This document shows, piece after piece, positions 1 to 64,000 of a stretch of 64,000 bases of DNA; position 1 is the first letter of the stretch, and every line of letters begins with the position of its first letter. A model generated the notes under the pieces. It did not search any database and was not told the DNA's origin. It worked only from the letters and a program-made list of their open reading frames with translations. Where the stretch lies: contig CM059446.1 of assembly GCA_030390025.1 (NCBI GenBank), positions 15,190,001 to 15,254,000 on the forward strand, given 5' to 3'. The position numbers and the translations under genes are program-made. Source of the stretch: Squalus acanthias. Taxonomy: Eukaryota.

Positions 1-851
1 CAAGAAGCTGAATTCAAATTATTTTACAAAGAAGAGAGTTGTGTGAAACATTGTCACTGTTATTTCCTGGTAACTTTCCCCCTGCCCCCGCCAGCTATTT
101 ATTAAATGGTGAGGTACAGCTACAGCAGTCTTAGTATTCTTGGCATAAACACGGCAGTTTGGCTTGCGCTTGTGGTGTGGTTCCTAGTTTTCGTCTTCAA
201 GAGGACTGATGACCTGACCATGTCTTTGTTCTTGTAGATATCAAGCGTCAGCAGTTTGCATCTTTAAGTCCACTGCATCAAGGAATGCAAGAAGGGAATT
301 TTCTTTGCAGCTTGCCAATTACTGAGCACATATGAGCTTTGTAAGAATATTGATGTTGACTCGGAGTAGAATTAAGCTTTCTTGAAGCTGTTCAATCTTG
401 TACCAGCTTTCTGCCAATCTTTGGCATGTGCTTTCCCCACTGTTGATCAGATTAGATTAGATGTAATTATCCAACTAGCTGAATGTTATTAGTGGCTCAG
501 AGGTTGGCACTTACAGCACCAAGTGCATGGGCAAAATATGGCTTCCTCAGCATTGTTTGGCTAATTCTGTCAATTGCTCTACAGTGATTTAATTGGCTTG
601 CAAGCTGGTGAAGAAGGACATAATGAGGCCGTTGAAACATGCCATGGGACATGTATACTAAAAGAATTCTTCTTGGCGTAGGAGACTCTGGGCAGCTCCC
701 CAGCATGGAAAGGAGGGGAATCGAGGAAGTACTTAAGAAATAGCTTCAGATAAGGCTCAGTGGTAGGCTGAGGGATACAAAGCAGCAATCCCAGAAGGAT
801 CTCCTTAAAGACATGGCCAGTGAAATCTCTCATCCTGCTCACTTCAAATCC

Positions 852-1214
852 CTCCATGATCTCTTCCCCTCCCTATCTCTGTAACTTCGTCCAGCCCTAC
901 AACCCTCGGAGATCTCTGCGCTTCTCTAATTCTGGCCTCTTGCTTTTCATCGCCCCACCATTTGCGGCCGTGTCTTCGGCTGCCTTGGCCCTAAGCTCTG
1001 GAATTCCCTTCCTAAACCTGCACCTCTCTCTACCCTTCTCTCCTCCTTTTAAGTCTCTCCTTAAAACCTACCTCTTTGACCAATCTTTTGTTCACCTGTC
1101 CGACTATCTCTATATATTGCTCGGTATCAAATTTTGTCTGATAATGCTCCTATGCAGCATCTTGGGATGCTTTACTACGTTAAAGGCGTTATATAAATGC
1201 AAATTGTTGTTGTC
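852..1214 (+). mobile_element. L2-clade LINE 3' fragment
   Basis: homologous to 13561-13920 and 37905-38490; ends in ttgggatgctttactacgttaaaggcgttatataaatgcaaattgttgttg. Confidence 0.8.
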
Positions 1215-1659
1215 TTGATCCATGAATTTAGTTGCTTTGTAGAGGGCAGCGTCATGACCAAAGAAAGCTGGATCTAGCGAGTGGCTGTTGATTTGTTTTG
1301 GCATTGTGATTAAAATTAATTTAGATGTGTTGTGATTTCATGTTTTTATGCTGCTCACCACCTCAGTTAGCTCGTGTTATTCCTTTTCTGAAGACACGGG
1401 AAGAGCTTGGAATAATTCGTGTTTGGGTACTATGAAAAGTGCAGTACTCTCTTTCTGATGAAGTAAACGAAGTGTCAAAGTTTACCATTTTACCCAATTT
1501 GCAACCAGATGGTAGGCTGTTATGACTGAAACATTGCAACAGTTCGCCATTCAGTATAATTTTACAGGGCTCATAGTCGGAATGAAGTTTTGATTTTGAT
1601 CCTTTGAGAGTTCTCTCTCAAATTAATCATGCACCTTGTTAATTATCACTGTTGCTATG

Positions 1660-1756
1660 TTAGCCTACAGTGGCAAAGCTTCAAAAGTAATTGATTCACT
1701 GTGAAGCACTTGGGATGTTCTGGGGATATTAAAGGTGCTATATAAATGGAAGTCAT
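1660..1756 (+). mobile_element. 3' fragment of Deu-domain SINE
   Basis: matches the 3' end of the copies at 22034-22509 and 57146-57595; a more decayed fragment lies at about 3570-3712. Confidence 0.55.
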
Positions 1757-2361
1757 TTTTTCTTCCTGTCTGTTCAGGGCATTTTATGTAGTGATGAAAT
1801 ATGTTCAGCGTCAGAATAAACTGAAGGAAGCCAGAGGACGGTAGCAACATCTATAATAAGGGAACCCCATAAGTATTGGTATTCTATTTAACAAAAGTTT
1901 TGTGAACTTGAGGTCCAGAATCTCACTTTTACAATAAACCTGAAATGAATCATCCTTTGAACGTTATATTGGATCCTGATTCTAAGGTAATGTAAAAGAA
2001 AACAAGGTTGATTTTAAGCATGAAGCTCCTGTATCATTTTAAGTGTGTATATTTTACAAGTTAATACTGTCATGGCAATTTAACGTTAAGAACATTTGCA
2101 AACTTAGGATGCATCATATCTTTCAAGTCAAAAGATAAAATCTACTAGTATTTTGCCATGAAATAATGTTGAGTAAATTTTAATTACAGTAGTAACAATC
2201 TTGATGCGATAAAGCTGATTCCTAGTCAGGCTTAAAACATTTTAAGTTTAGTTGTCATTTTGATGAAGAGCCAATAGGAATTTATACCTCCTGAAGTTCA
2301 CATCAAGGCATATTTTGCATCTAAACAGAACGGTTGAATCTTGCAGCTTTTGATCGTCAAC

Positions 2362-2364
<3 letters not shown>

Positions 2365-2396
<32 letters not shown>
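2365..2396. repeat. (GT)n microsatellite
   Basis: uninterrupted GT run of about 16 units. Confidence 0.95.
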
Positions 2397-2397
<1 letters not shown>

Positions 2398-4002
2398 TAA
2401 GAGGAGCACAAGCAACTCTAACCACTGGACACAAAACAAGTCCAAAGCCAGTTTTTAGTAATTGAGCAAGTGCTGTTGTTTTACAGCTAGATTTAGCGTA
2501 CATACATACATCATTATTGGCTCCCTTGCTGTATTGCATGCGACCGTGTCTCCACATTCATTCCTCTGAGTCAACAGGCTCCTTACCCATTGTTTATGGC
2601 ACATGGTAGTTTGCAGATTGTGTGAGAATTGTGCACCATGTTGGCCCAAAAAAGCAAGGGCACCAACCACAGATTTCCTTCTCCTGAATGTAGAAGCAGA
2701 ATTATCGCTATTTTGGTCTATCTGCCTGAATGTATGTCTTTGTTTTTTTTTAAAACCTCATTTTGCATATTCTTGTAACATTATGCTTTGCTGCAAAGGC
2801 ATGGGATTGGCTACTCTGATTTTCCACTGTGGTCGGTGTCCTTGCTGTTTTGGAATTAATTAGAGCTAATTATTGCTATCTTTATAATTATGGCCATGGC
2901 TTCACAGCACCAACCCACATAGGGCAGCAACTTCACTACACAACCCAGAGCAGTTAACTTATGCCAACCAAGTTGTTAATTGAATGTGAATTTTTTTTTG
3001 AAGAAAACTGTAAATAAACCCAATTGGGATAAATTAATACAATGAAAAAAGCTGATAATGGAGTGTTGATTCAGAGGAATGTATGTGGGGATACTGCCTT
3101 TGCAGCAAAAACGCATGGTTGTGCTCTGAAAGCTATCTTCCTGCACTACTTTGTGGCAAATTGAAGGGCGCTGAAGTGAGAACTGATTTGGACCCGTGCT
3201 GATTTTTTATCAACCATTTCATCAGTTAGTTTGCTACTTTGGTGGCTCAATCAGTCTAAGACACAGTGCACAGATATGTTAAGTGAATAGTCCAGGTACT
3301 GCTGAAGTAGACAATTCAGGACACCTGTGACTACACATGCTATGTTTTTTCAAACATTCATCTATATAATCTAGGTCACTTGAGAGGTGCAACAGTCTCC
3401 TCAAGCTTGGATGTGTTAACTGGTTAGATTTCTATTTAGCTGGGTAAGTTACTCCTTTTCAGTAATATTTGTTACCTTGGATTTTAGGTGACTGTTGAAC
3501 AATTTCTGCTTGTTATCTGCAGAGTTGTGTCACATTGTTCTGTCCCCTGACTGGTCCTTCCTTAATTAATAGCAGTTAACTGGTCATTCATCTCCTTGCT
3601 ATTTGTGGGATGTTGACTGGCTGCCACATTATGATAACAATCATTGGACTTCAACAAGTGCTTGATTGAGCAAAAGAGCTTTGTGATTGAAAGGGATAAT
3701 GTAAATACAACTGTTGTTACTACCTGAGCCTTGTCTGAGATTCATACAAGAACTTGTTTTGAGTTGTATTTCTACCAGGCTGTTTGGGTTTTCTCATATT
3801 ACAATGAAAATAGTTTCTCTGTCCTTTTGGCCGCCTGGTGTTCATAATCTACCAGAGCATTTTTGGCTGATGCAGCATATCTTTAAACCAGGGTTATGAA
3901 CTGTACCATTATTACATTGTATATGGATGGCATATGCTCCTCTGTAATATATGCTCGGTTTGTGCCCAGTCAGAGGATCTGGACTTCATTTGGTGGTTGT
4001 AA

Positions 4003-4978
4003 TCATAGACTCATACAATAGTACAGCACAGAAGGAGGCCATTCGGCCCATCGAGTCTGTGCTGGCTCCTTGGAAGAGCAATCCAGTTAGTCCCACTCCC
4101 CGGCTCTTTCCCCATATCCCTGCAATTTTTTTTCTCCTTCAAGTATTTATCTAATTCCCTTTTGAAAGCTACCATTGAATCTGTATCCACCACCCTATCA
4201 GGCAGTGCATTCCAAATCCCAACCACTCGTGGAGTAAAGAATTTTTTCCTAATGTCGCCTCGGGTTCTTTTGCCAATCACCTTAAATCTGTGCCCTCAGG
4301 TTATCGACCTTTCAGCCATTGGAAACAGTTTCTCTTTATTTACTCTATCTAAACCTTTCATGATTATAAACACCTCTATCAAATCTCCTCTTGGCCTTCT
4401 CTGCTCCAAGGAGAACAACCCCAGCTTCTCCAGTCTATCCATGTAACTGTAACCCCTCTTACCTGAAACCATTCTGGGAACTCTCTTCTGTACCCTCTCC
4501 AAAGCCTTCACGTCCTTCCAGAAGTGTGGTGCCCAGACTTGGACACCATACTCCAGCTGGAGCTGAACTAGTGTTTTATAGAGGTTTATCATAACTTCTT
4601 GGCTTTTGCACTCTATGCCTCTATTTATAAAGTCTATAACCTGGTGTTGTGCGACCTCTCTATTTATAAAGCCTAGGATCCCATATGCTTTATTAACTGC
4701 TTTGTTAACCTATCCTGCCACCTTCAAAGATTTGTGCACAAACATCCCCATGTCCCTCTGTTCTTGCACCCCCTTTGTAAAATGGTACCATTTAGCTTGT
4801 ATTGTCTCTCCTCATTCTTCCTACCAAAAATGTATCACCTCACACTTTTCTACGTTGAATTTCATCTGTCCACCCATTCCACCAGCTTGATTGTCTTCTT
4901 GAAGTCTATTACTATCTTCCTCACTTTACTACACTTCCAAGTTTTGTGTCAAATGCAAATTTCAGAATTGTGCCCATT
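4003..4978 (-). mobile_element. CR1 LINE 3' fragment (older family) with a small nested insertion
   Basis: ORFs 4011..4280 and 4296..4592 give the CR1 RT C-terminus (LYKTLVQLQLEYGVQVWAPH, FFTPRVVGIWNALP); same family as 28774-29990. Confidence 0.9.
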
Positions 4979-6599
4979 CTAATCAGTGTTGATGTACAAC
5001 CAAACCTTGTGCTCGGTATTAATTTCAAAAGGTCACATGGTGGTCAGGTATGTCAATTGGTGCTTTCTGATGAATGGCAGATTCAAGTTGATATGCTCTC
5101 TGGAGCGCAAACCAGTTGGATGTGGCCATTAACAACTGTGAAGCAAAATGTAGCCTGGCCATTGTTGAATTGCCATCCTCATGATGGCAATTCAAGTCAG
5201 AAGTTGGGAGAGTGGGTCACTTGGGGGTAGACTGTTTATGAATTCATCAGAATTTGAGAGGCAAAAGGGAATCATTAGCAGAAAATAGATGGTAGCCTGT
5301 ATCTACAAAATAACCTTTCTGTTGAGAAGTCGTTCTTCCCAAAGATTTTTGGAAGTATTGCATCTGATTTCAAATCTTGAGATCTTGCTTCTGCCAGATT
5401 TGAATGTTGGCTCAGTTCTAGCAACTGCGCCATCGAAAGAGACTGGTACAGCTTGTTAATTACCTGCTCATTCAAGAATGATTCTTGGATATCTTGTCAA
5501 TGCTGCGTAACATTTGCAATTTTGGCTGGAAATGACCAGTTTGCCTAAAGGTGTAAATATATTGTGCACTGAGTCAAAACTCACTGGATAAGTTTGATTT
5601 TTGCAGTTCTTCTTTGTGACGAAAGTAGAGGCTGATTTGGCCTGTGTTTTTGTAGATTGACGGCGAATTTGTTTGGCAGTACAATGCTTAACTTCCTCTG
5701 AAGGATCTTCTCTGATGGCAGGTGCACTGAACTAATTTTATACTGCTGGTATGCAACTGTGCATAACCAATGAGTTGCAAACCCTTTTCTGGACTTCTCG
5801 AGCAAATACTTAAGGTCATCTGCTTTCCGACAGAGTTGTTGGAAGGATCTGTCACAGTAGATGACTGATGTTGACAGTTGGTGTGGAATAAATTATTTTT
5901 AAAATGTAGTCTGTCTGTCTTCATGATCTCAGTGAACCCATGTTGTGCATCTTTTTAAGAGGGTCTGCAGGCTTCTGCAGTTTGCTGTTAATTTGGTTCA
6001 TATGTGCGCATAGAGTGGGTTCACTCTGCCTCTGAGACACGGTTTAAAATTTAAATGCCACCAATTCAGCTTCTGCTTTCACTTCTGCTTCTCCTTCCTT
6101 CCTTTTCCCTCTTCCCAGAATTATCAAATTTTACCTTTGCAGAATAGGTAAACATCTTCCATACACAAAAAAAAAGTTGCATTTAAAGTTCACTTTTTTA
6201 ACTTGCTGGCTTTTTTTCTTCCTTTTGTTCAATTCATAAACCGTCTTGTGCTGCAGGTTAGCAATTATTTTGAAATGATTTTAATTGCAATTCACAGACC
6301 TTATTTAAAATAACAAAATAAGCAGAGGGAGTCAGAGGTATTCGTGAACTCACTTCAGGTCTCATTTCTGCTGCTCGCCTTGCCTCTCTGGCAGTTTTTT
6401 CTTTGTTCAAAATTTCACCCACTTCTATCCGTCCTGACTTTTTTTAAAAAGTGCTAATTGTTTATTGCCTTCTCAAACCCCACGATGATGTTTTCCCCAC
6501 TGATATTTCTTAACTATTGCACCAAACAACTCCTGATCCTTAGTGTTTTCAGCCTTCATTTAAAATCCTCTTATTTCCTCTCCTCTGAATCTTCTCTGC

Positions 6600-7475
6600 T
6601 TTCAAACTCAATCTACTGCGACCCACATCCATGGCTACCCCTTTGATATCATTATGCAAAGCCTTGCCACTGAGATTTTGATTATCAGCCAGACTATTTC
6701 AGATTACAGTACTTCTTTGACTCCCTTATTATCCATATTCTTCCCTGCCACCCCACTCTAAACTCCATACTCTCAGCCTTGATTCTATCTCCCTTCCCAG
6801 CTGCTCACTCAGGATGAACCAGATGGTGCAAAACCTTGGTGTCATGTTCATTCTTCAGTTATGTCTCGAACCCCACACCCTATCCATCACCAAGCCTGCT
6901 TACTTCCACCTCATGCTATATGGCTTGCCTCCACCCTTGGTTTCCCCCTGCTGCTGCTGATCTCCTTATCTGTACTTTGTTACCTCCAGTCTTGACTGCT
7001 TCAACATCCTCCTCGCCAGTCCCCCATGCTGTACTGTACACAAATTGTACTTGTCTGCATTTTGTCATATTTGTTCATCACTCCTGTCTTTGCAGACTTC
7101 CATTCACTTTATGTCCCCCATCATAGCAAATTCAAAATCTTTGTCCTTGTTTACAAATCCCCCACTGCCATGCCTTACCGTAGCTCTGCAACTTGCTTCA
7201 TTCTCCTGTTCCATGCTGTGCTCTTCAGTCCTCTAAATTCTGGCCTGCTGGATCTTTCTTCCCCTCCTCCCCTAGCCCTTGCTCTGCTGTACCATTGGTG
7301 GCAGAGTCTTCAGCCTTCTTGGAACTTTCTGCCTGGACCCCATTGCCTTTAAAAGCTACCTTTTCAGCCATGCTTTCGATCACCTGTCCTAACTCTTCTA
7401 GTACTGCTTGGTGTCTGGTTCTGCCCTGTGAAGTACCGTGGCATGTTTCTGCAGTAAAGGCATTTATTAATTATT
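6600..7475 (+). mobile_element. decayed L2 LINE fragment
   Basis: C/T-rich; resembles the L2 copy at 37905-38490 (ttcaaaatctttgtccttgtttacaaatcc, ctctaaattctggcct); boundaries approximate. Confidence 0.6.
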
Positions 7476-10251
7476 AATCGTTAACGCCACCAATCCAATG
7501 ATCCCTGATGAGATTGGAAGCTCACTGGGGAATTGTGTCAGAAACTCTTTAAACTTGGTCTGTGGCGCATGCATGTCAGTACTATAATACGTGAAGCTGT
7601 CATCAAGTGCTGTGTTTACAATGTGAAATACATGCTTGTATGAAGCCTAGCAACTTGATATTCACAGACTAAAATGGTTTTCTAGCACATGTAATGGTGG
7701 ACTATTTCAAAAGAACTAGTATGTTGCTGCTTTGGGCTTGATGTAGCCCCTGAGGAATGGTTGGTATGCTGAAGGTTCTGTTTAATGTGCTAACCTTCAA
7801 ATTCGAAACCATCACCTGATATGGTGCTGCGTGTTCAGTACCTTCATATTCACAATGGATGTGCTGTTTTCATTTAAACCTTTTGTGCAACAAATAGAAA
7901 TGGGGCATTTGTTTGCTGTGTTAACTGTTCAACTTTCTGAATAGTGCCTTGACACCATAATAACGTAAAGCACTTAACCAGATTTTCACCGAGCTTCACA
8001 ACTGACTTGCTCCTTTCTTTCATCAAACTCTTGATATTATTTTCAAAAATGGGCATTCTGGGAGCTGTCTGTGCATTTCAACATAATGGTATTCGATGTG
8101 AACTCTGGTTCAGTTGAAGAAAATAACTTTCATTGCCTTGTTAATAACTCATTCAGAAATTTGAAGCGATGAACTTGTGTTATCCTCAAGAACTAGTTAA
8201 ATTTATTAATCTTATGAAACGGTTTAATTTTGAACAAAAATCTCTACATACCTATTTTTTGACTTATTTTTCCCTATCTTTTGGTGAAGAGACAATTACC
8301 TGATTTTAGTTAGATTCGAGGTCAAGGTGGCAGAGAACACGAGAGCTGGCTTGATCTCAAGACTTCGGAACTCGGGCGCTAACTACATACGTTTCCTTTT
8401 TTTTTTTTTCCTCCCTGCCCCAGGCTTTGCCTACTGTCTGAAATGTGCCTTGGTGCATGAGGGAAATTGTTGGGGAATCAAGATTATAATGCATTCAGTT
8501 TACTAGGCCCTATTGCTATTAGTACCATTGCGATTTGTCTAACTTTTTTAAAATTCTGGAGTAATTGTAGTTGTAGGTGGTGGTTACAGCACTATTATAG
8601 TGTGTAACGCAGAGAGTTCAGAGAAAATCAAGAGTTCTGTTCAGTTATTTGGCGAATTATTTGTCATCTTCCAGTGCTGTTTGAAACTTGTGGCTCGGTT
8701 TAAATTGGTGATGCTGGCAGGATGTTGTTTGAATCTCAACTTGAATTATACGGTAGTGGTTCTTAATTTGTGATCTGGTAAACTTCAATTTGCCAAGTAT
8801 TCCACTCAACAGTTGGGTTCATGAACATTCAGAATTTAATGCTGAATTGGTGGCAATTAAGTACAAAGGAATAATTGCTAATTTTTGTAAAAGATTTGAC
8901 TCTGTATTTGGATGCTTGGCTTCAATAGACAAAAATGAAGTGAAAAAATAATATTTGGTTTTCCTTTTGAGGAACAATGATCATTGCCTAAAATAACTAA
9001 AATTCTCATTGTTAAAATTTGGGGTTTTTGTCGGACTTTCTGTTGCTCTTGGTTCCGTAAGCAGATTTGAGGCCTCGATGATTGCGAACCTGCATATTTT
9101 TCTTTGTATAGCTTATCTTGCCTAGCAGAGTTTTGTGATTTCTACGATCAACAATGATCCACATGTATTAATCTGTTTACTGGATTAATCAGTTTTGAGT
9201 TGTGTAGCATACAAAGTACTGTAGATGGATATTGCACAATGACCAGAGTTTCCACAGGTTAACGTAACTAAATAGATTTATTTACAATTCAATGGAAATA
9301 TGAAGCACGACAGAGTTTGGCAGGTACTATTTAGTACAATTATAATTGAACAAAAGTATAAGTGGTAAGTTAATAATTACCCCTTTCAACTCTTTGGTAA
9401 TTAAAGTCTTGGGATTCACAAATTCTGGCTTTCTATGACCTCCCCAAACTGAAAGATATTACAGTTTTAAGCTGTTGGGTATCAGCGGCCTCCTTTCTGG
9501 CAAATCTTAATGGTTTACATTCATAGGATAATTGCAAAACATGATGAATGTTAATGCCTTGGCAAAGAGGTGCTCACAGATGTTTATGGGTTCCTGTGTA
9601 AACAGATGTTTAATTATATTGTATTTCAAAAATGCAAAAGCCATGGTCAATAATTTAAATACATTCTATACACTGGCAAGGATTTCTCATGATCCAATCA
9701 ACAAGAATGAGTGTCTACGAGAAATCATTACGTATTCAGAGCTTCTGGACATTTGCAAAGATAAAAAGCTTTAGTCATGCACAATACAGGAAATTTTGAT
9801 GTCTAGCAATTTAAAACAGCAGCCACGGTTTGATTTGATTTTAAATGGATTTGAGCAAGATCCACTGATTTGTAACAAACTAGGGAGGAGAAAAACTCCA
9901 AGCAAGAGATAAATTGACTAGATTCCGCCTTGGTGGCCCCCAAAAAAGTAAAACATCCAGGAATGTTCAACCAAACCTTTGAACATGTATTTTTAGTGGC
10001 ACATTCCACAGATGATATGTAAAACACAAAACTGCCTAACTTCACTGGCTTATACTGTAAAGTAGAGTTTGATGTTTTAGCAATTGTAAACATGAATTAA
10101 ATCAAAACTGATTTAAGATGTCAGATAGAGTAAAACTGGATTAAAAACTTCATATGAAATCAGATTAGATAAGTGTTGTGGATTTTTCCTCCCCACTTTT
10201 TAAAAAATGTTCGAACTTTTTATCACCATTCTGGGGATTCTAGTAAATTTT

Positions 10252-11200
10252 GAAACATAGAAACATAGAAGATAGGAGCAGGAGTAGGCCATTCGGCCCC
10301 TCGAGCCTGCTCCGCCATTCGATGAGATCATGGCTGATCATCTCAACTCAGTACCCTGTACCTGCCTTCTCCCCATATCCCTTGATACCTTTAGCTTTAA
10401 GAAATATATCTAACTCATCCTTGAATATATTTAATGACTTCGCCTCAACTACCTTCTGTGGTAGAGAATTCCACAGGTTCACCACTCTCTGGGTGAAGAA
10501 ATTCTTCCTCATTTCTGTCCTAAATGGTTTACCCGCTATCTGTAGATTATGACCCCTGGTTCTGGACTCTCCGACCATCGGGAACATTCTTCCTGTATCT
10601 AGTTTGTCCAGACCTGTCAGAATTTTATATGTTTCGATGAGATCCCCTCTCATTCTTCTATACTCCAGTGAGTATAAGCCCAATTGACCCGATCTCTCCT
10701 CATATGTCATTCCTGCCATCCCAGGTATCAGCCTTGTGAATCTTCGCTGAACTCCTTCCATGGCAAGAACATCCTTCCTCAGATAAGGCGACCAAAACTG
10801 CACACAGTACTCAAGGTGTGGTCTCACCAAGGCCCTGTACAACTGCAGCAGGACATCCCTGTTCCTATACTCAAACCCTTTCGCTATGAAGGCCAACATA
10901 CCATTTGCCTTCTTCACCGCCTGCTGCACCTGCATGCTTACTTTCAGCGACTGGTGCACAAGGACACCCAGGTCTCGTTGCACTTCCCCTTCTCCCAATC
11001 TATTGCCATTCAGATAATAGTCTGCCTTTCTGTTTTTGACACCAAAGTGGATAACCTCGCACTTATCCACGTTATATTGCATCTGCCACGCTTCTGCCCA
11101 CTCACCCAACCTGTCCAGATCATCCTGGAGTTTCTCGGTATCCTCCTCGCAGCACACACTCCCACCCAGCTTTGTGTCATCTGCAAACTTGGAGATATTA
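10252..11200 (-). mobile_element. CR1 LINE, 5'-truncated, young
   Basis: ORF 10348..11292 is open from KFADDTKLGG to the C-terminus GYGEKAG; 3' UTR hairpin region and (TTTCTATG)n tail. Confidence 0.95.
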
Positions 11201-11519
11201 TAATGTGATTGTAATATGGAATGGCACTCAAACCTGCCACCACTGAAGCAGGTAACAGTGCAAAATTGGCCTGTGAAGATCAAATATCTCAAAATCCTGT
11301 TCGAATGCTCAATGTACTTTGAGTTTGTAACTTAAATTTGAAATAGGCTACATACTTTGAAAATGAACTTAATTTCTGAGTAGCGGAGCACCAGAAGGGT
11401 CTATTCTCAGTTCCCTGCTGTTCACAGTATTTGTAAGTGATATGATGGAGGATGGTTCTTTTAATATTACAGATTTGCTGATTACACTAAACAGCAGGCA
11501 GTGAGTATAAGAGACATTG

Positions 11520-11935
11520 GTATTTAGCAGGATCTGGACAAATTAAGCATAAAGCATAATGAACAGCAGATGGATTTTAATGCAGATAAAGGTAAGGCTA
11601 TGAATATTGTAATGGGGAATGTAAAATGTGCATGACACGATGGTTGTCTGTGAACAATAGTGGAAAAGAATTTGGGTGTAATAAGACGTAAAAAGTTTCT
11701 AGTGAACTTAATTCTGACTAACTGCATGTTTGGTCGTCTCTAAAGAGCATTTGACTTCAAATCAAATTATGATGCCATAGATTTTTGATGAAGTTGTTTT
11801 GGAATATTTTGTACTCCAGCCCTGATGTTTTCAAAAAGAGCCTGATGTGTTGGAGAGTTCAGAGAAGGTCATTAGAATGATTGAGACTGACAATTCTAAG
11901 TAATGAAGGGAGACTCCCACAACTGGACTTGCTTA
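11520..11935 (+). mobile_element. very decayed CR1 RT fragment
   Basis: remnants of QQDLDKL, QMDFNADKGK, EKNLGVI and VQRR-like segments; boundaries approximate. Confidence 0.5.
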
Positions 11936-13560
11936 TTTTTATATCCGACAAATGTGCACATCTCCTTGATGGGGAAGGATACTGTATGTTTGGTTTTTAG
12001 AGCACTATTTCATTCAGCTTTAGAATGGACACATACGTAATTGCTGGAACCAAGTTCATGTCGCTGTTGAAAAGCAACAGGCCAGGATTGCGTAATGTTG
12101 ATGTTGGTATCTATAGGTATTCTGGAGATTGTCTTGATTTATCTTTGGGGGAGGTGGGGTCAGAGAAAATTGTTCAGAAATTAGATTAGCTAAATAGGGT
12201 AGAACCCATGATTGGTAGATTGTACATACTTCATAGAATGAGTAGGTTAATGGCCCAAGTGGCTGTTTGTTTCTTGTTCTGTGCTTTAAATGTTTATGGC
12301 GCCATTGCTTTTGAAAACTATTGAATGTCGTTGTTAAATGGAAAAACTGGCAAGAATCTACCAAAATTCAGAAAGAATAATTACTTGAGTATTTTCCACA
12401 CATTCATTATGTTGGCACACAATTTGGATTAAGGAACATCAAAGGTGACTTTCAGAGGAATTCGAGGATTATTGAGAATCTTTGTGTGGAAAGGAAAATA
12501 TTTGATCCTGATACTTAGATTAAACAATATCAAATGCTTCTGAGTTTCTTAAAAGAAACATTTTTTTAAAATGGCAACCAAACATTTTGTAAACTCCACC
12601 ATCTCTTATGGTACTACTCAGGCGGTGAGGGGGGTGGTGGGGAAGTGTGTTTCCGATCTGAAATGGGAGTGTTTTAATCAGAAAAGTGTGACTCTTATTT
12701 TCACTACACAGATATTTAAAATGTGATACCGTATACGCAAGACTTTAAATAGATTTGTATCCTTCTTGAAAATAACCAGTCAGTGAAATCACTTGTTAAA
12801 GTGCTATAGATTAATGACGTTTGTTCTGAACCGCATAGTGTGCTTGATTCCCATCTGTTTTTAATTATGTTAATTCTAAAAATGAGATGACTGCAAAACT
12901 GATACAGACCATTAACTTTAGACTGTAAATGGAATTTTGTGTGTAAACATGGGTGTTTGCTAATTTGAACAGTTATATTATAAAACTATGGAATTGCATA
13001 TACCCTGTATCACTTTTTTGGAATTTTTTGATCCTTTTTTCCCCACAAGATTTGGCATTCAGTTCTATTTCAAGATTGTGTTTTTAAAACATTGAATTTT
13101 AAAAAGCCACAGATTACAGACTCCAACAGAGGGGGGAGGGGCTTGGCATGTTAATTTTAAAGGTTGCCAACAACTGGAGACATTAAGTAATTTATTATTT
13201 CATCTCAGCTGACCTAAAGACATCCACACCTATTCTGGTGGGGATGATTCTATTCATGTGAGCCCAGCACGAGGTGTCTGCTGAGAATATCTCTTATGAG
13301 AGAGGGTAGTTAGTCGGTTGACCGGCCTACTGGTGAATCACTGAACGAGGACGCAGTCGGAGGCACAGCCCTTCCATTTCCTGTGCATGCAAAGAGAGAG
13401 ACTTATGGGTAGTCAGTGAATCAGGATCAGGAAAAGTTAAGTGAGCTACTAATGTGGTGTATTTCTATTGTTCATGAGGGTTCTGTACTTGTATCAGTGA
13501 GATTTGATTACAACTGTATGTTCACTTGCTGTATGTAAAATAAAGTGGCTTAATGATGGC

Positions 13561-13920
13561 CCTGTCTATCTCTCTATAACCTTCTCCAGCCCTACAACCC
13601 TCAGATCTCTGTGCTCCTCCAATTCTGGCCTCTTACATATTCCCCCCTTTTCATCGATCCACCATTGGCGGCCGTGCCTTCAGTTGCCTTGGCCCTAAAC
13701 TCTGGAATTCCCTCCATAAACCTCTCTACTCCTCTCCCCTCCTCCTTTTAAGACGCTCATTAAAACCTACCTCTTTTGACCAAGCTTTTGGTCACCTGTC
13801 CTAATATATCTCTACGTGGCTCGGTGTCAAATTTTGTCTGATGTTCTTGTGAAGTGCCTTGGGATGTTTTTGGGACCATTTTTCTACATTAAAGGTGCTA
13901 TATAAGTGTAAGTTGTTTTT
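13561..13920 (+). mobile_element. L2-clade LINE 3' fragment
   Basis: homologous to 852-1214 with the same tail. Confidence 0.8.
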
Positions 13921-14203
13921 CAATCTGCCTCCAGAAAGATTGGAGAATCACACAAGGCGGAACAGGGGACATATTTGGAACTCCTGAATAATTTCATGAA
14001 GTGATTGTCTACTTGTACCCCCTTCCCCCATTTTTGGAGGACCACTGAAATGCCTTTGGTTAAGTCTGCAGCAACAAGAACAACTTGCATTTTTATAGAG
14101 CCGTTAACGTGAGTGTGCAGCCTATAATGCTGTCATAAAATGGAAGAGCACGGAAAGTGGAGAAAAAGGGTCAAAAAGCAGGGGGAGGAGAAATCCATTT
14201 TAT

Positions 14204-14971
14204 AATGGCCCAGAAATTAAACATCGATGGTTGCCGCGGGGGTAAGGATTCCCCGCGATATCGCACTCCGCGCCTACCTTTTTGTTTCGGGCCCACACGA
14301 ACTTCAGTTTGAGGGCCTCTCCCTGTTGCCGGCGTGCAGTGCTTGCGTGTCCCAGAGGCGCAATTAGTTCGTGCGAGCTCTGGGATCACGTGGGACAGTT
14401 AGAGCCAATGGCAGCACACCATCTTTCATTCATAGTTTTGACAGCAAGGGCTGTCAAAGCTATGAATACTACAAGCCCCCAAAAGAACAGCTAAACCTCA
14501 ATTAAATTAAAAAATAAGCCATCACATTAATAAAATAACTATAGTTAAATAAATTAACCACTTTAAACAAAAAATTAAATTTTTGAAAAAATTTAAAATC
14601 TTTTTAAAAGTTATAAAAATAAACTTACCTTTCTTTAAAGTCTCTAAAAAAGATAAACCTGTTGAAAAAAAATTAAAATAACACTTAATTAACTACTTAC
14701 CTTGTTAAAAGGGGGTCCTACGCCTGCTTTCTTTGTGTAAAATCTTCACCACTTACCTGCGCGTTCAAACCTGAAAAAAAAACTAAGTGCACTGCGTGCG
14801 CACAACCTGTAGTGCACACGCGGTTCACTTAGGAACCGCCCCCTTTGCAATACACGAAGTGCCGGTTTCCCGCGCATGCGCAGTGCATGCAGGAAACCGG
14901 CAATTCGGGACCTAATACGCGAGAGTACACAGTGCGTACTCTCGCGTATTAGGTCTAATTTTCGGGCCAAT
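14204..14971. mobile_element. putative non-autonomous DNA transposon (MITE) with hairpin-rich, CpG-rich ends
   Basis: imperfect terminal inverted repeats TGGCCCAGAAATT / AATTTTCGGGCCA; AT-rich core; several internal palindromes. Confidence 0.6.
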
Positions 14972-15584
14972 ACGTATTGCACACTTCTTATCTGCACACT
15001 TATTTTCCGTGTCACACTTTTCTCTCTTGGGTATTGCTGTGTATACTTGCATTATACTTAACTTTCAATCCTCCCAACACCAGGCGCTCCTCCAAGCTGT
15101 TTCCTAGTTCTGCTTGTCTAGGTGGCACTGTAGGTAATTCTTTAATTAATTAAATTTTATTCCCTGGGCCAAATAACTGCAGGTAGGATTTTAAATTTAA
15201 TTTGCCTGTCCCATTCACCCCAGGCCCACCTTGATGTCCTTTTCTCCACCGACATTTGGCTGTGATTCTGCTGCTTCCCATGCTGCCCCTCAAGTCATCT
15301 TCCATCCTTTCCTGATCCCCCTTGGGCCTTGGATGTGCGGGCTCACCTGTTGGCAATGTTGTCTGCCTGCCCTCATCCCATGATCCGCCTATTCATTGGT
15401 TTCCTGACACTAACCTGAGAATAGGCAGTTTATACCTAATGCTTATAATGGTGAGGGGGGCCAGAGAGAGAGGGCAGTAGAGAAGAAGGAAGAGCAGCGT
15501 ATGGCGAGTGAGGCAAGGAGCGACGAGGGGCCTGGTATGGGGTGATTGTTGATGCACTAATAAGTCAAGTCAAAATAAAGTAAT

Positions 15585-15825
15585 ACGATAGCAAAATACT
15601 GCGGATGCTGGAAATCCGAAATAACAACAGAAAACGCTGGAAAAACTCAGCAGGCCAGGCAGCATCCGTGGAGAGAGAAAGAGAGTTAACGTTTCAGGTC
15701 GATGACCTTTCATCAGAACTGATCAGTTCTGATGAAAGGTCATCGACCTGAAACGTTAACTCTCTTTCTCTCTCCACGGATGCTGCCTGGCCTGCTGAGT
15801 TTTTCCAGTGTTTTCTGTTGTTATT
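15585..15825. mobile_element. Penelope-like element relic with inverted terminal-repeat arrangement
   Basis: 105-bp inverted arms (15618-15722 / 15723-15827), hammerhead cores, 15-bp flanking direct repeat TCAAAATAAAGTAAT at 15570-15584 and 15826-15840; homologous to 46533-46669. Confidence 0.85.
15725..15761 (+). ncRNA. minimal type I hammerhead ribozyme motif (mirror copy on the - strand at 15684-15720)
   Basis: AGTT-CTGATGA-A-AGGTC atc GACCT-GAAA-CG-TT-AACT: stem I, CUGANGA core, stem II, GAAA, palindromic ACGU stem III, GUU triplet. Confidence 0.8.
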
Positions 15826-16183
15826 TCAAAATAAAGTAATGCTTTGCAGAGTTAATGTAATTGTTAACTTTTTAAATGTGTTGTCAACAAGGCTTATGTG
15901 GTGCTCAGGCTATTAAAGATGGATACGATTATAAAAAAAAAGTTGATGGCCTATATAATACAGGCTGGTTTGCTTCTGCGTTATTCTGGGAAAAGCCATG
16001 TGGTTGGTAGGTGGTTTTCCTGAAATTATAAATATCCTTTGTGTGAGCGTGTTCGATATCTGTTCAATCCCACAATGCTTATTTTCAAGTTATCATCTAG
16101 TCCATTGGCATTGTGCACGGTGATAAAAGTGTATGATGAATATTATAAGTAACTTTATTTATTTATCTATCTATCTGTTTCAG

Positions 16184-16254
16184 GTTGGGAAAGAAACTGT
16201 ACAGACAACTGAAGATCAGGTCATGAAGAGGGATATGCCACCAGCCTTCATCAA
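16184..16254 (+). CDS. vcl: vinculin exon 2 (71 nt)
   Basis: tttcag|GTT...ATCAA|gtgagt; encodes [23 protein letters not shown](K), matching the vinculin D1 domain. Confidence 0.97.
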
Positions 16255-16627
16255 GTGAGTGTTGGGTTACATTTACTCAAAATAGGCTTGTGATGATTGA
16301 CTCACTGCTCATCCATAATTTCAGTTGTACCAAGTAATGATCTTATTAATGGGTCTGGTACTTGTAATAGTTTTAATCATGTTGGATCATTTTTTCCATA
16401 TTGGGGAAAGGTTGTGGATTTTTCCAAGAGTAATTTGTATTCAGTTTCATTTTTTCCAAGACTCCTTTCTCTACCCCTTTTTTTTCCTCCCCTTCATCAC
16501 CTTCCATTATGTAACTTGATATTGGGAGAGTCGAATAGTTTGTCCAGATCCACTGCTTTGTAAACAACTGTCCACGTATACTTAGAGGTGTGCCTGAGCA
16601 TTGTATAAAGCTGTATTTGTGTTCACT

Positions 16628-19241
16628 CATAAGAACATAAGAAATAGGAGCAGGAGTAGGCCATTCGGCCCCTTGAGCCTGCCCCGCCATTCAATGAGAT
16701 CATATCTGATCTTGGCCTCAACGCCACTTTCCCGCCTGCTCCCCATAACCCTTGATTCCCCTGTAGCTCAAATTTTTGTCTATCTCTGCCTTGAATATAT
16801 TCAATGACTCCGCCTCCACAGCTCTCTGGGGCAGAGAATTCCAAGGATTCACGACCCTCTGAGAGAAGAAATTCCTCCTCCATCTCCGTTTTAAATGGGC
16901 GACCCCTTATCCTGAAACTGTGCCCTCTAGTTCTAGATTCCCCCACGAGGGGAAACATCCTCCCTGCATCTACCCTGTCCAGCCCCCTCAGAATCTTATA
17001 TATTTCAATAAGATCACCTCTCATTCTTCTAAACTCCAATGTATAGGCCCAACCTTTCTTCATAAGACAACCCCTTCATCTCAGGAATTAACCTAGTGAA
17101 CCTTCTCTGAACTGCCTCCAATGCAAGTTATACCCCTCCTTAAATAAGGAGACCAAAACTGCACGCAGTACTCCAAGTGTGATCACACCAGCACCCTGTA
17201 CAGTTGTATCAAGACTTCCCTACTTTTATACTCCATCCCCCTTGCAATAAAGGAAAACATTCCATTTGCCTTCCTAATTACTTGCTGTACCTGCATGTTA
17301 ACTTTTTGTGTTTCATGTACGAGGACCCCCAGATCCCTTTGTACCGCAGCATTATGTAGTCTCTCTCCATCTAAATAATAATTTGCTTTTTTTATTTTTC
17401 CTACCAAGTGGATAACCTCACATTTTCCCACATTATACTCCATCTGCCAAATTTTTACCCACTTGCTTAACCTATCTATATCCCTTTGCAGACTCTTTGT
17501 GTCCTCCTCACAACTTGCTTTCCCACCTATCTTTGTATCCTCAGCAAATTTGGCTAAAGTACACACGGTCCCTTCATCCAAGTCATTAATATAGATTGTA
17601 AATAGTTGAGGCCCCAGCACTGATCCCTGTGGCACCCCATTAGTTACAGTTTGCCAACCGGAAAATGACCCATTTATCCCGACTCTTTGTTTTCTGTTAG
17701 TTAGCCAATCCTCTATCCATGCTAATATATTACCCTCAACCCCGTGAGCTCCTATCTTGTGTAGTAACCTTTTATGTGGCACCTTATCGAATGCCTTCTG
17801 GAAATCCAAATACAGTACATCTACTGGTTCCCCTTTATCCACCCTGCTCGTTACATCCTCAAAGAACTCCAGTAAATTTGTCAAACATGATTTCCCATTC
17901 ATAAAACCATGTTGACTCTGCTTGATTGTATTATGATTTTCTAAATGTCCTGCTATTACTTCCTTAATAATGGATTCCAGCATTTTCCCAATGAGAGATG
18001 TTAGGCTAACTGGCCTATAGTTTCCTGTTCTTTGCTTCCCTCCTTTCTTGAATAGGGGCGTTACAAATGTGGTTTTCTAATCTGCTGGGACTTTTCCAGA
18101 ATCCAGGGAAATTTGGTAGCTTACAACCAATGCATCCACTATCTCTGCAGCCACTTCTTTTAAGACCCTAGGATGTAGGCCATCAGGTCCAGGGGATTTG
18201 TCAACCTTCAGTCCCATTAGTTTGCCTAGTACTTTTTCTCTCGTGATGGTCATTGTTTTAAGTTCCTCCCTCCCTATAGCCCCTTGATTATCAATTATTA
18301 TTGGGATGCTTTTAGTGTCTTCTACTGTAAAGACCGATTCAAAATATTTGTTCAAAGTCTCTGCCATTTCCCTGTTTCCCATTATTAATTCCCTTACTTT
18401 AGCTACTCTCTTCCCTTTTATATACCCGTAGAAGCTCTTACTGTCTGCTTTTATATTTTTTGCTAGTTTACTTTCATTATCTATCTTCTCCCTCTTTTTT
18501 TAGTCATCCTTTGCTGGTTTCTAAAAAATTCCTAATCCTCTGGCCTACCACTAATCTTCGCAACGTTGTATGCCTTTTCTTTCAATTTGATACCATCCTT
18601 AACTTCCTTAGTTAGCCACGGATGGTTCATCCTTCTCGTCGAGTCTTTCTTTCTCGCTGGAATAAATCTTTGCTGAGAGTTATGAAATATCTCCTTAAAT
18701 GTCTGCCACTGCTTATCTGCCGTCTTACCCTTTAATCTATTTTCCCCGTTTACTTTAGTCAACTCTGTCTTCATACCTTTGTAATTGCCTTTATTTAAGT
18801 TTAGGACACTAGTTTCAGACCCAAGTTTCTCACCCTCAAACTGAATTTGAAATTCTATCGTGCTATGATCACTCTTCCCTAAAGGATCCTTTACTTTGAG
18901 ATCATTAATTAATCCTGTCTCATTACACATTACCAGATCTAAAATAGCCTTCTCCCTGGCTGGTTCCACAACGTATTGTTTTAAGAAACCATCCCGAATA
19001 CATTCTATGAACTCGTCCTCAAGGCTACCCTTGCCAATTTGATTTGTCCAATCTATATGTAGATTAAAATCGCCCATGATAATCACAGTACCTTTCTTAC
19101 AAGCCCCTATTATTTCTTGATTTATACCCTGTCCTACAGTGTAGCTACTGTTAGGGGGCTTATAGACTACTCCCACTAGTGACTTCTTTCCCTTACTAAA
19201 AAGATTCCACCCAAACTGATTCTACATCTTGATCATCTGAG
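16628..19241 (-). mobile_element. CR1 LINE, 5'-truncated, frameshifted ORF2 (endonuclease part plus RT)
   Basis: ORFs 18532..19176 (IIMGDFN, SDH), 18077..18382 (KSPGPDGLHPRVLKE), 17183..17983 (DFQKAFDKV, GVPQGSVLGP, FAED), 16623..17063; (TTCTTATG)n tail. Confidence 0.95.
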
Positions 19242-19449
19242 CTTAGTGACTGCTAACCCACAGCCAACAGTAAGACTTCTGCACCGCGCATAACCACATA
19301 GATGGTGACCTGGCACTTGACCTGCAAAATGTTTTTGTTTTTTTTGACCTCCCAAAAGCTTTAATAGAATCTGAAGCGTGCTATTTGATAGTCTCAATTT
19401 CACCTTGGTAAATCTAAATTGTGTATTACTTTTTCAACTGCCTTTGTCC

Positions 19450-19945
19450 AAAAACAACTTGCACTTATTTAGTGCCTTTTAACACCAGAAGACATCCCAA
19501 GATGCTCCTTGGCAAAGTGGAAACTGAACAAGAGTTAAGTGACCAAAGGTGGGATTGAAGGGATGGATATTGAGGGTTTTTGAAGATGTGGAGCAAGGCG
19601 GTGGTGTGTCGCAAGAGAAATCTAGAAGTTGGGGGATAGGCCAGCTGAAAGTTCTATCCTGGTGGTGGAGAGAGGGGAAGAGAAACTTGCTGTAGTCCAT
19701 AGTTTGATGAGAAGAGGGTGTAGATAGCGACACAGAGCTGGAGAGGTTCCATAGATCGGTTGGGGCAAAGCCATTGCGACATTTGTAGACCAGGACGCTA
19801 ATTTTGAAATCTAAGTGCTGGGTATTTAACTAGTGGAAGGTATAAAGGGCACGTGTGATGGATGAGTGGGACTTGGTATGTACAGCATGTGAGTGACAAG
19901 TTTGGATGTGTGGCAGTTTGTATAGGATGCAACTAGGGAGGCTGC
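19450..19945 (-). mobile_element. decayed L2 LINE 3' fragment
   Basis: starts with the reverse-complement L2 tail (acaacttgcacttatttagtgccttttaa...catcccaa); purine-rich body. Confidence 0.55.
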
Positions 19946-20394
19946 CTATGAGAGGGGACAGGACAATTTAACCAGAAGGAAATACATTTTCTTGCAACCA
20001 TATCGAACAGTGGTGGGACACGGCTTGCTGATGATCAGAGTTGTTGTACTTCCTCCCTGAGGAGGTGAGTTGCTGGCTGATGATGTACATCTCCCAGTGC
20101 CTGCCAGAAAAATGGTGCTCAAGGCTTGGGAGTAGCTCTCGTGCACACTCACTAGGAGGAGTTAGACCACCTTTAATTTAATTGATTTTTTTTTAGTGTG
20201 TGGCTTTTATTTTAGGACATCCTACCCAAACTCATTCAATTCTACCTGCTTCCAAATCAGTTGAAGTATGATGGATGTTGCAGTGAGCTTTAACGCTGTA
20301 CCACATTGTGTTTGGCAAATTGGGTGTGGTTGATCAGAATTTCAGCTGCACTTTGCTTAACCTGTTCACATTTAAAATAGAAGTGCTACAACAC

Positions 20395-21195
20395 TTGGGG
20401 CGCGATCTTGCCAGCCCTGGGGAGGCGGGTTTGGAGGCGGGACTGCTGGCAAAATGGCAGAATCTGGGGACGGGTGCCCATCCCACCCTCAACCCGCCTT
20501 CGTGTCATCTTTCTGGGAGGCGGGTAGCCGACCCGCACCGGGTCCCATCTCCTGGAGGCGGGAAGAGGATTGCAGCCACTTAACTGCCAGTTAACAGGCA
20601 GATAAGAGGATTATCCCCATTTTACCCACACAAGTGCGGGCTTCCCGAAAGCTGTGAACCCCGCCAGGGTCAGCGAGGCGAGTAGTGGGTCTGCAGTAGT
20701 CGGAGCGGTGCAAAAGTGCGCTGTGAAGGTAAGTGATGGGTGCAAATGTGGAGAGGTAAGTATGTGAGGTGAGTGGAAAGTGACAGAAAATGTTTACTTA
20801 CCTTTGTTTCTTCCTGCAGGCTTCAAACGTTGGGGATGCGGAGAGTCTCGTATCTCACCGGCAGAGATGACAGATGGCTGCTGCATTCTCCAACAACCAT
20901 CTAATTTCTGCTCACAAAAGAGGTTTGACGAGTCTTGAATACAAGAACTCATCAAACAACATAGACTGTCAGTGTTTGACAGCTTCACAGAGCTGTCAAA
21001 CAATGACAATTCATAAACGTCATACGCTGACGTTCTCTGTAACCGGCTTCCCCTTAATTGGCCTGCTAAGCCCGCTGGGCGGGCTTAACAAGGTCAATCA
21101 AGGGAAAATAGCGTGGGTTGGCCAGAAGTCGATGGAGGCAGGACTAAAACTTGACAAGTGGGAGTCCCGCCTCCATAATTTGAATCTTATTTTTG
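20395..21195. mobile_element. GC-rich putative MITE
   Basis: sharp GC/CpG rise; subterminal inverted motif GGAGGCGGGACT (about 20433) / AGTCCCGCCTCC (about 21162); boundaries approximate. Confidence 0.5.
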
Positions 21196-22033
21196 AATTG
21201 GCAGTATTCCAATGTCAACAGCATAGCTATAATTTTCTCTGCATTTTATGGCACGGTGGCTTAAAATGCAGTGTTCTGTCAATGAGCATTAGCTCCCACC
21301 AAATCTGCGACTCATCAGTTTCACTGAGCAGTGAAGATTGTTGGGAGCCAAAGCTCACTGAAGTAATGTTATGCATTTTGTGTCTCAGCCTTTGATGTAC
21401 CAAGTAGATTGTGACTTCAATTGGGAGGTCTGTCATTCTGTGGAATGTTATAAGTTGTTTTGTTTAGCATTCAGGCCGGTTATTCGGTACGTGATGATAA
21501 GGCTGTTATAAGGCCGAATCCTGAAGTTTGGCCTTCAAGATCAGATTTCGTATCCACTTCGGAGTCCATAAAACCAAATGTTTCAAAATGAATGAAAAGC
21601 CTGCAATTTACAGCAAAATGATGGCAGTTGGAGTAACTGTCTATGGAACTTGATGCTGTTACAGCTTCAGTTTATATTTTGTATTTTGGACTTTTTTTGA
21701 AGGTGAAAGTTCTGTTTCCAAGTCATGTGCTTATTATGCCCCAAACCACAATAAAAAAAAAACATTTTGTGGGGTGGCGGAATTAACCAATAAATATTCT
21801 CATTAGTTACCCATTTAGTTAGCTGGGAGCTTTTCAATTGAAACTTAATTTTAATGTTATGTTTTCCAAAATGTTACTGACTTTGTCTCCTGCATGACTG
21901 ATCTCCAGGTTCTTGTTAATGAAAATTTTAAGAAATCTTCAAATATTATCTTTCTTGAGATATTTCAGACCAGCCCTATACAATTGAAGAAGCAGGTGCT
22001 GAACAAAACATGCAACTTGTTGTACTTGGGCTT

Positions 22034-22509
22034 AAAGAAAGAAAGACTTGCATTTATATAGCGCCTTTCATGACCACCAGACATCCCAAAGCGCTTTACA
22101 GCCAATGAAGTACTTTTGAAGTGTAGTCACTGTTGTAATGTAGGAAACATGGCAGCCAATTTGCACACAGCAAGCTCCCACAAACAGCAATGTGATAATG
22201 ATGAAATAATCTGTTTTAGTGATGTTAATTGGGGGATAAATATTGGCCAGGACACCAGGGAGAACTTCCTTGCTCTTGTTCGAAATAGTCCCATAGGATC
22301 TTTTACGTCCACCTGAGAGAGCAGACGGGGCCTCGGTTTAACGTCTCATCCAAAAGATGGCACCGCAGACAGTGGAGCAGTCTCTCAGTACTGCACTGGA
22401 GTGTCAGCCTAGATTTTTTTTTTGTGCTCAAGTCTCTGGAGTGGGTCTTGAATCCACAACCTTCCGACTCCGAGGCAAGGGTGCTACCAGCTGAGCCACG
22501 GCTGATACC
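22034..22509 (-). mobile_element. full-length tRNA-derived Deu-domain SINE (SacSINE1/AmnSINE-related)
   Basis: on the - strand: A box GTGGCTCAGCTGG, B-box-like GGATTCAAGACC, core GGATGAGACGTTAAACCGAGGCCCCGTCTGC, L2-type tail ending in (CTTT)n. Confidence 0.85.
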
Positions 22510-24234
22510 GAGTTAAATTTTTTCCAATATGGTCATCAATTGCTGATAACCTGATGCGATTATGTGAATGCAGAGAAAACAACCAAGTTAGTTATGACTA
22601 CTTAGTAAGTGATGTTTGCACAGACCTTTTCTGTGCAATACCTAGTTAACCATTGTTGAACAAGATTTATGCATGTTAAGGTTGAATTTCAAATCCGTTT
22701 TGAAGCAGCTTTTATGCTAAGTTTAGAACTTTATTGTAAAAAGCAGTGTTTGGAGCATGTACACATTTTGGTCCTATTTATTGTACAAAATTATTAATAT
22801 CTTCATTATTTACTAAAGTAGTAAATAACTTAAAAAAAAATGTTTGATTGTACCCATGTGCTCAGTTGTCTAATGGATGGTGGGCATTAGGATTATGCAG
22901 TACTGAATAATCCAAGCAGGCCAAATTAGATAATCTGTTAGTGATTGCAACAAAAATAGCGCATTGTTAAATGTTCAATTTGTGGCACAGCATCCATTGA
23001 ATCCTAATATTATCGGTAGTGATAGACATTGAGGGCAGAACATCATCATTGCACTGACATTTTTGTTTTGGTTTTTAAATTCTGTATCTGGCTTTCTGGA
23101 AGTTAAAAATGGGTAGCTACATGAACTCCTGAGTTTCAGAATCCTGGATCTAGCCATAGGATGTAAAGAACAATATAAGGATTTGAAACTCTGGTGGACC
23201 ATGTGGCAATTAACATGTAATGGTAAGTTTCTGAAGATCTGTTGTCTCTGTGGTAAGCCATGTAAAATTATGTCTTGGAGTCCAAAAGAGAGACTGTATA
23301 ATTGAGTCTATGTAAAACATCTCTGCCTCCAAGACATTTGTGTAATGATGGATGCTGTTTCATATTACTGGGCACCACTGAGCAGAGAAAGGTATCTGGT
23401 ACTGTGCCAGCTCCTTGGTATTATGCCAGGTTCTCCGAGTAAGATCTGGCATTTGAGATTGGCTGGTGTTTAAAAATTGCTGGAGTGAGTTCTCAGCTGT
23501 TGCATGAATCTGTTCTTAGCCTGGTGGTTTTTCCTAATGGCTCCCTTTGCTGTGTGCATTTGCTGACCCAGCGCAGCTAGCAGAGGAATTTTGTTTACAT
23601 TATCAGGGATTGTTGCCTCAAAGGGCAACTCAACGGCTGATAAGTGGTGCAAAAATTTCCCCAAAATGGCACCATGTAGCAATTCAATGTTTGAGTGTAT
23701 TGTCCAGTTTGTAGTTCATTTTGCGTGTGAAGAGGGATGCAGGTATACTCTGGCTATCATTTGAGGGCACCCCCATAGAACGTATATCATTTCTACCATC
23801 AGTGGTGATGTGTGTGACCTGCTTTCAAACTGATTGGAGCTATCATTTTATTAAATCTGAGTCTTCTGCAGTTCTTGCTGACTATTTTAAAACCTACCTT
23901 AAGGCTGGCACAAAAGCTGATCAAATACATGGGGAGCAGATGCCATACCAAGAAAATGGAACTTTTGTAGTCAAGTAGTTGGCGTTGGTATGATTTTTAC
24001 CTATTAAAATATTTAAAATGTATCTCTCTTGCTTTTGGAGCCTTGTGATATCAATTTTGTTCCGTAAACAGTAGAGTGAACTAGTTGGGGGTGATGTCAG
24101 CTAAAAGCCTCTAACAGTAGTATTCCTGACCTCGCATGTCCAGAGCCAAATCATAGGTTTTATTATTTATGTTACGTCCATCTGTAAAATGACCATTAGT
24201 GTATTAATTGAGCATTTTTCTTAATCATACACAG

Positions 24235-24385
24235 GGTTGAAAATGCCTGTACTAAATTGATCCAGGCCGCACAGATGCTGAAAGACAATCCATATGCTGT
24301 ACCTGCACGTGATTACCTCATTGATGGTTCCAGAGGTATTCTTTCTGGAACTTCAGACTTGCTCTTGACATTTGATGAAGCAGAG
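24235..24385 (+). CDS. vcl: vinculin exon 3 (151 nt)
   Basis: acag|G...GAG|gtattt; [50 protein letters not shown]; Y100 equivalent retained. Confidence 0.97.
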
Positions 24386-24494
24386 GTATTTATTTATGAA
24401 AACTAGTTTCGCTCTTGTGCATAATGTATATGACTTTTGTTGAGTCTATCTGTGTAACTATGCCATAGGTTTATATGCTATGTGTCGCTTTTAA

Positions 24495-24650
<156 letters not shown>

Positions 24651-25122
24651 TAGGAATTCCATTTTCTTGAAGTCGAGTTATTTGTAAAGCAACACATGCA
24701 AATTAAACTACTCTAAGAAACTTTCTGAGGAATGCTTTATTTTAAGGAGGTAAAGTTGTGACTTATAGGCATAGAGGAAATGTTTATGCTGCAAAACCAG
24801 AAACTGAAATTATCCCATAACTTCCAGTTGTTATCATTAACACCAGATGCATAAATGTGCACTGTGGATGAACCTTGAGTTAGTATTAACCAACGACCGC
24901 CTTTCAAGATTTGTAATATTGGAAATCTAATTACAGGATTTATATTTTAGTACAGCCAATGTTCACAATACATGTATTGCATCATTTAGAGTGTTTTGTG
25001 TATCGTAATTACACAAGAACAACTTGTATAGTATGTACTGTCTAAATATGACTCTCATTTCTGTTTTAATGGTGCTGCAATTGTTGCTTCTCTTCCCTTC
25101 TTTCACTCCCACCCCCAATTAA

Positions 25123-25251
<129 letters not shown>

Positions 25252-26305
25252 TAAATGTTTTTTTCAGTTTGATAATAGCCAAATGCCTGGCGCTGTCTTT
25301 GAATTAGACTTTCTGACTGTCAAACTCCATCAGTATGAATAGATTATGAAAATACTTATCAGTCATGATATTTTGTGCTCCCTATCCCTTCTTTGTAGCC
25401 TTCAATCCCCTTTGTAGCCTTCAATTTTGCTTATCGGTTATAATTCGAATCCATATTTCTATGGTGTTGACTTAGTTAAATTTGTATTGAACCGAAATAA
25501 AGCTCTTGCTTGGATAAATTGCCTTTAGAACTGTAAGTTGCATTGCTCTGCCTTGATATAACTTGTGTTTATTAACTTAAAGTTTCTATTTTTTGCACTC
25601 AGAATTGAGTTAAATTTTGTTCAAAGATTGCACCCATTTGGTTTGATTTTCATGAAGGTATTTCATTAGAATGGGAGTCACAAACCCAGAGAAGATGGAA
25701 GAATATCAATGAATAAATAGAAAGCCATAACTGTAGGTTACAATATATGGAAGATGACAATGAAAGTAATATACAGGTGTCAGATAAGTTTAATTGAGTA
25801 CCTTTAGCATCTTTCATTTTCTATGGATAGTCAGTACTGTGTTGGGAATTGAGAAGCACTAAATCGTGCAGAAAACACTCTACCTGGAAATTCAGTGTCG
25901 CCACAATTGTTGAATAAAAGTGGTTCGCTAATGATGGAGATGAAAACAAACATTGCAAGTGCTCAAAATACAGAGCCGGTTCATCAGCATAGTTCAGAAA
26001 AATAGAAGGAACTGGTTAATATTTTGGGTGAAGACCCTTTTGGAACATTCTGAAATATTAGCCTGATTTTTCTCTCCATCACACACTAATGACCTGCTGT
26101 GTCTTTTCAGTATTACCTGATGTGAAATATAGCTGTGCTATTATCAACTTATCAAAAACTGGTTAAGTAGCAACTGAAATCAAGGCTGTATTCAATTGCT
26201 GTAACGTACTGTTACGGTACAAAGGATATGTGCAAGTGTGTGGTTGTGGTAGTACTCATTTACATATAGCTTTAAGTGTCACGCTTTTACATTTTCATTT
26301 TGCAG

Positions 26306-26466
26306 CTATTAAGATTTTTGTGACTACGAAACAGTTCAAAAGCCAAGGAGTGGAAGAAGCCCTAAAGAACCGTAATTTCACTGTGGAAAAGATGAGTACT
26401 GAAATCAATGAGATCATTCGTGTGTTGCAGCTAACATCCTGGGATGAAGATGCTTGGGCTAGTAAG
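26306..26466 (+). CDS. vcl: vinculin exon 6 (161 nt)
   Basis: tgcag|CT...AAG|gtaggc; (A)[53 protein letters not shown]. Confidence 0.97.
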
Positions 26467-27272
26467 GTAGGCCTGAAAATCTTGGTAGGATATAATGCAA
26501 GTGCTGTGGAAGAAATTAGTGCTGAAGCTTTCATTTACTTCTCTATTGAAGTGTAATAAATTGTTCTCGTACAGTTTTCTTAATAGGACAGTCATTGGCT
26601 GGTTCTGGTTATATGTACATACCTACATTTGCGTGTTTGCAGTGTATGATCTTTCTGTAGCGTTTTTTTTTCATTTTTCACAGTTTTCACTTCTTGGATC
26701 TTGGTTCATTACAATTCCTGTTTTTATTATTTATTTCATTGGGCCACAGACAGTAGATTGTTTTTGAACCTTGCTTACTCACTTGGTATGCTGGGACATA
26801 GAAATCAGGATTAAATCTCAATTTCCATCTTAAAATACCAAATAGAATACCAATCCGTTATTTGATATTGGCAGGAGTAATATTTTTGTTTCCTGCACGC
26901 TGATGTATAATGGAATTCTTTTGCCCACTATGTGTATGTGTGTCTCCACAAAAGTCAAGTGCCTGCCTCAAGACAGGATGATGTATACCTTCTCTTTTGT
27001 TATGCATCAGCCAGCTGGTCCAAAAAAGAATGTGCAAATATAAATTTGGCAAGTAGCCAGATATGCTTATTACATTTTTATCTTTGTCATAAGTGTTACT
27101 GAAACAAAGTTACAAATCTCAAAAACCTTGTTTGTAAACTATCTGCTGTATTTTGTGGTCAAAATGTTACATGTTTTGAATGTTTTCTTTTGCACTCTTT
27201 TTCTTCTTTGTGACCATTACAAGCATCTTATTTTTACTTTCTTCCTTGTTTCTTCTCCGTTCTCCCTTGTAG

Positions 27273-27275
27273 AAG
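27273..27275 (+). CDS. vcl: candidate 3-nt alternative microexon (AAG, Lys) in vcl intron 6
   Basis: about 45-nt polypyrimidine tract, then tgtag|AAG|gtaagc; sits in a phase-0 intron so inclusion keeps the frame; no transcript evidence. Confidence 0.55.
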
Positions 27276-28114
27276 GTAAGCTCACTTTTGTTTTTCTCCG
27301 TTTTTCTGCTGAAGCATGTCCTGAACAAATGCTGTTTACCGCCTTGGTGTGTGATGCAGTTTGCTTCAAATAACGTTATGGCTAGCACATGCTGAACACT
27401 GTTCGTAAAATTCAACTTGCCGTTAGGTCACCTGTCTGGGGCTTTTTAACCACAAATCTCCCATGATTTGAACATGCCTCTTAGAGCTTTGAGAATAGAA
27501 CAGATTATAACATGATCTCTAAAATGACTTCGAATAAAGTTCTTTTCCAGCAAAAGTCAGGGTGAGGCGTAGCTGGAGGGGGAAGAAAGCTTGTTCATAA
27601 CCTCCACTAGGATCAGACATAAATTTCAATATCATAAACTATTTTCAGGACTTAAACAGAATAACATTTATCAAGAATCAGCTCTCCTGACTGGTTGGTG
27701 ACGTGCACAACCTGGTGTGGTATTGAGCCACATTGGACCAGTAAGGTCTTCAGTCTGTGATGAGCTTGTTGATCTAAGCTAGGGTTGCTTTATAGGTGCT
27801 GCAGTTGGTATTGGCTTCCCAAGCTTGTTGGGAGGAAAATTACACAACGTTCCTGCTCTTGGTCAAGTGACGACTCCTGGAAATGTGCTTATGTCCATGT
27901 CTGGTGAGAACAGGACTGGATTGTACTTTGGTGTGACACCTCCTACTGTTGGCCAGTGGGAGCAAGCAGGCTGTTCAAGCATGCACATGGAGAATGGTCT
28001 CTTCAGTGATTGAATACTGTTGATGCCAAAAAGATACCTTGGTATGGTTCGCACCTTAAACAGAGAAGGTGAGGGGGGGAGAAGTGGTCCCTCATAGTAA
28101 ACTTAAAGGCAGAG

Positions 28115-28672
28115 TTTTTTTTTTATTCGTTCATGGGATGTGGGCGTCGCTGGCAAGGCCAGCATTTATTGCCCATCCCTACTTGCCCTTGAGAAGGGGG
28201 TGGTGAGTCGCCGCCTTGAACCGTTGCTGTCCGTGTGGTGAAGGTACTCCCACAGTGCTGTTAGGGAGGGAGTTCCAGGATTTTGACCCAGCGATGATAA
28301 AGGAACGGCCGATATACTTCCAAGTCAGGATTGTGTGTGACTTGGAGGGGAACTTGGAGATGGTGATGTTCCCATGCGCCTGCTGCCCTTGTCCTTCTAG
28401 GTGGAAGAGGTTGCGGGTTTGGGAGGTGCTGCTGAAAGAGCCTTGGCGAGTTGCTGCAGTGCATCTTGTAGATGGTACACATTGCAGCCACGGTACGCTG
28501 GTGGTGGAGGGAGTGAATGTTGAAGATGGTAGATGGGGTGTCAATCAAGCGGGCTGCTTTGTCCTGGATGGTGTCGAGCTTCTTCAGTCTTGTTGGAGCT
28601 GCACTCATCCAGGCAAGTGGCGAGTATTCCATCACACTCCTTACTTGTGCCTTGCAGATGATGGAAAGGCTT
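28115..28672 (-). mobile_element. non-LTR retrotransposon 3' fragment (RTE-X/CR1-group-like), poly(A) tail
   Basis: ORF 28261..28707 KAQVRSVMEYSPLAWMSAAPTRLKKLDTIQDKAARLI; T-run at the left end is the A-tail; clade uncertain. Confidence 0.8.
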
Positions 28673-29385
28673 AATGTGTGTTTGCAGTACAGTGGAAGAC
28701 CAGTCATCAGAGGCTAATTACCCTTGCTGTGTATCTGGTCAACACTATTGTATTTTTACTTCAGTATCATTTTCATAGAATCATAGAATGAAACAGCACG
28801 GAAGGAGGCCATTTGGCCCATCGTTCCTGTGCAGCGCTTTGAAAGAGCTATCCAATTAGTACCACTCCCCTGCTCTTTCCCCATAGCCCTGTAAATGTTT
28901 CCACTTCAACTATTTATCCAATTCCCTTTTGAAAGGTACTATTGAATCTGCTTCCACCATCCTTTGAGGCAGTGCATTCCAGATCATTATAACTCACTGT
29001 GAAATTTTTTTTTCCTCATGTCGCCTCTCGTTCTTTTGCCAATTACCTGAAATCTCTGTCCTCTGGTTACTGACCCTTCTGCCACTGGAAACGGTTCCTC
29101 CTTTTTTGCTTCATCAAAACTTCATGATTTTGAACACCTCTATCAAATCTCCTCTTGACCTTCACTGCTCTAAGGAGAACAACTCCAGTCTCTCCACATA
29201 ACTGAAGTCCCTAATCCCTGGTACTATTCTAGTAAATCGCCTCTGTACCCTCTCCAAAACCTTGACATCCTTCCTAAAGTATGGTGCCCAGAATTGGACA
29301 CAATACTCCAGCTGGGGCCTAACTAGTGTTTAGAAAAGTTTAGCATAACTTCCTTGTTTTTGTACCCTATGCTTCTATTTATAAA

Positions 29386-29552
29386 ATTGAGAGGTCGCAC
29401 AACACCAGGTTATAGTCCAACAGTTTTATTTGAAATCACAAGCTTTCGGAGCTATCGATTGCTCCTTCCTCAGGTGAAGTAAATTAGATACAGAATCGCC
29501 AAAGCATATATAGATAGAGAACAAAGCATGTGTACCTTACAATTGCAGACCA
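29386..29552 (-). mobile_element. Penelope-like fragment nested in CR1
   Basis: flanked by direct repeat CTATTTATAAA (29375-29385, 29553-29563); carries a hammerhead motif. Confidence 0.75.
29436..29477 (-). ncRNA. minimal type I hammerhead ribozyme motif (second family)
   Basis: - strand: TCAC-CTGAGGA-A-GGAGC aatcgata GCTCC-GAAA-GC-TT-GTGA; palindromic AGCU stem III, CUU triplet. Confidence 0.78.
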
Positions 29553-32500
29553 CTATTTATAAAGCCAAGGATCCTGTATGCCTTTTTAACAGCTTTCTCA
29601 ACTTGTCTTGCCACCTTCAAAGACTTGTGTACGTACACTCCCGGGTCTTTCTGTTCCTGCACCTTCTTTAAAATTGTACCAATTAGTTTATATTGCCTCT
29701 CCTCATTCTTCCTACCAAAATGAATCACCACACTTCTGCGTTAAATTTCATCTGCCATGTGTCTGCTCATTTCACCAGTCTGTCAATGCCTCCTGAAGTC
29801 TATTACTGTCTCTCACTGTTTACTACATTTTCGAGTTTCATGTCATATGCAAACCGTGAAATAATGCCCCATATACCCAAGACCAGGTCATTAATAGATA
29901 TCCAACACCGACTCCTGGGGACACACCACTGCACACTCCAGTCTGAAAAACAACCATACACCACTACTTCCTGCTTTCTGTCCCTTTTTAATCAAACATC
30001 AGAACTTTTATTCTCACAAAATGGTGAGGCCCTGCCAAAACATAAAATTATTTAAAAACTTGTTATTGAGACTTTATCCTAAACTTCTGTGTGATTTTTT
30101 TCTTTCCCCCCCCCATTTTACTGGATTTATTTTTGAAGATCAGCATATAGGTACTTTGCAGAATATTGAACCGTGTGTTTCTAGTCATGTGCTAAAACAC
30201 TGCATCTCCTCTAAGTTAAATGTTTCAGACTGTCGTTAAATGTGAAGCCGCCTCCCCGCCCAAAAAAAATCAACTTGCTACACAATTACCACTCAATCTG
30301 TCAAACGTTTCACTAAATTTATTGCACACCAAAACTACACAAGCATTTAGCACGACTGCAGAATATAGTGTGTGCGCGATGAAATCGCAAGTATGTATTT
30401 TAGTGCCAAAAATTCTAAAACGGATGCAATAGGCAGCTCCTTTTTAATGTCTGTGTATTGAAGACACGTGAGCGATTTCTCTTTGATCTCTGTCAATGGT
30501 CTTCAAAGAGGCAGCTGGCTTAAACTTCCAATTAACATTGTTTGAGTTTTGCCTATTAACTGAAATCATCTTAACTCATTGAATAGAATGCAAAGAGAAG
30601 TTACTAAAATTCAAAATGTTGTGGGAATAGAAGGATAATTAGACAAAACATAAAATATAATTTTAAATGTTCAGCCTTTGTCCCTCCAGTGCTCCACAAT
30701 GAGGAATACTAGCTCCAGTCCCCCACTTGCTGGTAATGCCCTTTAGGTACTACCTGTTCGGTACAATGTAAAGGGGGCGTCAGTTTCTACTTTTTTGAAA
30801 TGAAGTAGTTTTGGTAATTTTCTGAAACTCTGAAAGGTTGTTGTAATTTGATCTTTTCCATTCACAGTTAGAAATCCTGTATGCATTATTCAGAAAGTAG
30901 CCTGGATTGCGTTAGTTCAGTTGTATTTCAGGGAAGAGATCCAGCCACTGAAATGTTTCCCCCATGTGTCAATCTACACACGCCTCGAAATTCATGGACT
31001 CCTTTGTATGATTTTATGAACACTGAATACAGTCTTCTAACTGTCTCATTACTTTTTTTCTCTTGAAGCCTTCAGGTTTGAGATTTTTTTTTTAAAAGCT
31101 ATTTAGTTATCTACCCAATTGAATATTTTTTCAATATCCATTTAAACTATTAAAAAGATTGACTTTGATTCTGCACAAAGTTTAGATATGGTGACTTTTA
31201 CACATTAATGTTGACCAGATATTGGGCAGGTATTTTTGATATCCGTTGACCAGCATGCACTTCTTGTATAATTCTTTATTGCATTAAAATAATGCTAAAA
31301 TTAGTGATACCGAGTAGAGTATCGGATTGGTTTATGCTGGTGTGCCTATTGCAATTAAACTTACTGACTGCAAGTGATTAGAATTAATTGAATTTGTTTG
31401 TTTCAAGCATTATCCTGTACCATTCATTTTAATGAATTTTTAATATTGAAACTAATTATGAAACATAATTGCCATGACTCTTTCTTACTGAGGGTATTTT
31501 ACTATGAGTATTGATCACTCATCCTCGTCAATCCTGCCCCATTCCATCTGGCCTTCAGGTTATGTACAGTAATAGAAACTGTAAGTTCACTATTATTGCC
31601 TCTCATTGTACCAAATAGTCCCATGGAAATCAACAGCACTTCTTCAGCCCATCAGTGTTAAGTGTCAGATTTGGAATGGGGTAATCCATGCTCATCTAAT
31701 GTTTGTTTAAAATGGCAGCTTCTACTGCCAACAATATCAAATTAAGGCATGAGGTTCTTTTAAGCACTTGCTCTGCCAACCCAATGTTTGGATTTTAGTT
31801 GACAATTGATAAATTATGTTGTAATACTTTTTAACTTGGTGTTCTACACCGAAGTAAGTATGTTTTGAAATGAAAGTATGTTAAAGCTACACAATTAGTG
31901 TACTTCACATCCATCTAAAAGCTCTTAATTTGTCTATTGGAAAAGAACCAGATGCTTTCCTGTGTTTTGTTGCTGCTCCACATGTTCTGCTTTAATTAAA
32001 AAGACACTGTTTGGATGAGCACTGCTTGGATGTCACAGCACAAGTTTGGTTGTGATGAATGGACTAGTGCTTACACCAGAATATTTTGCATGTTTGACCA
32101 AAGAAGGTCATGCTTGAAAAAAACAGATACCACAGAAATGTCTGGGCCTGGTTTGTTTAATAATCACAGGATGAAGTCTGTGCAAAATGCAATTTGCCTG
32201 CAAAAAAAATGAGCTACATTTCCTTTTGCAGCCAATGACACAGTGCAAAAATATGGAGAGAATCTGCCAAGAGGGCCTTCTTGGGTTGTACTTAGCCTAA
32301 GTTTGGCAAACTTTAAAACTTGTTTCAGAGAGCTCGGAAATGTAGTTTTTATGGTGTTAATTGATTATTGCCAAGTAAGTTGCTTCCCAAACTGCAAAAC
32401 CCTGAAAAAAATAATCTGGAAAACAAATTGACAAGTTAATATTTTTGGTTCATTTATGTATTTATTGATTTATTCATTTCATCATAAGATTGGTGCAGTT

Positions 32501-32779
32501 TATTCAAATTTTAATGAAATTGCTGGAAAGTTGAGGCATTGCAGAGAATATTGAGAGCTAGAATTCATGCCAGTGAATGCTGTGTACATGAACTTCAAAT
32601 TGGTACTCCACGTAATATTTCTTCAGGGTTATGGGATTCTTTTGTCTGCAGAACACCACTAAGGGGCATTAATATTATTTGATGCAATAATTTAGTGTGT
32701 CCATTGTTCAATAGCAAAATAAATACTATGTTAATATTTATATAGATGTTTCACAACTTACATTGCCAACAGTCACCAT

Positions 32780-33600
32780 AGCATAGTCCTGCAGAACATA
32801 TCTCTGAGCATTTCATGATGGAGAAAAAGAATGGCGCTGATCGGGGAGGGGGTGGGTGGGGGGCCACGATTGAAGTTTGTGGGGAGCAAGAGGCAAGAGA
32901 AGGGTATTGAGACTTTGGAAGGTGGGGGCCATGGTGATTGAGAGATTCTGGGAAAATGTTCAGGGCTCAAATTGGGAACTAACAATAATCCAGTGCTTGA
33001 GGAGTGCAGAGTGGGCACAGGGATGTACTGTTGGAGAAGATTGCTCATTGAATAGTGAATGGCTTTGGAGGAATTTTGAAATGACGTAGAGATTTTGAAA
33101 TGAGGTAGGGATTTTGAAGTTGGGGTGGGATACATGTAGCTTGACAAGAACAGGAGTGATAGGAGTGCAGGGCTTTGTGCATGAGTATGTAATAGCTTGT
33201 GGGAGCCAAAGAGGATGGGTTCAATTTTACTGATGTTGAACTGAGGAAAAATTACGCCTCCTCCACAATCTGATTTTGGACAAACAGTATAGCAACATTA
33301 TTCAAGTGGAGGTCGAGCGATGCAATTGAGTTTTGTTGGAGTATATGCAGAAATCTACCTTGTGGATGCAGCATGTTAATGATGAAGAGGGGGAATCATG
33401 GATGGAACTCTGAGGCATAGCCAAGGTGATTGTGTAAACACTGGAGGAGAGTGAGGTGTAGTGACTACGTTAGGACAGATATGAATGAAACCATAAAACA
33501 GTAATGCTGCAGAGATGCACTCCACACCCAAGAGGGTGGAATGGTCCATTCATGTACTGTTGAAAGCCTCAGAGGTGTTTTGGAGGGACAATCAGCCATA
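32780..33600 (-). mobile_element. decayed L2-like fragment
   Basis: purine-rich sequence resembling the reverse complement of the L2 copies (gattttgaaatgagg...gattttgaa); boundaries approximate. Confidence 0.45.
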
Positions 33601-34087
33601 GTCACAGCTGCAAAGGTTTATATTGGTGACTTTGACTTGGATGGTCTCACTGATTTGTCTGGAGGGGGGGTCAGAAATTGAATTGGATTATTTTGAATAA
33701 GGCGTGGTGGAAGAGATGAGTATATAGTTGGTTGGCAATTCATTGTCCAAGGACCTTCAGTTGCAGGGGAGGGTGGGGTAGAGGGGGTAGATTGGAGGTA
33801 ATATAATAGGTGGAGAGAACTGACCTGGTTGAGGATAAGATTTTTTGAGAAGGGGGTGAAAGCAGACACCTGGAAAGAAATGGGGAGAATGCTGGAGGGT
33901 ATGGTGAGATGGTCAGCAAGCATTGGCTGAGGATTGGAAGTTGAGCAGTGAGGAGCTGGGTTTGGGATAGATTCCAGGGAGTAGGAGTGGGCCTCATTGA
34001 GCTGAGGGGAGATGGCGAGAAGAGGCAGAGTATGAGTAGGATGGGGCTTGTTCTAGGTGAACTGGGGATTGCCTGACAATGCAATAA

Positions 34088-34175
34088 TCCTTCAGTACTG
34101 CACTGGAGTTTCAGCCTGAATTATGTGCTCAAGTCTCTGGAGTGGGGATTGGACCCATGGCTTTCTGACTCTGCC
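34088..34175 (-). mobile_element. 5' fragment of Deu-domain SINE
   Basis: cagtactgcactggagtttcagcct...gtgctcaagtctctggagtggg matches 22386-22445. Confidence 0.7.
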
Positions 34176-35155
34176 AAGGCTGATGGGTAAAGGAATGAAG
34201 TGGAGCAGGAAGAAGATACATGGGCATAAGAGCTCTGGTCTGGAGCAACAATATGCATATATGAATGGACTGAGGGCAACCAGTAGTTATAACATTCACA
34301 GATTAGTTCACAAGGGTGGGGAGGTTGGGGAAGCTTTGGTCTATGAAGACAACATCATCAGCTACACTTTGGAGGCAGTGTCTGGGTCGGTCTCTGCTGA
34401 ATTGAAGCTTATCTGAAGGCTGTGATTGGGCCAGCTTGGGGGATAGTCGTGAAATCGGGAACCAGGGCTTTCCAGGGAGGGTTGGAAATTTGGAATCAGT
34501 TTGACATTGCATTCTGGGACAGTTTTTTGTAGATTTTTTTAAATTACACTTAATAGTGAGATGTAATTAACTGGTAATTTACAAAGGCAATAGAAATATG
34601 TGCTTCTGTTTGCACAGTTCTATTTTAGAAAATGGAACTGGACTGTTGGATATGACACTAACCTGTTGGTTCTCAAAAGCTGCAAACTGACATGCACCCT
34701 TCATAATGTTATGACCGTCTCCTGCTGATATATTTTCCTCCTGTTGAAAGGTTATTGGAAATTAACTGATTTCTTTCCCTTGTGCATTCTCAATTGGTTC
34801 CTGGGATTTTTACAGACAAGAGAAGTGTTTTGTGAGATTTTGCCAGTAATTTCTCCATATGAAAGGCTGTTCCAGTGTGACATTTACCATAGAGGAGATT
34901 CCGCAGATGGAGCCACGTGCATTGTGCAGTGAAATATTGAAATGTTTGTGTACTGCCAGTTATGTGGAACTCTATTTGAAAGTAGATGACACTGAAGGAA
35001 AAACAAAACTGATTATTTAAAAGTAATAATAGCAGCATTTTCAAATCTTAATCTTTTCAGGAAGTGCTTGATTCCCAGTTTATTGTCTTATAATAACGGT
35101 ACGATGCAACATATTTGCATTGTGGGACTGATGTTGATTTTCCTTAAGCTCATAA

Positions 35156-35958
35156 AATTCATGAGAAGTTGTGATTGAATATAGTTGGATGATGCATTTT
35201 CAATAAGCAAAATAAAATATACAGCGAACCACGCATCTTCACACAATCTGATAGTGTTATTGTAGTATATAGTGCTGCATATAGTGGCAGAGTCTCTAAA
35301 TTAACAATAATCAGAAATTTTGTTATGGCTTTAAAAGTTTTAGTTTGACAGCAGCTGCTTTGGTTTGAGACAGTTCTTTATTACTTGTAATTATTTATAG
35401 TTTCCATAATGAAAAACACTATTTACCGCAAGACTTGCGATGCCATTACAAATGTTAGTATTCCATTCCTGAATTGTAGTCAGAAGTGATCCAAAATGTT
35501 GGAGAACATTTAAAAGGTTTACTGTTTAACTTGTAGGAGTTAGACCATGTAGTTTCTGGCCAGAAAAAAATGCTAAGTTCAAGATATGTGAATTATTGAT
35601 TTTTTTTTCTTTTAAGGATAGTGAAGACCACATTTTGTCAGATTGAATTGAGGTTTTTTTCTTCAGCTTTTGATCATTCAACTAATATTGTATTGCTAAC
35701 TGATGTCTATTTTGACAGGATACGGAAACTATGAGAAGAGCTTTAGCCATGATTGACTCAAAGATAAACCAGGCCAAAAATTGGCTAAGAGATCCTAATG
35801 CACTTCCAGGTAATAACAATTCATGAGAATTTGTGATGAATATCGTTATATGATGCATTTCCTATAAGCAAAATAGCATCCAATGCTAACCACACACCTT
35901 CACACAATCTGGTAGTGCTAATGTGGTATATAGTACTGTATATAATGGAAGAGTCTCT
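35156..35958. repeat. diverged 140-bp direct repeat pair (35156-35297 and 35818-35958) bracketing exon 7
   Basis: both read aattcatgagaa.ttgtgat...gatgcattt...ataagcaaaata...cttcacacaatctg.tagtg...agagtctct. Confidence 0.9.
35719..35809 (+). CDS. vcl: vinculin exon 7 (91 nt)
   Basis: gacag|GAT...CCAG|gtaata; [30 protein letters not shown]. Confidence 0.96.
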
Positions 35959-36114
35959 GGTGCTGAGCTAAAATACCAGGCCAAATTTCAAGCTTTTAGC
36001 TCGTCCGATATCGTAAAATGTTTTTGTGCCAAATAGTGTTCTTTTTTTACTGGTATTGTTAATGAGGATGTTGGCCATGTGTGCTAGATTTAACTGATCT
36101 GTTGTGTGTTTTAG

Positions 36115-36262
36115 GTGATGCTGGGGAGCAAGCCATCAAACAAATACTGGATGAAGCTGGCAAAGTTGGAGAACTTTGTGCAGGCAAAGAACGGAGGGAA
36201 ATTCTGGGCACTACCAAGGCTTTGGGCCAGATGACTGACCAAGTATCTGAGCTCCGAGTCAG
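36115..36262 (+). CDS. vcl: vinculin exon 8 (148 nt)
   Basis: tttag|GT...AG|gtaata; (G)[48 protein letters not shown](R). Confidence 0.97.
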
Positions 36263-36586
36263 GTAATAATTAAATATTTAAAAACTTTGCCAAATTGAAA
36301 TAATAACAAAACGATTTCAGTCCTTTCAGGAAGTGCAGCAGTATTGTTGTGACCATGAAGTTAAGATAATTGATTTAGAAGCTGCATCCTTATTAGATAA
36401 TTCGGCGTGATAATGTAATGAGCCAAGTATGTAGTTCGTAAGACAAAGAATCAATTACAATAATGAGTTGCACAGTGATTTGGCCCTGCTTGAAGCATGT
36501 AGAATAGATTTCTGTAGTGTGTGTGTATATGTGTGCAAGTAAAAGAGAGATAATGCTAATAATATTAGATATTTTTAAATGAGTAG

Positions 36587-36740
36587 AGGTCAAGGAGCCA
36601 CGCCCATTGCCATGCAAAAAGCACAGCAAGTATCCCAAGGTCTGGATATGTTAACAGCAAAGGTGGAGAATGCAGCCAGGAAGCTGGAAGATATGACCAA
36701 CTCAAAGCAGGCCATTGCTAAGAAAATTGATGCTGCTCAG
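36587..36740 (+). CDS. vcl: vinculin exon 9 (154 nt)
   Basis: gagtag|A...CAG|gtaact; [51 protein letters not shown]; acceptor has a weak pyrimidine tract. Confidence 0.95.
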
Positions 36741-37279
36741 GTAACTTTACTAAATTCTTGGAACATGTTTCATCTGACTGTTTGTCTGTACACAAATATG
36801 GATTCTTTAAAGCTAGCTGTTAGAATCTTGTATTGCCAGATTTGTAATTTGAAATTAACCAATCTACTTTTTTTGAATATGTGACTTCCCAATATTTCTA
36901 TAGATGATTTTCTCTGCTTTCCCATTTTGTTGGTATCCCCATGCTGAGCATCAGCTGTGAATCTAAGAGGAGGGACAAGTTATTCCCAAGTCTTTACCAA
37001 ACACCACTTTGAAATCAGCTACTTCTTGTAGTATTCAAATCAAGAAAAGACATGAGGTCCAGTTTGAGATCATTTTTAGTGATAACTGCCACCATGCATG
37101 CTTTAGAGCTCTGAAGGCGGGGAAATCTTGTAGGTCGACTTTTCCGCAGCTAATTCTGTGCTGCTCAAAATGTTAATAGGACATATTTTTTCTTTATTTC
37201 TTAGTATTCAGAGGAAAGAGTACATGCATTTATGAAGGCCTTGCATAGTTTTGCTACAGTACATATGGGCGAATACACA

Positions 37280-40200
37280 TTGAGGCTGTTGGCACAGTTA
37301 AGCCTTTGCCGGGAATTGCATGATTTTGGGGATCAAAGTAATTTGACAGTGTTCCGCAGGTCTGGTTCAATTGGGGATAATTCAGTGGTCCTGCCGATGC
37401 AGAGAGGAAACTTGCATAAGGTCATTGCCCTATGTGGAACTTTAGGAGCCCTAACAAATCCCAGAAAATCCTTGTTAACTTGTGGCTGCATTTTGAGTTG
37501 GTTTATTCCTGTGTTCTTGGAGGATTGTGTGGGTTGGGTAGACTTCTGTGAAATGGTTCCAGAGTGTTTGGTATCTCGAGTTGGTCAATACATTACTTGG
37601 TGCAACACTTGGTGCTCGTCAGAACATGTGTTCATTACAGGCATGGGGAGAAATGAATGTGACCAGGAAATGTGTTAACCTTAATACTGTTGGTCAACTA
37701 CCTTCCTTCTATGGTTCACAACAACACGCTTCGAGTAAGCACATGACGCTTGTGGCGTGTACGGAACAGACTTTATTCTTGTATAGCATAGGTGATCGGC
37801 CTAACTGCACAGAGAGTGGCTTTCAGTTTCTTTCGGTTCTTTGTGGGTAGGCCTAATACACACTGGCCTGGGTATGCAGGAAAAGTGTTCTGTCATCTTC
37901 TCTGGTCTAGACTTGACTATTCTAACGCACTCCTGGCTGGCCTCCCTTGTTCTACCCTATGTAAACCTGAAGTCATCCAAAACGCGGCTGCCCGTGTCCT
38001 AACTCGCACCAAGTCCTGTTAACCCATCACGCCTGTGCTCGATGACCTACATTGGCTCCCAGTTAAGCAACGCCTCGATTTCAAAATTCTCATCCTTGTT
38101 TTCAAATCCCTCCATGGCCTCGCCCCTCCCTATCTCTGTAATCTCCTCCAGCCCCACAACGCCGCCCCCCCCTCCCCCCCCGAAATATCTGTGCTCCTCT
38201 AATTCTGCTCTCTTGAGCATCCCTGATTATAATCGTCAACCATTGGTGGCTGTGCCTTCAGTTGCCAAGGCCTTAAGCTGTGGAATTCCCTCCCTAAACC
38301 TCTCCGCCTCTCTACTTCTCTTTCCTCTTTTAAAACGCTCCTTCAAACCTACCTCTGATCAAGCTTTTGGTCATCTGCCCTAACTTCTCCTTATGTGGCT
38401 GTGTCAAATTTTTGTCTTCTAACACTCCTGTGAAGTGCCTTGGGACGTTTTACTACGTTAAAGGCATTATATAAATACAAGTTGTCGTCGTCTTTCTCAG
38501 AGACTGCTTTCCACAGTGGGTGAATAGTGGGACGTGACCAGAATTGTCTAACAACATGCTTTTTGGACCACAACTCCTCCAACAGTCGTTCCTCAGGGAG
38601 AAGTGCATTTGTTGGGTGTGGTACACTCAATGCATTAACGTGTCTCCATATTCAGTATGCGCTTCCATACCTGTCGCTATTCCTTCTCTGCTGTGTGGGG
38701 ACCTAATTCTTGTTTCCAAGGCTCCCTAAGGTTTTCGGGTGTGTTGTCTTTTGATCTGGAGGAAAATGTGAAATGAAGGGTAGAGATGCATTTGTGGGAT
38801 ATGTTGGAAAGTAGAAGTGCAGTTCCAGGGAGGTTGGCTCATGTTGGAGCTTTTGCACTATTGATGGGTCCTGGAGGAAATGTGTAATTTTGAAATAGTG
38901 ATACTGGTCGTGTTGAGTGAGGTAAAATTTGTTGAACGTGATAATCTAGCCCTTGTTGAGGAGTTGGCCAGTCTTGAATCAGGTGTGGCCTCTGTCTTTG
39001 GGAGTTTTCCATTATGCTGTATTGGGGAGAGGTCTCGTGAGCCCTGTAGGATTTTCAGACAGGTGCAGGCTTCTTTCTAGATCGACAGTTTGTAGCTACT
39101 GTAGGATTTTTCTGGACTTTGTTAGCTTTTTCTCTGAGGGGCAGGCTATGTAAGGGTGTTGTCTTAGAGGCTGTATTCTCTATGCCGAGCCATAGTTCTC
39201 TGGGCAAGCTAGATTCCAGGCTATAATTTCCCAGATTTGTCCTACACTGTTGTAATGCCCAAGACTGGGGAAACTTGAGATCTCCTTCATATTTGAGGTG
39301 CGCGTGTGGATTCTTGCTTTCCCATAAGAACTTGGAGATACGTCTGTTAGTATTTTGGAATGGCTGAGCTGGGATTCCGGTAGGATCTGAAACTGCTATG
39401 AGGTGGGAGAGTACTTTTTTTTTTTAAATATCTGGCTTGCTCCATTTGTCCAGTCAGTGTATATGCTGGCCAGGATGGTTGGTTTTTTTTTCTTGAAAAG
39501 ATCAATGAGCTTGGCAGCCATTGTTAATTGTAGGTATTTGAAGCCAACCACTGACTTTAAAAAAAAAAAAGTAAAAACACATTAAATCTGTGTGGCGATG
39601 TCCTTAGTGAAGGAGAATCCCTCTTTTAGAATAGTTGCCTTTTTTGGGAAGGTATTGAGAAATGAGGTCAGGGGTAAGTGGGATGTCATCATCATACAAC
39701 AATTTTTTTTTTTTGGTTCCTCCTGGCTCCACTGAATGGCTGTCTGAACTTGCTCTGATGCCTGCTACCAGGACAAAATGAGGGGTGATGGGGCATTCTT
39801 GTCTGGTCTCGTGATGGGGGTGCGGAGAGGGTGGGGGGGAATGCAGTGGGGCTGAGTCATTGGTGTACATGATGGATGTGGGATTGAAGTATAGGATTCT
39901 ATAGACTTTCAAGGTTATTGGTTGAGGCAGAAACTATGCCAATATTCAGATTAGATTGGATAGGTGGCTGAAGCTAAAACAGATGAAGGGAAATGAGAAC
40001 AGTCTGGGTAAAATAGAGCAGAACTATTTGCTCCCATGGATTGTAAACACCGACACAGACTGATTGCACCGGATGGCTTGTTTTTGGATTGTGATCCTAT
40101 GTATGTGTCACTGAAGGCCATTTGTGTTGAGTACAGCAAGAAAGAATTCCCATTACATTTGGTCAAATACCACCTTTGTGTTCAGGGAGAGTACAAGGTT

Positions 40201-40480
40201 GGAAAAGTTGCTGCTGTTGCAGTGGTACATCAGGTCAAGTTAGTATCCAGAGTAATAGCCCTCGATGAAGCTTGTTTGGTCAGCAGGGACTATGCTTGGG
40301 GAGTTGGTTTCCAGTCTGGTTGCCAGAACCTTGGCCAATATTTTGCAGTGGGTGTTGAGATGGGGTATGTTTTGAAAACATGCTTGGTTACGCTGGTTTT
40401 TCCTCTTGTGTAAGATGGCATGTTCTACTCTCTCAATATATTGAATCTATTGATTATTTGAGAAAGAGAGATAGTCTTCA
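37280..40480 (-). mobile_element. decayed L1/Tx1-clade LINE ORF2, interrupted by an L2 fragment
   Basis: - strand remnants in the expected order: NTHCKILAKVLATRLE (about 40330), TRQECPITP and LLYDDDI (ORF 39604..39912, decayed GxRQGCPLSP and YADD), FLWESKNP, GDLKFP (about 39270-39325), EHMF* (about 37625). Confidence 0.7.
37905..38490 (+). mobile_element. L2 LINE 3' fragment nested in the L1/Tx1 relic
   Basis: ORF 37792..38022 ends SRLDYSNALLAGLPCSTLCKPEVIQNAAARVLTRTK, typical L2 ORF2 C-terminus; L2 tail. Confidence 0.88.
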
Positions 40481-40661
40481 GTATTTAGGCTGAGTTCTCT
40501 TAAACGTCAGAAACTAGCTGGATGTACAAATGGTGTAGGGACAGCATGCTGTACGTTGGGATGTAGCAAAGGAGGATAGTACTGTATTAAAATGTATAAC
40601 TTTTGTGCTGAGTTTTGTTTTTACTTGACAAGTACTTTACATCGCTTTGACTTTTATTTAG

Positions 40662-40837
40662 AACTGGCTGGCAGATCCGCATGGCGGTCCTGAAGGAGAA
40701 GAGCACATCCGTGGTATTTTAACAGAAGCCAAGAGAATTGCAGATCTTTGTGAGGACCCCAAAGAACGGGATGATATATTGCGCTCGATTAATGAAATAG
40801 GAGCACTGTCGGCCAAGCTGTCTGATTTGAGAAGGCA
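40662..40837 (+). CDS. vcl: vinculin exon 10 (176 nt)
   Basis: atttag|AAC...CA|gtatgt; [58 protein letters not shown](Q). Confidence 0.97.
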
Positions 40838-41239
40838 GTATGTATTTAAAAAATAGATAACTGAAGGACAGACTGATGATTATGACATGAGCTTTTTTAC
40901 TTGGATCTATCAAGTCTTACCCATTTAGCATGAAACTCAGTTCGGTTTATAAATGTTGTCTGTTTTGACTGAACTAGGTCTTAAAAGTGAACACAACTCC
41001 ATAAAGAGACGTAAAGTATGTGTCGTCTGTTTCACCCTTCAATCGTTAAACTCGCACCTAATATTTGCCCAATCTGCTTGAATTTTCATCAATTATTGCA
41101 CTACTGTTCAAATTTGAATGATAGAAATCAGTATTCATATTTGACTACAGTTTTTTTTAAATCATGAACTTTATTTACTTCAATGCTGTTTGTTTAATTT
41201 TTAATGAAGTGTTGTGACCCTGCTTTCTGTGCTTTTCAG

Positions 41240-41430
41240 AGGTAAAGGAGACACCCCAGAAGCCCGTGCTTTGGCTAAGCAAATTGCTACCACGTTGCAA
41301 AATTTACAGACTAAGACAAATCGAGCAGTGGCCAATAGTAGGCCAGTAAAAGCAGCAGTCAATTTGGAAGGCAAAATAGAGCAAGCCCAGCGCTGGATTG
41401 ATAATCCTACAGTTGATGACCGTGGTATTG
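41240..41430 (+). CDS. vcl: vinculin exon 11 (191 nt)
   Basis: ttcag|A...G|gtaagt; [63 protein letters not shown]. Confidence 0.97.
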
Positions 41431-42388
41431 GTAAGTACACACGAAATCAATTGAAACGCAGAATGGGTGTTAAATCATTCTTTCGAAGACCAGTATCTCG
41501 CTAGCAGGTACAAGGTTACATAGCAGAATATCTAACCGTACACAAAGTATTTATTTCTTGACCTAGTGCATTCAACATAAGGGAAATGGTAGGTAACTTG
41601 GTCATCTCCACCCTCATCAGTTCTTAAGTTAATATGATTCAAGGAATTAAAAATGGCAAGACTTTGTATTTGCTATAATCAAATATGAAATTCCAGCCTG
41701 AAGTCAAATTTACATCTCACCGGTGACATTCCATCTTGAACTTCGAGCCCTGCAAAGAAGTCTGTGTTGGCTGGAAAATAATTGAACTTAGTTGGTGCAA
41801 ATTTTAGATGTGGAGTGTACACAGCAAATATGTAACAAATAACATTGCCATTCTATAGGAAACGAATGGAAAATGTGGGGGAAAAGTACTTTCAGTCTCA
41901 GCAATTTTTTTTTTCTCCTTCATCCAACATGCAGGCCTTGTGGAAAAGCAGTTTTTAAAAAACAAATCTCCTCCGACCTTTTTAATGTTTTCTTTCAAGA
42001 CCTGCCATTTTGGGTGGTCTTCGCCTCATCGTAATCCTCTAGGATTGCCTCTTTGGTCAAATATTTTCTCCCTTCCCGTCTTCAGCTCTTCACACCATAC
42101 ACCTTCCTCAGCTGTGAGGATGAACAGACTGTACCAAAGCCGTTGCCAATGAATGGTACTTGTTTCTAGCTGCTGAAAGGTGAGCAAGAACAGTCTGAAA
42201 TGACCTTCCCTTTTGTCCCCCCTTTTCCAACTTTGTCTCCTTTTGTAATGAAGTGCCTGGCTTCCGTTCAAAACTTCAGTAATTCAATTTGGATGTCGAA
42301 AACCTTTGAAACGAATGATGTGCCACCATTTTGCCCACTTAGAACTGATGCTTGATTTAATTTAAGGAATTTTTTCCCTTCACTTTAG

Positions 42389-42588
42389 GCCAGGCAGCTA
42401 TCCGTGGACTTGTTGCCGAGGGCCGTCGACTGGCAAATGCAATGATGGGACCTTATCGTCAGGAACTGACTGGAAAGTGTGACAGGGTGGAGCAGCTGGC
42501 TGGACAACTTGCAGAGCTGGCAGCTCGGGGTGAAGGGGACAGTCCTCAGTCCAGAGCAATTGCTGCACAACTACAGGACGCACTAAAA
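42389..42588 (+). CDS. vcl: vinculin exon 12 (200 nt)
   Basis: tttag|GC...AAA|gtagga; (G)[66 protein letters not shown]. Confidence 0.97.
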
Positions 42589-44386
42589 GTAGGAGTGTTT
42601 GTAATCTGACTTGGCCATTTTGATTTACTGAATCTTGTTTTGTCGGTGCATTAAAGCGGTTGATCTCATTCACCATGCACCTCACAATTCTGATACCTTG
42701 CTATGATTCTCGGCAGTTTTAACTATAAAGTAACTTTAGTGTTTCAAACATACGAGTGTTTGACCATGATCTTTTAGGTTTGTGTGAGTAAAGATCTTAA
42801 TGTAAGTATTTTGATTTGTTTAATGGATGAACAAATCCGTATATGGGGAGCGTTCGCCTGTTGCATTTATAATTAAAAAAAATTAGCTTCAGCATTCTGG
42901 TGCAGAAAATATCAGGCTGAAAACTGTCATTTCTGTATGCTGATCAACTGTGTTGCAGTATCATAATTGTGATAGTGATTCGCTTTTTACCTGAATATGA
43001 ATATATTTTTAAATTCGAGTCCAGGTAGCAAGGGCGGAATGGCTTTTCCATCCAAATTGTAATTCGTTTTTTAAAAATTATTCTGAGAATTGAAACATGC
43101 AATAAAGAAACACTTTAAAAAAATTTAAACCCTTACATTTGATGGTAACTGTTCCTATTAACCACCTGTACAGTGTTAACTGAATTTTTTCCACTAGGTG
43201 GAGTACTATGTCTGCCATAACTAATGCTTTATTGGAATAAAGCCTCTTGCGTCACATTCTTTTGCCAGCCGTTTAATTTTTAATTACACTAAGAGTGCAT
43301 AGTTTTGCAGTGAATACATTTGGAGTAAAGCTTAAACACTAGAGGCTGGTCATTTGAGACCATACATTTGTGAATGTGTTGATTGCTTAGGACATGAAAG
43401 TTGCTATTCTTATGAATAAATGATAATTGGTTAAATGGGGAGAAGGGAAGTTGGCAGTAGGGAATGAACTTCTACGCGGAGAACAAGCTCATTGCAAATT
43501 TAACACATATCTACATGTATATGTGTGCTCCTCCTCCCTTTCACCTTCCTCCTTTTTTGGGTATGATCTGGCCTCTGCTTGACACCTCTCGACAGTAGCA
43601 ATGCTGATTGCCAATTCATGATGAAGGAATTGCAGGCATGAACGGGCATCTATAATTTAATAGACTAGTGGAACTTAAGTACTGTACTAGCCCATAGATT
43701 TTGCTTTTATTTATTCTAATGTTTCAGAAAGCATCTACTTAATTTAAGTTTACCAGAGGCCAGTTTCAAATGAGGAGCTTGTAATGTGTGGTGCTATTGC
43801 ATGAACCTGAATCCTACCATGCTACCACAGTGTGTTGGTGCAGGCTGTAAATGCCACAGGGCCATCTACTCTTCACCCACACAGTCATCACTTTGAGGAC
43901 CAATTTCTCCAATGCTCTCCACTTTTCACAATTTTCAGCCTATCCAGAACTTCAAAGTCTGCATTTTCTTCTGCAGAATCCCACACAGCCATCATCCCTT
44001 CCTTCATCTGCACTGGCTCCTTGTGCCCCAGTGAATCAACTTCAAGATCTTAATTTTTTTAAGTCCCTTGAAGGCAATATCTCATGTTACTTGGTTAGTC
44101 TTCTCCAGCAATACATCCTAGCCTACACATTCTATTTATTTTCCAAAACATTTGGCGTCACTAGGTCTGTCTTTGCCCTAAAAGGCTATCTTAAAAGTAA
44201 ACATTTTGAATGCATCATTACTATTCCCTCCCATCAGATTTATTTACCTTGTGCTTTGTATCCATCTATTCCCATTGCAAAAGTACCATAAAATGTTAAT
44301 TTACACGAGGCACATTTTATATGTTAGACTCGTGTAATTTCTTTAAGGCAAAATACTAATACTTTGTCACCTTTATTCTCACTTAG

Positions 44387-44515
44387 GACCTCAAAGGCAA
44401 AATGCAAGAAGTCATGACCCAGGAAGTATCTGATGTTTTCAGCGACACTACCACTCCAATTAAGTTGCTTGCTGTAGCAGCCACGTCTCCTCGGGATGCA
44501 CCAAATAGAGAAGAG
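44387..44515 (+). CDS. vcl: vinculin exon 13 (129 nt)
   Basis: cttag|GAC...GAG|gtaagt; [43 protein letters not shown]. Confidence 0.97.
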
Positions 44516-44580
44516 GTAAGTGGGTCTCTGGAGATTTTATCTCAAACACGAGTGTTTGTTTAGAACATACGTTTGACTTG

Positions 44581-44671
44581 ACATAGAAACATAGAAGATA
44601 GGAGCAGGAGTAGGCCATTCGGCCCCTCTAGCCTGCTCCGCCATTCAATGCGATCATGGCAGATCATCCAA
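44581..44671 (-). mobile_element. CR1 3' UTR fragment (about 90 bp)
   Basis: acatagaaacatagaagataggagcaggagtaggccattcggcc..., nearly identical to 10255-10345. Confidence 0.9.
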
Positions 44672-46051
44672 AGTAAAGTAAACCAGTTTTCAGAAGTTTT
44701 CTGTCGCAAAACAAAAGATTGATGCAACAAGAAATGAGCTCTGAGTACTGAATTTTCTTTGCACTTCCCAGAAAAGTGAAATATTCTTTCCAAAGAATGG
44801 ATGCGAATGATATTTTTATGGGAAAGCAATCTGGTGATTAACTTTTTAAAGGGTACATCGAATAGATGAGGTAAACCCAGATTATTACTTCAAAGTAAGC
44901 CAGGAAAGTAGGATAGGAGGATGTAAATTTTAGTGGAAAGCAAATTGAAAACTAAAGTTAAGAAGAACTTGAGTAAAAGTTTAGAGTGACGTTGAGTAAG
45001 TTGGACAAAAATATTGGAGTTGTTCAAAGGTTGGGTTGTGATATTTTTGAGACATGCACTTTAATGGACCAAATGGCCTTGACTTGTCACTTTACTTGGG
45101 ATTTGCTGTAAGTCTTTAGTGCACTGAAAAGGTACTTTCCATCCTAAATAATTTACAGCCCGTTGTCTGTTCAAATATCTATCATGGTATTTCTGGCTGG
45201 TAGATTTCACATGCTTGAAGGAAGTCATGCAGTGCACAATGACCACTCTATCATCCTGTGTTTATTAAATGAGATATGAGGGAACCAAAGCAGCATAGTC
45301 TGTGCCAAATGCTTTCCTAGTCTTAGAATGATTAACCTAAGTTAGCAAAAGTTTCAATTTTACATACCTGTTAAACTTATGTATTTTGCTATTGAAGATT
45401 GAAATAATAGTTGAAATTGTGATATGTGAATTATTGTGTTTGTGACGCTTTTGTAATTTAACTTCTAAATGGTGACCAGATCGAAAACCGTACCTGAAAT
45501 TTAATACTACCAATCAGTTAACTAAAAAAAAGTGACCATGCAAACGAGAGCTGTTGCAGTGGTAAATTATTTAATTTGCCGATAACCAATGTGGTGATGA
45601 AATGCGTTGGAACACCGATGCATGGGATTGTGGAGCGGTGGGATATGGGTTTGCACCCTCTATATACTACACTGCTGAATATTTGATCTTGGCCATGTTG
45701 CTGTTGGAAAGTATTGAGCAGAGTTGGAGTGATTCCTTCATTGGGTGAGGATTGTCACCTTGACTGTCTCTCTCGCACCCTTTTACGGTTGCTTCACATC
45801 AGTGGAGACTTGGGTGCAGGTTGCCTTCCAAATCTCTCGGATACAGTTAGTGCATTACCAAAGCTGACAAGAAATTCAGAAAAAAAAAATCGAGACTGTT
45901 TTGATTATGTCTTTTATTTTAAATCTGATAAACTATTATGACCAACAGAACTAGAAAGTTTTACATCATGATTTTCAGATTAATAAGGAAAATTACATTT
46001 GCTACTTTGCAATCAATATATAAAAATACTAAAATGTTGCTGTATTTGCAG

Positions 46052-46201
46052 ATGTTTGAGGAGAGGGCAGTTTATTTTGAGAACCATGCTGCCAAACTCG
46101 GTGCTACAGCAGAGAAAGCTGCTGCTGTTGGAGCTGCAAACAAAAGCACAGTAGAAGGTATACAGACAGCTGTAAAGTCCGCTCGAGAGTTAACACCACA
46201 G
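46052..46201 (+). CDS. vcl: vinculin exon 14 (150 nt)
   Basis: tgcag|ATG...CAG|gtaggt; [50 protein letters not shown]. Confidence 0.97.
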
Positions 46202-46532
46202 GTAGGTCTTTAGTTAAACACTCAATCAGGATTGTTTTAAAAAAAAAAAAGTACTCCTTTTTAAAAATTATTCTTCCTATAACTTCCACCCTGTGCTTCT
46301 GTTCCATTTTAGCCACCTGACTCTCCTCTTCAGTTTAACTGCTGTATATTATACATACACATATATATGTGTGTGTTACTGATACTTCATGCAGACCCAG
46401 ATGGGGTTCTTTTTTTCTTCCTTTCCTTGAATATCTCTTAATGTCTCTTAATCTCTCCTTTTGTTCTTTCGTTCCCTCCCCCTTTTCCCAGCTTTATCCT
46501 TGCCTTAAATCTATTTGATTTCCTGCTGTTTC

Positions 46533-46669
46533 CAGTTCTGATGAAAGGTCTCGACCTGAAACGTTAACTCTGTTTCTCTCTCCACGGATGCTGCCTCGCC
46601 TGCTGAGTTTTTCCAGCGTTTTCTGTTGTTATTTCGGATTTCCAGCATCTGCAGTATTTTGCTATCGTA
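46533..46669 (+). mobile_element. Penelope-like terminal repeat relic (may extend left to about 46400)
   Basis: near-identical to the reverse complement of 15585-15721. Confidence 0.82.
46534..46569 (+). ncRNA. minimal type I hammerhead ribozyme motif on the vcl sense strand
   Basis: AGTT-CTGATGA-A-AGGT ctcg ACCT-GAAA-CG-TT-AACT. Confidence 0.8.
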
Positions 46670-46874
46670 GTTCAGTAACTGCTGAATGAGAACTTTCAGT
46701 GTAACAAAGCGCTCGTTCTTTTCAAGGTGGAATACCCCATCTAGTGGAATAACTGGAAAATGGATCAAGCTATTTGAATCAGCTGCATGTGGCATTAATT
46801 TTTTTTAAAGATTTTTTTTTCACTTTCAACATTTTTTATTTTCATTCCTTCAACTGTCAGCCACATAGTTCTAA

Positions 46875-47162
<288 letters not shown>

Positions 47163-48489
47163 TAAGTAACTTTTTTTTACCTGCTTCCTTGTGTCACTGG
47201 CTATCCCAAGTGGTAGCTCCGTAAACCAAACTTACATTGAGCTCGAAGCCGTCAGTAGCTAAACAATATGTTGGCAAAATAATCAATGGCAATAATCTTG
47301 GGTCTAATCAAATACCTTTGTGCTTTGAAAGATTCTTTAATAGTGAAATACTTAAAGAAAATTAAACCAGCTTGTCAAATTTAAGAGTAAGTTCATTGAT
47401 CCTGTGTTCTCAATAGGGAGCTGCACTTGATAGAATAGCTTTTTGGAAAATATGTGCCATAGTGTTTGTAATCCAATCTCTGACCCGTGCTCCCTTCGAG
47501 CATGGGTCCCCTGTGAAATTGGTGAACTTACCCAATAGTCTTCACCCTAATAGAAATTGCTTCAAACACTCTTTTTCCTGCTTATCTGTTTTGCAGAGAA
47601 AGTTGATGTAATTGCATAAATCACCCTTTTCTCTCGATTGGAAGTCTTTCCTATATTTTTAAAATAAATCCAGTTTCTCCACCCCTCCCTTACAGTATGC
47701 TTGCTGTGTGGGGATTGGGGCCACGAACCCACACCTTACTACCCCATGGCACAGCATGGTGTGTAATCACTGTTTGCTAATCTTGCTGTAAAAATGCTTC
47801 TGTAATGTGGAATGGGCGATATGAGCTTCTGTATTGCTGCTATTATGGATCACTGTTGTCATTACAGTCTACTTCATCTCTGTAAATTAAAGATTTGTGT
47901 CTAGTTTGAGCATTTAAAATTAACAAGTGGCAACCTATTAATCTGAATTGGCCATTTTTAACAAGTTGATTCCTGGTATGCTTTGTAAATGTTAATCCCT
48001 CTATTCCCTCTCCCCACCCTCTTAACTCCTTCTCTAGGAGTTGAAGGTCAATGTAGCTCATGACTGACTGGGTATGTGGTTGTCTGCTGCCAAACATTTG
48101 CTGATGCTTCTGTTCAGGTGGCTCCCAGGAACTGTGCGAGAGCTTTTAATTTTCCTTTCTCCAAGCAGCACTTATGACATCAGGAATTAAAACCTGCATC
48201 CCTCTACTGCATGGCACTGCGAGGCTTGAATGCCTGTTTTTCACCATAACTTAAATTGTACAAATGTTTAAATGTACTATTTCTGAGAATATGTTACTAG
48301 ATTGTTAGTAAGGAGGATATGGCTGCATTCTCCCATTTTTGTTGGTGTAGTGTACAGTGCCACCATGTCACTCCAATTTCCCAGCTATACCAAACTAGAG
48401 ACTTCTGTTTGGATGAGATGAGTTTTGGTAACGGCTTAAAATTTAGAATTATATTTGTTCAATTTTGTGCAGATAATACTAGGTAATAA

Positions 48490-48858
<369 letters not shown>

Positions 48859-49610
48859 TGAATGTGCCTGTTTCATATTGAGGATTGTCTGTTTGTAATG
48901 TAACAGGTAAAATTAAGAGCAATGCAAACGGTTTGTTGTTCTGACATTATAGATAAGATTATTCACTCTAGGTCAAGGGTACAAGAAAAAGACCAACTGT
49001 TGCACTCTAGCAGTGGCGCTAAAGATTTGATGTTGAGGTGCATAAGATAATTTCTTCCGACTTCAGGCAACGATTCCCTCTAATTTCCCCCTACCTATAA
49101 CAACTTGATATGATTTTGTTGAATTTGGATATTTTTTTGCATCTGAATTTAACATTTCAGAGCCGCTTAATCTAGTTTCTGTGCAGTTTCTAAATTTTCA
49201 TTTATCCAAGTGATGTTTTGGGGAGGAGAAATGAAATCACACGTATCAGTGCTTGCCATTTTACTTCCAAGACTGATGCATTTTCTATCTTGCTATGGCC
49301 TGGAAGTAACAGTAGCCTGCATTTGAGTGAAGTAAAAGTGACTAAACTGAACAATGAGGTGTGATTTGTAAAAATTGAAGTTCGTTTGTTATGGTTTTAC
49401 TTGCAACACTCTTAGAGCAGTTTTGTACATCAACAAAAATGTCACATGTTTTACTTAGTTGATGGGGATGAGCTTTTGCAATTTTTGTTGTCAGTTAAAT
49501 CTCTGAACCTTTTGTTAGGCTTATGTATCATTCAAAAATACGAGTGTTTGTTTACTTAAAGCATTGTGCCAGTTTACTTTTGTTTGATGATCTGTAATTC
49601 TTACGTGCAG

Positions 49611-49735
49611 GTTTGCAGAAGAGCTTCTTGGATTCAGGATATCGAATTTTAGGTGCTGTGGCCAAGGTTCGAGAAGCTTTCCAGCCTCAGGAGCCAGACT
49701 TTCCTCCTCCACCACCTGATCTAGATCAGCTCCAT
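49611..49735 (+). CDS. vcl: vinculin exon 17 (125 nt)
   Basis: tgcag|GT...CAT|gtatgt; (G)[41 protein letters not shown]; Y822 equivalent and the FPPPP Ena/VASP EVH1 motif retained. Confidence 0.97.
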
Positions 49736-50835
49736 GTATGTCTACATTTGATATTTAACATAACTAAAGAGGATTGATGGTTTGTTTTAGCTGATTAAAG
49801 AAATCATGTTACTACCAAATTGGTTTACAAAGAAAGCCATATAGTAGGGACATCACACTGGGAAAATAATATCCATAATTTAACAGACTCCAAAATGTCA
49901 GCAGAATTCTTAATTAAAAAGTCCTAAATATGAATGCTTACAGTAGGGAAGACTTTACTGCCTTGTTTCATATGGGATTACTAGTTATATGTGTGATACA
50001 AGTTTTCTAGTAGAGAGTGTAGTATACAATTGACCATTTTTTACGACAAAGTAAAATGCTGTGCTTAATCAGCGCATAATATAATTACAATAAAACTGGC
50101 AAAATTCGTTTTTTACAAAAAAAGTTTGTATTTGTTGCAGAGAGAACGTAGTTGAGGAACTTGGACAGGTTTACTTCAGTTGTAATAGAATGAGGTCTTT
50201 GAATCGTATAAAGTTAAAACCCCATTTATGCTACCAATTGTCTGAAACTGGTAACAGACCATATTGGTGATGTGTTCATAATGCAACTTCTATCAAACTA
50301 CAAATATTGCAACAGCTTAAGTGGAATTAAACGTACCTTTTTTTCAGAAGGCTATCTACCCCGGTCTGAATGTGTTGTCTTGTGAAATGTATCCTGTTGG
50401 TCTTTGATCCTGAGTCTTTCTGAATAGCAGTTATGTAATTTTGGTTCATGATGCAATCTGGACTGTTTTAGACCTGCACATTCATTCTTAGCTGTGATCA
50501 CACTGTTAAATCACCTATTCTAAAGAAAATGGTGTCACACAGTGTACACTGTTGCCACTCAGCATTTTTAATGGATTGATCTCGCATGAGAAACCTTGCA
50601 CTTAAATCAGTGTGCTCTTTGTTTCATGCTCTTAATTGATTAGGTTACGTCTTCCACCACTCGTTAGTACTTTATTCCAGTGTTGTGTAGCTCAACCCAT
50701 GTATGAAAGAAAAAAAATCTATCATTTAGTATAGGGGCATTTTCCACAATTCAGTTGAACGTGAGAAAATTTCACAAGTTTTCCATTGTACTTTATTAAA
50801 CTAGTGGTGGGGGTGGGAGGAGAAACTGATGAAGA

Positions 50836-51235
50836 TTGAGAGGGGACCTCATAGAAGTGTATAAAATTCTGACAGGTCTAGACAGACTAGATGCAGAAGG
50901 AATGTTTCCCTTGGCGGGTGAGAACAGAACTAGAGGACATAATTTAAGGATAAGGGCTAAACCATTTAGGACAGAAATGAGGGGGAATTTCTTCACTCAG
51001 GAGGGTGGTGAACCTGTGGAACTCATTGCCACAGAGGGCAGTGTACGCCAGCTCATTAAATATATTTAAGAGGGAATTAGATATATTTCTACAGGCAAAA
51101 GGGGTTAAGGGTTACGGAGAGAAGGCGGGGACGGGATACTGAATTGGAGGATCAGCCATGATCTCATTAAATGGCGGAGCAGGCTCGAAGGGCCGGATGG
51201 CCTACTCCTGCTCCTATCTTCTATGTATCTATGTG
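50836..51235 (+). mobile_element. CR1 3' fragment in sense orientation
   Basis: ORF 50836..51069 RGDLIEVYKILTGLDRLDA...FRTEMRGNFFTQ; 3' UTR and tctatgtatctatg tail. Confidence 0.92.
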
Positions 51236-51260
51236 TGAAATTTCTCCTGCTTAACTATTG

Positions 51261-51282
51261 TATATATATATATATATATATA
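51261..51282. repeat. (TA)n microsatellite
   Basis: about 11 TA units; a shorter run lies at about 58007-58023. Confidence 0.9.
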
Positions 51283-51587
51283 AAATGTGTTGGTTAGTCA
51301 GTTGAGGATTAGTAATGGAGTGTTTGGATTTGTATTGCATTGAGGTAAAACCTCTTGGGAGTTTTGCTTATTTACCACTAAAGTGTGATCAATTAAAAAT
51401 ACAAAGTAAGGCAGATTATAATACTGTGAAATTCCAGTGCAAGATCGCTGCCTTTTGTATAATTATTGTGTAAAAATAATTTTCTCAAGTATCTCGTTTC
51501 CTATGCTTTATGTAATTAAAAAAATAGTAAGCTTTATGCTAAATTTGCCTTTTATATTGAGCTTTCAAATCAATGCATTGTTTACAG

Positions 51588-51773
51588 CTGAACGACGAAC
51601 CTGCTCCTCCCAAACCACCACTTCCTGAGGGTCAGGTTCCTCCACCAAGGCCGCCGCCTCCTGAGGAAAAAGATGAGGAATTCCCTGAAATGAAAGCAGG
51701 AGAAGTGGTGAATCAGCCTATGATGGAGTCCGCTCGGCAGTTGCATGATGAAGCCAGGAAGTGGTCTAGCAAG
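51588..51773 (+). CDS. vcl: vinculin exon 18 (186 nt; proline-rich linker and start of tail)
   Basis: tacag|CTG...AAG|gtaaga; [62 protein letters not shown]. Confidence 0.97.
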
Positions 51774-52640
51774 GTAAGAGCTTGACTGGTCTAAGGAAGT
51801 GAAAGGCACAAACAAAGCTTGTTTCATGGTTTGGGAGCTCAGATGTCCGTTCTATTTCTTGTATGTATATTCTAATTTCTCATTTTAATTTCCTGTCAAG
51901 ATTGTTGTCTATTTGAAACTCTACATTTCAACCAGTGATGTTACTTGAATTAACTGTTTCCATAACTGTCTCTTTTGATCTATAACACGTGCTGGTTTTA
52001 TTTCTATCCTTCTAGAATTAAGTGTTTTATGGTAGCATAAGAGTGTTATTAAAATACAGTAGCTTTGTAACCTGTAGATCATTTGTAACTTCATGGTAGA
52101 TCACATATAGAAAACTTCAGAAATGTGGTCACTGAACACAGAAATTACAGCTCATAAATTTTGAATGATAATTTAAGCTCATTAACTAAACCAACCATAA
52201 CATTAGTTGTTGCTGTATGAAATGGGTAAAAAAAAAAAATCCATTGAAGACATTGAAACTTGCATTTTGAGTGCTCCATTAATGCAATGCATGACTTCCC
52301 AACAAGGCCAAAGTGCACATCCATGGTTGCCAGTCTCCCTAAAATCCCTGCAGTTATTTGGAATGCATTCTTTTATCTGGGTGAGAGCATGACAGTAAAA
52401 AAGAGGTGATTTGTTTGGCTCATCCTGCTTGAATCATTCCTCTTGCAAACTGGAGTGACACTGATGGGTATCATAGAGAAATGTAATGCCAACCTGATGA
52501 ATGTGTTTTGGCATTAGTCAGCAGCTATCGACAGGAGATAATTAAATGGAAAAGTATATTTTCAAAATAAGAGCATTTTGAAATATTGAGAAAAACTATA
52601 GAGGAAGAGGACCTCCGATCCAACCAGACTGGGCATAGTA

Positions 52641-52972
52641 CAGGAAACTTTCGTTTATCCGGCACCGACGGGACCGGCGTGGTGCCGGTTGATCGAAAGT
52701 GCCGGATTACAGAGAGCTATACTTACCAAGGTACGAGAGCCCCGTGCACGGCCACAGGCTTAACAATTGGGACCCGGAGAGGGAAAGTAAACGAGACTCC
52801 GGCTTTTTCCTCCGTAGCTGTGACAGGTCCGAGTTGGAAGAACTTTGACCCCCCTTTCGTGGGGGCGAAAGGTCAGAATCGGGGTCTTGTCTGTACAATA
52901 AAACTTACCTGATTTTTGCCGGTTAAGCGAGAATTCCGGATATTTGGGTGCCGGATAAACGAAAGTTTCCTG
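52641..52972. mobile_element. Tc1/mariner-superfamily (pogo/Tigger-like) MITE, 332 bp
   Basis: perfect 26-bp TIRs CAGGAAACTTTCGTTTATCCGGCACC / GGTGCCGGATAAACGAAAGTTTCCTG, TA on both sides (52639-52640, 52973-52974). Confidence 0.9.
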
Positions 52973-53375
52973 TACTCTATTTGTCATGTCCGAAGGCTTG
53001 AACTTAATGGCATAATTGTCTTAGGCTCATTTTCAGGATCTGGTGTGGGGCCAATTAGTATTGTGGAGAGATGACACAAAAGTCATCTGGTCTGTAAAAT
53101 AAGGCAGAGCTCTGTACCACAAAGCAATCATCTCTGCTCAGCACTTAACTAAAGTGGATAGTTCGATTGCTGATTCTATGTGCAGCAGCTGATTCTACGT
53201 GCAGCCCACCTGCATGAATGGTTGGTCCATTTGAAGGTATCTGAGTCATCATCTGAACTTGGGGTTGTCCATCAGCAGACTTCTGTGTCACTTGGCAATC
53301 ACTAATTCTAATATTTCCACTTGAGAATTGTCAACATGTTGGACTGGAACCTGGATGACTAATTGTTCTGGAAAC

Positions 53376-56117
53376 ACATAGAAACATAGAAAATAGGTAC
53401 AGGAGTAGACCATTCGGTCCTTCGAGCCTGCACCGCCATTCAATGCGTTCATGGCTGAATATGCTACCTCAGTACCCCATTCCTGCTTTCTCGCCATACC
53501 CCTTGATCCCCTTAGTTGTGAGTGTTATATCTAACTCCCTTTTGAATATATTTAGCGAACTGGCCTCAACAACCTTCTGTGGAAGAGAATTCCATAGATT
53601 CACCACTCTGGGTGAAGAAGTTCCTCCTCAGCTCAGTCCTAAATGGCTTCCCCTTAATCCTTAGACTGTGACCCCTGGTTCTAGTTTTCCCTACCATTGG
53701 GAACATTCTGCCCGCATCTAATTTGTCTAAACCAGTCAGGATTTTAAATGTCTCTAAGATCCCCCCTCATTCTTCTGAACTCCAGAGGATACAAGTTCAG
53801 TTGACCCAATCTTTCTTGATATGTCAGTCCGGCCATCCCAGGAATCAATCTAGTGAACCTTCGCTGCACTCCCTCAATAGCAAGAATGTCCTTCCTTAAG
53901 TTAGGAGACCAAAACTGCGCACAATACTCCAGGTGTGGCCTCACCAAGGCCCTGTACAACTGTAGCATCACCTCCCTACTCCTGTACTCAAATCCCCTTG
54001 CTATGAAGGCCATCATTCCGTTTGCTTTCTTGACTGCCTGCTGCACTTGCATTCCCACCTTCAGTGACTGATGTACCATGACGCCCAGGTCTCGTTGCAC
54101 GTCCCCTTTCCCTAATCTGCCACCATTCAGGTAATAGTCCGCCTCTCTATTTTTACCACCAAAGTGGATAACCTCACATTTATCCACATTGTACTTCATC
54201 TGCCATACATTTGCCCATTCACCCAACCTGTCCAAGTCACTCTGTAGCCTCCTAGCATCCTCCTCATTGTTCACACTGCCTCCCAATTTAGTGTCATCCG
54301 CAAATTTGGAGATATTACATTTAATCCCTTCGTCCAAATCATTAATATATAATGTAAACAGCTGGGGTCCCAGCACCGAACCCTGCGGTACCCCGCTGGT
54401 CACTGCCTGCCATTCTGAAAAGTACCCATTTACTCCTACTCTTTGTTTCCTGTGTGCCAACCAGTTCTCAATCCACGTCAACACATTACCCCCAATCCCA
54501 TGTGCTTTAACTTTGCTCACCAATCTCTTGTGTGGGACCTTGTCGAAGGCCTTCTGAAAGTCCAAATACACCACATCTACTGGTTCCCCCCTGTCCACCC
54601 TATTGGAAACATCCTCAAAAAATTCCAGAAGATTTGTCAAGCATGATTTCCCTTTCACAAATCCATGCTGACTTGGACCTATCATGTCGCCACTTTCCAA
54701 ATGGTCTGTTATGACATCTTTAATAATTGCTTCCATCATTTTACCCACGACCGATGTCAGGCTGACCGGTCTATAATTCCCTGCTTTCTCCCTCCCTCCT
54801 TTTTTAAAAAGAGGGGTTACATTGGCCACCCTCCACTCCATCGGAACTGATCCAGAGTCTAAGGAATGTTGGAAAATGATCGTCAATGCATCCACTATTT
54901 CCAAGGCCACCTCCTTAAGTACTCTGGGATGCAGACCATCAGGCCCCGGGGATTTTTCAGCCTTCAGTCCCATCAATTTCCCCAATACCTTTTCCCGACT
55001 AATAAGGATTTCCCTCAGCTCCTCCCTCTTACCAGATCCTCTGACCCCTTTTATTTCCGGCAGGTTGTGTGTGTCCTCCACAGTAAACACCGAACCAAAG
55101 TACTTGTTCAATTGATCTGCCATTTCCTTGTTCCCCATTACGACTTCCCCTGTTTCCGACTGCAGGGGACCTACGTTTGTTTTTACTAACCTCTTTCTTT
55201 TTACATATTTATAGAAGCTTTTGCAGTCCATTTTAATGTTCTCTGCAAGCTTCCTTTCATATTTTATTTTCCCTGCCCTAATCAAACCCTTCGTCCTCCT
55301 CTGCTGAGTTTTGAAGTTCTCCCAGTCCCCGGGTTTGCTGCTACTTCTGGCCAATTTGTATGCAACTTCCTTGGTTTTAATACTATCCCTGATTTCCCTT
55401 GTTAGCCATGGTTGAGCCACCTTCCCTTTTTTATTTTTACGCCAGACCGGGATGTACAATTGTTGTAGTTCATCCATGCGATCTCTAAATGTCTGCCATT
55501 GCCCTTCCACTGATAGCCCCTTAAATATCGCTTGCCAATTTAACCTCGCCAATTCACGCCTCATACCCTCAAAGTTGCCCTTATTTAAGTTCTGGACCAT
55601 GGTCTCTGACTTAACTGTTTCCTTCTCCATCCTAATGTAGAACTCCACCATACTATGGTCACTCTTCCCCAGGGGGCCTCGTACCACAAGATTGCTGATT
55701 AGTCCCTCCTCATTACACAACACCCAGTCCAGGATGGCCTCCCCTCGAGTTGGTTCCTCAACATATTGGTTTAGGAAACCATCCCTTAAACACTCCAGGA
55801 AATCCTCCTCCACCGTATTGCTTCCAGTTTGAGTAGCCCAATCTATATGCATATTAAAGTCACCCATGATAACTGCCGTGCCTTTTTTGCACGCACCTCT
55901 GATTTCCTGTTTCATACCCTCCCCCACCTCACTACTACTGTTTGGAGGTCTGTACACAACTCCCACTAACGTTTTCTGCCCTTTGGTGTTCTGCAGCTCA
56001 ACCCATATTGATTCCACATCCTCCAAGCTGATGTCCTTCCTAGCTATTGCATTAATCTCCTCTTTAACCAGCAATGCTACCCCACCCCCTTTTCCTTTTA
56101 TTCTATCCTTTCTGAAC
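53376..56117 (-). mobile_element. CR1 LINE, 5'-truncated, long open ORF2 (partial APE endonuclease plus full RT)
   Basis: 798-aa ORF 53744..56140 with GDFN, SDH, NYRPVSLTS, GVPQGSVLGP, FADD; frameshifts only near the C-terminus; (TTTCTATG)n tail. Confidence 0.97.
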
Positions 56118-57145
56118 ACATGTTTCTCTGTGCATTTCATTATTTCTGCTTTATTCCAAGGATCATTCTAAAGATCTGTTGGAACAGATGACAGTTGTTG
56201 AAAATCATGGTTCTCTAACCTTACAGTCACACAGAAGAATATTTCCAACCAGCTACTTGCTACTTGATAGACTGGGTGTTGAGAGGAGTTAGTTTCTCGA
56301 GGGGTTCTGCTCGGCTGGTTCATTTTTAACTGGCTTCTGGGATGTTATCCTCTAATTGTGGTTACATCATATATTGGAAGAAATTCCTTCAGTGGTGTTC
56401 TAATAAGAACTATAACCTCCTGAGCTATGAGACTCTTCTGACCTTGAAATACCTCTAACACCTACTCGCCCTCCATTTGAAACTCAACTTAATTCATATT
56501 TTTTTGGTAGCAATGAAATGTTTACCACATGTCTCTGGTTCTCTTGTGAAACACCCTTTCATTTTACCAAGGGAATATGGAAATTGAGGCCTTTCCATTC
56601 CCCCCCCCCCCACCCCTTGTCTCTCCACAAGATTTAAATCTGTTTCTCTATGATTTCATATGTCTCCCCTTTGAGCTATTGATCTGGGAACTCATGTTCT
56701 TGTCATAGAAAATTACTTTGCTGGTATCCGTGACTCAACCCAATCTGATACTGTATGGTATTTATGCTGTTGTTAAATGTCAACCAATTTTTTTGCATAT
56801 GGTTATTTCTTAATTCAACAAAAATGATAATTCCATGCTGAATTGGGGCATTGTTCCCATAAGAACTCTGACATTTTGCAAGGACAGTACTAAATCACTT
56901 TGTCCTTTTAAATGCTTCTGTTGTAAGACCAAGACTCCTTGTCGAATCAAATAAGTTTTAATCATAGAAACTGTGGCACAGAAGGAAGCATTCAGCATGC
57001 TGCATCTGTGCCAGTGCTAGTTGCTGTCTACTTTAATTCCATTTTCTCCCTTTTTCCCCCATGTCCTTTTTTCTTCCTTTTCAAATACTTGCCCAATTTT
57101 CCTTTTTTTAGATTTGTTTGTGGGATATATTAATCACTTTTTAGT

Positions 57146-57595
57146 TGGCAGCCTTAGCTCAGTGGTCGCACTCTCAATTTGTGAATTAGTAGATCAGGGG
57201 TTCAAACTCCACTCAGAGACACGAGAACAGAATCTGGACTGACAGTCCAGTCTAGTACTGAGGGAGTGCTGCACTGTCAGAGGTGCCGCCTTTCCGAAAA
57301 AACATTAAACCGAGGCTCTGTCTGCCCTTTTCAAATGGATCCAATGGCATTATTCGAAGAGGAGCTGGGGAAGTTCTCCTAGTGTCCTGGCTGACATTTA
57401 TCCATGAACCAAAATCACTGGAAAACAGATTATCTGGTTATTTATCTCATTGCTTGTTGTGGGACCTTGCTGTACGCATATTGGCAGCCACATTTCCCTA
57501 CATTGCAACAGTGACTATAATCAGAAGTATTTACTTTTCTGTCAAGCACTTTGGGATGACTTGAGGTCATTTAAGGTGTTGTATAAATGCAAATC
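57146..57595 (+). mobile_element. Deu-domain SINE, older copy
   Basis: A box TAGCTCAGTGG, B box GGTTCAAACTCC, core gtactgagggagtgctgcactgtcagaggtgccgcc; colinear with the reverse complement of 22034-22509. Confidence 0.85.
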
Positions 57596-60109
57596 CTTCA
57601 CTCCCTTCCTTCTGATAACTTGCTGAGTCTCTCGTGATAGCATTTGCAAAGCTAGAGTAATACAGAGATCTTCATAAAACACTGCTGCAATCTTTGGTGT
57701 AAATTGCGCTAATTCGGCAGATTTGTCCTAGTGTCCTGCACAAAGGACCCACTCCGTGTCATTTTGACTGCAATACTTTGTCAGCTTCTATCAATGTGAG
57801 TAGGAAACTGGTAGTAAATACAAGGAAAACTACCTTTATAGGATTAGAAGCATTTCCCACACAACATACTCCCATTCTGCCTACCATGTGCCTTTGCTAA
57901 GGATGCGTTCGATGTAGTCTCACTGCTGTTTTCTTTAGGTGGAGAAAGGGAAAGGGTTTTGTGAAAACAAATTGGTGTTCCTTGAGTTGGATAAGTCCTT
58001 TTATACTATATATATATATATATGGGAGCGGATTGGGAGGATTGTGTCTATGTGCTGACACAATAATATCACCGATAGCAAAAATGTCAGATCATTACTG
58101 GCGTGTGTGTGCGTGTGTCTCCTCCCTGAAAAATAGAATATTTCTGTTCTTTTCTAACTGATCTTTGTGTGAAAGGTGCCTTTATTCAAAGAATGAATAT
58201 GACCCTACAAGGTAGGTCATCTTTCCTTTTCTGTAATCTCGCTTGGGGCGGCGGGCTTTTGTGCACAATCCTCATCCAGCAAAAAGAAATGAGCAATGGG
58301 TCAGTAAAGGCCCCCTAAGATTTGTATACAATCAACTTCTGAGTATTAGTTTTAAGATTTATAATAATTTAACAAAAATGGTGTTTGCAATGCACTGTGG
58401 ATTGTAAATAGCTTTGCACAAAACTACCATTAACCATTTCCCTATTGTATAAAATTGTTGTAAAAACAGAGATGGATAATACTTTATCATCAACTAATTG
58501 ATATTGTACATTCAACTCATCTGGTGGTTGAATGTACCCATTTAAACAATTGAAGTAGAGATGACTTGTAGAATAGCTGAAAGAGGTGCCATTATTCCAG
58601 ATTTTGTGTTATGTGTTCTTTAGATTCAAAATTAGGGATGGGGGTTATTTAAATTGACAGTTTCTCTGCTCTGAAGCAGTATAATTGAATGTATATGCTA
58701 ATTTGATTATTAGTGTTCGAATTTAATTTTTTTGGCTTCTGAAAATATTTCCTGCAAATTTCTTTCTTACTATCTTCTTGCTCCAATTCCCTCCACCCTC
58801 CGCCCTCCCTGCCCTGGTTGGTCAATCATCAACCGTGCCCTGGAATATTTGACTTGCGAATCTGATTACAAGGTGAAATTGTTTCTGAATTTTCATTGGT
58901 GTGTCTTCTTAATGCCACCACAGCCCCAGAGAGACCTAGTCTACCTCCTACAAGGAGAATAACTAATTGACAGACAACTAAGGCTTAAGGCCTTGCTCGG
59001 TGGGCAGCAAATACTAGGAGCTCCTCATAAGCAGGATGGTGAGCAGCACAACTCACTAAAAAAAAAGTGAGTGCTTTGCTACAGACACCCTGTCCAAAAC
59101 ATGGATATAAACCCCATTGAATGGTGGTTCCATCAGTTAGAGGTACAGACCCACAGCATCTCCTTGCTTCTCTGCAACCCAGTTGTGCAAGGTACTAAGC
59201 CCTGGACATATGGGTATTGGCTCTTGTATACAGTCTCCAGGTAACATCTTCTGGCAGCTTGTCGTCCAAGTCTGAGATTCCTCAGATATCTGCCGTGGTT
59301 GTGGTTAAAGGACCTACACAGGGCAGCTTGCATTGTGTCTAGATGTTCGAGTCAATTGCTGGCCTAATTATCACTAACTGCTTAATCCAGGCCCTCATGA
59401 GGTGCTTTGGCAAAGAGGTATGCCTGCTGTGAGACTCACTCCCCATCAAGGGTACTGAGTGTTGGGTTAGTGTAACCACACCCTGCCCTCCCTGCAACCA
59501 TTTTCCACCTTTTTTGCAACAAATTCACCTCGCTGCTTGATCCTGAGCTGAAGCTGCAAGGTTGGCTGGAAGAAGTCTTTGTTCTGCATGCCTAGGATTT
59601 CTGAACTACGAAAGTGAAATGTTTGGACACTTGTATACTGCAAATTTAGCTGCATTGAGAAAAGTGGTGTTTGTTTGTTTTTTTAAAAAAAGGATAGATT
59701 AGAGTTGGAAAGATAAAAGCTCTCTTTCTCATGGAAGTTTGATTTTTGCAAATTTAACCATGACTGGCTTAAGAGAACTAACTATTGCATAAAATTGTTC
59801 TCTTCCCCTCCTGTTCTTTCCCCACTCCCCAGTCCGTCCTGTGTTTTCTGTGCTTAAAAATAGGATAATAGGTTTTTAATTCCGAATGATGGAATGTTCA
59901 ACTTTCTTGTATGGATGGAACTTTTTTTTTCATTTGAATAATAGATAATTAGCACCCTAGTCAAATTTATTTGCTTGAATAATATAACTGGGTTAATAGA
60001 CCAAAAGGTGAGTTGGGGTGCCTGTACTGAGGTACATTTTTTTTGCATTTAAACCTTGGTCAAATTCTCTCATTCTAAACTGTTAAGATAAATAAAGACT
60101 GCTACTCTG

Positions 60110-60800
60110 GTGCCCTGATATTAAAGGGGAGGTTGGGGAGCCTGGTAACAGGCAACTAACCCGGCAAGGCTGGGGCTGTGGAGGTCCGTGGAGATCTTAC
60201 TGACCAGGCCTTGTTTAAATAATTTTGGGCTGACAGCCAGCCACATTGACTTCCTCGCCGTCGGGTGGGAGCGATAAGTTGTGGCAGGAGGGCGCAGCCG
60301 GGCATCGGTGGGTACAGTCCCTGACAGTCAGTAGAGAGGCTGCAAGCCTCATTGGGGCTGGGGCTTATGGGAGGGGTGAAAGGGTGGAGGGTGAAGTCTG
60401 CAAGCTCTGGGCTGCAATTGGGGCTGGGGAAGGGGGAAGGCTGAAAAAGAGAGGCTGGGGGAGGCCGAAGGCTTCCATGCGAGTCCTGGGGGGAAGCACT
60501 CCTGCTCCTCCTGGCCCACAAGGCGTGCGAAAAGGAGCAAATCTTGAACCTCTGATCTGTTGCTGGGAATCCCACAGCGCGGGCCTCCCCCGACGCACGG
60601 TTTAAGTCATGGTGCTGATGATGTCATCGGGCCGTGACTTCTGAAAATTTTGCCCCCGCCTGCAGGAGTCCCATTGATGGCCTGATTTAGGTTCATGAAA
60701 ATTTAAATGGATGGGAATGGTGTCTGGTTGCGAGATCCTGATATTTTAACCTCTGACTCTCTTGCCCAGGTTGGGGGGGAGGGCAGGTGCTGTTAAAATT
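60110..60800. mobile_element. GC-rich putative TE relic (MITE-like)
   Basis: abrupt GC-rich block similar in composition to 20395-21195; no TIR pair confirmed. Confidence 0.35.
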
Positions 60801-61553
60801 GAGTTCAATGTGTCTAGGTAAACCTGTTGAAAGTTCTCTCTTCTTATTCACTGTTAGGTTCTACTAACTCTAGAATTAATTTTCTTCAACTTATGAAAGC
60901 TTCTTTATCCTTCGCTTGACAACAATAATCTTTCATTTCATCTTTGTTTCATTAAAGCTTTACCCTCCCATATGTTAGCTTGAATTTCTTTTTTTTGTTA
61001 CAGCATTGATTAGCAATTCCTGCATTTCTGTTGACCTTTTGAGTTTGTACTTTCTAACCTGTATCTTTATCTTTACTTTCCATTCCCTTAAGGATGTAAC
61101 TTGTGATGATTCCTGGCATGACCTTCATTGTCCCATCATTCTATTGCATTCCAGCATCCAAGCTTGTATATGTTTTTGCGTTCAGTCCCCAGTGTTGTGC
61201 ATGCTACCACTGATTCTGCTTCAGATCATTGAATAATGTCATTATCTTTTTCGTCTTTGTCCTGCTGTTTAGTTATGCAAAAGGTCAAAAGATGAGTCAG
61301 TGAATGTGCAGGAAAATTTTTCAGCTTTTTCTGTGGAAAAATGCCATCCTTCTCTGTCCTTTCCCTCGAGCATGATTCATCTGCTTCCATTAGTTGGCAG
61401 TAAGTTAAGTCACAAGCTAAAAATAGCCATCTGTTCTTCCCTTCCTGATTTTTCCCAGATGCATTTTTTGCTTTCCTTCCCTACAGAACAAGAAGATACC
61501 CAATTACTAAAATAACTCCGTTCATATCCTCTCTTTCCTTCTTCTGTCTCTCC

Positions 61554-61560
61554 TACTAAC
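61554..61560 (+). promoter_or_regulatory. consensus branch point TACTAAC (also a QKI-type ACUAAY element) for the metavinculin exon
   Basis: TACTAAC about 50 nt upstream of the acceptor, inside an AG-free stretch 61496-61606. Confidence 0.7.
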
Positions 61561-61608
61561 TCTTTCACTGTCTTTCCATCCTCCCCTCTGCACTCGCTAC
61601 CATTAAAG

Positions 61609-61827
61609 CCTGATGTGACTGATGAGGCAAGTGAAGCAATTGAGGCTGATGTAGATGTGTATGATGATGATGATGATGACGATGATGTTGAGTTGACTCT
61701 TCCCTCTGACAATGAAGATGAGTACGAGCCTGAGCTACTTTTAATGCCTACAAATCAGCCAGTTAACCAGCCAATTCTGGCTGCTGCTCAGTCTTTGCAT
61801 CGAGAAGCAAGAAAATGGTCTAGTAAG
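61609..61827 (+). CDS. vcl: vinculin exon 19, alternative metavinculin insert (219 nt, 73 aa)
   Basis: cattaaag|CCT...AAG|gtactc; [73 protein letters not shown]; C-terminal half matches human metavinculin; acceptor chosen as the first AG after the TACTAAC branch point, in frame. Confidence 0.92.
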
Positions 61828-63604
61828 GTACTCCTCAGTTTTTCCCACTGGCAATTGGTTCGTGTGCATCCAGTCATTCGAAACATTGACCCATTTGCAT
61901 CACTGTAGATTCTTGCTGGGTTTCATGAGCCTGAAGTAAAACGTTTGTCTGTATTCTTGAAGAAATTAGATTGGCTTCACAAGTTCCTCATCAACGTCAG
62001 CAGTCAATTAAGAGTTGACTTTGATGCATTTGGAGGCATTTTGCTGTCTGGCAAACTGAGTGTACCAAGATCTCGATTGTTGACATTGAACATTGCATAG
62101 TCTCCATCACCTGTGAAGCCATAGATGACAGTTTCTGAATGACTTCCAGATTGTAAATATATTGTAACTATTTTTTCATGAAGTCATTTAATTTGTCCGT
62201 GTTTCCCCCAAAGGGATGTAATGTAAAAAGCGGAGACTGGGGGTTAGGCAGTAACTGTTAAAGGAAGACTGTCTGCAGAAAATATTCAAAATTGTTTTAA
62301 AATATAAATTTGGGATAGATTTTCCATGGGTGGAAAATCTAGCTCAAGGTGTGTAGCCAAAGAATATCAAATGTGTCTGATTTCTTGGCTTCAGCTGTGC
62401 TTGACATTATTACTATTAAGGCATTTTCAAGGTAGAAATATAATTTCTTGGGCCTTAATCAAATCCAGTTCCATTTCATTCCAATAGTCTGAAATATTTG
62501 GCAATTAGAGATTTTTTAAAAAATATCCATTTTTAAGTGAAACCGTCATTAAGCTAAGATTATATCTTAATTGATCTTCGCTACAATTGCAATTACATGA
62601 TTATAATTGAAATTCAATTATACTTGAGTCATGATGAATGCTTATCTGTGGCCCAGAAGTTGTTGCCTTGCATTAACATGAATTATAAAAGGAAGTTTAC
62701 TTTCCTGCTTTACGACTGGAACCATCTAACCAGGATAATTGCACTCGTCCTCTGTTATTACTTTACCTAATAGTCTAAAGACATTGAGAAAATTGGCATT
62801 CTGTCAGATGCAATAACTTTTGATAATGCCAACAGAAAATGTGTAATGTAATGACTTAAATATTCTGAAATTGATGGAACATTTCTGTTTTCGAAATCCT
62901 GATCAATGAAATCTGCTGACCTGCCCATTAACGAAGACAGTTTCAGGAATTAGAATGGGGGACTTCTGCAGTAGCATTTCTTTGGAAACTAGAGGTTGTG
63001 TTTTCATATTGGATTGCTTTCTGAATAATTTGCGACCCAACCGGTAAGGGAAAAACATTCTTCAGAGGGATATTTAATCTCCAGTACCTTAGCCTCCCGC
63101 CAATACTAAAGGAAGAAAAAGAATGTCAATACTTTCACCATGATTGGAGAGATTCTCCGTTGTCCAGAGAAAACAGAAGGCCCGTGGAAATCACCTTTGG
63201 TCACCCAGCTGGGAGAAAATCACTTGGAACTAATTTGCGTCCATTTTCAGCTGGGTGACGATTCAGATCTTCCTCAGTCATGGATTAAGTTGTGATCCCC
63301 TCCCAGGCCATTGGCAGCTTGCCAGAGACTGACATAAAAGATATGCAGCAGAATGGTTGGGTCTTTGGCCAAAACACTTAATGTAGTGTCTCTCAGTAGG
63401 GTTTGTTTGTTTTGTATACTCATACCATCTTTCAGAGTGTCATTACTTAAGTTTATGCAATAATTTCAGTACGTCAAAGGCAAAAAAATATAAAATTCAT
63501 TAATTTAATACCGAAAAACTACTGCAGGTTTATTTGAGAATTTCTGAAAGTCGACCTCTAAGAATAGAGTAATACAAGACAGGTATTACATTTAAATTTA
63601 AGAG

Positions 63605-63657
63605 CCTTGGGACATTTTACTACGTTAAAGGCATTATATAAATGCAAGTAGTTGTTG
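63605..63657 (+). mobile_element. isolated L2 3' tail
   Basis: ccttgggacattttactacgttaaaggcattatataaatgcaagtagttgttg, near-identical to 38438-38490. Confidence 0.75.
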
Positions 63658-64000
63658 TAAATTTAGTTACAAACTTTTTGATTTTTCAAAGGATTATGTA
63701 GCATAAACATGAATCTTCTGCAACTGTGCAGCACTTTTATTCTAAAATGTTATCCTTCATAATATATAATAACAGACATTCTTCCTTTCTAGATTACAGC
63801 CTTACTAACAAGAAAATTGTTTGTGCCATTGAATGAAGTTTTGTTTCTTTCTAGATTTAGTCTGGACTAACAGCACTTACCTGATTGTATTGCAGCTAAA
63901 TGATTTTGATTAACTATTGTAGATACATATTGCTTTTACTAACATTTCATTTATGTATTGCAGTTCTTGGGTATGCACGATTAAATGCCTGATCTTGTTT

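Follow-up and report, generated by a model that had tools for sequence, protein, structure and literature searches.

Two CR1-type copies are interrupted at one site

The window analysed here, a 64,000-nt stretch of the Squalus acanthias genome, contains two related LINE fragments that are intronic in a vinculin gene, each interrupted by the end of a Penelope-like element (PLE). The features are listed below, with positions counted from the first letter of the window.

4003..4975, minus strand: CR1-type LINE fragment A (host A), 5'-truncated, 3' end at 4003; in an intron of a vinculin gene, hosting the short insert
4619..4632: target-site duplication A, left copy, CTCTATTTATAAAG, 14 nt at its maximal extent
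4633..4657, plus strand: short insert A, one unmatched T followed by a Penelope-like 3' terminus
4658..4671: target-site duplication A, right copy, CTCTATTTATAAAG
15570..15840: element C, of another Penelope-like family, with inverted 105-nt arms (15618–15827), just one of which is extended, by 33 nt
28773..29990, minus strand: CR1-type LINE fragment B (host B), of the same family as A; homology to A shown to ~29875, the right end at 29990 being the boundary given in an earlier note on this DNA
29375..29385: target-site duplication B, left copy, CTATTTATAAA, 11 nt at its maximal extent
29386..29552, minus strand: insert B, a Penelope-like end of 167 nt, 5'-truncated, 3' end at 29386
29436..29477, minus strand: minimal hammerhead motif, from a motif scan, with the architecture described in PMC4209133
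29553..29563: target-site duplication B, right copy, CTATTTATAAA

The two hosts, which we take to belong to the CR1 clade, retain only the C-terminal part of ORF2. The frame at 4296–4709 of host A matches other LINE ORF2 pieces in the window at 35–66%; two of these pieces carry RVT_1, and the LINE at 53744–56167, which is among those matched by the hosts at this level, has both Exo_endo_phos and RVT_1 (Pfam). Hosts A and B are identical in 752 of 919 aligned columns (81.8%), and the break point falls in the homologous alignment column in both. The site lies within the coding frame of the host family, at Phe-Ile-Asn codons, and its palindrome, TTTATAAA, is absent from all three other LINE copies in the window that cover this stretch.

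The inserts are truncated Penelope-like ends

The earlier note had seen a hammerhead in the longer insert. A motif scan does find a minimal motif there, with helix I (UCAC/GUGA), the core CUGAGGA, one unpaired A, a 5-bp helix II and GAAA; the helix III position is taken by the palindromic AGCU, and the predicted cut site follows CUU at 29440. However, an Rfam search of the window at E up to 1 gave six matches, none of them a hammerhead and all below the gathering score (five of the six lay on the element C palindrome), and the fold of the motif was no more stable than that of shuffled sequences (z −0.32). The core, helix I and helix II obtained from the scan and the fold agree with the description of metazoan PLE hammerheads in PMC4209133, where helix I is 4–5 bp, an unpaired base lies 5' of helix II and helix III is missing, and where the motifs are likewise mostly single ones in truncated copies. 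Helix II is shorter here than in the Schistosoma families described in that paper (5 vs 7–8 bp), whose text mentions neither 'shark' nor 'Callorhinchus'. Pfam scans of 49 of the window's 57 stop-to-stop frames (at least 100 aa) revealed no RT or GIY-YIG ORF of such an element; apart from a single weak match under the cut-off, the matches were to LINE RT, vinculin and AP endonuclease. Pseudo-LTRs are not visible in inserts A and B, both of which are single truncated ends, insert A being approximately the size of a tail. Exact-pattern scans with the element terminus gave no matches in viral contigs, metagenome contigs or prokaryote genomes.

Element C is bounded by a 15-nt duplication (15570–15584 and 15826–15840) and has the structure described for PLEs in PMC8557442 and PMC3846280: inverted pseudo-LTRs with an optional tail of 30–40 bp. 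Its family differs from that of inserts A and B, since the best local match between its sister copy and insert B is 8 nt. The earlier note had connected the two families through the hexamer ATAAAG. The hexamer is indeed present in the duplication of element C, but the link is weak and we rejected it: the family is a different one, ATAAAG occurs in 180 of the 6821 AT-rich 15-mers of the window (2.6%), and the sister copy (46533–46669) adjoins sequence that lacks it.

The two target-site duplications coincide

Positions 4634–4660 are the reverse complement of 29389–29415 in 27 of 27 positions, with a chance expectation of ~3e-7 such pairs per window, and the inserts have opposite orientations. 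All coordinates of the earlier note held on re-checking, as did its exact 27-nt match and its account of two homologous CR1 copies interrupted at one site, with the target duplicated in each (14 and 11 nt). The terminus match in insert A reaches 3 nt (CTC) into the right duplication; given this overlap with the 27-mer, just 25 nt (4633–4657) lie between the repeats, and the 14 nt of duplication A shrink to 10–11 nt without the bases that may derive from the element. The 3' ends of the inserts differ by at most 3 nt, and each insert has a duplication, as in copies that are truncated at the 5' end and fixed at the 3' end. The reverse-complement match also extends over the junction, covering 36 of 38 columns (4634–4670 vs 29415–29378). 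A scan for direct repeats of at least 10 nt within 700 nt gave 78 pairs in the window, so an 11-nt repeat is by itself no evidence of insertion; the same scan of the window revealed no additional short insert of this family.

Duplication A starts no later than 4622, with its end at 4631–4632, and duplication B projects onto 4621–4631. A mirror image of duplication B about TTTATAAA would start at or after 4624. Hence the two duplications coincide, agreeing to 1–2 nt, and there is no mirror symmetry about the palindrome. This fits one pair of staggered nicks with either end priming, although possible microhomology blurs the nick positions. The proposal of the earlier note that the palindrome is the recognised target is not supported as worded, because recognition of the 8-mer with a fixed stagger predicts mirror-image duplications.

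The insert family is abundant and the majority CR1 form is empty

We used contigs from four sequencing runs, two from one organism (organism A; runs X1 and X5, X1 possibly being the source sample) and two from other organisms (X6 and X21). The insert family is an abundant repeat in both runs of organism A. Summed X1 depth falls along the insert from 5.2 million at 29400–29419 to 1.3 million at 29520–29539; it also halves from 29393 (2,493,455) to 29387 (1,115,897), and the true 3' end of the family may therefore differ. Just outside the duplication, the depth is 50,315 at 29373 and 184,869 at 29575. The share of X1 terminus depth that continues into the CR1 site is at most ~2–5% in the orientation of B and 7–17% in that of A, with 2–4% and 4–12% in X5; these are rough upper bounds, because the numerators include empty CR1 copies and summed contig depth is not copy number. 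Contigs joining 29374 directly to 29553 were seen in X1, X6 and X21, the loose-end consensus is CR1 sequence at 29553 (193 records in X1, 261 in X6) and at 29385 (272 records in X6), and the majority form of the CR1 family is empty at the site. In X6 and X21, contigs cover the CR1 flanks and none covers 29500–29539, although contigs show presence and not absence. The flanks of a sibling family in X21 are mixed and rich in A/T (agreement 0.42 over 288 records). Both inserts carry the same minority letter at 29393, found at 30–34% of depth in organism A; the common letter fits one subfamily and also copying of A from B. An assembly artefact is thought unlikely, as both sets of junctions are clean duplications in diverged hosts. 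None of the listed contig pieces covers the complete stretch.

The insertions are probably younger than their hosts

Among the difference rows listed (40 of 389), host B differs from at least 75% of the X1 family depth at 21 positions in 392 nt, whereas insert B does so at none in 167 nt (Fisher P 0.0009); these counts come from repeat contigs, whose placement is biased in favour of matching letters. At these 21 positions, and for the same listed rows, host A agrees with the majority in 20 cases and with B in one. Identity of the inserts in 27 of 27 positions has a probability of 0.004 under decay at the rate of the hosts. The identity of the inserts and the lack of private changes in insert B indicate that the inserts are younger than the hosts, and the single shared letter indicates that the hosts are not a clade by this test.

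These data bear on the scenario of one PLE insertion with inverted repeats in a master CR1, copied along with its host and later shortened by deletions that differed between A and B. Inverted repeats within one duplication are a frequent form of PLE insertion (PMC3846280), and element C is such an insertion within the window; the shared letter at 29393 would also fit. Yet the inserts are identical in hosts that are 18% apart, insert B has no private change vs 21 in its host among the listed rows, the majority letters of host A point to separate branches among empty copies, the majority form of CR1 is empty, and each deletion must have ended cleanly at one duplication. A single ancestral insertion is accordingly unlikely on comparison of the sequences, and we give this inverted-repeat version the least credence of all. 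The claim of the earlier note that the insertions were independent is supported by the same observations.

A further scenario is that insert A reflects repair of a staggered break, with 27 nt of DNA copied from the B junction, 25 kb away, or from a similar one, primed through the TTTATAAA palindrome. It would account for the shared site with no target preference, and for the match across the junction and the common minority letter. However, the palindrome alone accounts for the extended match, sharing of a letter found at 30–34% is not rare, and a staggered break exactly at the site and an inverted template are both required. Inserts such as A, very short, truncated at the 5' end and bounded by a duplication, are left by target-primed reverse transcription. 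We consider break repair quite improbable.

Target preference is favoured, dedicated targeting is not

Both termini of the insert family in the window occupy both CR1 sites in the window, and two of the three independent TTTATAAA sites are filled. The chance of such a double hit is 1e-5 to 2e-4 if 107–437 AT-rich sites are equal, and 0.007–0.008 with 16–18 sites; these site counts are post hoc, in a window chosen for this very coincidence and with only two insertions seen. The window counts favour a preference that is narrower than for AT runs in general. Were the element drawn merely to AT-rich DNA of any kind, the double hit would be a coincidence between two abundant families of repeats, and this would agree with the simple AT-rich targets reported for PLEs (PMC11167929; PMC3846280), the abundance of the insert family, the mixed flanks of the X21 sibling family, and the many pairs of repeat and element that could have produced such a coincidence. 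We nevertheless regard this reading as unlikely, as the chance for the window, with the 107–437 sites taken as equal, rises only to 0.002–0.03 over at least 185 windows of genome, and the duplications match to 1–2 nt.

At the other extreme, a sequence-specific PLE might be dedicated to the CR1 site in the manner of Tx1- or R2-type LINEs, as could be suggested by the occupied sites in the window. Most termini do not run into the CR1 site, judged by the rough depth fractions in X1 and X5, making dedicated CR1 targeting unlikely, and as a full account of the locus we rate it as very remote. For the same reason, the claim that the element repeatedly hits a CR1 family is not supported as worded: it rests on two copies of a family whose majority form is empty.

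The reading that we favour, with a probability of about 0.62, is that two separate insertions, after divergence of the hosts, placed one Penelope-like 3' end at the homologous position of both CR1 copies, and that the endonuclease responsible likely prefers an AT-rich site and would have cut it with identical staggered nicks. The nicks would flank a 10–11-nt core, (C)TATTTATAAA. For insert A, the 3' end of the bottom strand would have primed near the end of the element's RNA, with 27 nt copied and up to 3 nt of microhomology; for insert B, the 3' end of the top strand would have primed, with 167 nt copied. A single nick pair with either primer would thus give both orientations with the same duplication. 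The site would recur as part of the coding frame of the CR1 family, many copies of which offer the target to an element that is not dedicated to CR1. We infer the order of events, the nick positions, the enzyme and the width of the preference. A stronger version, which we hold only tentatively and regard as doubtful, is that a defined target (~C-[A/T]10-G) is recognised by the PLE endonuclease, which cuts both strands with a fixed stagger of 10–11 nt before the primer is chosen, so that orientation is random and the DNA determines the duplication. In that case, the Phe-Ile-Asn codons of a single CR1 family would form a hot spot throughout the genome, and its many filled copies would resolve PLE nicks and the choice of primer in vivo to the single base.

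Relation to known elements

Target-specific non-LTR retrotransposons such as Tx1L repeatedly hit one position of a multicopy sequence and are found almost solely there, and elements of the Tx1, R2 and Utopia type have a fixed orientation in their target. Here, by contrast, A and B are opposite, and the share of terminus depth that runs into the one site has rough upper bounds of 2–5% and 4–17%. Utopia (PMC4640811) likewise hits one position of a multicopy sequence repeatedly, but occurs almost solely at its target, whereas most termini here appear elsewhere. The endonuclease-containing Penelope elements of Adineta vaga are similar in being nested in other retrotransposons, in their inverted pLTRs, which have an optional 31-bp tail as in element C, and in their AT-rich targets; their duplications are 8–10 bp, vs 11–15 nt at maximal extent here, and the available part of the paper has no report of one host-element site hit repeatedly in both orientations (PMC3846280).

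The protein of PAc, a Poseidon-clade PLE of Anolis carolinensis, cuts AT-rich DNA, cleaves and extends both strands, and is predicted to be a dimer (PMC11167929). PAc resembles the present case in the hammerhead upstream of the 3' terminus, in the AT-rich preference and in both-strand cleavage and extension, which allows either orientation; it differs in that a preferred 5'-ATT-3' cut and homology-free priming were seen on one in vitro substrate (PMC11167929), whereas the present element is known from a genomic footprint that combines two orientations with one duplication. Since the anole protein primes with no homology to the cut DNA (PMC11167929), the microhomology in A may be due to chance.

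Both the preference for AT-rich sites and the cutting of the two strands have already been published for PLEs, and the case is most likely a neat example of this known PLE behaviour, not of a new targeting system. Among the openly accessible papers searched, mostly at the level of search listings, none was seen to describe PLE insertions of both orientations at a single CR1 site. The way in which PLE targets are cut and sealed is still ill-defined (PMC8557442; PMC11167929). A target that exists in many copies and was hit both ways round offers a natural experiment on the cutting, for which two events are an illustration and not yet a result. If many filled CR1 copies share one duplication in either orientation, the target would place both nicks before priming, in accord with the dimer model for the anole protein (PMC11167929). 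In such genomes, PLE presence/absence markers can be homoplastic at favoured sites.

The same terminus occupies one CR1 site in both orientations

Two 3′ fragments of a CR1-type LINE (A and B), separated by 24.8 kb, are homologous, with agreement in 752 of 919 aligned columns. Both are interrupted at the homologous column; in A a 14-nt duplication flanks 25 nt (insert A), and in B an 11-nt duplication flanks 167 nt (insert B).

4003-4975, minus strand: CR1-type LINE 3′ fragment A
28773-29990, minus strand: CR1-type LINE 3′ fragment B
29477-29436, minus strand: minimal hammerhead motif in insert B, from a motif scan and fold

Positions 4634-4660 are the exact reverse complement of 29389-29415, where ~3e-7 such pairs would be expected by chance. 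The junctions, the duplications and this match bear out the earlier note, which had described the same terminus at the same CR1 site in opposite orientations. A mismatch-tolerant scan of the window found no third terminus of the insert family. Insert A plus its duplication measures exactly 39 nt and is stop-free, and the LINE frame (4296-4709, minus strand) gains 13 codons and stays open; this read-through is probably chance, the host being a truncated relic.

A hammerhead had also been noted in the longer insert. On the minus strand the motif reads, in order, UCAC, CUGAGGA, one extra A, a 5-bp helix, GAAA, GCUU and GUGA. It matches the minimal hammerhead of animal Penelope-like elements (PLEs) as described in the available text of PMC4209133, with a short helix I, an unpaired base before helix II and helix III absent. 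An Rfam search of the window gave no match to the hammerhead at 29477-29436, and the fold energy of this stretch showed no gain over shuffles, so the motif rests on the core letters and the two helices. We found no reverse transcriptase (RT) or GIY-YIG frame among the 49 of 57 long window frames scanned; we therefore base the label "Penelope-like" on the hammerhead and on the pattern of insertion. Contigs from two public sequencing runs of organism A (X1 and X5) span the whole of insert B with a high summed depth that declines away from the 3′ end, as would fit an abundant 5′-truncated family.

Probably two insertions rather than one

Had the inserts diverged as far as their hosts, identity at 27 of 27 positions would have a probability of 0.004. 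Among the difference rows listed (40 of 389, of which 39 were used; a second letter at 29315 omitted), host B departs from a letter held by 75% or more of X1 depth at 21 positions in 392 nt, and insert B at none in 167 nt, having only three shared polymorphisms (38%, 66% and 45%); Fisher P is 0.0009, a value weakened by the use of 39/389 rows and by contig-placement bias. At these 21 listed positions A carries the majority letter in 20 cases and B's letter in one, giving no sign of a branch shared by A and B. The empty site is the majority form of the CR1 family, since the loose-end consensus at both insert edges reads CR1, and contigs in X1 and in runs from other organisms (X6 and X21) pass from 29374 straight to 29553. 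Together, these observations support the proposal of two independent insertions, and we consider a single ancestral insertion very improbable. Counting against two insertions, the letter that both inserts have at 29393 is the rarer one (30-34% of depth); a shared subfamily would explain this, as would an insert A copied from B. The reverse-complement match of 36/38 across the junction permits a repair event, templated by the B junction via the palindrome, as the source of insert A; we regard this as improbable.

Proposed cutting and priming at the target

Projected on A, duplication B covers 4621-4631. Duplication A starts at 4619-4622 and ends at 4631 or 4632; its start is blurred because CTC can be assigned to element or target; the TA after it agrees with the target, where the element reads AAT. 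The palindrome TTTATAAA (4624-4631) had been put forward as the recognised target. Its recognition with a fixed stagger would give, in the opposite orientation, a mirror duplication starting at 4624 at the earliest. This mirror image is absent; instead, the two duplications coincide. The simplest reading would be a single staggered nick pair around (C)TATTTATAAA(G), with priming from the bottom strand in A and from the top strand in B. This model fits the behavior of the purified PLE protein of the anole (PAc of Anolis carolinensis), a predicted dimer that prefers AT-rich DNA and cleaves and extends both strands (PMC11167929). The anole PLE primes without homology to the cut DNA (PMC11167929), which leaves chance as a possible source of the 3-nt overlap in A.

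Target specificity

Both window termini occupy both available CR1 sites. The chance of this double occupancy is 1e-5 to 2e-4 if all 107-437 AT-rich window sites are equal, 0.007-0.008 with 16-18 sites, and 0.33 with the 3 TTTATAAA sites. Because the motifs were chosen post hoc and the window was selected for the coincidence, these counts speak for a narrower preference than "AT-rich" without establishing it; we think it unlikely, though less so than the other alternatives, that generic AT-rich preference and luck explain the double insertion. That PLEs prefer AT-rich targets, make short duplications, land inside other retrotransposons and form inverted structures is already published (PMC11167929, PMC3846280 and PMC8557442). 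Searches of largely open-access literature turned up no account of a single CR1 site entered by a PLE in both orientations.

We regard a PLE dedicated to this CR1 site as very unlikely. In X1 and X5, even with empty CR1 copies counted in, the summed depth immediately beyond the duplication reaches no more than 2-5% of terminus depth on the left and no more than 4-17% on the right; these bounds are rough, summed depth not being a copy number. Flanks of a sibling family in X21 were mixed and A/T-rich (288 records, agreement 0.42). The target is coding sequence of the CR1 family (Phe-Ile-Asn); three further LINE copies in the window have different codons at the site and lack TTTATAAA. Repeated insertions need no more than a favorable target that a successful LINE has spread in many copies. 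The pair is best read as two independent entries of an abundant PLE family into an AT-rich position that it favors in an older family of CR1.

One X6 contig with a joint from 29380 to 29553 carries 32 other letters at the same CR1 site. These correspond to the 3′ terminus of a different LINE family of the window (16641-16670, minus strand), and after them the same target begins; to judge from this one contig, the left edge seems to have served an unrelated LINE as well.

Other features of the window

Element C (15570-15840) is a young inverted-repeat PLE insertion with two arms of 105 nt that are 99% complementary and directly abut. Both strands carry a minimal hammerhead, one arm alone has an extension of 33 nt, and the 15-nt duplication overlaps the element by 2 nt. 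This structure is typical of inverted-repeat PLE insertions as covered in the available text of PMC3846280 and PMC8557442. The duplication's ATAAAG had been offered as a parallel; element C belongs to another family, so the motif tells little about A and B. A sister copy of element C lies in 46346-46669 (97% over 137 nt, 46533-46669; hammerhead at 46538). It is possible that 46329-46344 and 46671-46684, whose sequences differ by a 2-nt gap, are a decayed duplication, which would make the insert about 320 nt.

The window comprises introns and exons of a vinculin gene, with plentiful LINE fragments. Repeats of this kind point to a cartilaginous fish as the likely source. The analysis drew on the window, public contigs and published papers. 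A Pfam scan of frames gave three vinculin matches.

26167-26556: PF01044 (vinculin)
48490-48861: PF01044 (vinculin)
61516-61908: PF01044 (vinculin)

The frame at 61516-61908 contains an acidic run, D10, which we take to be typical of the metavinculin insert. Region 35156-35911 holds several exact repeats in collinear order, each 11-14 nt long and spaced by about 661 nt, suggesting an old tandem duplication of a vinculin intron-exon unit or of a repeat. The element at 52637-52976, 340 nt long and bounded by perfect terminal inverted repeats of 30 nt, is probably a young non-autonomous DNA transposon. On the minus strand, 53744-56167 holds a LINE ORF2 open over 807 aa, with AP endonuclease and RT domains, apparently a young copy.

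Follow-up and report, generated by a model that had tools for sequence, protein, structure and literature searches.

A conserved three-nucleotide cassette exon in the vinculin gene of Squalus acanthias, probably biased towards striated muscle

The vinculin locus and its microexon

Few mechanosensing proteins have been studied as much as vinculin, for which two isoforms are usually given, vinculin and metavinculin. The window analysed here, a stretch of 64,000 nucleotides from Squalus acanthias, comprises most of one vinculin gene on the plus strand, whose exons span 16175 to 61827 as mapped by tblastn with shark proteins against the window and are numbered by counting along this map. The 53-amino-acid translation of exon 6 was found in a protein search to be identical to that of shark and ray vinculins. 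Since exon 6 ends with a complete AAG codon at 26466 and exon 7 begins with GAT at 35719, the intron between them is in phase 0 (Table 1). This agrees with the original prediction that inclusion of a 3-nt exon would change WASK-DTE to WASKK-DTE without a frameshift, and a WASKKD isoform is indeed on record in jawed vertebrates. The metavinculin exon, bearing an acidic run of Asp, lies at 61606-61827. Several introns carry reverse transcriptase and endonuclease fragments, labelled as retroelement-like from their translations (10350-11330, 17190-19220, 28100-29800 and others); inside the host intron such repeats lie near 28100-29800 and 34000-34200, where the contig depth is very high. Exon 7 is flanked on both sides by a 122-nt direct repeat (35176-35297 and 35837-35958, 82% identical). 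No Rfam match was obtained in 26400-35800.

Table 1. Features of vinculin exons 6 and 7 and of the intron between them (positions within the window).
Feature	Position	Strand	Remarks
Vinculin exon 6	26306..26466	+	161 nt; ends with codon AAG (Lys261), followed by phase-0 donor GTAGGC
Host intron (exons 6-7)	26467..35718	+	9,252 nt, GT..AG; skip joint in runs X1, X4, X10
Extended pyrimidine tract	27170..27269	+	78/100 pyrimidines; core 27226-27270
Branch-point-like element	27211..27217	+	motif scan; sole one upstream
Acceptor TAG	27270..27272	+	first AG after the pyrimidine tract
3-nt microexon AAG (Lys)	27273..27275	+	+Lys isoforms in orthologs
Donor GTAAGC	27276..27281	+	consensus donor
Downstream pyrimidine tract	27282..27311	+	25/30 pyrimidines; CU 4-mer count ordinary (16% of windows)
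YGCY cluster (MBNL-type)	27307..27421	+	six copies; motif scan
GCATG, RBFOX-type element	27314..27318	+	39 nt downstream
Vinculin exon 7	35719..35809	+	91 nt; first codon GAT (Asp); acceptor CAG

The core of the upstream tract had been described as almost purely pyrimidine and free of AG from 27224 onwards. It contains 40 pyrimidines in 45 positions, a level reached by 0.07% of the 45-mers of the window, and the last AG upstream of the acceptor is found at 27222-27223, the next one only at 27271. The predicted succession of TAG, AAG and GTAAGC at 27270-27281, with its near-consensus donor, holds in both letters and positions. The AG of the microexon itself forms a second, tandem acceptor that abuts the donor. 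Judging from the single branch-point-like motif, the putative branch A would be at 27213, approximately 60 nt before the acceptor. Among all sites of the form AG-N(0-30)-GTRAG in the window (203 on the plus strand and 194 on the minus strand), the microexon possesses the richest tract, with 35 pyrimidines in 40, and it is the top-scoring mini-exon site; the combination of YAG with 28/40 pyrimidines was found at nine of the plus-strand sites and at none of the minus-strand sites. In 300 runs of a third-order Markov null modelled on the intron, not one comparable site arose. The predicted RNA fold of 27181-27400 showed no special structure (z = 0.56). Another site resembling a mini-exon (6 nt, GTAAGT) was noticed upstream of the metavinculin exon (61391-61405); as a 6-nt mini-exon at 61394 it was rejected, because the two extra residues occur in none of the metavinculin proteins collected.

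The RNA-like data from this animal consist of contigs from unknown tissues, in which rare forms drop out, and among the joints listed all three runs (X1, X4 and X10) showed only skipping of the microexon, the skip joint being an exact match to the host intron; with data of this kind, a missing inclusion contig does not speak for silencing of the exon. Runs X1 and X4 have no exon differences from the window and X10 comes from a relative. A DNA contig of a relative, covering 27119-28143, differs from the window by 32 substitutions and 36 gap letters over the whole contig. Run X1 also includes an unspliced contig over the microexon (27121-27375) with a depth of 9.5, the closest of the other intronic contigs listed having a depth of 3.3.

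The additional lysine in other vertebrate vinculins

The search for vinculin proteins with the predicted WASKKD junction led to a set of 423 sequences from protein searches and cluster look-ups, 370 of which span the exon 6-7 junction, 46 proteins without exon 7 and 7 without exon 6 having been left out. At this junction, 204 proteins have no insert, 162 carry an additional Lys, two vole models have Val and two have longer inserts; since queries with the additional Lys were used in part of the searches, the ratio of 162 to 204 is not a frequency. The predicted isoform thus exists in 162 of 370 vinculins, from cartilaginous fishes to mammals. It was found in four cartilaginous fishes (chimaera, whale shark, skate and catshark, the latter with isoforms X1, X3 and X5), in bony fishes (bichir, sturgeon, bowfin and teleost vinculin a) and throughout the tetrapods (frogs, caecilians, squamates, turtles, alligator, birds, monotremes, marsupials and placentals up to baboon). 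All 12 isoform pairs that were compared within a species differ by the single Lys alone, and the Lys occurs in proteins of vinculin length (125 records) as well as of metavinculin length (26 records). In a comparison of 356 vinculins, isoform inserts of one residue recurred at position 261 only; the other cases are polyproline length differences by lineage or confined to at most five records. No +Lys protein was present among the records listed for approximately 15 other sharks and rays, nor among those listed for human or house mouse.

The majority of the +Lys records are predicted RefSeq models, possibly with common protein evidence. Outside the RefSeq XP predictions, the Lys is found in the pig entry (NP_999099.1/AAL50327.1/P26234-2), an NP record (cDNA/RefSeq) with GenBank and Swiss-Prot isoform accessions, in marmoset U3FL37 and chimaera V9K798, and in two assembled contigs (P0283, P0403). 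Judging by accession type, we take the marmoset and chimaera records to be transcript-derived. Two truncated teleost models read K-V-S followed by pyrimidine-rich codons past exon 6, matching the window from 27273, which indirectly points to the same donor in teleosts. The shark microexon does not differ in kind from the exon of the pig (NP_999099.1/P26234-2) and of catshark isoforms X1, X3 and X5, which add the same single Lys at 261/262. It is therefore already present in gene models and is not new as a sequence feature: the expectation that an exon of this size would have been missed by annotation does not hold in general, as many RefSeq models and, very likely, VastDB already include it.

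In a metagenome scan, the alignment crossed the junction unbroken in 17 of 17 invertebrate-type vinculin loci, at least five of which have introns nearby. Given the absence of an intron at this junction in the invertebrate-type loci, the origin of the exon lies with the jawed vertebrates or earlier, the sample comprising jawed vertebrates and invertebrate-type loci. In teleosts, only one of the paralogs may have retained the exon: four characiform records of vinculin b type (P0057, P0073, P0074, P0228) were observed without the Lys, and vinculin a records have it. An eagle model (P0088) with a 10-residue insert ending in Lys at the same junction, and the two vole models (P0279, P0284), in which Val-Ser replaces Asp, are probably model variants.

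Human counterpart, tissue pattern and flanking elements

The microexon is very likely catalogued in VastDB as human VCL HsaEX0070285, an exon of the same gene and of the same length of 3 nt. We are highly confident that the two are orthologs, since no one-residue isoform insert other than that at residue 261 is recurrent and the spacing to the metavinculin exon is similar (35.8 kb in human, 34.3 kb in this window). The human VCL exon coordinates, as we assume them to be, also fit HsaEX0070285 as the ortholog in intron 6. Normal head-and-neck samples include skeletal muscle. HsaEX0070285 (chr10:74076110-74076112) appears once across 18 supplementary files of PMC7935315, in the available part of its S3 Data, where among nine TCGA tissues it differs between normal and tumour samples in head-and-neck only, with a PSI of 9.7 versus 1.7. 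The same source reports differences confined to head-and-neck for a 21-nt exon of TMED2 (6.4 versus 0.7) and for the 3-nt microexon HsaEX0065132 of TLN1 (7.5 versus 0.8), and the difference of an 81-nt FXR1 exon is largest there. For the metavinculin exon, the differences lie in prostate, uterus and colorectal samples. For 11 other genes looked up in the available S3 Data of PMC7935315, head-and-neck rows exist for four (TMED2, FXR1, TRIP10, TLN1), CLTC, CAPZB and NCAM1 occur only in non-head-and-neck tissues, and SNAP23, MEF2D, ITGB1 and ATP5F1C have no rows; the head-and-neck sheet is a mixture of exons, with a 24-nt exon of MEF2A and a 3-nt exon of VDAC3 among the rows listed. According to the accessible portion of PMC8925968, inclusion of the TMED2 exon amounts to 68-80% in the heart and gastrocnemius of adult mice, whose brain excludes it. 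The head-and-neck pattern, which the vinculin exon has in common with the striated-muscle TMED2 exon and the TLN1 microexon, indirectly suggests inclusion in striated muscle, and by this analogy we consider a muscle bias of the vinculin microexon to be probable.

The 100 nt upstream of the microexon contain 17 CU-type 4-mers, a number reached by 0.05% of 100-nt windows, and these may act as PTBP1-like binding sites, as judged by their sequence. One 9-mer is common to the tracts on either side of the microexon (approximately 27253-27261 and 27292-27300). The GCATG anticipated downstream is present; it is weak evidence on its own, since a GCATG lies no further than 100 nt from 8.9% of window positions and the preceding T is absent. 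Several YGCY motifs had also been anticipated, and the six found within 150 nt downstream are mildly unusual, the background mean being 1.9 and a count of six being attained by 2.2% of windows. Downstream enrichment of TGCATG and repression by PTBP1 are features of alternative micro-exons in the accessible text of PMC4317164, and the muscle microexon of Snap23 is driven by RBFOX2, QKI and MBNL (PMC12064062, as far as available). By motif scan, the downstream RBFOX- and MBNL-type elements of such striated-muscle microexons are present at the vinculin site. No QKI motif (ACTAAY or CTAAC) was found in 27100-27600, and the weak donor of Snap23-type microexons is replaced here by a consensus donor. 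Likewise, the UGC that SRRM3/4-type microexons have close upstream of the acceptor is absent here, the nearest TGC being at 27191, approximately 80 nt away. The view that SRRM4 control is not indicated gains further support from the absence of HsaEX0070285 from the 314 SRRM4 target exons determined in HEK293 cells, as given in the available files of PMC7935315.

Among exons already known, the vinculin microexon resembles the conserved 3-nt cassettes of the cytohesin and TLN1 type: its AG, three nucleotides and GT are surrounded by strong signals, the frame is preserved and both isoforms are known from orthologs. One-codon alternative exons are also represented by the single triplet of NCAM1 and the single-codon exon of VDAC3, which are used in muscle and brain; these proteins are unrelated to vinculin. 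The NCAM exons named in the accessible part of PMC2120321 are 12A-D. The 3-nt microexon of cytohesin-1/2 is likewise a conserved cassette adding one residue, but there a Gly is placed in a PH domain and a switch in lipid binding has been shown, whereas in vinculin a Lys is placed at the hinge of helical bundles (PMC6314551, in part). TLN1 HsaEX0065132 belongs to another gene; it is similar in being 3 nt long, conserved in mammals and of the same TCGA pattern, and its product is the direct partner of vinculin (available parts of PMC4317164 and PMC7935315). The Snap23 exon resembles the vinculin one in being in-frame and followed by RBFOX- and MBNL-type elements; it differs in its 33 nt, weak donor and QKI dependence (PMC12064062, in part).

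Interpretation and alternatives

The reading that we favour, and regard as reasonably probable, is that of an ancient 3-nt cassette exon of vinculin that adds a Lys, is included preferentially in striated muscle and tunes the opening of the vinculin head. Within the phase-0 intron, the exon is defined by a long pyrimidine tract free of AG, by the AG that comes first after it and by the consensus donor, and orthologs from cartilaginous fishes to mammals have both isoforms, one Lys apart. In the mechanism proposed here, skipping would be the default, owing to the tiny size of the exon and to PTBP1-type binding at the CU-rich tract. In differentiated heart and skeletal muscle, for example, inclusion would follow once PTBP1 drops and RBFOX- and MBNL-type factors occupy the downstream side. 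In the last and weakest step, Lys262 would extend and charge the D1-D2 junction and thereby shift the movement of D1 upon talin binding.

That the exon is real we consider almost certain. A splice-like sequence arisen by chance, with the +Lys records due to annotation carry-over or to a shifted exon 6 or exon 7 splice site, would fit the exclusive skipping in the contigs of this animal and the lack of the Lys in the listed records of the other sharks and rays, but is extremely improbable in view of the Markov null, the +Lys records outside the predictions and the TCGA PSI values. Moreover, a shift by 3 nt would here yield Val from the exon 6 donor or Gln from the exon 7 acceptor, and both were rejected as sources of the Lys. 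In tenrec, the insert is Lys even though the final residue of exon 6 is Arg, which also rules out a slippage copy of the last exon 6 codon. Another explanation assumes that the site is retained chiefly for recursive (ratchet) splicing; a tolerated Lys isoform without protein function would then leak from the first AG. On this route the second AG (27274-27275) would give a zero-length exon and, since exon 6 also ends with AAG, a strong donor would be rebuilt. The succession of AG and GT at 27274-27277 behind a strong tract, the invariant AAG, which fits splice-site constraints, and the depth of the unspliced contig of run X1 speak in its favour. Recursive splice sites are, however, known from very long introns, whereas the site lies 806 nt from the donor of an intron of only 9,252 nt; in addition, TAG comes first of the two acceptors and is the better one, human inclusion differs between tissue classes, and the contig joints listed include none between exon 6 and 27276. 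We therefore judge a mainly recursive role to be quite unlikely.

The 24-nt MEF2A and 3-nt VDAC3 exons are presumably used in brain as well as in muscle. Their presence in the head-and-neck sheet of PMC7935315, together with the downstream TGCATG and PTBP1 repression that typify micro-exons of the brain (PMC4317164; both sources in part), would be compatible with a real microexon that is neural, or neural as much as muscular, and that depends on loss of PTBP1 and on RBFOX1/3 independently of SRRM4. Against such a neural exon, there is no UGC near the acceptor and no entry among the 314 SRRM4 targets, and the vinculin microexon co-varies with the TMED2 exon, which is excluded from brain. In addition, vcl was not found by name in the supplements of two zebrafish neural-microexon papers and of the mouse MicroExonator paper, where tables giving coordinates only could escape such a search; overall, name searches gave no vcl in the available supplementary files of PMC7821500, PMC4317164, PMC12626424 and PMC12626420. 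Taken together, a predominantly or equally neural use appears unlikely.

Our search, which covered only a minority of the subscription journals, found no paper on the regulation or function of the vinculin microexon. In the accessible text of PMC12721327 and PMC9580925 only the metavinculin exon is treated, and in that of PMC13281805 vinculin serves as a loading control. We came across the exon only in databases and in one supplementary table. By analogy it is probably a muscle-biased switch. Vinculin would accordingly have a second splice switch, from sharks to mammals, which ordinary gels do not reveal; should this switch be biased towards muscle and alter activation by talin, work on muscle vinculin has been done with the wrong form. 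This switch may be paired with one in talin-1. A joint switching on of the 3-nt microexons of vinculin and talin-1 in striated muscle is a doubtful idea: if true, two single-residue insertions under common regulation would retune the force-bearing partners at the core of the costamere, and the one in vinculin would have been conserved since the first jawed vertebrates and is missing from the solved vinculin structures examined.

The crystal constructs of D1 comprise residues 1-258 and the additional Lys lies just past them, three residues beyond their end, in line with the original proposal of a single-residue insertion in the linker after the talin-binding D1 domain. Two full-length vinculin structures that were aligned lack the inserted Lys. 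The predicted effect at this hinge behind D1 would be a fine-tuned opening of the head with the fold unchanged. A subtle alteration of the D1-D2 hinge by the Lys, with a measurable effect on the protein, seems possible, although we would place it somewhat below an even chance. The invariance of the Lys may owe much to the needs of the splice sites: a strong donor requires NAG and CAG would be a strong competing acceptor, so that the residue is probably Lys partly for the sake of splicing. Since the Lys was possibly kept for this reason, its conservation proves selection on the exon and not on the side chain. A kinase motif formed by Ser260-Lys-Lys was rejected as the ancestral function, because 18 of the 162 +Lys records have Asn at 260. 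A structure model of exon 6 only (pLDDT 71, low at the end) begins with a long helix, which is interrupted and followed by a short one at 253-258 and then by a coil of low confidence.
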